Of a stretch of DNA of 64,000 bases, positions 1-64,000 are shown piece by piece. A model generated the notes under the pieces. It searched no databases and was not told where the DNA came from. It was given only the letters and a program-made list of their open reading frames with translations. Made by a program: the position numbers and the translations under genes. Numbering within the stretch: position 1 is the stretch's first letter; every line of letters begins with the position of its first letter. Where the stretch lies: the NCBI GenBank assembly GCA_037379345.1, contig CM074525.1, forward strand, positions 18,154,618-18,218,617, written 5' to 3'. Origin of the DNA: Perna viridis. Taxonomy: Eukaryota.

Positions 1-30
1 TCTCTGAATTACACTATGTAAACATATATA

Positions 31-395
31 GTAGGGTGGACAGGGGGTGGGGATACGGGGGTTAAGGGGGGCGGGAATCGCTGGTTGAAGGGGTGGGGAA
101 CGATGGTGGAGGGAACGGAGAACGGTGGTTGAAGGGGTGGGGAACGGTGGTTGAAGGGATGGGGAACGGTGGTGGACGGAACGGAGAACGGTGGTTGAAG
201 GGGTGGGGAACGGTGGTGGAGGGAACGGGGAACGGTGGTTGAAGGGGTTGAAATACAAATACCGGTACCGGGAATTATGGTTTGGAACAATAATCGGGGG
301 TAAAATGAAAAGGGTCGGGAATCACTGGTCAGGAGGGTAGCAAGCAGTGGTCTAGGGGAGGGAAGCGGGAATAAGTGTCTCCCTGTCCACTCCTC
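31..395. mobile_element. MITE-like element with terminal inverted repeats and an internal G-rich minisatellite
   Basis: Left end (G)TAGGGTGGACAGGG (31-45) and right end CCCTGTCCACTCCTC (381-395) are imperfect inverted repeats, both flanked by ATAT/TA runs. The interior (about 70-250) is tandem GGAACGGTGGTTGAAGGGGTGG-type units. Confidence 0.6.
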
Positions 396-1351
396 ATATA
401 TGTGTAGGACCTGTATTAAAGGGTGAAAATTGCATATAAATTAACATAATTTTACAAAATACTTGTGCGTTTTAATTTCATTTAAGAAATAACATAAAAA
501 ATGTTTTAACCAAAATTTGTTTTTTAAGTCCTAAATATAGTGTTTCATGTTGGCTTGAAAACCACATAAAAATTATTTACTGTGTAGGGAAGCTTTATGA
601 TTTCACCGATTTTACAGAATCTGTCATCTTTTCAATGATTTTGTTGTACTTTGAACATACCTAACTCTTTTGTTGTTTTTTTTTAATAAAACGAACAATC
701 ACATTCATTTACAATTTGATTCGTCATATATATTTCCCGGTTTACTTTATCCGAGAGACCCACATGGTAATGAGATATCACTCTAACTATTGCTTAATTT
801 GGCATGGTTTCTTGCTCCGTCGCTCACTTTCTCTGGGTCATAACACTCACTATCAGAGAACTCAAACTAGCGCCAGGCAATGTGGCTTTTGACGTCTCTT
901 ATCACATAATCTTTTGTTTGGCGTTACGCCTGTTTGAAACAGAGTTATCTTATCTGTATTTTCTCTGTTTCCCTTTTATTTTTAAACTTTCAAAGTTGTT
1001 CTTTTTTACAAAACGACGTTCCGAGTCTATAGTTTTCAATTAAACGTTTTACACGTAAAAGTATTTAATGAACGAAAACTCAAGGTTAATTTATCTATGA
1101 CATTCATCGTGTAACAATGCAGCACGCTTTTGCCAATTTCTAAATGGTACGAGCATACAAGGGGCATTCAAATGTCACGAAGCTTTTGTTCAACTGTATG
1201 CATCATTGCTAAACAATATCCTTTCTTCGTTCTTTGCTTTTGTTTTTTCGATGGATTTTATCGAAACTTTGTACTAACTTACCTTCTTGTGGAAAGGGTG
1301 TCAGTGACACATGGGTCTGTTAAATATGGGATGATCGTCTGATTTATAATA

Positions 1352-1487
1352 NNNNNNNNNNNNNNNNNNNNNNNNNNNNNNNNNNNNNNNNNNNNNNNNN
1401 NNNNNNNNNNNNNNNNNNNNNNNNNNNNNNNNNNNNNNNNNNNNNNNNNNNNNNNNNNNNNNNNNNNNNNNNNNNNNNNNNNNNNNA
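1352..1487. other. Assembly gap (N run)
   Basis: Run of N bases. Confidence 0.99.
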
Positions 1488-2902
1488 GTGTGTATAAATG
1501 CAAAACTTGGTAATTAAACTTTTCATGATTCTGACAAAATGGCAAAGGCAAACATATGGTAAGCGAAAAGGCTGTGTCCGCTCCTCTTCGTCTGTAATCA
1601 AAATTGTATAGTATAACAATTGCCTCCCCAAACCCCATCACTGCTGACATCAAAACGCAATTGATTCCCTTCCCCGTTTAATATTTTTATATTGACTTTG
1701 CTCCTAAATGCTGTTCAACGGGCATCAGCATTGACACATTCTGTTGTTTTCGGTGTTGCACGTCGGCCGAGTACGTATCCTCATCCAATCCGAACACCAC
1801 ACGGTCTTTTCCGTGGAATTTTTCCCTTGAAAGGTCGAGTGATATTCTGATGGAGGAAAAGTAAATTTGACTTATTATAGTTCGGATATACATTTATCAT
1901 GCATAACTTCAAAACAATCTTTGAACTTCTTTCCCTCCATACAGATTCGTAGGGTAAAAGTATATCCCTTTATACAGCAATCCAAACAACGGTAATTTCT
2001 AGGCAATTCTTACCCAGTCTTTTCCTTGAACCTAGGGACTATATTCAGTAAGGAACCTTCTATATTAGATCACACCGTCCCGAGTTCCACTGTGCTCACC
2101 TGCATGACCCGTTCAAGCCTTTAGAAAATAAGTCTAATAATTACGCATAAGAAGCTTAGAAACACAAAAGCCTTAAGCTATAGGTCCATTAATACACTAT
2201 TGAATGTTATATGGATGTGTATTTAACGCAATAGAAAAGATGTATAAAAGACGTATTCTTCTAAGTATTATTAAACAAATACAAAAATTATGAATATCTC
2301 AAAAGCCGGTCGCAAATAAAAGCAAGTCGTTAATAGATTTGAATTTAAAAGACGGAAATTATTCCATTTTGTTTGCTTGACGTGGCAATGGGTTTTACAT
2401 GATAATATAGACTCTCAATGATATCGTCTGGTTAATGTATTATAGCAAGTTACCATTGACAATATTTTACATGCATTAAAATTAAGTAAAAGCGTATGTA
2501 CATGTACTAACTTCTACCGGACGTCGTCCTCATTTACTCATGGACCTTTTTCGTCAGTGGCGTATCAAACATTTTCAAAATGAAACGAAAAAGTTCGACA
2601 ATGAGGTCGTTCTGAACCCCAAATAGAGCAACGATCACTTTAAACTGTGACTTTATTTTGTTAAAATGTTAAAAAATATTGAAAAACTAAGTATGCTTTA
2701 ATGACCTACATTGACAATTGTGAGGAAGCGGTTTGTTTTTCAAATATACGATTCAGTGTTTTTTTTAAACACGTAAATCGTTTTGTACGCCAAATGTATA
2801 AAAATTCCAGCTTCTCTTTTTTTATGTAAAACCTAAAAAAAATCAAACATGGGTGCATGAAGATTTTTTTTAAATGAAGGTGAAAGAGCAATCGGCGCGG
2901 AG

Positions 2903-3253
2903 TCTTGGGACATTTTGTTTGTTATCTATACCTTAACCAATCATGTCTTGGGGACATTTTGTTTGTTATCTAAACCCTAACCAATCATGTCTTGGGGACA
3001 TTTTGTTTGTTATCTAAACCTTAACCAATCATGTCTTGGGGACAATGTGTCTGTTATCTAAACCTTAACCAATCACGTCTTGGGGACATTTTGTTTGTTA
3101 TCTAAACCTTAACCAAGCAGGTCTTGTGGACGTTTTGTTTGTTATCTAAGCCTTAACCAATCATGTCTTGGGGACAATGTGTTTGTTATCTAAACCTTAA
3201 CCAATCATGCCTTAGGGACATTTTGTTTGTTATCTAAACCTTAACCGATCATA
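2903..3253 (+). repeat. 44-bp tandem repeat, about 8 copies
   Basis: Unit CTTGGGGACATTTTGTTTGTTATCTAAACCTTAACCAATCATGT recurs at 2947, 2991, 3035, 3079, 3123, 3167 and 3211, plus a first copy at about 2904. Confidence 0.97.
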
Positions 3254-3394
3254 AGCCTCCCAACAAAACCAAATAAGGCTAATGCCCATGACAATGAAGA
3301 AAATAAACAAAATAAATAGAAAACAACAACAAACAACAACAACAAAAACAACAAGAAAGAATTGGGAGATCAATCTACATAAACGGCTTCAGCA

Positions 3395-3634
3395 TAAAGA
3401 GTAATCAAGGGAAGCAAGGTGATAGCGGTAATAAAAAATGTAATCCAGGGTCAAAGACCAGACATGGAATACAAACAAACACAACAAAGAACATAGAGTA
3501 ACGAAAATTATACAAACATGGTAACAAAACTAAATGAGCAACTCGGACTCCACTAAAAACTGGGAGCATGGACCAGGTGCACCGGTAGAGTAAGCGTCCT
3601 CTGCTTTTATAGAAACACCCGCCGAGTTGCTCAT
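3395..3634. mobile_element. Interspersed repeat family A, copy 1 (non-autonomous element with a 13-bp internal inverted repeat)
   Basis: Highly similar to 20408-20587 (opposite orientation) and 40108-40334. Contains ATGAGCAACTCGG (3534-3546) and CCGAGTTGCTCAT (3622-3634), followed by (GAAT)n. Confidence 0.85.
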
Positions 3635-4350
3635 GAATGAATGAATGAATGAACACAACAAATGCCACTGTCACTAACTTTTCCATCACAATATCATGCC
3701 TGGCTAGTAGCGGATCCAGAGTTCAAGGTAAGGGGGGGAGGCAAAAAAAAATTCTTGACAGGATCAGTGGTGATTGACTGTAATAAACCCAAAACAGGTC
3801 AAAAGGCGTATCCAGAGATTTTCAAAAGAGCTAGGGGATCCCTGACTGTCATTGCTCGGTGATTTCCTATATAATCAACTAAATTTTTCTAGCCAGTCGC
3901 AGGTACATGTCCGTTCGTCTATCCGTCCCTTTCAAACGAAAGTTGAGAACAAATCAAATGACTTTGTACAGTTGTTGAGTTCTATGAAATACAGACCAAG
4001 TTAGATTTTTTGCACATTTCTTGGAGTAGTACTGTTATGAACATAGGATTTGTCATATCTTGCAAAATCCCGATAGCAACATGAGAACAGATCGACGAAT
4101 AGTATATATTTTTGGAATTTTGTTAAGTAACTAAAAGCGTAGAACAATACCATTTATATTCCTACGGTTATTCTGTTTTGAAATTTTGATACCCATTTCT
4201 ACGGTTTTCATTAATGGCGTCTATAGTTTATTGCCAACCCACACCCTACACGTTGCGTGGTATTATCTAATATACAATCAGGTACCCCCAATGAAACTAT
4301 TGGATTTCCTGGAAAGGGAGCGATGTTTCCACATAGATCAGATTCCCACG

Positions 4351-4508
4351 ACAGTGGTGGATTCAAATGGGGTCCGGGGTTTTGACCCTCTTTCTTGATA
4401 GATTTTTTTTTGATCAATTTCGTGCAAAAGTTTGGTAAAAATGAGTTATTACTTGTCCGGGATGCTATTCGGGATCCCCTTTTTTCTTCAAAATTTCAGA
4501 ATCCGATT
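4351..4508. mobile_element. Short degenerate MITE of the CAGTGGCGGATCCAG...CTGGATCCGC type (family E)
   Basis: Begins CAGTGGTGGATTCA, has G/C runs inside and ends TCAGAATCCG. Similar ends occur at about 3709, 5459, 15405, 19988, 49077 and 51423. Confidence 0.5.
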
Positions 4509-7004
4509 CCATTTGCTAAGAGACGTTTTATTATTTCGACGTTGATGGCCAGTGAGCAAGTAAAGTAAAACCGGAAGCTCCCTTGTAACATATGAATTAT
4601 CGACTACGTCCTCCTCAGTTCCTCTTGAGCTGATTTGTAACTACATTTTGAATGGTGAAAAAAAGACAGCTGTCAAAACTGTAGACATGATGGGATAATT
4701 TGAACAAACAGAATTGAATTTAATTATAGATCAATAAAAAATCTGGTTAGATAGATATAAAATTTGGCCGTATGGCATCATACCCAATTGTCGGGTTCAT
4801 TCTAATTTGTGTCTATTAATAATTAATCAGAATGCTATTGATTTTCTTTTCACTGTATAAGACAATTGATTCTTTTCTTGTTAATTATTCACCAGTTCTC
4901 CCAAAACAAAAAGAAAATTGCCATTAATTTAATTAATCAAGTTGATTAAAAAACACACGAAAACTACGACGGTCCGTCGGACTAAGTGTCATCCCGCCAC
5001 TAAAAACAATAATTACTTCAAAACGGACCATGTCGCTTTGGGAACATATGTTGGTGTGCGGTATGATTAGATAAAAGAAATAATCCAATTTAGAAAAATA
5101 ATAAAACGAGACTAATTTGATTCTAACAATTGGTTGTGAATAATTTGGCGAGAAATTGTGATAATAAAATCTTATCTACTTTCACATTCCTTATACTTTA
5201 GGGGGTTGTAAATTATTCGTATATTCATATGCACTATGGGAGTTTTATAAGTGTCTAAGAAATGCATGTTTTGTATGTTAATGTGGTAAAAACAAGTTTT
5301 AGCGAGGAAGCTCCAAAGGGCTACTGTTTTGAAACTTGTTTTATTGTGATACATATCTTACATGTACACCCACTTATCTTATTTCTTAATATGCAGAAAA
5401 CAATACTATATGGAAGCTTTAAAATTGTCTCGTAAGTAATGTTTATAACTAGTCCACATAGGCGAATCCAAAGAAAGCATCTCTCCCCCATAAATGGAAA
5501 AGTTGTGTTGAATATTTATGGCGAATCACTAAAGCGGAACCTCTCTTGGGCCTGTAGGCGGGTCCCTTTTCAGAATTTCGGAATCGACTATTGACCAATA
5601 CTTACAATGTATTTTGAAAAAAAGAATACATCACCAGGCACAATTTCAAAAATGAGCGACGATTCGCAATGCCAACATATTTAAAATCTGCATGTTTCTT
5701 CTCTGTTTCGGCGCCATCCATTTCGAAATGATCCCAATCTGAGTGATTGTTCAAATAAATGATAAAATGTTATTTAATATAAATTTGAATAATTTCGAAA
5801 ACCCGTTTAATGCCTTAAATTAAGATTTACTTAAATTTACGATTATATATTTTCGCGGAAAACCATTTGCCGCGAAATTCACGAAAATAAATACACCAAG
5901 AAAAAAATATACAAGAAGTTTAGGTGCGTACTAAAATACAAGAGTCATTAGTGCTCTTTTAAGCTATAAGCAAAGTAAGAATGGGGATGCGTAACCCCCA
6001 TTGCCTGTCCACGACCCGTTCATATATTTTAAGTGTGTCTATGAACAGACATTCTTGCAGTATACTCAGTGCGAACTGGTTCTTAGAAATCAATCTTCAT
6101 TGGAAATAATTAACAAAAGCATATTACATTCATAGATGATGGATGGACGACATTGGGAATCGGTTGCTTCGATTGGTCGCTCATTACTGAAAAAGATAAA
6201 ATTGACTTTAAAGGACTGAAACAATTAAAACAGGAGAGTGCGAACTATTACACACCAGGGACTTTAATGCATTAGTATTCAATCCTTGTATACACAATTA
6301 TTAGTTTTAATTAATATTTTATATTCAACAGTTTGAAATCTTCATGCTATGTATGTGCAGAATTTTTTTCTTTTCCCCTCTTTACATGATTCTGATGATA
6401 AAAATTAAAATTTTATTTGGGTTAGAATTAAAATACCTTGAATATTCAGGTTTTAATATTTCAACATAGTCTTAGTTCAAATAATCGTTCTTTAACACAA
6501 TCTATACTATTTAGCAACTTATTTAAATACAAACAAATGAAAGAAAAGAATAAAAATAAATAAAAGTTTTAATTCATTCCTTACACAGATGTTATTTTTG
6601 AATTTAAGTATTTGTACATGAAATTTAAAAAAAAAATTATTAAACGAATAGGAACAGACACGATCGCTTATTTTTCAGTCCTCAGTCAAAACATATTGAA
6701 AAAGTTTTTAACACTCTCTTATTAATACCCTCATTGTTTGTTAAATACTCTGCTAGAAGAAATAGAATTTTCTTTCAATACGTTCCGAACCATTGAATTT
6801 CTTTACAAATTTCAAATAAAGACATTTACAAAATGTAATGAAACTCCATGAGACGCTTGGTAAAAATTCAAGTTCGTTGATCTATAATTGTTAAATTTAA
6901 TCTTTCTTCGTTAAAATAAAAGCATTAGCAATAAATGATCCGATTTTGATCTATAATCGATTTTCACTGAAATTAATATGTTTTCAGGTAACGTGGTTTA
7001 GAAC

Positions 7005-7468
7005 AATGGGGCGGGGTTACAGGTCATTTTCCAATAGCTGATTGCATTGTGGGAAAACCACGTGACTCGAGTACACAGTGAATTTCGCGTGCATTTAAAT
7101 AACAAAATACCATGTTGAAAGCACAAGTGTTTGAAAGCAGAATGTAGTTTTACTTTGGAAAGGGAAAAGTGTAGCACGTGCAATTACTTATGTAGGTGAC
7201 GGAAGATTTTCACGAGACATTTCCCCGAGTCTTTCAGCACTAGCACATTTCAACACCGAAAGTGATTTTCCAGCACGTTTCTGATACTCCTAACATTATC
7301 GGCTCACGATAAAATTATTAAGTGTTAACCAACAATACCGAGTTATTAAATAAACAGTGGAATTTTATAGTGTGGAGACACCGTGTGTGATTATTTACTG
7401 AAGCAGTATTAATTTATTTACTTTTGTTATTTATTTATCTATTTGTGTAATAACTGTACTGATCACAA
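7005..7468 (+). promoter_or_regulatory. Putative promoter / 5' leader of the couch potato-like gene
   Basis: CpG-retaining region directly upstream of the ATG, with a GC box GGGGCGGGG (about 7008-7016) and CACGTG E-boxes (about 7059 and 7175; another at about 7666 in the intron). The TSS is not determinable. Confidence 0.5.
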
Positions 7469-7588
7469 ATGTTGCTGACTTCAAATATGAGGCAAACGCC
7501 AGAGACCTCGAATTCCGCTCTTAACACGGAGACATCTATTCAGTTATCCCAGAGTATGGATTCGGTGAACACTACACCAGAAGAAGAG
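7469..7588 (+). CDS. cpo: First coding exon of a Couch potato / RBPMS-family RRM RNA-binding protein (partial; RRM exons not seen in window)
   Basis: 40 codons, MLLTSNMRQTPETSNSALNTETSIQLSQSMDSVNTTPEEE, with an in-frame TGA just upstream (7460-7462) and a phase-0 donor GAG|GTATGT. SQSMDSVNT..EEE is the motif I recall preceding VRTLFVSGLP in arthropod Couch potato. Vertebrate RBPMS exon 1 likewise ends ...EEE| in phase 0. Confidence 0.85.
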
Positions 7589-9923
7589 GTATGTACCCTT
7601 TCTTCAGTAAAAAAAAACATTAAAACATTTTTTTCACACCTGAGCAGATGACATTTGTCAAACTGCACGTGACATTGTACAAGGATGCTGAGAAATTAGC
7701 TGATTGACACGCCCCCTTTTATACTCCTTAAAAAATTAACTAAGTTTATCGCCTTGAAAAGTGATCAGTGTTTAATACAGGAAAAACAAACATTGAGTCA
7801 TAAATTTAAATCAAATTATATGTTATAAGGTAAATTTTGTGGTTGAATACAATTTATAATTGTTAAGTTTTGGTGTATTAAAACCAGGAGTTGGTCGACC
7901 CTTACACCGTGCATTTCTTAACCTACATGTAGTCTCCTTCGGTTTCCACCTAAATTACGTCAATATTGTCTGCACCTAAATTTTCATTCATACAGAATTT
8001 TTTTTTACACATTCACATTTTATTGAACTAAGTCACAAAGAACCCACTATCTCCGATTTCAACAAGACTAGCTTGGCGTGATTTAAGACAGCTAAATTGT
8101 CCTCATTTTAACATGATGTATAGCGAGTTAGGCTGATCTCAGGGGGAAAACGACGATTTAATCTAATAGTGCTCGCAAGTATGAAAACAATTTGTGGGCC
8201 GAACTGGAAACTCCAGGGAGCTCGAACATCAATTCTCTTTGAGAAGTTTTCTTTCAACTGTAAATTATATGTAATTTCATAATTGTTAATCAATCGGTTG
8301 TGCGTCACAGTTTTCATTTAAACAACTATTTGCATTGTATAAGGAGAAAAGGTGATTAAATTATGAAAAATACATAGTGTATCACGCCTCTAGATAAATT
8401 ATATGCAAATGTTGTCTCACTTTATGAATTTCTGATTCATAAATTGTCTTACAAAAATCATATCGTATCTTGACCTTTTTATCTATGTTTTGAGGGCCTA
8501 TCGCCAGGGTGTCTTTAGTATCAAATCTTTTCTCTGGTAAAAAATTCAAGGCGTAACGACATGCACTGATCTTAAGCGTTTTTGCATTCTTTTGTAATAT
8601 TATAGAGTTTTATCGTTCTTACCACCTTCAATCAAGAAATTCACACTTCGTCGTCTTGTAGCAATTTTGATAATACCCCCTGAAAGAATAAAGACGCGAA
8701 GCTATCTTGTTCAAATTGAACAGTGCAACGAAGCTACTAGCATTTCTAAACTAACTTAACATATTTTCAAGCATGTGCTATTCTTTTAAATGTCAAATTC
8801 GTTCTTTTTGGGTGTTCTGAGGAGACACTTTCATACTGATGCACACATCTAGACTTTCGTGAAATTTGGAAGATATCTCTTTCTTTCGAGATCTGAGTGA
8901 AGACATTGCTATACCCATATATGTACGTCACTTCCATATATACTTTCATGCAGTAAAGTAGGAATAGATTTTATCCCTTAAACCGTTAGGATTATGCAGA
9001 GTTTAGTTATAATCTTGATAATCTCTCAATACACATATAACTGAAATTAAAACATGACCCAGAACCGAACCTTTTAAATACAGACGTTTAACAAAACTTC
9101 GTAATTAGTTCCCATTAATGACAAATTGCGTGTCTTTGAACTAGATTCCCTTTTAAACAGCTTGAAATTACCCTGTGAACAAGGTCGAAAATACTATCAT
9201 GACGTTCACATTAAACACAGATATGCGAGAAGCATAAATTATGCAGTGGTTGAGAAATTTCACCGAATTCGGCAGCTTTCCCTTGAAGTTTACGAGAAAT
9301 CAACAGTGTATACTGATCGCACAGATATTTATTGTTGTTTGTTTACTTGAAGCTACAATTGTACTCTGATTTGTGGGTAACAAGTTTCATGGTTCGTCAC
9401 AATTCATTATTTTCGTTTATTCTTGATTTTGAGGGTTTTTAAGTACATATATTTAACAGATTTTAAATTACATGCACTATATGTACCAACCATTTTAATA
9501 GCAGCTTTTTGTATTTAGCAGGGATATTTGCAAATTGGGTAGCTAGATGGGTTTTTTTTTTTGCTATACCTCTAAGGACTTTTCCACCGGTATCCCCAAA
9601 CTTCCAGTACTTTCATGTATCCTTTTGTTCCAATTAAAACCAACAGTGCAGGACCAGTTGATCCGGTAACTGCCGTATCTCATGTTACGCATTACAGTCT
9701 GGCATTATCTTTTACTGTAATTAATTTGAACCATAAAGCAGGTTTTTACTTGAGCCGTTATTAAAGTGAACAATGCATGGCAGAGATCGACCATGTGGAA
9801 TAAGTCAGCGTTCTCTTTTAAGAGCACGGGAGCGAATATGTTCTATAAGGCTACATGTACGAATGTAATTGTATCGTATATACATTGAACTATAACTGGG
9901 TCTCTTCATTCACTACAAAAACG

Positions 9924-10111
9924 CAGAAGTGTTTACTTATACGGATTTTCCGTATTTTCTACTGATTTAGACCGCAAATTATGAGCTACGGATTGTGAAT
10001 ATCTTCATAGTACCTTTGTTAAAATTTCAGAAAGTTCAGGATTTTACGAATTATTTCCATAGAATACTGTAAAAAAATAGGGATTGTCGTCAAGTAGTTT
10101 AAACAGATCTG
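9924..10111. mobile_element. MITE family G, copy 1
   Basis: Ends CAGAAGTGTTTACTT ... AAGTAGTTTAAACAGATCTG. Collinear with 28123-28306. Confidence 0.75.
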
Positions 10112-10592
10112 AAAACGTAGACACACTCAATGACACGATATGCATTTAATTATCCCTTTAAAGAAAAGAGAAGATTTTGTTAAAAAGTATGATCATTTAC
10201 AATATTTAAATATTTTGTTGTCATCGTAAGAGAGGGGGAACTTTTTTCTCAAAATGTTTTCAAAACGTACATTTTCTTCTTTTCCAGTAGTTACTTTATA
10301 GCTCTACATATGCAGGTACATGTATATACAGTATATTGATTCAGCGCTTGTTTTCTTACATGCATATGTTATTGAGAAATTTATTAATTAGAATTGGTAA
10401 TTCACAAGAAAACTTTTTAATGTTAAACTGAACCATTCCATTCATTGCATCAACATGTATTTCGTGTAGACAATTTAGCAAGGCCTTCCTTACAATATTT
10501 GCCGATATATTTTACATATGAAATGCTATTTTCCATTCTATCTGACTTAAAAAAAAAACAGTAAATTTTGTTGATATCAACACAATTTACTA

Positions 10593-10968
10593 TTAAGTAG
10601 CAGTCTGTGTAAAATGTGATACACCTAAAAAAAGGCTACATATTTTTATTTTTGTTATTATAGGTTTATATGATGAAATGTATAATAATTCCTTCCAATC
10701 TGCCTGCTCTTAGGAGATAACCCACATGGAAAATCCAATAGTTTCTATTGTACTTTAGTGTCATTCACAGAGTTATCTCCCTTATTTTTGAATTCTACAG
10801 TACATTCTATATAATTTTTATTTTTTTATGAATAAGGATTGTATGAACAGCCATATGTTAATTTCTGTTTACTATAAAATGTTTGAACAAAATATCAAAA
10901 ATAAAAACATTTAGGCTTTCCAACCATGAATCACATTTTGCATGATTCTTATCTGAAGTGCTACTTAA
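10593..10968. mobile_element. TTAA-flanked MITE family B, copy 1 (small internal deletion near the left end)
   Basis: TTAAGTAGCA ... TGCTACTTAA ends. Homologous to 30800-31204, 46304-46707 and 50077-50167. Confidence 0.85.
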
Positions 10969-13900
10969 TTTTTGTTCTATTTTAGATGGTGTAGTGTAAG
11001 TGTAAAAAAAATGTTAAAAAATCGTACTCATACTTTTCAGACTCCTTTAACCGATTTTTGCTTGTGCGAGTTTTGACAAATTGTACCCTTTTGTGTGATG
11101 CTTGTTTAAACCTTGTGGCTGTTACATCTACATGTATATTGTATGTATGGTATAGAAACTTATAAATGAATATGAAAAAAATGCCAACATCTAGACAGTC
11201 TTCATGTATATGTTTTAAGGTATGCAAAAAAAGGTATTTCAGATGGCCGAGAAACCCTGTATAATTCCAGCATGACTTTGCAAAAAAGATAATGTTCATA
11301 AAGTTAACCCAGATAAATGTAGGAGAAAATCTTCAACATCCAGAAAAAGTCCAGTAATTTTCGTATTTTCAACAGAGGATAAAATCTGTGAGTGGTTAAT
11401 GAAGACATAGTTGTATTGCTAATACAAACAAGTCTGATCTGATGAACGTTAAATTAAGTATAGAGATAGTGAGAGATACGAGCAAGGTCAGAGTCGCAGG
11501 GTGAAGTTTAATTTTCTGATCTTCCTACAAATAAACCAGGTGTATTCACTGTAGATTTATATATCATCCAAAGATCAACAGGGAGCCGACGTTTTCTACA
11601 TAACAAAGTGCATTAGAGAGATTATGGTGGTAGAATGTAGATTAAATATGATTTCTGGACTTTGAAATGAACACTTTACTGTAGATTAAATATATATTTG
11701 TATATACGATGTAATTGAGCTGTCCTCTAAATTTTTGACATGTATGGACAATGGATTCGGAGTGACTGTGATGTTATTTTTCATGACGCCATGATAATGG
11801 CCTGCAACACATTTAAGGGAAGGAAAAATCACGCTAATTCAGTTTCATGTAAATAATACATACATTGTATATACGCTTTTTGCACATTTCCATGTATAAT
11901 GAATAAAAGCGTGACAGTCAATAATTTCTAAATCTTTGATTGAGATATGTGCTTCAGTATATTGCGATCATGCACATGCACTGAAAAGTCAACCTCGGTT
12001 ACACAAACATAATCTTACTGATGAATCTAATCTTTAACGGACGGACGGATGTATAACAAATTCATAAACTCATTTGTGACGGCTGTTTTCTGTTGATTTC
12101 AGTACATGGACTTGCACAGAGTTAATACTGATTATAACGGATAGATGGGCGGTTTACAAAATGTGCATGTATAAAGCCCATGTATAATTTTTTCATTTTA
12201 AAGCTCATGACTTCCGAATTCTTTGTCTTGTGTCTCTGAATGAATGCTAGCTGGGCTTTATCAATTAGAATGATGTTGGAATTGAACCGAACCAGTCTCC
12301 AATTCCCCATGTTTAGCTTCTGACAGATAACCCCCATTGGGACGTTATTTGCAGGAGATCATTCTGGCATTGACCAAGAAATTGATACTTTCTCCCCAAA
12401 GTATGACTCTGGTCGTAATGAAATTCCTGGTATGCGTATCATTCTCTTCCAACTAAATAATTACGTTCTTCCATTATATCATTATAGAAAGAAAGGAAAA
12501 CACGCACGACCATCAAATATGTATTGTATAATTCATATAAACAGCCAGACAATATGTCTAGCCAGATCTACCCAGGACATTTTCAGGACAAAAAACATGT
12601 ACAGTACAGCTCATCCTGTTGTAGCACCTTCAACGCATCCATGGCGCGGACAGTTCTGTTAAACTTCAGTCCATATAGCATTTAAACTCTAAATTGTGTT
12701 ACCAGAACATCAAAATGTTTGCTCAGCATGTCCCATTTTTGGTGTTTGGCATTTTAGAGTTAACATGTTATTTTAAAAAAAATCAGAATCCTGTCGAGAT
12801 CACATTGCATTTAGAAATAACCACATGATTAGAGCATTGCGTCATTGCGACGAACTGAACAATATTATAAAAAGACAAGACAGAACAACAAAAGTCTGTC
12901 AGATTTCTCTATAAAGATACTAAATGCATCTGAAGTATTAGTAATCTATGGAAAAGCTATCTTTAAAATCAATTGACAGTTTTAGCTGTACGCCGCCTCA
13001 AAAGCAATCGAGTGAGCCTATTTTGTATGGAATCGAGTTGACCGCGGTTCACCAGTGACATGTTTTTGTAGGTTTAACTAGCAGTTTAGAGACAACCATA
13101 TAAAACTCGATTGATTTTGTTTCATCTGTAATTACACCTAAACTGACAGACCATATGTATTATAGATGTCTATTGCACGCTCTTTGGTAGTAATATTATA
13201 CATTATACTCGCTGTGGAGATGGTCAGAAATAGTTCTTCTGAGAGAGGAGCGATTCATCATACTGACTGCGGAAATATGCGATATGACTGTAAATAAGGA
13301 TATTACTATAATTTTTGTAGCATCTATGAAACGTCCATGCATTTACTTAGACATTCATCGGCTAAGAAGTCACACTTTCCTATAGATGATCAAATTATTG
13401 TAGGTAGCTGAAGAATAACCATGTAATGCAATAGCAAAGCAATGAAAATGGATATTGAAAACCAAGAATAACATATATATATATCACATTAATACGCCGT
13501 ACTTCTATATTTTGACTTGTCTTAATTGTTTTCCACAATTAATTCAGTTCTAATTTTTGATGAAACACCCCTTTCTCGTTTTCATTCAGATTCCTTATCA
13601 TTTGCTTATGTGTGCCTTTGCTAAAGGTACAGTCACCCACAGCGTGCGTTATTCGGCTTCTGAATCTATGTTTTGATCTTGAACTTTATAAGTTTTATGC
13701 TAAGAAGATTAATATGTGTTTTGCGAAGTTTCGTAAGTCTTCCAATTTACTGCCCGGGTCGTTGTTGGGTGATAACTTGAAATTCCCTTCACCACATCCT
13801 TGTGTTCCAATACAGACCAAGGGGGATGTATAAAAACGTTATATGTCAATTATGTAAGGCTCGGGTCTCTTGAATCCCCATGAACCCTCTTGGATACCAG

Positions 13901-15404
13901 AAATGTGCACCGTCATTAGCCCCGACAGAACAAAGAACAAAGAAATCTATAGACATTTGCATAACAATTTCTCAGGTGTATAGAATTTAATAATTCTGAT
14001 ATATTAATTTTAATAGCCTTACCGGCTTGTCTAGTTTGACGGAACTGGCGTGCATACCGAACAATCGATCATTTCTGTTTAATAAGCTATTTAATTTTTT
14101 ACTTTGTTCAACACATAACAATTGGGCTTTTAAACTTGAAAATAAGTATATAATTGTCCCGACCCACTCCACAACAGAAAGGACTTGTCTTGTTTCGGTT
14201 TTATCTACCTATAAAATTTTATTAAACCCTTATTTAAAGTTTCCACACAAATCCGATTTTGTTCTGTACAAGAAATAATATTGGCGTTGCTACAAGGCCG
14301 TACATTGTCCGTGACTAAAAAGCAGAAGATGTCGAAATCGGTCGAATCGTCACCCTATACCTTTCGGAAATTGCAAACTTCGCCATCATTCAGGTGTATC
14401 CATCGGTAACATTTTTTTAACCCAAACAATATGTATAGTATATGTTTGCATTCAATGAATCCAATATTTTCCCCAATGGAATAATTTACTTCGTTTTCAT
14501 AGACAACTCATAAAGCCTCGTATCGTACAAAAAAAAAGCAAACGAAAAAAATGAAAGGATGCCTTTCAAACATGATTCGATCCTTTGAAGGCTTATTCGA
14601 TTACGTTGAGGTCAATACACTTGGTAGTTATTATTTTAGGATAACCCTGCAACATCGACCATGTAGTGAAACAGACGCTTTGGACTCTTTAGAAGCAACC
14701 TATATTGTTTTTAAAAATTTGGTGTGACCATATGCTGTCGAACATTGGAATTATTTGGGACATATCTAGTATACATTTGGTCATGAGTGGAAGGGCTTCA
14801 TTAAATAAATCGTAAAATGTCAGAAAATGGCCATAACTTGACATACATTAGCACTGGAAAGGTGTGAAATTATCACCATAATCAACGCTCAGAACTGACG
14901 ACTAAAAGAGTGTAACAAATATTATTCTGCCTCTAGGCGTACATCTTAATTAAGTTAACACTTCACTGTGTAAAACATGCGATCTTTATGTCATAAGATA
15001 TATCAAATGAGACCTGATTGATTTACCGGTAATTTGTTGAATTAATTTGAGACATAATATACTTTTGCTGCCTTCAGGGGCTTATTGTTCGTCCATTTGA
15101 AAGGTATGCATTTTAAAATACCACATCTACTTGTCCTTTGAAGCGTAAAATCGTCACTTTACTCCAGTGTTAAGGCCAAGAACTAGCACGAACAACACGT
15201 GCATATCAAAACTATCATACCTCACAGTAACGTATATCTCTTTTTGGAAGAAGGAAACGAACTGCCTGATACCACAATATCTCATTGTTCCATTATGGTT
15301 TAACATGTTACAAGTGTGTTCTAAATGCATTAATTTGCATGATACTTAAAACCCATATGTACCGTAATCGTCCGTATTACGCGTTGTTTATAACTACATT
15401 AATA

Positions 15405-15580
15405 GCAGTGCTGGATGGGAGGGTTAGGCTACCTGGGGTCGAACAATTTTGTAAATTTATGCAAAGGCTTGGCAAATATTATGAGCAAATAGTACCAATA
15501 TTTTGGAACCCCCTTTTTTCTGAGACCCCCCCTCCCAGTATTGGGTGGAAGCCCCCTTATCAAAATATCTGGATCCGCCA
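15405..15580. mobile_element. Family E MITE-like remnant
   Basis: CAGTGCTGGATG ... CCCCCTTATCAAAATATCTGGATCCGCC, with internal C/G runs. Confidence 0.5.
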
Positions 15581-17157
15581 AAGCATATTTAGTCTACATT
15601 GACATAAAATTTCAAGCTCCTCTGTTTATTTTATGGATAGTTGTGGAATAAAATAACTATTCCATCCTTACAGTTTTTGTATTACACAATTTAACAACTA
15701 CAGATGTAAATATTTCCACTTAAGGTGTTCCTGTGGTTACAGTAAGTGCAATTTTAAATTCATTGTTTTTTTCTATAATTCATATCTGTTTGCATAAGTA
15801 ATCATTAAACATTTAGAATTGCTATGCTTTTACATAAACTCAACCAAAACAACTAGGATTGCATTTCTTCAGGCAAAGAAGCCTTTACTTACATAAAAAA
15901 GTAAATCATCACCAATTATGATGCCCAGAGAATAATATGACATTTAAGATGAAATGTTAATATTATGTTAGTATTTATATTAAATATGAAATTACATATA
16001 CCTGTAATTAAGTAGGAAAGAACTTCCTTATGTCACTTGACTGACAATGAACTTATTTTTCCGAGAAGGGAAGCACAATTTTATTTACATTTAGTTATAC
16101 AGAGTTCATTGACAGTGAAATAATAGGTTATCTAGTTTAGGCAATGTTCTAAAATTGAAAGGATAAATAATATTTCCATTCACTTCTCGACCCCCACTTT
16201 CAAATATAATGTTAGTATACAGGCCTGTTAATGTGTTGTTATAACCATAGCTTTTTTTGTGTGCTGATGTTTTTGGGACAAAATATTTTGACTGTCATAA
16301 TTCTTCAATTTTAACAGTTTTTAGTGTTTTTAGGTCCAGACTCCAGAGGGTAATTATTGCCCAAATTCCCCTGTCTATTGGCGTGGAGTACTAACTTACA
16401 TAAACTATTGGTTAAATTGTTACTGTTGAATTTTACCATCTCTTTGATTATGCACATCTTCATAACAGATTTTGTAGGTCATGCACCCATTTATTTATAT
16501 TCCAGATTTCTTGATTGCAAATTGAATTTTTTTCAAAAATATAGATAGATCAAAATTTTGATAGGTCAATAACTGTTAAGATATTCTGTATCTATTACTT
16601 GTTTCTGATTATAATGGCATATACCTTGTATTTTCGTGGTTTAAGTTGAAATGGTGCCATGTTTCTGATTTGGGAGCACCTGTCAGTGCATGCATATGTT
16701 GATCTGCTATTAGAAAATTATCTAAAAAAAAGGATATCTATGTAAAACCTACATCATCGTAACTTAAATTAGAAAACTTAAAATTGAAAAGAAAATATAG
16801 GATACATGCAGCAATATGTATACCAAGTTAAAACACTTGTAACATAAAGCTAAAAATTAAAGGTTTCTTTAGAAAAATGCAGTTTTTAATGGTAAAAAGA
16901 GTTAAGTTGTTTGGAGGGACTTCCAGTTGTTGTTTCTAACACAAGACTCCAGGTATCAAAGCCAGGCATCCCTTTAATAGTCCCAGCATTAAAAGACTAT
17001 TATTTTGTTGTTATCAATGTATTAATATCTTGACAGCCAGGGATAACTATATTGGGATAAAAACCTTAATGTGTCAACAATGATTTCCTTTATTTAGGAA
17101 GAAAGGGCATACTCATTTGTTATAATGGGTTACTCAATCACTTGTTGTTGTAAATAT

Positions 17158-17511
17158 TGTGCTGAATATTGTACAGATACACATTTTGAAGTATTAGACC
17201 CATTTGGGACTCTTGAAAACATTCTTCTGATAAATGTTTGCTCATTTCTCTAAGATGTTGAAGTTGAATTTCGTGTAGCTTTCTATCTATGGAATTGATT
17301 TTTTTAGTATTTCAATTATTTAAAACCGATTTCTATGTGCTGAATATTGTACAGATACACATTTTGAAGTTATAGACCCATTTGGGACTTTTGCAAATAT
17401 TCTGCTGATAAATGTTTGCTCATTTCTCTAGGCTGTTCAAGCTGAATTTTTTTGTAGCTCTATTTATGGAGTTGATTTTTTAGTATTTCAATTATTCAAA
17501 ACTGATTTCTA
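17158..17511 (+). repeat. Tandem duplication, about 178-bp unit x2
   Basis: TGTGCTGAATATTGTACAGATACACATTTTGAAG... starts at 17158 and again at 17336. The copies are diverged but collinear. Confidence 0.93.
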
Positions 17512-17849
17512 ATGTACATGTATTATTTTCTATGACATTGTCATAAGTAGATTCTGTTTTTTTTTTTTTTTTTTACAGATGTGGGAGTGGGTGTGGGGAT
17601 GAATGCTTTGATCAGAATTAGAGGGGTCTTGTACCAATTGGCACATTTCCCATTAAACTCAGGAAATGTTTATGATTGAACTGAAATACACCCTCAAAAA
17701 TTTTAATCCCATTTACAAGGATTTTGTGTGATGGTGTGTAGTAACTGTTGTTGAGTGAAGGTTGGGCTGCTATGTCCAATTCATCAGTGAAAATTTTAGT
17801 CACTTAAGCATGGAATGTTTCTATCATAAACATGTTGTAAGTGTCCGTT

Positions 17850-18194
17850 ATAGGGTATGTAAGTCTTGTTCTAGTTCCATTTTCTTTACCAGAATTTCTG
17901 ATGTAGAACATATTGAAAGCCATAGACCGATCTGTATTTTATTGTTTGCTTCCAGGTACTCCAAAGGCTGTATAACAATGCAAAATCTTCTAGTTTATGT
18001 TTTTTCTTACTACATTTATCATGTAGAAATAGTTATTTGTCATTTTTATCGTGATTTTTTTACACAGAAAGATTTTTGCACTTAACACTGAACTCAACAC
18101 TCGCTAAATGACAAATCTCCATACTTTTGAATAGTAGACTAGGACCCATTCTCGTGAAATTACGGGGTCACATGATGAGACTTACATACCCTAT
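17850..18194. mobile_element. MITE family C, copy 1 (17-bp TIRs)
   Basis: Perfect TIR ATAGGGTATGTAAGTCT ... AGACTTACATACCCTAT. An inverted homologue lies at 55583-55920. Confidence 0.88.
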
Positions 18195-18820
18195 TCACTA
18201 TAGCAGGCAGGAAAAATAGTGTGCTCTGACTGTAAGTATTTGCCCCCATTTTTATCTAAATCTTATGGAGATTCTTTTTATGAAAATATATTTACTTACA
18301 AATGTATATGAATGGATTATACATGATTTAACGACTACATGTACATGTATATATCTTTTATATGATATTTCCTTCAACATATTGAACTAGTTACTGTAAT
18401 ACAAAGTGATAAGTAATGTGATATTAATCTATTTTATTTGAATTCTTGACGTATAAATTTACAATGGAAGATTTCACCATCTGTCTTAATGGGTTTATAG
18501 TTAGTATAATATGTTGTTTGATAGTTAATGATAACCCTTTGTGTGGGGAGGTAACATGCTGGGGGCGAGGTTAACTGGATGGAAAAAACAGCAGGAAAAA
18601 AATCAACAATTTTCAAGTCTTGGTGTGGGGTTATATATTTTCTTGAGATTAGAAGGTTATGGAGAGCTTAAAAAAAATGGAACTCTTTGACTTGGTAAAT
18701 TAAAAGTGCTGGATAGAGGGCTATTATCATACTTATATTAGAAAAAGCCAGGGGAAGGGGCTGCTACTAGCAATTCTTACAAGTCTGTTAAAAACTGTTT
18801 TGTCTACTAGTATACAGTCA

Positions 18821-19023
18821 ACAGTGAAAGTACTTTAATTCTTGGATACCAAATTTCATGGATGAGGGAAGAACCACAATTCGTGGATTCTTCAATTGAT
18901 AGTTTTTAGGTTTTCAGTACATCTATAGAATCTCCTTTTTGATGAGAACCAAATTTCCTAGTTAGGCCTAGCCACGAAAACGAAGAGAAACGGTACCCCA
19001 CAAATAATATTACTTTCACAGTA
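18821..19023. mobile_element. MITE family D (Tc1/mariner-like ends), copy 1
   Basis: Ends ACAGTGAAAGTA ... TACTTTCACAGTA. Homologous to 40426-40613. Confidence 0.7.
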
Positions 19024-20407
19024 GAAAATTCTTAAGGGGTTTAGAAGTTTTTTTGTACTGCTTAAACTGTTTATATATTTTTGAAAGATGAGTAAAATGG
19101 AGCCCCAAAACAAGCATGTTTTGAATGTCTTAACAGTTGTGTGGATCTATTTGAAATTGAACCATGAGGTCACTGTCCATATGCAAATTAAGCTTGGATT
19201 GAACTTCTGGATTGAAACATTCAATGAATTATGGGCTTCTTTCAAGTCAGTTATAAAAAAAACTTTTTGTCTATTAGCCTTTGGAGTTTGAAAATTGAAA
19301 ATTATATGATATTTATGTAAATCATCATTGAATTGCACAAGCCTGAGTCAATTTTAAAAATTTTTGGTTGTAAGCATAACATTTTGATCAACTAAAACAC
19401 AGAGCCTTATATGAGGGAAAGATAAAATTCATTAAATTGGCGTCCATTACACCCCTGTTAAAAATCATTTATACATTCCCAAGATTTAAGGATATAGAAA
19501 CTTTACAATATACACATTATGAAGAAAGTTATATCAGTGGATTTGTTTTTAAGGACACCCCAAGTTGGATGTCAACATAGAAATTCTTCTGTTGCTACCG
19601 ATTATAACCCACCAGACTAGGATAACTCCCAAGTCAAATAGAATGGCTTTGAATTTTAATTATTCTAGACGATTTTGATAAATATGGATTTGTGATGTGG
19701 TTGTAAATATTTAATTATGATGTCATTTTGAGGGTCTCTATGGATATCTGGGTTAAGCTGCCATGGAAAAAACTTGTTGTGGCAAAAAATTGGATTATGC
19801 AATGGAAATTTTGGTAGCTATGTAAAATTTTTAACAAGGTTGATCGTTTAAACTCACCATAGTGATATTGTTACATAGTTCATTGTACGTCTCAAATTCA
19901 TACATGGTTTAAATAATTACAAGAACTTACTTTCCCATTATGTTGAATATTGAATTTCAGTTCTAAAAATGACATTGGAAATTTTGAATGGATGTCCAGA
20001 AAAAAAAATTCAGGGGGTTCAAGTCTACTATTTGCTTATTCTGCCAAATTTTATGCAAATTTTATTAACTAAATTTTCCAACTTAGGACTCCCCTTTTTC
20101 CAGGATTCACCACTGACACGCATAAAAATCACCTGTAAATCTGTGATTTCATGTTGTAAATGTCTACATTTGTTTTAGTTTAATAAACATAGAATCCTGG
20201 TCACCATACTATTACTTGGGAGACATACCATAAAAATGGTATTGAATATCTACAGCTATGAAACAGTAGGTAATAAAGTTAGATAAATTAGTCAACTTAA
20301 TTGAGTAAAATTCCTTTTGGTGTCTTAAATTGTTATATGATCATAATTCTTTAATCTATGTTATGGCAGAGAATAGAGAATTTCAATCAAATAAACCTTT
20401 GGTAATT

Positions 20408-20587
20408 TCCATGCTCCCAGTTTTTAGTGGAGTCCGAGTTGCTCATTTACTTTTGTTACTTTGTATGTATGATTTTAGTTACTTTATTTTCTTTGTTGTG
20501 CATGTCTGTTTTCCATGTCTGGTCTTTGTCCCTGGAATATATTCTTTTGATTACCGCTATAACCTTGGTTCCCTTGATTACTCTTTA
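20408..20587. mobile_element. Interspersed repeat family A, copy 2 (truncated, inverted relative to copies 1 and 3)
   Basis: Reverse complement of about 3395-3572. Confidence 0.85.
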
Positions 20588-20730
20588 ACATAATCAAAAT
20601 GAAGGATTTTGTTTTGACTTCATCCATACCTTTGTACTGGTACATGTATTTAGATATATCATGGCTTTTACTTGTTTTATTTGATGAAAACTTTGCATGA
20701 AATTCAATATATATGTTAAGCTTAAACCTC

Positions 20731-21943
20731 TTCTAACAATGGTGGATCAGGGATGGTGAGGGTGGGGGATCTGAGGAGGGGAAAATAAAATATAACACCA
20801 TATCATATACATGTCACGTTGATATTTAAAAAATGCCTTAAGTCAGATGGTTTTAAAAGTAATTCATAATCTCTAACAGTGGTGGATCAGGGATGGTGGG
20901 GAGGGGGGGATCTGAGGAGGGGAAAATAAAATATAACACCATATCATATACATGTCACTTTGATATTTAAAAAATGCCTTAAGTCAGATGGTTTTAAAAG
21001 TAATTCATAATCTCTAACAGTGGTGGATCAGGGATGGTGGGGTTGGGGGGGATCTGAGGAGGGGAAAATAAAATATAACACCATATCAAACATTAAATGG
21101 GTCCTTTTGGTAGACCTTTGTACCATACTAAATATGACATCAGTATCTATCAAAATTGTTAATACATGTACATGTATAAAAGATCATGTCCATACCTGTG
21201 TTGAATATATATCAGAACATTTCAAGTACATGTACCTGGCTGAATGGGTCAGAGGTCAAAAGAAAATATTAATCTTTCTGGTTTAATACATGTAGTTAGT
21301 AAATTTGATGGCTGCACTTACTGTTTTATTGTTTGATTCAACACCCTTTGGCAGATATTTAAATCATTTTAGGACATCAGTTGAATAGATTCTGCTTTGT
21401 ACTAGTTCAACCTTTACTTTTCTGTTTGATCATTACTACTGCATACACATGTCAGGTTGATATTAAAAAAAATGCTTAAGTCAGATGGTTTTTAAAATTA
21501 ATTCATAACCTCTAACAATGGTGGATCAGGGATGGTGGGGGTAGGGGATCTGGGGAGGGGAAAATAAAATATAATACCATATCATATACATATACATGTC
21601 ACTTTGGTATTAAAGAAATGCTTTAAGTCAGGTGGTTTTAAAATTAATTCATAACCTCTAACAATGGTGGATCAGGGATGGTGGGGGTGGGTGGGATCTG
21701 AGGAGGGGAAAATAAAATATAACACCATATCATATACATGTTACTTTGATATTTAAAAAATACCTGAAGTCAGATGGTTTTACAATTAATTCATAACCTC
21801 TAACAATTGTGGATCAGGGATGGTGGGGGTGGGGGATCAGAGGAGGGGAAAATAAAATATAACACCATATCATATACATACACATGTCACTTTAATATTA
21901 AAACAATGCTTAAGTCAGACGGTTTTTAAAATTAATTCATAAC
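20731..21943 (+). repeat. About 140-bp tandem array (3 units, interruption, 3+ units) with a G-rich core
   Basis: Units starting CTCTAACAATGGTGGATCAGGGATGGTGGGGGTGGGGGATCTGAGGAGGGGAAAATAAAATATAACACC at about 20731, 20871, 21012, 21510, 21656 and 21798. Unique interruption at about 21090-21440. Confidence 0.95.
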
Positions 21944-24900
21944 TTTCTTGTTTTATATTTAGGTAATTAATTTCTATAGTTATCTTCTTTTATTTCTAAG
22001 TGGATGAATGTTTGAATGACAAAATAAAGTCTACTTAAATTAAGTGCAATAAATTTGAAAATTTATGGTCATTTGATTGCTATAACAAGTAGCTATCTAC
22101 ATTGATATGATACCATATAAACCTCAGACTTCCCCCTCAATCTTGAGAAATTTATGAATTGTTGTTCTAAAACTTTTGAAAGTTATGAACAATCCACTTG
22201 ATGACCATATTAGTATATACACAATCAAACAGTCAAAACTGTCAATATATAGACGGTATCTTATCGGTATTGTATTTACACTCAACATAAAATGTTTGTA
22301 GAATAAACGGTATGGTTTTGTTGACTTATCTAAATGGCGTTTAAGTGCCATGTAAGGGTCAAATGACCTCAATGATTTAATGTAGCGACAGTTCTTAATT
22401 TGACTTAAAACATTTAAAATAAATTAGGTTCTGATATGTTTTACATAGGTTTGGGAGGAGTCTGAAATGGTTGGAGGTTCAATATGTAAAATAAATTTAA
22501 AGGGGTTGCTTGTTTTACTGTTGGTGAACCCTTGGTTGGAGTAAACAACAGGGTAGGAATTTCACTCAAATTCAAGCCAGTTCTGAATACAATTTTTCAA
22601 TATATTTACTCTATGGCTGTATAGATAGATTTTTGCTAAAATTAGTCAGCCCTGCCAAGAAATTGCCAGTCTTGGGCTGTCTAACTCTGTAAACAAATGA
22701 GTTTAAAATCATCTCTGAATATATATGCCTTGATATATACATAATCAAATTTCCCGATAATTATGACAATTTTTGCTATATAATTAACTCATTTTTATTC
22801 CTGATATGGAATAATATCTTAACCTGTTTTCTTTATTATGACCCTATGTACTCGACAAATGATAATAGAACTATCATTAATGAGGAAAAAAAATGAATTT
22901 TTTTGTGTATGATGTCTAAATGTCTAAATTTTTCTAAAGCCATGACACATTTTTAACGTAATCTGTTGGTGCAAACCATTTTCATGGACTACTAATCCAT
23001 TTATTCCAATGATTAACAGGATATTATATTGCTAATATTTTATGTAAAGAGATATGGTCGTTACAGGTGTAATTACCTGGCTATGACATTAAAGACTAGC
23101 TAATCACATTTCATATCATACTGGTTTGTATATTAACTCATGTAGAGGTGTCAGTTTCAAAGATTTTTATTCTGTCAATGTTGAAAGATGGAGCTTGGAT
23201 GTTTGTTTATTAACTTTTAGGAGAAATTTGTTTATAGTTTCTTCACCTAAATGTGACCTATGAGTTCCCTGATATTTAAAGATATTTTTATACATACACT
23301 TGATTTCGTTATATCAATTTTAACACACTATCAATTTCACTTTGGTGTAGTTTGTGTGAAAATAAGCAGTGTTTCTAAACTAACACGAGACCTGTTTAAG
23401 TACTTCTCCATCTAAGAATCAGGCAGAATGTGTATATTGTGTGGCACATGAAGGAAAAACCAAGTATTTATATCTGATGATCTCCAGAAATACTCAAAAT
23501 TGTTTGTATATAAATTTGCCTTTTTAAGATATTGATGTCAAATTTAATTGAAATACACTATGGAAAAATAGTGGGAAAATTTTCTTACACTTTTTTTATA
23601 TGAGCAGTCTAAAATATTATTGTCACAGATGTAAATAGCTTTTCAGTTGTTTTTTAGATGTATAATGATATATATATTAGAGGTACAGACCAAATTGAGA
23701 ATTATGATGTCAACCATTGCCTGATTCTTACACAGAATGGTAATTAAAAGCTTTGCATTCAAGACCTACAAATCGATATTCAGGAATAATCCGTTTCCTT
23801 TTGTTACTAAAATAATGTGCAAGTAAGACAAAAGAAAAAAATAGACTTTCTCAAAACACCACCCCTAAAACAAAAAAAAAAAAAAAAAAAACTAAGGTGA
23901 ATGGTTATACTTACAATTGCTGACGACACATTGGTAAATATTTGCAGTTTCATGTTTTTTTTTCTAACTTACCAGTGGTGTTTGTACTCCTGAAGGGCAT
24001 TTAAGGTCGAAGATGATGCCAGGTCATTGCTCAATGTTTTGAAAATCTTTTACCAACAGTTAATCAGTCATTAGCTTTATCTCTTTGATTTTACCGGATC
24101 TATGAATGACTGATACAATCTTTTATCAAAAAGATACAATTTCAAAGAGCAAATCAGGATTTAGAGATAAAAAAGTTTCTCATGTTAGGGGCAATAATTT
24201 TATTATAAGGGGGATGATGGTCGATTGCTGTGAAACTTGTCTAAACCAAACCCTTCCATGACATTGAAATTGGTTTACTGTATATGTATTTGTTTTTATG
24301 GGGTGAATGGTGGTTAGGGGCAACTGTTTAATTTTTAGGAGATGGTGGCTCAGGGTAATGCAGCTATTTGCGTTTTAGGATGATGATGATGATGATGGAT
24401 TGGGCAACCATTTGGGTTTTAGAGGAGTGATGGTTGCTACTGAAGGGCAATCATTTTGTTCATGGCGAGAGGCAATCATTTAGTATTTAGGACTAAGGTG
24501 GTGTTTCGTTACCAGGGGCAATCGTTTATGTCTATCCTATGAACATCATTATCGTATACTCTCTAAGCTGGTCAATCTTAAGCCACACATCACTTTACTA
24601 AAAATCCTGTAACTTATTATTTTAACCTAATGAATATAACAGTGTATGCCCTGTAAGCTGGTCAACCTAGCCACACATCCCCGCAATGTAAATCATGTAA
24701 CTTTATTATTCTTAGCACAATCTGTTAATATTAGGCTAATAAGCCTTAACATAAACCAGATTTAAGCTATGGTCAATAATAGACTAGGCAATTAAGCTTG
24801 ATATACCAGGCAATTTACATGGGCAGGAGAAAAACAAATAGTGGACTGCTTGCTATTTTATGTGTTAATTATCTTATATAAATGATGTTTTGGTCACGGA

Positions 24901-25872
24901 GCTAGCTAATTAGAATGATATGTACAAATTATTTAGTGTAGTATGAAGAAGATAAATAGACTAATGGGATTTGGTTATGCATCAATTGTATGCCAGATAT
25001 CCTGAAATAATGTCTGTCCGTCTGTTTGTTCTGATGTTTTCACAATTAAAATGATTTTGTGTTCATTTGCTATGCAGACTTTCCTTTTTGTCTATTCCTT
25101 TTGACTATTGCTTAGAGTTAATTTGAGTAGTCATTTATTAAATTTCAATATTTCTGCAAAAGAGGAATTATTTTGAGTGAAGTCTTGAAACCTTTGTATA
25201 TTATAATTTTTGAGAAGAGTTGGGTCATAAATTAGCTTTCCCACAATGGAAACTTACAATTGTTGAAATACATTTCCTACAATAGTTAATGTGAAATAGG
25301 ACTGTTCAATACTTTTGAATTGTTGGAGATTTGAAAGATGGGATGGAACAAAAACTATATAAAAAAATTATGATTTAGCTTCTGTAACTCGTTCTATAAT
25401 CTGATATCTATTGGAACTTTTTTGACAAATACAGATTGATTATAAAAGTCATTTTATATAGGAAGATCTTTAACATTTTTATCCCAAGGTCATGACAACA
25501 TTGACTTTATAATAAGCTTATGGGAAACAATACCGGTTAGTCCAAGTGCATACCGCCAACTCATCTTAGAATGACAGTCCCGTGAGTCTCATGTCTTTGT
25601 AATTAGTTTCCTTGTTCATGTACTTAACTTTTCATAGGGAAGAAATAACAACATCATATCTTAAGGGTTTTAACTATGATTTGTCCAAAATTTCAATAGG
25701 TCTTTGACATGGGCTGATATTCCTGTTAAAAACTGTCACCAGAAATTGTTTGTTTTCCAATTATGATAAAGTTTTGGACAACCAGTGAATCTTGCGTTTT
25801 ACTTTAACAAGTTCGTTTTACTTTAACAAGTGCGTATGTTTGGAGGATTTTAAAACTAGAATATGTTTATAT

Positions 25873-26635
25873 TTAGTTTCTACTGCTTAAACAAAGGTTC
25901 TTTACTGCTTAAATGTAAGACCTTTACTGCTTAAATAAAAGATCTTTGCTGGCTTAAACAAAAGATCTTTAATGCTTAAATATAAGATCTCTACTGCATA
26001 GACAAAAGTAGTACTTACAGCATGTTAAGTTACTTCTGATAGAGGGACTTGTAGCAAGAATTGTGGTTGATGAACAGAGTTTTTTTTATTCTGGATAGAG
26101 AACTCTTTACCTCTTTCTCTTACTCATCTTGCATTAGTTTCACAATGACTTATTGTTTTAAATTCAGCACTAGTCCTTCTAGGCCCCTTTATATCTCCTC
26201 TGCAGACCTAAGAGGCATGGTTTAGCACTGTGTGTGGCAGCAAATAGCAAATAAACCCCCTGTGTAAGAGATTGGTCCCCTCCCCAACACATAATGACAC
26301 ACACCCATTATTTGACATTACCGGGGCTTTCATTATCGTTTCATTGGGCAGATTTAATAGAGAGAACAGACCATCTACACCTTCAAAATGTATCAAATGG
26401 GGAATGGGGCCCCATTGTCATTTTGAACCATCCATTTCCACTTTTGACCTGTCTACATTTTGACAATAGCCGGTTTTTAATGAAACCTCTGCAGTACTAC
26501 TTTTGTCTATGCAGTAGAGATCTTATATTTAAGCATTAAAGATCTTTTGTTTAAGCCTGCAAAGATCTTTTATTTAAGCAGTAAAGGTCTTTAATTTAAG
26601 CAGTAAAGATCCTTTGTTTAGGCAGTAGAAACTAA
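25873..26635. repeat. Foldback-like long inverted repeat: 143-bp arms (25873-26015 and 26493-26635) built of about 22-bp subrepeats
   Basis: Manual alignment of the left arm to the reverse complement of the right arm gives 5 mismatches in 143 bp. Subunit is about TACTGCTTAAAYAAAAGATCTT. Confidence 0.92.
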
Positions 26636-28122
26636 GTGCAGGAGTGAAGCCCATAATTTACTCAAAGTTTATGTTCTGCTCTTAAAAAAGACTAAAGTAA
26701 TCTATGCTGGGTTGATTAAGATTATGATCAGAGTCTGTCTACTGGAAAATTAATCAACTCCATGTAAATACAGTTGTAGGTACAAGTTCATTGAGGTTTA
26801 TATTTAAGCCTTGGGATCTGTTATTTTCCGATAATACAGCTTTCCAAGGAAGGAATCATTATGTCTAAATATACATAACGGTTCCTAACTCTATAAGTAG
26901 ACTCAATTCTCCCTTTAATTGGTGTTCGACCATTACCCATAAAACTGTATTGATGATTAATGCTAAATGAAAGCATAATTGTTTCAGTGTACTGTCCCTA
27001 CAAAAACCACATTGCTTATTATGGGTCCTAATTGATTTTTAAAATCAATAGCTTTGCAAAATCTTGAGTGGTTTAGTTTTGTTCTGATCTAGTTGTCTAA
27101 GTAATTTTGAGTGTTTGACGAACAGCCGATAGACTCAGGGGTATTGTCTGTAAGTGGTGTAGTTAATATTGTCCTTCAATGGCATGATGATTTCTTTTTA
27201 GTTTACTGACTCGTGTCTTCAAAGTTTTACGGGGATTTCATGGGAAAATTTGTCTCTATATTGTTTTAGGAGTACTATTGTTAGGTGTTGTTTTAAGTTC
27301 GGTACATTTTATGCCTTTTTTTAAGTTAATAAAGTATTAAAACATAAAGTAGGATGTGAGTTAAGAAAACTGTAGTCAATATTCTTGAAATTGGTTGTGC
27401 CATAGTAAATGTACATGTATATTTTGAATTATTTATACTTTCAATGTCTTGGAAAGATAAACAGTAAAAATCGTTAACATCAAGAAAACTTTAAATATTG
27501 ATAGGAAATTTCTAGTCTGTTGAAACACACTACAGATTTTTTTTCCCATGAATAAAGTTCGCTTTTTTTTATATAAAAAGTGCATTGTTAAGATAGTAAT
27601 CAATTTTTGACACTTTTTCAAGACCAAAACCCCTTGTCCTGTTTACCTTTCTTTCTAAAGTTTCAGGTTGGTAAATAATCGTTTTTTTTTTACAATGCTA
27701 AATCTGATATGCCGAGCATGAACAATGAGTAGCCTATTGTAGTTTAGATCTATGGTTTCCCCTATTGATATGTGCCCATTGTATGAGAAAGTTTGAATTA
27801 AATATGGGTCCATTCATAACAAATCGGCCTTTATACAAATTTTGTAGATAATATTTGTTTGATATTATAGCAGTTTATAGATTTTTATACAAAGACGGCT
27901 CATAAGCTTGTCATAACCTAAACTTAATGTGTGCATACAAGTTCTTAAATACTGGCCTTTATAACAAATTGGCAGATTTAGTAAGAAAGATATCAAATTC
28001 TTGCATAGACTAATACTACGTGAAGTAACTGTTTTTGGTTCTTAGGTGCTCAGTAATCTCTTAAGAGCATTTTTATTTCCATATTAATGAAAAAAACACT
28101 CTATATAATTATTTGGGGCTAT

Positions 28123-28306
28123 CAGAGGTGTTTACTTATACAGATTTTCCATATTTTCCATGGATTTGATTGCAAATATCACTCTACGGATTGTGAATAT
28201 CTCCATAGTACCTTTGTTAAAATTTCAGAAAGTTCCGTATTTTACAGATCATTTCCATAGAATACTGTGAAAATACAGATTGACATTAAGTAGTACAACA
28301 GATATG
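28123..28306. mobile_element. MITE family G, copy 2 (CpG-decayed)
   Basis: Collinear with 9924-10111. Begins CAGAGGTGTTTACTT. Confidence 0.75.
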
Positions 28307-28957
28307 GGCTATGTGTAATGGGGCTATATGCAATGAACACACCTTCATTACTTTTAATTGGGCAAATGAAAAACAACCCTTACACTTTCTCATTGGGTTA
28401 AAAAAAAGTAGGTGGGGATGAGAGTATGGTGATCTTGGCATGAACTATGATGTCTCATGAATGAACCCAACTTTCCAACTTTTTCAGTGTAGTCTTGCCT
28501 AACCATTACAAATTGCTGTAGAGCACAATCAACTGTCCCTCATAAATTTAATGAAATGTCACTTTTAAGTACCAGTTTATAGTGTGATCAACCACCAACA
28601 GATTCCTATCAATGGCTCTCTTGGAATAGAGGAATAGATATACTGTTCAATAATTGCTGCTAGATCTTAGGACTTGAATACCGTTTAAATTCATGCATTG
28701 AATTTTAATAATTAACACCATCGATTTGAATAGGAAAGTGAGAATAACTCTCCATTGTTTGCTAAAATGTCTGGCTTGGGTTTAAATATAGGTGATTATG
28801 ACGATTATTCAAATATTGTATTGAAGTTCCTGGCAGACTGTCGAAACAGGACTCTGCATGTACAAGTACCTTTGTTGTATAGATATGTTGCATTTGACTG
28901 TCAAACCTTCATTTACTTTAACTATGTAGTAAAGGTTTTTTGTATCTGTTGTGAACC

Positions 28958-28958
<1 letters not shown>

Positions 28959-29010
<52 letters not shown>
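28959..29010 (+). repeat. (AG)26 microsatellite
   Basis: Uninterrupted AG dinucleotide run. Confidence 0.98.
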
Positions 29011-29013
<3 letters not shown>

Positions 29014-30799
29014 TGCTGTACATGTTGGACCGTAGGCTTATGAAACATGAAGAAACCCAGAAGGCCCAGATACAAGGAAAGGCATGATAGGTGTACATCC
29101 CACTAAGTTCAGGAAATTTTCTTTTCTACTATACCAAAAGCTTTTTACCTAGCTTGGTTGGGCTTTAATTCTATGTACCCTAACCTGAAATCCTGGACCT
29201 CCTTGCCTAGACTTATGACATGTACAGCCCTAGATCTAAGGTTCATACATGTATTATTACATGTTGTATACTATAGCAGGTGTTTATTTCTGCCATTAGT
29301 TGTGACTCTATATTTAGAGTTGTTGATGGCCATGTTGATAGTCTGTACTATAATGATCTGCTAAATGGATTGATTGACAGCTTGAAGGACGATATAAAAT
29401 CACTGATGTTTGTTTCATGGAGTGTGGTGGGGGTTTATATCATTTATGGCGTGTCCTAATATACAATGCATGTGTGCTGACCAGTAATTGTATTTTGACG
29501 AAGTTACACAGTTACTTTCTATCACTTTGGTCTTAGTGTCTAATAATGAGTGCAATATTCCTTGTTAGCACTGTGGTAATACCTGAGACTTTGAAAAAAT
29601 TGGAAGATCATAGAGAATAAATAGGAGGTCAAAGGGGAATAAATAGGAGGTCAAAGGGGAATACCACTGAATCAGCTTCAAAATGATTGAGTGTCATCCA
29701 AATTCCATTGACTTGACAAACCGGCACTGGTTATTGGAAATGCAGTCTTTTTAGAGTTTTACAAAAACTTAAGGTTGCAATTTAATGTACTATGTTATAG
29801 CTTTGACAGTTATTTATCACTTTGTCCAAATTTTCAGGGAGTGAATGAATGTACATGGGAATGACTTGCCACAAGTAGCTTCCCACTATTTTATAATTTT
29901 CAAGTTTTTAATAATTTTCATATCAACTTAAAATCAAAACATCAATAAGAAAAAAATGTTGTTTTTTAAAACAGTAAAAATGATCCTACTCTACTGAGGG
30001 TTCTGGAAGGATGACTTTTGATTATACAACTCAAAATCACGATTGACACCAGAATTAGTAATTAATATTAAGTATGAAACAACAGTTCTGATTGGTTGGG
30101 CTGTAAACCTGTAGAGTAATTGTCTGGCAACATTTTACCCTTTGATTTATGTAGGGAAATTTATGGATTTTCGAAGATCTGTAACTTGAAGTGAGTGTTT
30201 GATCTTGAAAAGATTTCTAAAAATTGTGCAGTATTTTGTATTTCTAATTGACTTTTCTCACAAGTTATGCAATAAAATGAGATTGGAGTCTTGAGTGTAA
30301 GTGTTTGTAAGAATCAGGCAAAATAGGAAAAATCAGAAACATGCCTGTCAAAATCCCACCGATCTGACAATATAATATCACTTATTAAATACATTGTCTA
30401 TTTGAAAGACCATTATTTGATCTCTGCATCACTGGTTTATCTTAGAAATTTTTTAATAGAATGTTAGAAAAATGAGGTTTTGACAGAGTTTTCTGCCCTT
30501 GAAATGTTAAATTTTCAGTGCATTTCAGTGAAATTATAAATGAACACTCCAACTTGATATGGAAAATATTGTCTTCTTTCCTTGATACTGATGGAGCAGG
30601 TAGTCAAATTACATTACCAAAATATGGATTTTTTCAAATCATGTTTCACCAACTGCATGATTCTTACAGGGACTGACACTTAAAACAAGAGTAATAAAGG
30701 GAGAAATAATTGTATCAGAGTTAGTCCTTTGTAACCCTAACACTTAACAAAAAAGACTTTTGGGGAGACAGATCTTAAAAAAGAAAAGAATTTATTGTT

Positions 30800-31204
30800 T
30801 TAAGTAGCTGTCTTTGTAAGAATCATGCAAAATCTGAAAAATGTGATACAATCCAAAAAAGGCTACATATTTTTATTTTTGTGATTAAGTTGTTTTATGG
30901 GTCTATGTTATGAAATGCATAATTATTCACTCAAATCTGCCTGCTCTTAGGAGATAATCAACATTAACAATCCAATAGATTCTATTGTATTTGAGTGTCA
31001 TTTACAGATTTATCTCCCTTACTTTTGAATTCTGCCGTGCATTCTATACAATTTTTATCTCCTATGAGCACAGGTTATATGAAAAACCAAATGTTAATTT
31101 CTGTTTACTTAAGCATTTTAAACAAGATATCAATACTAAAAAATATGTAGGCTTTCCAACCATGTATCACATTTTGCATGATTCTTATGTGGAGTGCTAC
31201 TTAA
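30800..31204. mobile_element. TTAA-flanked MITE family B, copy 2 (full length)
   Basis: TTAAGTAGCTGTCTTTGTAAGAATCATGCAAAAT ... ATTTTGCATGATTCTTATGTGGAGTGCTACTTAA form an imperfect TIR of about 33 bp. Confidence 0.88.
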
Positions 31205-31478
31205 GTAGGTATATAATGTTTCATGATGATTGTTTTTCTTTTATTTACATGTTCAGATTTGTATTGCCTTCATTGATTCAGGGATTAGAGGGTCTGTGTT
31301 TTTTTATCACATTCCTGCTGAAAATGTGCCATTGAAATCAGATTTTTTACAAAGAATTTTGAAGAATGGTCCATTGAAATTTTGAAAGATCATTTAAAAT
31401 GACCTATTCTCAAAACTTGAATCCCAATCACTTAGCCTTTTCTTATTAATTCAATGTTAAGGTTTCTTTTTTATGATC

Positions 31479-31722
31479 AACCCCTGCTTGGATACTAGTA
31501 CCAATGATTAGGCATCACTCACTCGGAGTAGGCCAGAGCGTCAACACAGCAGCCCAGTCGCTAGTAGGACATGCCCTGACTGAGTTCTTTGGTCAGCTAT
31601 CCCGAAGCCTGGGCTTCACGATCTTCTACTACTAACTGGCATTATCAACAGAATCCCCATAAGGGGTGGTCATGCAAGATCCGTAAGGATAGTCAAGACC
31701 GTAAAAACCCCCAATCATCATC
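31479..31722 (+). mobile_element. GC-rich retroposon-like fragment ending in an (ATC)n tail
   Basis: Abrupt GC/CpG-rich patch in CpG-poor surroundings, ending ...CCGTAAAAACCCCCAATCATCATC, like a SINE/LINE 3' end. Confidence 0.45.
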
Positions 31723-34554
31723 TTCAGGGATCAACATATTTTTCTGTTGTTGTTAGTTTTCAATGACACTGTGAAGCTCATTGTGGTTGTCAAAAAAGAT
31801 TTGCATGCCACTTTTCATTGTTAAAATCTGAAAGAAAAAAATTACATCTTTCCAATACATTTTATCTTGATAGTTTTGCACTATCAGTGTGATACAAGAA
31901 ATATCTGCATGTACATATGTATTCTGGAGGATAAATTCCATGAGATCTTTTCTTCCAATATTAGCAAGTGAGAAGACTACATGTGTTCATTTCTTTACCT
32001 AGGTAAAGAAAAACAAACTAAGGATGTAAGATTTCTTTTCACTCTGTGTTTTTTTTGTATTGTATGTACTTGCATGTGCTGAAATATTGAGCAGCTCTGC
32101 TGTGATCATATGTCTGTGGTTTTTTTAGATGTCTTTAGACCAAAGATTGGTATTCATATTTTTATTAACAAACTTCATTACTCACTGGTGTAATATAAAT
32201 GTAAAATTACAAATAATTCAAACAAAACTGACAAACAATTAAAGTCTCTCAACCGATTCATCAAAGTTTTGGAAATAAAAAAATTTTATTGATTATTTCG
32301 TATGTATAATGACTGTAACACATATTATTTATTGCACGTATGTATAATTATTAGTTATGAATACTTCCCCACCACAATTGGTCATATTGTGACACATTAA
32401 TTGAGTTTATTTGACGTGTTACGTAAAAGGGAATGAATGCAAAATGTTCTGACGGAGATGTAGACAATTATGTGTTTCTTATTCAGGCCATGTTTGATGC
32501 ATATTGTTCAGGGGATCAAATTCTATTTTTGCTTAAGGAGATAGACCTAGAGTAAGGGACATAACTCTTACAAATCATTGGATGTTTATCTAAAGTATTT
32601 AATGTCAATCTCATGAAAGCATCAAAGTAACTTAGATTGATTTCATTCCATATCAAATAAACACTTGATTGGCTATGATGAAATTGAATATGATACAAAC
32701 ATATCACTGATTTCAAGAGTTAAGGTCTACCTCCCTAAAGGGTCCAATTAAAGGAAACCAAAACCATAAAAATTGTATTCACCATATGGGAATATTCTGT
32801 ATGAAATGTAGGCCTTGACAAATTTTTCAGTAGTTTTTGCTACTTGGTCTATGATATGCTATGATTTAGATTTAGCTTGAGTACAAACCATTTTTGGTGC
32901 TAAATGCTCCCTTGGTATAATGTAAGTTTAAAGTATTCCTTTCTAAACCCAGTTAAGTTTTTTTCACTTGTTTGATAGTGAAGACCAATTGATTATCCAA
33001 TATTGAAACTAAATAGTTTTCTTGAAAATTAAAAAAAACCTTTGACAGTGAGGTTCCCTGTTTAGATGATACCGTTAACAGTTTAAAGATCTAAAAGCTA
33101 CTGGATATTAAAATTTAAGAGCCTTCCAGAAAATAAAGATGTCTTAAGCTGTAAAGCTCGATCCTATTTAAAAACCTTCAACAGTTCAGGAATCAAAAGT
33201 ATTAACTTGCATGGCCTGAGTACATTTATTCACTGTACCTATAGGTAATGCCTGATAATGAAATGTGTTACTGGTACCTGAGTTAAATTAAATACTGTTA
33301 CAAAATGAACTAATTATAAAGAGGATAATTAAAATCTATAAGAATTGATCGGTATATAGGTGAGAATGATGTGACATATGTACTTGATAACCCTGTCTGT
33401 GGGGGCCTAATGATTCTAATTTAGGTTTTAGACACTAAATGGCAAGGTTTTATGTGATACCCTCTGAAAAGTCTGTCTGTCTGTTTCCCAAAAAGTTTCC
33501 AGATGATATTTTGAGAATTGATCAATCCAATTTTTTTAACTTTGCACAGTTGTTAAATCCGTAACATGGTGAATATCACTTAATGTTACATTAATGGTCT
33601 ATTTTATTGATAGGGCATCAGAACCCAAAGGGGAATCAAAATCCAAATGGGGGTGAGGGGGTTTAGATCATCAGGGCTTTGTAACATTGTACCTTAAGTA
33701 AAGTATGTTAATTTTTTCTGCATTTATTATTCTGAAGTAGACAATCCTTTTATCACAACTGAAGAACACATTTAAATAATTTTCTAAGTTAATTAAGCCT
33801 TACAATAATGATTTCCACAATTGCAATCATTGGATATTCAGTGAAACTTGTGTAGATCAGAATCTGAATAAAACTATCTACATAAGAATCCTCATACATA
33901 TTGGCAAAAAACAGACTGAAGTGTCAAAAATAGAATAATTCAGAGATATCAATAATTCAGAGATATCAGAATCCAACTACATGACCTAAACATGAAAACA
34001 GGAAAACAAAGATGATCTACACATTGCAATTTTGTGAACAGAATAAATCATCACTTTAATCATATCAGTTTCAATACTTTTTTTACCTGTATAAATAGCA
34101 CACCTGCCGAAACAGAACAAATTCTTCAGATTAGACAGGTTTATCCATGATTTCTAAAAGAACAGATTTAGTTTGTACTCACTCTGTTTAAAAGTTCCAA
34201 TAATATGTCACCCTCATCCAATCATCTTTGTTAAAAAATTGAAGAATGTATACTGAAGCCCTTGGTCACATTTAGGGTTTCCCTTAGACCATTATAGAAG
34301 GATTGGCCGTTCTGATGTCTTTCCCTTCCACCCTTCTGTCTGTTATATAGACATTACAACACATGCAATGACTTATATAGGAATATAAATTCACATATAA
34401 AATGTTCCCACCAGCCATATGCTTTAGGAAAACTTTCCACTGCTCCTTTGGAGCTGTTGTGGGAAACACCAACATTAGTTCATTATTTGTTTTATATATG
34501 AGTTAATATATTAATTTATGTTATAGGTCAAATGTTTTAACAATGTTTCATCTA

Positions 34555-34620
34555 TGTGCTAATTTATGTTAAAATCTTTCTTTTATTACATGTATTTTAT
34601 CTTTCTATTTGTAGGTAAGT
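34555..34620 (+). promoter_or_regulatory. Candidate recursive splice site (ratchet point) 1, junction 34614|34615
   Basis: GCTAAT branch-like motif (34558-34563), pyrimidine tract ...TTTTATCTTTCTATTTGTAG immediately followed by GTAAGT, and no AG from 34527 to 34612. Confidence 0.65.
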
Positions 34621-37600
34621 CAATATTTATTAGCAAGAAACATTGTCTTAAGAAAATCTTAGTAGATCAGGAAGCATGAAAATGTAATTTATGGCTTTCC
34701 TCATTACTGGATAAAAATAGAGAAAGATGGGGTTGAGGTATGTTATTGTTAAATAATCTGTAGTGGACCCAACTTTTTAGAAGTTAGGCCTCTTGTTGAC
34801 AACTGCACTTTTCTACAACTGGAACACTCCGATATTTTATTAAGTTCTCCCCAGTACAATATAGTTCTTCACTTTACATCGTGATGTATGAAATGTTTTT
34901 CTATTGGCACTGTGCAAATTTTTGCAGAAGCCAATGAACAGTAAATACTGTTCTTTCTCAAATTTATGAGACAAACTGCAAAGTTTAGATCTTTTTTATA
35001 GCAACAGTAACACAAATTTCACCAAAGTTCATTGACATTGATTGCAGTAAGGGTTTTTGAGTTCTTGTCAAAATTTAGAAAATCATCCCGTTAATGTACA
35101 TTTTAAATGAAAACAAATTAGAAATTTATGAAAATTGAATATGAGCTCAAATCAATAGAAAGAAGCAAATGACCGAAGTTTCACAAATATTGTTTGCAGA
35201 ATTTTTTAGTTTTTGTGCAAAGTGAAAATTACAGACAGGTACATATATACAGACAGACAAACACCAGTGTACAGTATACAACTTGCCTTGAAAGGTGGGC
35301 AAATAAAAATGGAGTAAAGGTTTCAATCAAGATGACTGATGGTTTATGATCAAGCTCTGTTTACAGAGCAATGTCATAGATAGTGGAATTTGACTGATTT
35401 TATTTTGCTTGCAATTAAAGTACAGCTAGCGGTGACTGCTAGAAATATTTATAGAAGTGACAGACAGAATGGATATTATTTGTATTATGTTCGTTTTCAA
35501 TCCATCACACAATTTCTAAACAATTAGTTGGTACTTGATTTGTAAAATAACAAGTAGTTGACTTATGGTTCACCGTGATGGCAGCGATAAGAATTGGACA
35601 AAAAATCTGATTTGATATTCGAAAACGTTGTGGTTTGTCATTTCCAAAATACATGTCAATTTCATTTCTACTAACTGACATTCAAATGTCAATATGATTG
35701 AAGGTAACACTCAGTTTCTAAAGATTTTTTTTAAACCAGGCACTGACCAATTTTACTAGTAATAGTTTAGTTCTTATGAAAGAATAATTAAGGGAACCAA
35801 GATTCTAGCAGAAGGTACCTGATATGATGCAATTTTCTTTATCTAATAATGAAATGTCATCTTCTACTAACTTTTCATTCACTGTTGTAAAGCCCTTGTC
35901 AAGAGATTCATCATTATCTTTTCAAAATGATGTCAGGGAAAAAAATGATCCCAAAAAAGCACAATTCTAGGAATAATATCTTCAGTTTATTAAAGAAGTC
36001 AACACTACAAGTGATATTTCTTTCTCTGAAAACATTTTTAACAGGGTTACCAATATTAAGAGCCTCTTCAATGGCCATGAAATATTTTGTCAGCAGGTTC
36101 ATCATCATATATTTTCATTATCTTTGCTGATTGCAGTAATGAGGCCAATATTTTTAAATTATGGGCATAAGTTGGATTGATCTTTGGGAAAGTCAGTTGA
36201 GATAATGATATCATCTAAGATTGTGCACCTGAGCTAAGGAGATTTGATGTATTGATAGACTTTTGTACTTTCTCAGTCAGACTCTGTACTAATACTGATT
36301 TCGTTTTCTCAGTTTTTTTTAAGTTGTGGAGGAAAACAGTGGGAGATTACATACACCTGAGCTTCCAACTTTCAAAATCTTTTAGAAGTCAACTTTAGAA
36401 GTTTCTACCACTACTTACATATTTTCCTTCTGTATTGTTAGACTGTGGAAAAAAGAGGGAATATTTAAGATTTGATGTTACATATATGTGCTATATCTTG
36501 TTTCTTGAAGGTTTTTCAGATTCTTGACTGGCTCCTCAAAGGTTACTTGTTCAGAAGCAGTGGGTGATCTTATTTGTCAGCTTATTTTTGTTTCTGATTA
36601 GTCCTTTTTTTTCTCAAACTACCTGTCTACATAAAATTCAGACACTGCCAGTGGTAAAGTGATTTATGGTGTAGAAAAACCCACCAAACAAACCATGCTT
36701 TTTCAGTCTACATATTCTATACCTTCACATAACAATCTTTTCTGCATTCAGATCTGCACTTTTAAGAAAAAAAATATATGCAGCTCCCACTGATATTAAC
36801 CAAGTGAAGCCAAATCAAGAATGATAACTCTTCCAAAGTGCAAATTTTGTGTACAATCTATATGATTTTTTCGTCAAAAGTGCAACAACCAAATGAAAAA
36901 AATAAGACTGGTCTTGTGATCAGTAACTGTTTCTGAACAAGAAGTAAAGCTGAATTCGTTGGGCTTTTAACATACATGAATCACCCTCTGTCTGATCGTT
37001 AGAAAGACTACCACATGATAAGGCAATAGAAATCTTCACATTCAAGAATTTTGACGTTAAATTATCTTTGTTTTTTAAGATTTTGTGTAGTAGATGTTTT
37101 TTTATTCTGTATTATTTCTTTTGTTTTTACCTTACTGGAGTTATATTCAAGAAAGCTTGAAAAAGTTCTCTGATTTCTTCACTGTAAGTTTTAATTTCAT
37201 GCCTTTGAGTTTTATCAAGTCTACTTCAATTCAGATTTGAAAAAAAATAATTGACGATTCTCTTTTCAGTATAATCTCTCCATTTCCTGCATAAAGAATG
37301 CTATGACATTGAAATGAAATGTATATTTTTTCTATTATTGTTAGAAGTGCTTACGTAATTCATTGACAGAGCGTCTATGTACCGTTAACCTTCGTTTTAA
37401 CATGCTAGTGAAATTAATTACAAAAGATAATTATAAAATTCCATCATGTTCCTTGCTTAGCATTAAAGTTCGTAACTCAAAGACAAAAAAAACAGCATTA
37501 AAATCGTGTAATGATGTTAAGGTTATCATAATCTCTGACTTGTAATCAGTTTTCAAGATTTTTCTTTCATAGAGGGTTGTACATTCAAGCAAAAAAACTT

Positions 37601-40107
37601 TGTTTGATTGTGTAATAATGATACATGTGATAAAGACAGTTGGGTTGTAAGAATTTCAAAAGAGGAACTCAGGGGGTATCCTGTGGTTTACAGCACCTTT
37701 GTGACTTGACTCCGCTTTGAACTAAGTTTTAATCAAGGTAATTATCCAGAAATTGGCAAAATTAAAGTTTATTTTATTCACAGTTTCTCCCAGTTCAGGC
37801 TCGTTCATACTTATCACAAGCCAACAATTTTATCTAATGTAGTTTTGTTTCTATTTTTGTTATGTATACATGTACATGAAAGGTTCTCCATAACATTGCT
37901 TAATAAAGTAAAACATTCAACTGACCCTACCCTGCAACAAAAACAAAATTTGGTGATAGGTAGAAGATAACCGAATATACATGTTAAAACAGCGTGAATA
38001 TTTATTGTATAATCAGTAACCTGAGAAACCACTTGTTTGTTGGTTTTTAAATTGAGAATTGCCACTATGAAAAGAAACCTGAACAATTCATGTGGTCATT
38101 CTTTCATTAAGTATTTACTGTAAGTCCGAGATCCCCAGCTAGCTTTAGCCTCATTTTCTGCTTGCGTGGTTAACTAATTGGTACCTTTTGAGAGGTTGTA
38201 GAATCATTGTTGTATAAGAAACTGTCAGTGGTATTTAGGGAGATTTTTTTATCTCTGAAGGAGCAAATAATTGGTGATTAAGGCTACTATGATAAAAGAT
38301 GTTTTGCTGCCCTACTTAATCCCAAGACCTAAACTTTGTGAGAGAAAATCTTCTAAAACTTTTAAGTAGATTACGAAAAAATTTGAAGAAGAAAAATGAT
38401 ATAATTTTAGAATTCATTTGTTGCTATCTGTTTTACTTCAGACTCTTTTATGATAAGGTATTTTGAGTTATATTTCAAAATAGGTTACATGCATTGTAAA
38501 GAACATCCATTAGAATTTTGATAATGGAAGGGAAATTAAAGTACACAGTATTAAGAACACAGTGAGTTGAGTTAGAAACTAGGACATGGTTAAGTTTTGT
38601 GTTCGAATAATGATTAAATAGACAGATCAGAAAAGTTCAAGAAGTCTCAAGTTATACTAAACAATACAGAGCTATTGTCAATACAAGTATGTTCATTTAA
38701 ATTTCATGCAGTGTATAAAATGTCAAGTTTCCCTTCTTACAGAGACCTTATTTTGTCTGTCTATGCCATGTAGGTGTTGGTACAAATGGCTTTTTAAATG
38801 GGAATAATATTGCAGTTAAAGATGTCTTTCCACTGGAGGTTATTTAATCGTGCACATTGTCAACTACAAGCCTACTCCTCCCACTAATGTTTGATGTCTT
38901 GGCTCATATCTTATTAAGTGCTAACGGCCAGATTACAAGGGTGACAGGTAAAAAAACTAAGTTACCTGTAACTTACATAAGACGTCATGATGAAAAATAG
39001 CTAATGAGCGACCATTGTCATTTTTTATGTTGAAAAATGTTTTGTTTTTATGGGAGAAGTGTCGTAATTAATGCATTGTGTTACCTTGGGTTGTGTGGTT
39101 TTTGCGGTATTTCATGTTTATATATTGGTAAGAAGAGTATATAATATGTTTAAACTATTTTTAATACATCTATCATACAAAATTACAAACAATTTTGCAT
39201 ATTTTTGAAATGTTGGTGGGCTGGGGATTGAGAATATGGTAAATTTCATTGAATTTGCATCAAATCCTGAAAATCATAGATATTTATTAACTTACTCATA
39301 TTAGTCCTAATGGTTATGAGAGCAAGTTTTTTTCTAGTTCTGGACCTTTAAACTCTTCAATTATTTTAGACTAAATTCACTGTTATTACAAACAGTGATT
39401 ACAAAATACCTGTGAACTACTCCTACGCTTAAGTAAGGATTATAGATATTAAAAAAATTGTCAATCATGTCAGAACTAAATATTAAATGTCCCATGGATA
39501 CTCGTGTAATCATATGAGGACTTTGGATATTTAAAAAAAATGAAGAAGAAAAAATTATAGGCACTTGCTCCCACCATCAAATATGCCCAACTATTAGAAA
39601 CACTAGTACATGTCTGTATATATATTTGTCAGACAGAGCAAGCCTCTGTGGCTGAAACATGTACACAATATGTTGAGGACTGTGAGAATATAAAAATTAA
39701 AAATTGTGGTCAGTTCTTTAATCATTGGGTTAAGTTATTGGCTGGTTTATCATTACTCAACATACACCTGAGATGTCCCAAACAAAAATGGTGTTTTGTT
39801 AAAGTCTGAGTGACTCATATTAAACACCCATATTTAGTAATAACTAGCCTAATTTTATAGAGCTGTACAAACATTTTATTAAGGTTCTACATTATTGTGT
39901 TGATTTTAATGATTTTGGGGGGATTAGTGTTGAAAATGATCATATGAAATATTTAGATGGGTTGTAATATAGGTAATTAATTCAGGATGTTTTTGTAGCT
40001 GGGAATAGAATGGACTTGAAAAAGATGGTTTATGACCCATGATTCATCATGGTATTCCTTAAAAAATGGGGAAAATGGAAACAAAAATGACATAAATTTC
40101 TGTGATT

Positions 40108-53986: not shown

Positions 53987-55582
53987 ATTTGTTTACAGGT
54001 TTTATTTTATTTTTGTTATTAATTTATATCATACATGATAATCAATAAGTGATTTATGCATATGGCTTTTCACAAAAAAATATTTCTACTGAAAACACTT
54101 TAGAATGCCTATGAGACAATATTTTCATAAATGGCTGAGCATTGTCTTTTCCCATGATTTGACAGCTCGTCCTTTATAGGTATGCAGGTATAGTTGCACC
54201 TAAAACGAGCCAAAGAAAAAAAGAGATTCATGCACAACCACTTTGTCTGTCTATTTTTCTGTCTGTCCTGATTTTTTTCAATTATCTAGGCTCCGAAATG
54301 ATGGATTGGTTTCAATTTAAAATTGGTTGTGTGGCTTTATATAAATGAGGCATTTTTGGTGCTGTCCGATATCAAACTCTGGTGAATAAGTGGTGGTAAA
54401 CATCGCATGACATGTACAACTTCATGTTTTTCACATAAGGAAACCCATCTGTATGTCTAGTAGAAAAAAAATATGAAAACTTTTTGAGCCTTGCTTTTTC
54501 CCCAATGGTTTTAAGCCCCCTTGTATTCAAATCAACTTGTTATTGTGGATATTACTCATAGAAAACTTTAATTTGAGACGTTTCTTCAAATCTTCACTTT
54601 ACAGTAATTATAAGATTGTGTGTGCTTCACTTTTAAAACTTGAATTTTGGAATGCTATTTGACACCCCCACCAGATCCTTTATAGATGATAAAACTTTGT
54701 GAGGTCGGGAAGGATCACTTAGAAGAACAAGGAAACGGCTGTAATTGTATTATTTCACTGATAGCAATTGTATTTCTGCGGAACTGATATTGGGAAAATT
54801 CTTACAATTTATTGGTTCATGGCTGTCTGTTTTGGATGTATTGTTTTTAACGACCACTCCTTGTGTTCTAGATAGGCTCGTTACCATGAAGATACATTTA
54901 TATAGGGGAATCTGTTATTGTAATTTGTCCAAGATTTTCTATTTTAGTGGAAATTTGAATTCATGGATTTGAAAGGAAATTCTACATTTCTACATTTGAT
55001 CCAAGTATAAAACCTCTGAAAGTTTTTGGCTAACTCTCCAGATTTTAAATTTTCCTGTTCACAGACAATTTTTTGTACTCGCTTTTCTACACAAGGAATG
55101 GTTGATATTGGTGTCAAGGATACAACTTTTAGGCTACCTCATTTGCTATTGTTAAAGGAAAGCTCAAACTGAAATAAAAAATAAATTAAAAATCCTTTGT
55201 CAGAAAAAAAAAAACTTTCTTTGTTGCCTTGTAGCTGTATATTTGGTTCTGACATGAAAGCTAACCTGACAGGTTCTTGCTCAAAGTAGAATCTCTCTCA
55301 GATCTCTCTTGCTTTGCCAATTGTTTGATTAAAATAAAAGAGGCGAGATTTGATTGAATTAGTTATCAGAAGCATAGGCTAAAAATGCATTTCTGGTTTT
55401 GTCATTAAAAGATTGTGTATTTAAGAGTACATGCAGTTCTACCTTGTGCAAAATATAATGAGAAAAACACGTTTGAAATTAATTGTAAAAACATGGAAGT
55501 ATAAAATATGGTGACAATGATTACAATGTGTAAGATGACAGTATTCGGCCTTATGAAAAAAGGTCAAGAGGGGAATTCGCGA

Positions 55583-55920
55583 ATAGGGTTTGTAAGTCTC
55601 GTCATGTGACTCCGTGGTTTCATGAGAATGGGTCCTAGTCTATCATTCAAATGCATAGAGATTTGTCAATTTCAGAACGTTGGATTCAGTAAATAAAAGC
55701 CAATTTTCGTGTAAAATACCAATAAAAATGACAAATATCTATTTCCACATGATAATAGTATTAAGAAAAGTGTAAAATAGAAGATTTTGCAATGTAATAC
55801 AGTGTTTCGAGATCCCGGAAGTTAACAATAAAATGCAGACCGGTCTTTGGATTTCAATACGTTTTCCATCAGAAATTCTGGTAAAGAAAATGAAACTAGA
55901 ACAAGACTTACATACCCTAT
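55583..55920. mobile_element. MITE family C, copy 2 (inverted relative to copy 1)
   Basis: ATAGGGTTTGTAAGTCT ... AGACTTACATACCCTAT. Reverse complement of 17850-18194. Confidence 0.88.
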
Positions 55921-56396
55921 TGGAAAGTAATAGATGATGAGACAGATCAATGCAATACCTTTGAGGGAAATGCAGCATTTAGCAATGAACCGATTGGATA
56001 CTATTTTGTTCTGTGCTTGAAGTTGTTTTTTCCAAAGAAATATAAAAAAAATAAAGGGAAAGAACTCTTGAATGGGAAATTTTTAGTTTTTCCACAAACA
56101 CTTTAAATGTCAAAGGGACTTCCTAAAGAAAAACAATAATTATTAGGCATTCAAAGACTTAGTAATTTGGATTAGTGAAGAGATTTTCATTTTAAGTGTT
56201 AATCTGTATGGACTGAAGGTTCAGCTTGGATTACCAGATGAACCTAAAGTTTGGACTCCAAATAATGTTTAGTATCTCTAATGGAAGCCACTTCAGACCT
56301 AGAAAAGCAATAGGGTAGAAATTCAATGGGTTGAATCTGTGTCAGAATCCTTTTAAAAGTGAAACAGTTTTTTGCAGTGTGTCATCTTCAATCATA

Positions 56397-56571
56397 TACA
56401 GTGAAACTTGGTGCAACAGAACTCATTTTGGACTTTAAAACAAGTTTGGTGTTCTGTTTATCAAGGTTTAAAATACATTTTTTAAAATTGGTAAAGAGAC
56501 TTTAAAAAAGTGTCTGGTTTGGGCAGGTTTTACAGATTATTAAGGGTTCAGTTTAGACAGACTTTACTGTA
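56397..56571. mobile_element. TA-flanked Tc1/mariner-type MITE (family F)
   Basis: TACAGTGAAACTTG ... CAGACTTTACTGTA ends. Related fragments at about 41575-41700 and 49500-49595. Confidence 0.65.
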
Positions 56572-56599
56572 TTACATGTATACAGGTAATAACTCTGAA

Positions 56600-56664
56600 T
56601 ATTAATGTTGATTTTATTCTTTTATTTGTACTAAATCAAACCTTTTCTCTCTTTTCAGGTAAGA
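56600..56664 (+). promoter_or_regulatory. Candidate recursive splice site (ratchet point) 2, junction 56658|56659
   Basis: TACTAAA branch-like motif (56629-56635), CCTTTTCTCTCTTTTCAG immediately followed by GTAAGA, and no AG from 56586 to 56656. Confidence 0.68.
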
Positions 56665-57496
56665 ATTATGTAGATATGAAGCATGAGTTGGTGTAATGTC
56701 ACAGTTGACTGGTAATGTAGATATTTGTGGGAAATACCATGGGATGAGATTATATGTTTGTTTTTCTGGCCATGAGCTGCCATCAGAGGATTAGGCCAAA
56801 ACAAATAAATGTGTGTTTTATTGATGGGTCTAATATTAGATAAGGAAGATGTGGCAAAATGTGTTCATCCATTTTGTCCAATATACATTTTAATAATTGT
56901 TAATTGTGAACTTTAAAATTTCCAACCAGGGGCCTTGTCTTTAAAGAAGTAAAATTTTGCAGTGATGAAATAGGATTTCTTTGTTTTATGATTTTCAGAT
57001 CTTACTAAAATTTTACTAGTATTAACTATTGAGTCCTGGCAAAGCCTTTTCCCTGTCATGTAAAACATTCTAGTTTTACTATTTACAATTTTTTCTGAGT
57101 CATTGTAAGCATTGGTGGCCAAAACATAGATTGGGTAGGAAAAATGAAACACAATTGTATTTTCTCTTGGCCTAATAAGGTAAAACACATTGGTTTTATT
57201 AATCTGTATAGTGAACTGTCTGCTATTGACTACTTCCAGCTTACTCAGTGATGTATTCTCAATAGAAAAGCTTCCAGAAATTGTAAAATATTTTGACATT
57301 TCAAATTAAAGCTTTAGGTTTTCAGGATAAGTAGAATTATATTGAAAGGTATAGAATGTTAGAGGATATGCTGATTTATAATTTCGACAGGCCCTGTAAC
57401 ATATCAGTTGTCCATGGCTCAAATATGGCCTTGTTTTAGTATCATTCTCTGTTTTCGACTGTTCTTCTTTGCTGTGTTGTATCAGGAGTATTTCAG

Positions 57497-57670
57497 TCTT
57501 TATACCCCTTTATAGTATAAATTGGAGGGTAGGGCTTGATGGAATCATATCTGTCTGTCTGTCTGTCTATCCATGTACCTTTTTAATACAACTCTTGCTA
57601 AACTATTAAATTGAATTCAATAAAAACTTGAAAATTATATTAAGACTTGCATGAAGGAGATAATTCCACA
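57497..57670. mobile_element. Helentron-associated (HINE/DINE-like) remnant
   Basis: TTTATACCCC.. start, then a (CTGT)n microsatellite, then AACTCTTGCTAAAC..TGAATTCAATAAAAACTT. Similar decayed pieces at about 33445-33560, 35150-35305 and 54190-54410. Confidence 0.5.
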
Positions 57671-57676
57671 CCAGGT

Positions 57677-58548
57677 TCATTTTTTCACCAATAATTAGGT
57701 CATTATTGTCATCATTGAATCTGCATCTCATGACATTATTTTTTTAAACTCAGACTCCATGCTGTAGGGTTCTTTTGTGTAGAAATGTTGTGTATTACTC
57801 ACTGAACTCAAACAATGTTCTAGCTACCAAGGTGTTTTCTATTATTTCTCTTTTTTAATTTGGACTGCTGATTATCCTGTGAGTACAGATTGTGAATTTC
57901 TCCATAGATGGAAAAAAATGTTACAAATCACAAAATTGATGATTTTACAAACAATTTTTATAAAAATGAATTGTCATTTAGAAGCATGAACAGATTGCTT
58001 ATTATCAACTAGAAAGTAGTTATAAGACACATATTTAGAGCCTTTTTAAAAACTTGTTAAGTACTGGCTCAAAAAAAAAAAAGTCCATTTCTTGTTGCAG
58101 TATTGTTCATTAAATTGAGACTGCCATGATGCAGATGAATACAGTGAATTAGTTGTAATTCAATAGATGTAGTAACTGAAGCTGAAGACAATTTTAGACA
58201 AACACAATTTCTACAGATATTATACACTATGTTTATACTTGTCAATGAGCAATTCAAATTTAGCAGATTTATTACATTATGGAATTGCAGGATAATGAAT
58301 AATTGTGGCACTGTTATTGTTTTAAATCTGCATGTACATTTTGAGGTAGTCTATTCAACTTGATTTTGGATAAACAATAATTTCAGTCTGTGGCTTAAGC
58401 TCTATGCTGAATAGTAAATAAAAATTACTGTTTAGGGATATTTTTACATGTATCATTTTTTCACAAATAATTAGGTCATTATTGTCATCATTGAATCTGC
58501 ATCTCATGACATTATTTTTTTAAACTCAGACTCCATGCTGTAGGGTTC
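57677..58548 (+). repeat. Dispersed direct duplication of about 96 bp (57677-57772 and 58453-58548)
   Basis: TCATTTTTTCAC.AATAATTAGGTCATTATTGTCATCATTGAATCTGCATCTCATGACATTATTTTTTTAAACTCAGACTCCATGCTGTAGGGTTC is almost identical in both places. Confidence 0.93.
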
Positions 58549-59958
58549 AATTACCTTTAAGTATCAAATCGGGGGGGTGGGGGGGGGGGGGAGGTCAATT
58601 TAATTTGATGCCTCACAAAATTCTTCATTTGATGATGAAATGACATGCACCAATTATACCTCACTGGCTCTACATGTCATTGCTTAGTCAGTAGCGGTTC
58701 AGATTTCTCTATATCAGGTTTGATAAAATGTACATATATCTCAGGTCAAACCTCTTATTGAGTTTAGACAAAAACAGAAAAATGTTTCTGGTGTTTAAAT
58801 TATATATTGTGAATGGAATACATCAAAGACAATCCATTTTTAGCTAAGCGATATTGAATCAATTGGAAATGATGCTATTGATTTCAGTCAGACATGAAAA
58901 ATTATTATAAAAATATATTTTCCTGTTTGTCTTTCACACCAAGTACTTTTGGCTCACCGATGCATTTAATCTAATCACATCGAAGTTTATAGATGAACCA
59001 ACGCAGAATACTAGATAGACATGCAAATAGAATTTTAACAACACCACAGAGACTTAAATAATTGTTCAATTTCTCATTTTCTGTAATGTACCAAGCTTCT
59101 ACAAGAATGGCAGACATGCAATAAACTGAGAGAGATATTTCAATTTAATCAAATCGTTACAAAATGAAATGTATTAATCTGAATTCATTTCCCGACAAAA
59201 TCGTCAATTTCAGAGTCATAATTTTGATGTCCCTCAGCAATTATTTCAGCATTTCCATACAAATTCAATTCCTATTATTGATGTGTACTGTTTATTAAAG
59301 TTGTCTTATGACTCGACCAATTTCACATTGAACAAAAAGGGGGTAGTTTGGAATATTTAATGTAATTCACTCAATGTTCCAGTTTTACTGCCTTATTATA
59401 ATGGCAAGTAATACATGTTTCCAATCCTTTAGGGATATTACATTCCATTTAGCCAGACTATAAAATGCTAATATCTTATTTTGCCATATATTCTTTCTGA
59501 CCTCACTTTGTGATCTTCCAGTCATTAACATTACACTGCTCTCTACCCCAGTTAAAGGTTTTCCTCAAACTGACTGGTTTAAAGAATAAAGAATTATGTA
59601 ATGTAAATATGAATGATGTTAAAACGCCTGTTACCTACTGAAACTGATACTTTCTTAAGCTAACTTCTAAATTTCCGATATTTCAGTACATTTCCATTCA
59701 AAAGTTGTCACTATAGTTTATAGTTTTATTTGGAAGGGAAATCTCATTCTCTATGAAAACTGAATACAATTTTAACTGCTTATCATGGGGCAGAAACAGA
59801 AAAAGTTATTGAGCATACTGCACACTTAACGAATAAAATTCTTACTTCAATTGGATGAAAAACTTGGAAAGCATCATTCAGTTTGAATTATATATAGATA
59901 GTAAGATACAGGTCGTTCAGTTTTCTCCTATACTTAATAAATTGTTATTGTGATTGGT

Positions 59959-60021
59959 TTGTTTGTTTGTTTGTTGGGGTTTAACGTCCGAGCAGCAATA
60001 TTTCAGCTATATTCAGACAAA
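59959..60021 (-). mobile_element. 5'-truncated SINE 3' end with 14-bp target-site duplication
   Basis: Minus strand reads ATAGCTGAAATATTGCTGCTCGGACGTTAAACCCC(AAAC)n. Flanked by TTATTGTGATTGGT at 59945-59958 and 60022-60035. Confidence 0.85.
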
Positions 60022-63000
60022 TTATTGTGATTGGTGTATAGTCTTTGGAAAAGTGCAGAGTATGTGAGTTAAACAGCGTCCTCATGATAAATCCTTCCAT
60101 AGCAGTGTGAGAGAGTGAGCCAATCTACTAGTTTACAACCTTAGTTTACATGTTTCTCAAGATTTAACAATTAAACCTACTGGTAATAACAGCTCTCATG
60201 TTGTGAAATTAAAGCGAAAATGGAAAACATCGGAGAAGTTTGGTAAATAAGTAATGACTCCCATAACTTGGTGATGGCACTTTAATTTCTGAGGTATAAA
60301 TTATTCATGGTGCTGGCTGATTAATGGTCAGTATTATGGGATTTAATTAGCAGCTTCAGGAACAAAGTGAAGACGAAAGTCGAGAAAATAACAGCATCGA
60401 TTCTGGTGCCATGTCCCGACAGGTTTGTCGTGTATTAACAACTGATGGGAACCAGTGGATGGAAACCAGTGGATGATTGTATTGTTTCATTAATGATGTA
60501 TGAATGATTTTAGACATTCCGTTGCTGTTTTATTGCATTCTCCAACTTGTGTTTGCAGGGGTTTTCCTGGCTTTAAACCATTTTATAATGGAGCCTATGG
60601 AAATATCCAGGATTTTAATGGGGCATTTGAAAAAATAGATGGGCCCCTTGGAAAATTTCAATCGGCCAGAAATCTCTCAATACTGTCATAAGGAACATAT
60701 TAACAGTTTATTTTGGTGCCTTATCGAGGGGCCCAGCCAAATGAATGACCAGTTTAATTCTATCTCAACACATTTTCCTGTAGAATTGAAAGGGCCCATC
60801 CCAAGATAATCCCTGTGTTTGTTGTAAGCATGGAATATTGAAAATTATTTAAACTTTCATGATTTTTTTCTGATTTATCAACGAAAACAAATAAAAGATT
60901 CAGAGATATATAAAAAATGAAGATAAGGAGACTAAGACAGAACACAGAAAGTTGAAGCACTTACAGTATGAAGAACCTATTAAGATTTTCTAATCGTCAT
61001 TCCTTACAAAATTTTCAATTTGGAAAAAAAAGAGTGTCACATTGCCTGTACGTACTCCAGTTATAGTGCTGTGTATCTATTTTGAAATATCTTCTTGATT
61101 TATTTACATGTCACCAGAAGTGAAATGAAGTTCTTCTCTCTGAGTAATGGAATACTTATAAGAAAGTCATCAGTTGAATGATGAATCCTCATAGTGATAA
61201 TTATTTATTTGTTTATGAGAAATTTCGTAGTTTTACAATTAATCTAAATAAAATTGTGAAGTATGTATTGAAAAGAAATATTAATTTGTCAGGTAATACA
61301 AAAAATGTAAATAAAACAAAACTGTTACATATTGATATTCACATTAAAAGTAGTATCAACTTCCAGTGCTTTTGGTACAAACCTCTTCATTCTTATTGCT
61401 GTTTAAACAGGGCTCTTGTGTGTTTGTGTTGAGACAGTTCAATTTATTTCTGGCTTCTGGTCTCTGCTAGTATCAGATATCTGTGCTAGTATCATAACTC
61501 TTTGTGCTAGTACATACCTCTTGTTTCTATTGCTTTTTTAACTGAGCACTGTGCTAGTATCAGAAATTTGTACTAGTAGCACAACTCCTTGTTTAATAGG
61601 GAATTTTTGTGTTGTAGACAATTCAAATTATTTCTGGATTCTGCTCTGTGCTAGTAACAATACTATCTTATTGCTGAGCCTTTGACATGGGTTGGTTGTC
61701 TCTTGAGTATCAATCTTCCATGTCTCCTCTCCACTATATCAAGTTTAATGAGACCTTTTCATGTCAGTCTTCTTTTTTTTTCATCTTGCTCCCCGCGTAG
61801 AATCAATAATTCTTAATTGGGAGAGTGTTTAATAATTAACTCTGTTTCATTATTGTAGAGCAGTAAATATATCTCGCATAACAATCTATTGCATCTTCCT
61901 TTTTGCTGAGAAAGAGTGAGTGTGGGATTTATGGCGGTTTTTTTTCCTGTTTAAGGATGGGTTAGCTTGATTTATAGGTGCTAATGTACAGTTGGATTAA
62001 AAGCCATGGGAAGCTGAAAAAACAAAATAAAAACAAGAAAATACTCCCAATACCATAAAAATATAATAGTAAAAGGGGTGTTCAGGACTAATTTTCAGAA
62101 TTTAGTCTTTTGCCAGGGGTCTATTTTTCTTATATTGACAACTCAGGGACCAGTCTCTGAAGGAAATGTACAGGAGATGACACAGTAAAAAATGATATCT
62201 TAGATTGAAAGTGTAATTCTTAACTTATAATTTACAGCGATTGTCCATAAGTAGCCGAAACAGGAAATATCATTGAAAAAGAAACAGTGGAAACTCATAA
62301 ACAGAACAATGGTCTACTCTTGTAGTTTTTTTAGATCCTACATGAAGTAGTTTTTTGTGTCGCATCAATTTCATTCTATTTTAGTCCAATTTTGTAAGTC
62401 AATTATATTATTTTTTTTGTTAAAAGCTGTATTTCAACATTACTTGAAAGTAATGGTAAAGTTTTCTGGATCATTGTATCAAATAATTTAAATATTTAGC
62501 AGTACTGGTCTTTGGTTTTACTTGCTCTTATAATAAATCCTCTTTCATGTATTTAACTCCATGTTGAACACAAAACAGTTTTTGCTAAATTATTCTTTTT
62601 AGTTACTATTGAACAAAAATAAATGAGTTATAAAAATTATATATTTATAGCAATGTGATTTAAACTTTAACAAAGTGGCCTACACAAATGAAACTTCCAT
62701 GGGAATATCCATTTTTTGTACTTTGTGCAACTGAATGGAACAGTTAACGTCTTCATAACAAGTTTCATCAGAATCTTACACATACTATCAAGGTTGTTAT
62801 TAGCTAACAGGTTGTGACGGGCTTTGCTTTATCAGCAAAAAATCTATGTTTGAAATGAGATTGAGTGGGCTTTATACATACAGGTCCTAAGTCAGAAATG
62901 TCTTTTAGGGTGGGCTTTTTTGGACAACATTTTCTTATATATTCAATTTAAACCTTGCTTTAACAGTTTAAAACACACTGTTGCTTTCTTAAAACTGTAC

Positions 63001-64000
63001 AGGAATTTATCCCAAGTACGGCTCAGCTGGTACCAATAATTTTTGTTGGTATGGCATGATGTACCAAATCTTTTTCTGAGAATGAAAAATACAGGGTATT
63101 TTACACATTATGAACAATTAAAACATTGTGAAGTCTTTTCCGCTGTACCATCTTATATTTGGATGCTAGGCCACTGTATAAACAAAGTTTGCAATGTACA
63201 CAGTATTCTAGGATTTGTCAGAAATTGAGGTTTCCTCTGGAAAAATCCATATAATGTCAACTTTCCCACAGTCAATGACTGCTTTCCTAACAAAACAAAT
63301 CATTACAGCATATGAAGTTTTCAACTAGCCACAGGAAAGTGTAACTAAGTACCTAACTTTCCCTGACCCAAATTTCACTTGCCCCGGGTAATGGGAAATG
63401 GGAATCCTAGAACACTGGTACAATGTATTGCTGGTTGATTCGTTAAAGCTGTACCTTTCTGGTTGTATTATGTAATCAGACTTTTAATATCTTTATCAAG
63501 TTATTCAGATTTGCTGGTATATGAAAAAAGTAGATTTTTCTTTTCAAATAATTTCAAAATTGTTTTAGTCTTGGGTGACATTTGAGATTAAAAAATTAAA
63601 AGTAGGGATTAGTCACATACCTATAACTGCTATCAGAATTATAGAATGTTTTGACAGATTGATGGGCCAATGATTGACACATGTATGTTACATAATATGA
63701 GGTCATAATGAGCATAACAAAAGCATAATTGTCTAAATATGGTAAGTAAAAAACTCAAAATTTTTTGAATGTTGAAATATTAGAAATAATCTGTTGTACT
63801 GTGGTTAGCCAATCAGTCAGTGCAAATCATTCTTCATCATTGTAATATAAGACAACATTGTCATAAAAAAATTATACTATTAACTGCCAATTAAAGATCA
63901 TGTTATCCTGATCAAATTCTTGATGTATTAATCTTGTTGATATTTTTAAATATTTTTGATGAATAACTTAGATATTGTAGCTTGTTGGATTAATCAGCTG

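What the first reader, a model, noticed from the sequence alone, without database searches (positions are those of the whole stretch)
7589..56717. Candidate recursive-splicing system (spaced ratchet points with RS-exons) in a giant molluscan couch potato/RBPMS intron
Seen: the >56-kb intron carries two sites where a complete 3' splice site (branch-like motif, 70-86-nt AG-free zone, pyrimidine tract, YAG) abuts a consensus 5' splice site (GTAAG), at 34614|34615 and 56658|56659. Both are on the gene's sense strand and split the intron into steps of about 27 kb and 22 kb. Established: this zero-nucleotide-exon architecture defines recursive splicing in Drosophila long introns (e.g. Ubx) and in vertebrate long neuronal genes. 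Inference: the same mechanism operates here in a probable bivalve, a lineage in which I do not know of it being described. Caveat: AGGTAAG alone is expected a few times by chance (I count four on the + strand). The signal is that two of these have strong acceptor context.
Basis: partly seen in the sequence, partly recalled or inferred. Interest (0 to 1): 0.85.

Follow-up and report, generated by a model that had tools for sequence, protein, structure and literature searches.

The report
Conserved recursive splice site, mussel cpo
A 68-kb intron of a mussel's couch potato/RBPMS gene carries two "acceptor fused to donor" motifs; the first is conserved at the matching spot in three Mytilus species, so the intron is probably cut out in steps as in flies, but no RNA intermediate has been seen.

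Summary
Both AG|GTAAG sites are as described. The intron is 68,411 nt, and the next exon ([10 protein letters not shown]...) starts 12,000 nt past the window end. This gives steps of 27.0, 22.0 and 19.3 kb.

AGGTAAG alone occurs at chance level. The acceptor context does not: the two sites rank in the top 0.5% and 0.19% of 3,624 sense-strand AGs in the intron. They also rank first and second of 1,471 AG|GT sites on both strands of 264 kb.

Site 1 (34614|34615) has a counterpart at the collinear position of the orthologous 65-69 kb intron in Mytilus galloprovincialis, M. edulis and M. californianus:
- It is the best sense-strand site in each species.
- Conservation peaks at the junction (AG|GTARGTCAA).
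- There is a long AG-free zone upstream and a weaker donor 76-123 nt downstream.

This is the Drosophila ratchet-point / RS-exon anatomy. Drosophila cpo itself has two proven ratchet points.

Site 2 (56658|56659) has no Mytilus counterpart. Oysters and a limpet show no such site.

The RNA test had no power (zero depth at site 1). The genome shows no bulk excess of the motif, only same-strand pairing. The scan had flagged similar motifs elsewhere in this genome.

Verdict: a credible but unproven recursive splice site, and a new member of a known kind.

The parts
6683..7588 (+). First coding exon of the cpo/RBPMS orthologue. The ATG is at 7487 and 34 codons end ...TPEEE in phase 0. The 5' UTR upstream is conserved. 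The start of the exon itself is not determined.
   Evidence: Sequence and translation. 84% nucleotide identity to Mytilus over 6683-7590. The N-terminus is nearly identical to Mytilus RefSeq proteins.
7589..64000 (+). Part of the 68,411-nt intron that lies within the window. The intron ends 11,999 nt past the window end. Exon 2 ([26 protein letters not shown]) starts at L003 position 2000.
   Evidence: The EEE|VRTLF junction is present in annotated orthologues. Sense-strand G>C and T>A skew runs along the intron.
34485..34628 (+). Conserved island around site 1. It is one of only two or three alignable stretches in a 12-kb interval between mussel genera.
   Evidence: Interval-restricted BLAST, E 2.5e-6 and 7e-6. 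Identity by sub-window is 80% at -20..-1, 83% at +1..+12, and 55-60% in the flanks.
34528..34614 (+). Site 1 acceptor: an 86-nt AG-free zone, TTTAT-type branch candidates, a pyrimidine tract, TT at -5/-6, and TAG.
   Evidence: The TT rule comes from the paper read.
34615..34620 (+). Site 1 regenerated donor, GTAAGT. Joined to the exon end GAG it scores 7.9, against 5.2 for the exon's own donor.
34615..34737 (+). Candidate cryptic RS-exon of 123 nt. It has two in-frame stops and ends at the donor GAG|GTATGT (34738-34743, score 5.2).
   Evidence: The Mytilus counterparts are 76-79 nt and end at AAA|GTAAGT or CAA|GTAAGT (scores 3.5-4.7).
56587..56658 (+). Site 2 acceptor: a 71-nt AG-free zone, the pyrimidine tract ccttttctctcttttCAG, and TT at -5/-6. 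It has the best acceptor score in the intron.
   Evidence: It is one of 182 genome-wide matches to Y8NYAG|GTAAG (C15:18211264).
56659..56711 (+). Site 2 regenerated donor GTAAGA (score 6.4 after GAG) and a candidate 53-nt RS-exon ending at a weak donor CTG|GTAATG (score 1.9). Not conserved in Mytilus.
56382..56582 (.). High-copy repeat (at least 956 candidate copies) ending about 75 nt upstream of site 2. The site 2 core itself is single-copy.

Best explanation
The 68.4-kb intron between the first coding exon (ends 7588) and the first RRM exon of a mytilid mussel's couch potato/RBPMS gene is probably removed stepwise by recursive splicing.

Proposed mechanism (inferred by analogy with Drosophila and vertebrates, not shown here):
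1. The exon-1 donor is first joined to the strong acceptor at 34614. That acceptor is recognised together with a short cryptic RS-exon (34615-34737).
2. This join regenerates a consensus donor, GAG|GTAAGT, which is stronger than the RS-exon's own donor. The RS-exon is therefore skipped in the next step.
3. The next step joins the exon either to the acceptor at 56658 (a lineage-specific second ratchet point that regenerates GAG|GTAAGA) or directly to exon 2.

What is shown: the motif anatomy, its statistical rarity, and conservation of site 1 between mussel genera. What is inferred: that either site is actually used in RNA.
For: 1. Motif quality.
- The two sites rank 1 and 2 of 1,471 AG|GT sites on both strands of 264 kb.
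- Their acceptor scores are in the top 0.50% and 0.19% of intronic AGs.
- The AG-free zones are 86 and 71 nt.
- Both have TT at -5/-6, as 99.5% of fly ratchet points do.

2. Conservation of site 1.
- In the orthologous introns of M. galloprovincialis, M. californianus and M. edulis (69.3, 68.5 and 65.5 kb), the top sense-strand site is ...ctttttag|GTAAGTCAAAAG, or ...cttttcag|GTAGGTCAAAGT in M. californianus.
- These lie 26-31 kb into the intron, between the same collinear BLAST anchors as site 1.
- Only about 7-8% of the intron is alignable at all.
- Identity peaks at the junction.
- The substitutions keep YAG and GTRNGT.
- Only 9 of 464 AG|GT sites share an exact 11-mer with the collinear Mytilus interval.

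3. RS-exon anatomy.
- A downstream donor lies at +123 (ours) and +76 to +79 (Mytilus). In every species it is weaker than the regenerated donor.
- The RS-exon bodies are poorly conserved and carry stops.
- This matches what is described for Drosophila ratchet points.

4. [quoted passage not shown]

5. Elsewhere in this genome, strong motifs pair up on the same strand: 6 same-strand pairs against 0 opposite-strand pairs within 70 kb, with about 1.4 of each expected.
Against: - No RNA evidence. In about 3.5 Gb read from two raw RNA-seq runs plus two contig sets, depth at 34415-35014 was zero. No loose end was reported at 34615, so the test had no power.
- Site 2 has no counterpart in Mytilus. 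The best AG|GT score in the syntenic interval is 1.1 or lower, with no local similarity.
- Oysters and a limpet have a 47-52 kb orthologous intron without any conserved site of this type. The element is therefore not old.
- There is no bulk excess of the motif genome-wide. Y10NYAGGTAAGT gives 26 against 36 for the reversed control. Y8NYAGGTAAG gives 182 against 352. The CAG subset gives 94 against 90.
- My scoring matrices are generic approximations written after seeing the sites.
- The sense strand is T-rich (AT skew -0.04 to -0.08), which raises the chance expectation for pyrimidine tracts about two-fold.
Confidence: 0.6

Rival explanations
1. Site 1 is the 3' splice site of an ordinary, expressed cassette or poison exon (34615-34737). 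The exon is sometimes included to down-regulate the RNA-binding protein by nonsense-mediated decay. The GTAAGT at its start is not used as a donor.
For: An acceptor with a downstream donor and in-frame stops is present in all four species. Poison exons are common in RNA-binding-protein genes (own knowledge). Vertebrate RS-exons are often expressed.
Against: Conservation peaks on the first nine exon bases (GTARGTCAA), not on the exon body. The body is poorly conserved and differs in length, 123 nt against 76-79 nt. An exon that happens to begin with a consensus donor, conserved across genera, is exactly what defines an RS-exon. No depth at 34615-34814 appeared in RNA-seq (low power). No annotated mollusc isoform carries an insert between EEE and VRTLF in mytilids.
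Confidence: 0.15
2. Both motifs are non-functional look-alikes. Site 2 is a chance match in a T-rich strand. Site 1 lies in a conserved non-coding element, such as an enhancer, whose sequence happens to resemble fused splice sites.
For: AGGTAAG is at chance level. The genome shows no bulk excess of the motif. The intron holds about a dozen other conserved islands that are not splice-like. One non-conserved antisense site scoring 10.3 exists in M. galloprovincialis. A strong C. virginica look-alike sits in a conserved island but is not conserved as AG|GT in O. edulis.
Against: Two of the three intronic AGGTAAG sites falling in the top 0.5% of acceptors has p of about 7.5e-5. The top sense-strand site of each Mytilus intron falls in the same 9-10 kb collinear interval and shares GTAAGTCAA. 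I estimate this at below 1e-3. The long AG-free zone, the pyrimidine tract, YAG, GTRNGT and a downstream donor are all kept while individual bases change.
Confidence: 0.12
3. 34614|34615 is the donor of an unannotated alternative first or 5'-UTR exon that ends at ...TTTGTAG. It would be driven by a promoter inside the intron.
For: Conserved donor-only sites of this kind (CAG|GTAAGT without a pyrimidine tract) exist in the oyster intron. cpo genes in flies use several promoters (own knowledge). A few exact-match intronic contigs lie just upstream, at 34077-34497.
Against: An exon ending in a 20-nt pyrimidine tract preceded by a 59-109 nt AG-free zone, in four species, is the signature of an acceptor and not of an exon body. 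The upstream contigs have depth 2-3.6, and similar scattered contigs occur elsewhere in the stretch.
Confidence: 0.05

Closest known systems
Drosophila intronic ratchet points (zero-nucleotide-exon recursive splicing; Ubx, kuz, Bx, and cpo itself, which has two ratchet points)
   Same: A strong pyrimidine tract, TT at -5/-6 and YAG fused to GTAAGT/GTAAGA on the sense strand of an intron longer than 50 kb. Conservation is sharpest at the junction. There is a short, poorly conserved, stop-containing cryptic RS-exon whose donor is weaker than the regenerated donor. Several sites per intron are spaced 20-30 kb apart. The host gene is the orthologue of a proven fly case.
   Different: No junction, lariat or saw-tooth evidence here. 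Only one of the two sites is conserved. The genome shows no bulk excess of the motif, whereas fly large introns show about 20-fold sense/antisense enrichment. The candidate RS-exons (76-123 nt) are longer than the roughly 50 nt typical of flies. Whether the fly recursive intron is the orthologous intron was not determined.
Vertebrate recursive splice sites / RS-exons in long neuronal genes (Sibley et al. 2015, as cited)
   Same: The acceptor is defined together with an RS-exon. A regenerated donor competes with the RS-exon donor. Inclusion would introduce a premature stop.
   Different: Vertebrate RS-exons are mostly expressed, and only a handful are fully suppressed. Here nothing is known about inclusion.
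Computational RP-site enrichment in large introns of non-insect invertebrates (sea urchin 8.2-fold; Shepard et al. 2009, PMC2773006)
   Same: [quoted passage not shown]
   Different: That study included no mollusc and gave no per-site conservation. Here a single site is supported by cross-genus conservation, while the genome-wide signal is weak.

Membership tests
Intronic recursive splice site (ratchet point with cryptic RS-exon) | Acceptor (pyrimidine tract + YAG) directly fused to a consensus donor (GTRAGN) on the sense strand inside a long intron | tested here: met
   Both sites qualify. The intron is 68,411 nt. The strand is fixed by the exons.
Intronic recursive splice site (ratchet point with cryptic RS-exon) | TT at positions -5 and -6 (99.5% of fly ratchet points) | tested here: met
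   Site 1 reads ..atTTgtag and site 2 reads ..ctTTtcag. The three Mytilus counterparts also have it. The rule comes from the paper read.
Intronic recursive splice site (ratchet point with cryptic RS-exon) | Evolutionary conservation that peaks at the acceptor|donor junction | tested here: met
   This holds for site 1 only. It is not met for site 2. No counterpart was found in oysters or Patella.
Intronic recursive splice site (ratchet point with cryptic RS-exon) | A downstream cryptic donor defines a short RS-exon, is weaker than the regenerated donor, and the exon is out of frame or stop-containing | tested here: met
   Site 1: 7.9 against 5.2 at +123, with 2 stops. Mytilus: 6.3-7.9 against 3.5-4.7 at +76 to +79. 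Site 2: 6.4 against 1.9 at +53. The scores come from a generic matrix.
Intronic recursive splice site (ratchet point with cryptic RS-exon) | Junction reads joining the upstream exon to the base after the AG; lariats of the segments; saw-tooth read density | tested here: inconclusive
   Depth was zero at 34415-35014 in two raw RNA-seq runs (about 3.5 Gb read) and two contig sets, so the test had no power.
Intronic recursive splice site (ratchet point with cryptic RS-exon) | [quoted passage not shown] | tested here: inconclusive
   There is no bulk excess over the reversed-pattern control. However, there are 6 same-strand and 0 opposite-strand pairs within 70 kb. A sense/antisense test needs a gene annotation that I did not have.
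RBPMS / couch potato family (host gene) | Single N-terminal RRM with the [10 protein letters not shown]...PVGFV...[10 protein letters not shown] motifs | tested here: met
   Exon translations. The exon-5 search hit 441 proteins, among them named couch potato / RBPMS proteins.

The most novel reading that the evidence does not exclude
Stepwise removal of the giant intron just upstream of the RRM exons is an ancestral protostome feature of cpo/RBPMS genes, shared by flies (proven, two ratchet points) and mussels. The individual ratchet points would turn over while the mechanism persists. A weaker form of this reading is that mussels have a genome-wide set of multi-ratchet introns. That form is hinted at by the same-strand motif pairs and by the AMPK-gamma intron reported earlier in this scan.
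Probability: 0.06. Interest if true: 0.8.

Novelty: new member of a known kind. Interest (0 to 1): 0.55.

Why it matters
Recursive splicing has been demonstrated in Drosophila and vertebrates. It has been inferred from sequence in other insects and in sea urchin. I found no paper that links it to molluscs.

A ratchet-point-like element conserved between mussel genera, in the orthologue of a proven fly case, gives a concrete and cheap target. One RT-PCR from exon 1 into the sequence after 34615 would show whether the mechanism operates in Lophotrochozoa.

The contrast between one conserved and one lineage-specific site, and the absence of both from oysters and a limpet that have a comparably long intron, bears on how ratchet points are gained and lost. 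It also bears on whether long introns need them at all.

Tried and rejected
- **RNA-seq.** All the depth came from repeats at 32415-32814, 35615-35814 and 36615-37014, with reads only 90-95% alike. This result is neither support nor refutation.
- **Joined sequences.** I did not search for the joined exon-1|site sequences. Exons were searched one by one, by reference.
- **Bulk genome-wide excess.** None was found. The reversed-pattern control is itself uneven: 90 for the CAG form and 262 for the TAG form.
- **Site 2 conservation.** None was found. Two short word matches in Mytilus were chance.
- **Oysters and limpet.** There is no conserved site. A strong C. virginica look-alike at L027:38499 is not AG|GT in O. 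edulis.
- **Other loci.** The scallop (Mizuhopecten) and Solemya loci were too long to fetch. The Tegillarca model lacks exons 1-2.
- **Fly locus.** I could not reach a Drosophila cpo locus to check whether the fly recursive intron is the orthologous one. No Drosophila protein appeared.
- **Other checks.** Rfam found nothing at site 1. The + strand look-alikes at 172, 185 and 202 kb of the extended region lie where the strand skew does not indicate + strand transcription, so I dropped them.
- **Restricted stretches.** The N run at 1352-1486 was left untouched.
Full report
**What is there**

The window is G000:C15:18154618-18218617. On the + strand an exon ends at 7588. Its ATG is at 7487 and it encodes 34 codons, MRQTPETS...TPEEE, in phase 0, followed by GTATGT.

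I fetched 200 kb downstream. The next coding exon, [26 protein letters not shown], starts exactly 12,000 nt beyond the window end. Further RRM exons follow within 5 kb: PVGFVTFSS... and [22 protein letters not shown]....

The intron is therefore 68,411 nt. The two proposed sites cut it into 27,026, 22,044 and 19,341 nt.

Exons were read and searched one at a time, by reference, and the joined step was left out.

**The gene and the organism**

A search with exon 5 alone (46 residues) found RBPMS / couch potato proteins. Named orthologues followed from the searches.

The N-terminal exon and exon 5 are nearly identical to Mytilus proteins. For example, both have ...QLSQSMDSVNTTPEEE and ...AATLPTFIHPLTG. 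The nucleotide identity of exons is only 83-87%, and only 7-8% of the intron aligns.

The organism is therefore a mytilid mussel of a genus other than Mytilus. The 723-Mb size with 15 large contigs would fit Perna, but that is an inference and was not tested.

**Is the observation more than chance?**

AGGTAAG alone is not: 5 matches against 6.8 expected.

The acceptor context is:
- Among 3,624 AG dinucleotides on the sense strand of the intron, site 1 is in the top 0.50% and site 2 in the top 0.19% for a generic pyrimidine-tract/YAG score.
- Only three AGGTAAG sites lie in the intron on that strand, so two of three scoring this well has a probability of about 7.5e-5.
- The AG-free zones (86 and 71 nt) are reached by 0.9% and 1.9% of intronic AGs.
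- With a combined acceptor+donor score, the two sites are first and second of 1,471 AG|GT sites on both strands of 264 kb. They score 11.5 and 10.9; the next site scores 8.6.
- Across about 1.65 Mb of strand space from all loci I fetched, only one unrelated site reached 10, and it was antisense and not conserved.

The matrices are my own approximations and were written after seeing the sites. The sense strand is also T-rich. The exact p-values should therefore be read loosely.

**Conservation**

Through the longest RefSeq isoforms I obtained the whole orthologous gene from M. galloprovincialis (L023), M. californianus (L024) and M. edulis (L025). The orthologous intron is 69.3, 68.5 and 65.5 kb in these species.

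In each species the best sense-strand AG|GT site of the intron is the same element:
- M. galloprovincialis and M. edulis: ...tttttctttttag|GTAAGTCAAAAG.
- M. californianus: ...ttatcttttcag|GTAGGTCAAAGT.
- It lies 31.2, 27.2 and 26.1 kb into the intron.

It sits between the same two collinear BLAST anchors as site 1: ours 28693-28774 and 41026-41092.

A search restricted to that interval aligns ours 34485-34628 to the Mytilus element (E 2.5e-6 and 7e-6). It is one of only two or three alignable stretches in 12 kb.

Identity is 80% at -20..-1 and 83% at +1..+12, falling to 55-60% in the flanks. The differences keep the signals intact: TAG/CAG, GTAAGT/GTAGGT, TT at -5/-6, and an AG-free zone of 59-109 nt.

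As an empirical control, only 9 of 464 AG|GT sites of our intron (both strands) share an exact AG+9 word with the collinear Mytilus interval. Several of those nine lie in real conserved islands.

**RS-exon anatomy**

Every species has a donor downstream of the junction:
- Ours: GAG|GTATGT at +123.
- Mytilus: AAA|GTAAGT or CAA|GTAAGT at +76 to +79.

This donor is always weaker than the donor regenerated when the exon end GAG is placed before GTAAGT (7.9; 6.3 in M. californianus). The intervening sequence carries stops, or a frame-shifting length, and is poorly conserved.

This is the arrangement described for Drosophila cryptic RS-exons and for the donor-competition model. The regenerated donor is also stronger than the exon's native donor (5.2).

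**Site 2**

Site 2 has the best acceptor in the intron. It is one of only 182 genome-wide matches to Y8NYAG|GTAAG, about one per 7.9 Mb of strand. The chance of one falling on the sense strand of this intron is about 1-2%.

It has no counterpart in Mytilus. The best AG|GT score in the syntenic interval is 1.1 or lower, and weak anchors in M. californianus narrow its expected position to about 1 kb that holds nothing similar.

A high-copy repeat ends 75 nt upstream. The site itself is single-copy.

I regard site 2 as a plausible lineage-specific second ratchet point. Given that site 1 is real, I put it at a little better than even odds.

**Wider phylogeny**

Ostrea edulis, Crassostrea virginica and the limpet Patella vulgata also have a long intron at this position: 52.2, 47.3 and 49.6 kb.

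None of them shows a strong sense-strand fused site that is conserved. A C. virginica look-alike is not AG|GT in O. edulis even though its flanks align. The conserved AG|GT sites shared by the two oysters lack pyrimidine tracts.

The element therefore appears to be mytilid-specific, which argues for independent origin rather than inheritance from the fly-mussel ancestor.

**RNA**

The runs found were two raw RNA-seq runs from 2026 and several contig sets. Laid on 31615-37614, they gave zero depth across 34415-35014 and only scattered one-to-three-read contigs elsewhere in unique sequence.

The expected number of intermediate reads at that coverage is below one. The test says nothing either way. 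I had no second call for the exon-1 donor or for site 2.

**Genome-wide picture**

The fused motif shows no bulk excess over the reversed-pattern control:

| Pattern | Matches | Reversed control |
|---|---|---|
| Y10NYAGGTAAGT | 26 | 36 |
| Y8NYAGGTAAG | 182 | 352 |
| Y8NYAGGTAAG, CAG form | 94 | 90 |
| Y8NYAGGTAAG, TAG form | 88 | 262 |
| YAGGTAAG | 34,475 | 43,967 |

This is unlike Drosophila, where large introns show about 20-fold sense/antisense enrichment.

After removing tandem and repeat copies, however, the 182 sites include six same-strand pairs 10-50 kb apart and no opposite-strand pair. About 1.4 of each are expected under uniformity. This is suggestive of other multi-site introns. 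It is weakened by strand-biased composition within genes.

Earlier notes of this scan report similar motifs in other windows of the same genome, including an AMPK-gamma intron. I did not test those.

**Literature**

[quoted passage not shown] 99.5% of fly ratchet points have TT at -5/-6.
- Ratchet points need a cryptic RS-exon, are ultraconserved at the junction, and usually have the stronger donor.
- RP-site enrichment was computed for insects and sea urchin, but for no mollusc.
- No paper in the library pairs recursive splicing with mollusc or bivalve. The two hits with oyster are unrelated.

**Verdict**

Site 1 is a conserved, ratchet-point-like element with full RS-exon anatomy. I give 0.6 that it is used for recursive splicing. 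Site 2 is a good but unconserved candidate. The mechanism is inferred, not shown.

The finding extends a known mechanism to a new phylum on sequence evidence, and it sets up a simple decisive experiment.

Noticed in passing
L003:3642-3695 and L003:4681-4734 (13.6 and 14.7 kb past the window end): There are two tandem 54-nt versions of exon 3, GYENALLKVMGKPGKNNS and GYEGSLLKVTNKNGKNTS. They are conserved in Mytilus, oysters and Patella. RefSeq isoforms carry one or both, so this is an old duplicated alternative exon pair in mollusc cpo/RBPMS genes.
   Followed up: partly
G000 C11:19506247/19532567 (+,+); C5:28099624/28149836 (+,+; third at 28409981); C5:46313159/46353523 (-,-); C7:26997254/27030301 (+,+); C9:18180919/18190647 (-,-); C12:12868515/12888858 (-,-): These are same-strand pairs of strong Y8NYAG|GTAAG motifs 10-50 kb apart. 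There are six same-strand pairs and no opposite-strand pair outside repeats. They are candidates for other multi-ratchet introns. The C11 pair also matches the strictest pattern.
   Followed up: no
window 8356-8563, 11440-11700, 14049-14285, 14922-15040, 27779-27942, 28693-28799, 38800-39000, 41026-41092, 47121-47614, 48673-48751, 60197-60410: These collinear non-coding islands are conserved between this mussel and three Mytilus species inside the giant intron, at 63-84% identity. Their function is unknown and they may be enhancers. Conserved AG|GT sites without pyrimidine tracts lie at 14861, 38947 and 47268.
   Followed up: partly
window 32415-32814, 35615-35814, 36615-37014: Repeats here have very high RNA-seq depth from other copies, with reads 90-95% alike. 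The first shows opposite-strand joints (32561 to 32722), as a hairpin-forming, MITE-like element would.
   Followed up: no
L027:35456 and L026:35504 (oyster orthologous intron): A CAG|GTAAGT donor without a pyrimidine tract is conserved between C. virginica and O. edulis. It is probably the end of an unannotated alternative exon and not a ratchet point.
   Followed up: no
window 1352-1486: A run of 135 N, either masked sequence or a gap. It was left untouched.
   Followed up: no
window 34077-34497: A few exact-match contigs of depth 2-3.6 come from two different studies, and there are one or two raw reads, just upstream of site 1. Nothing lies in the 400 nt downstream. The numbers are too few to interpret.
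   Followed up: no
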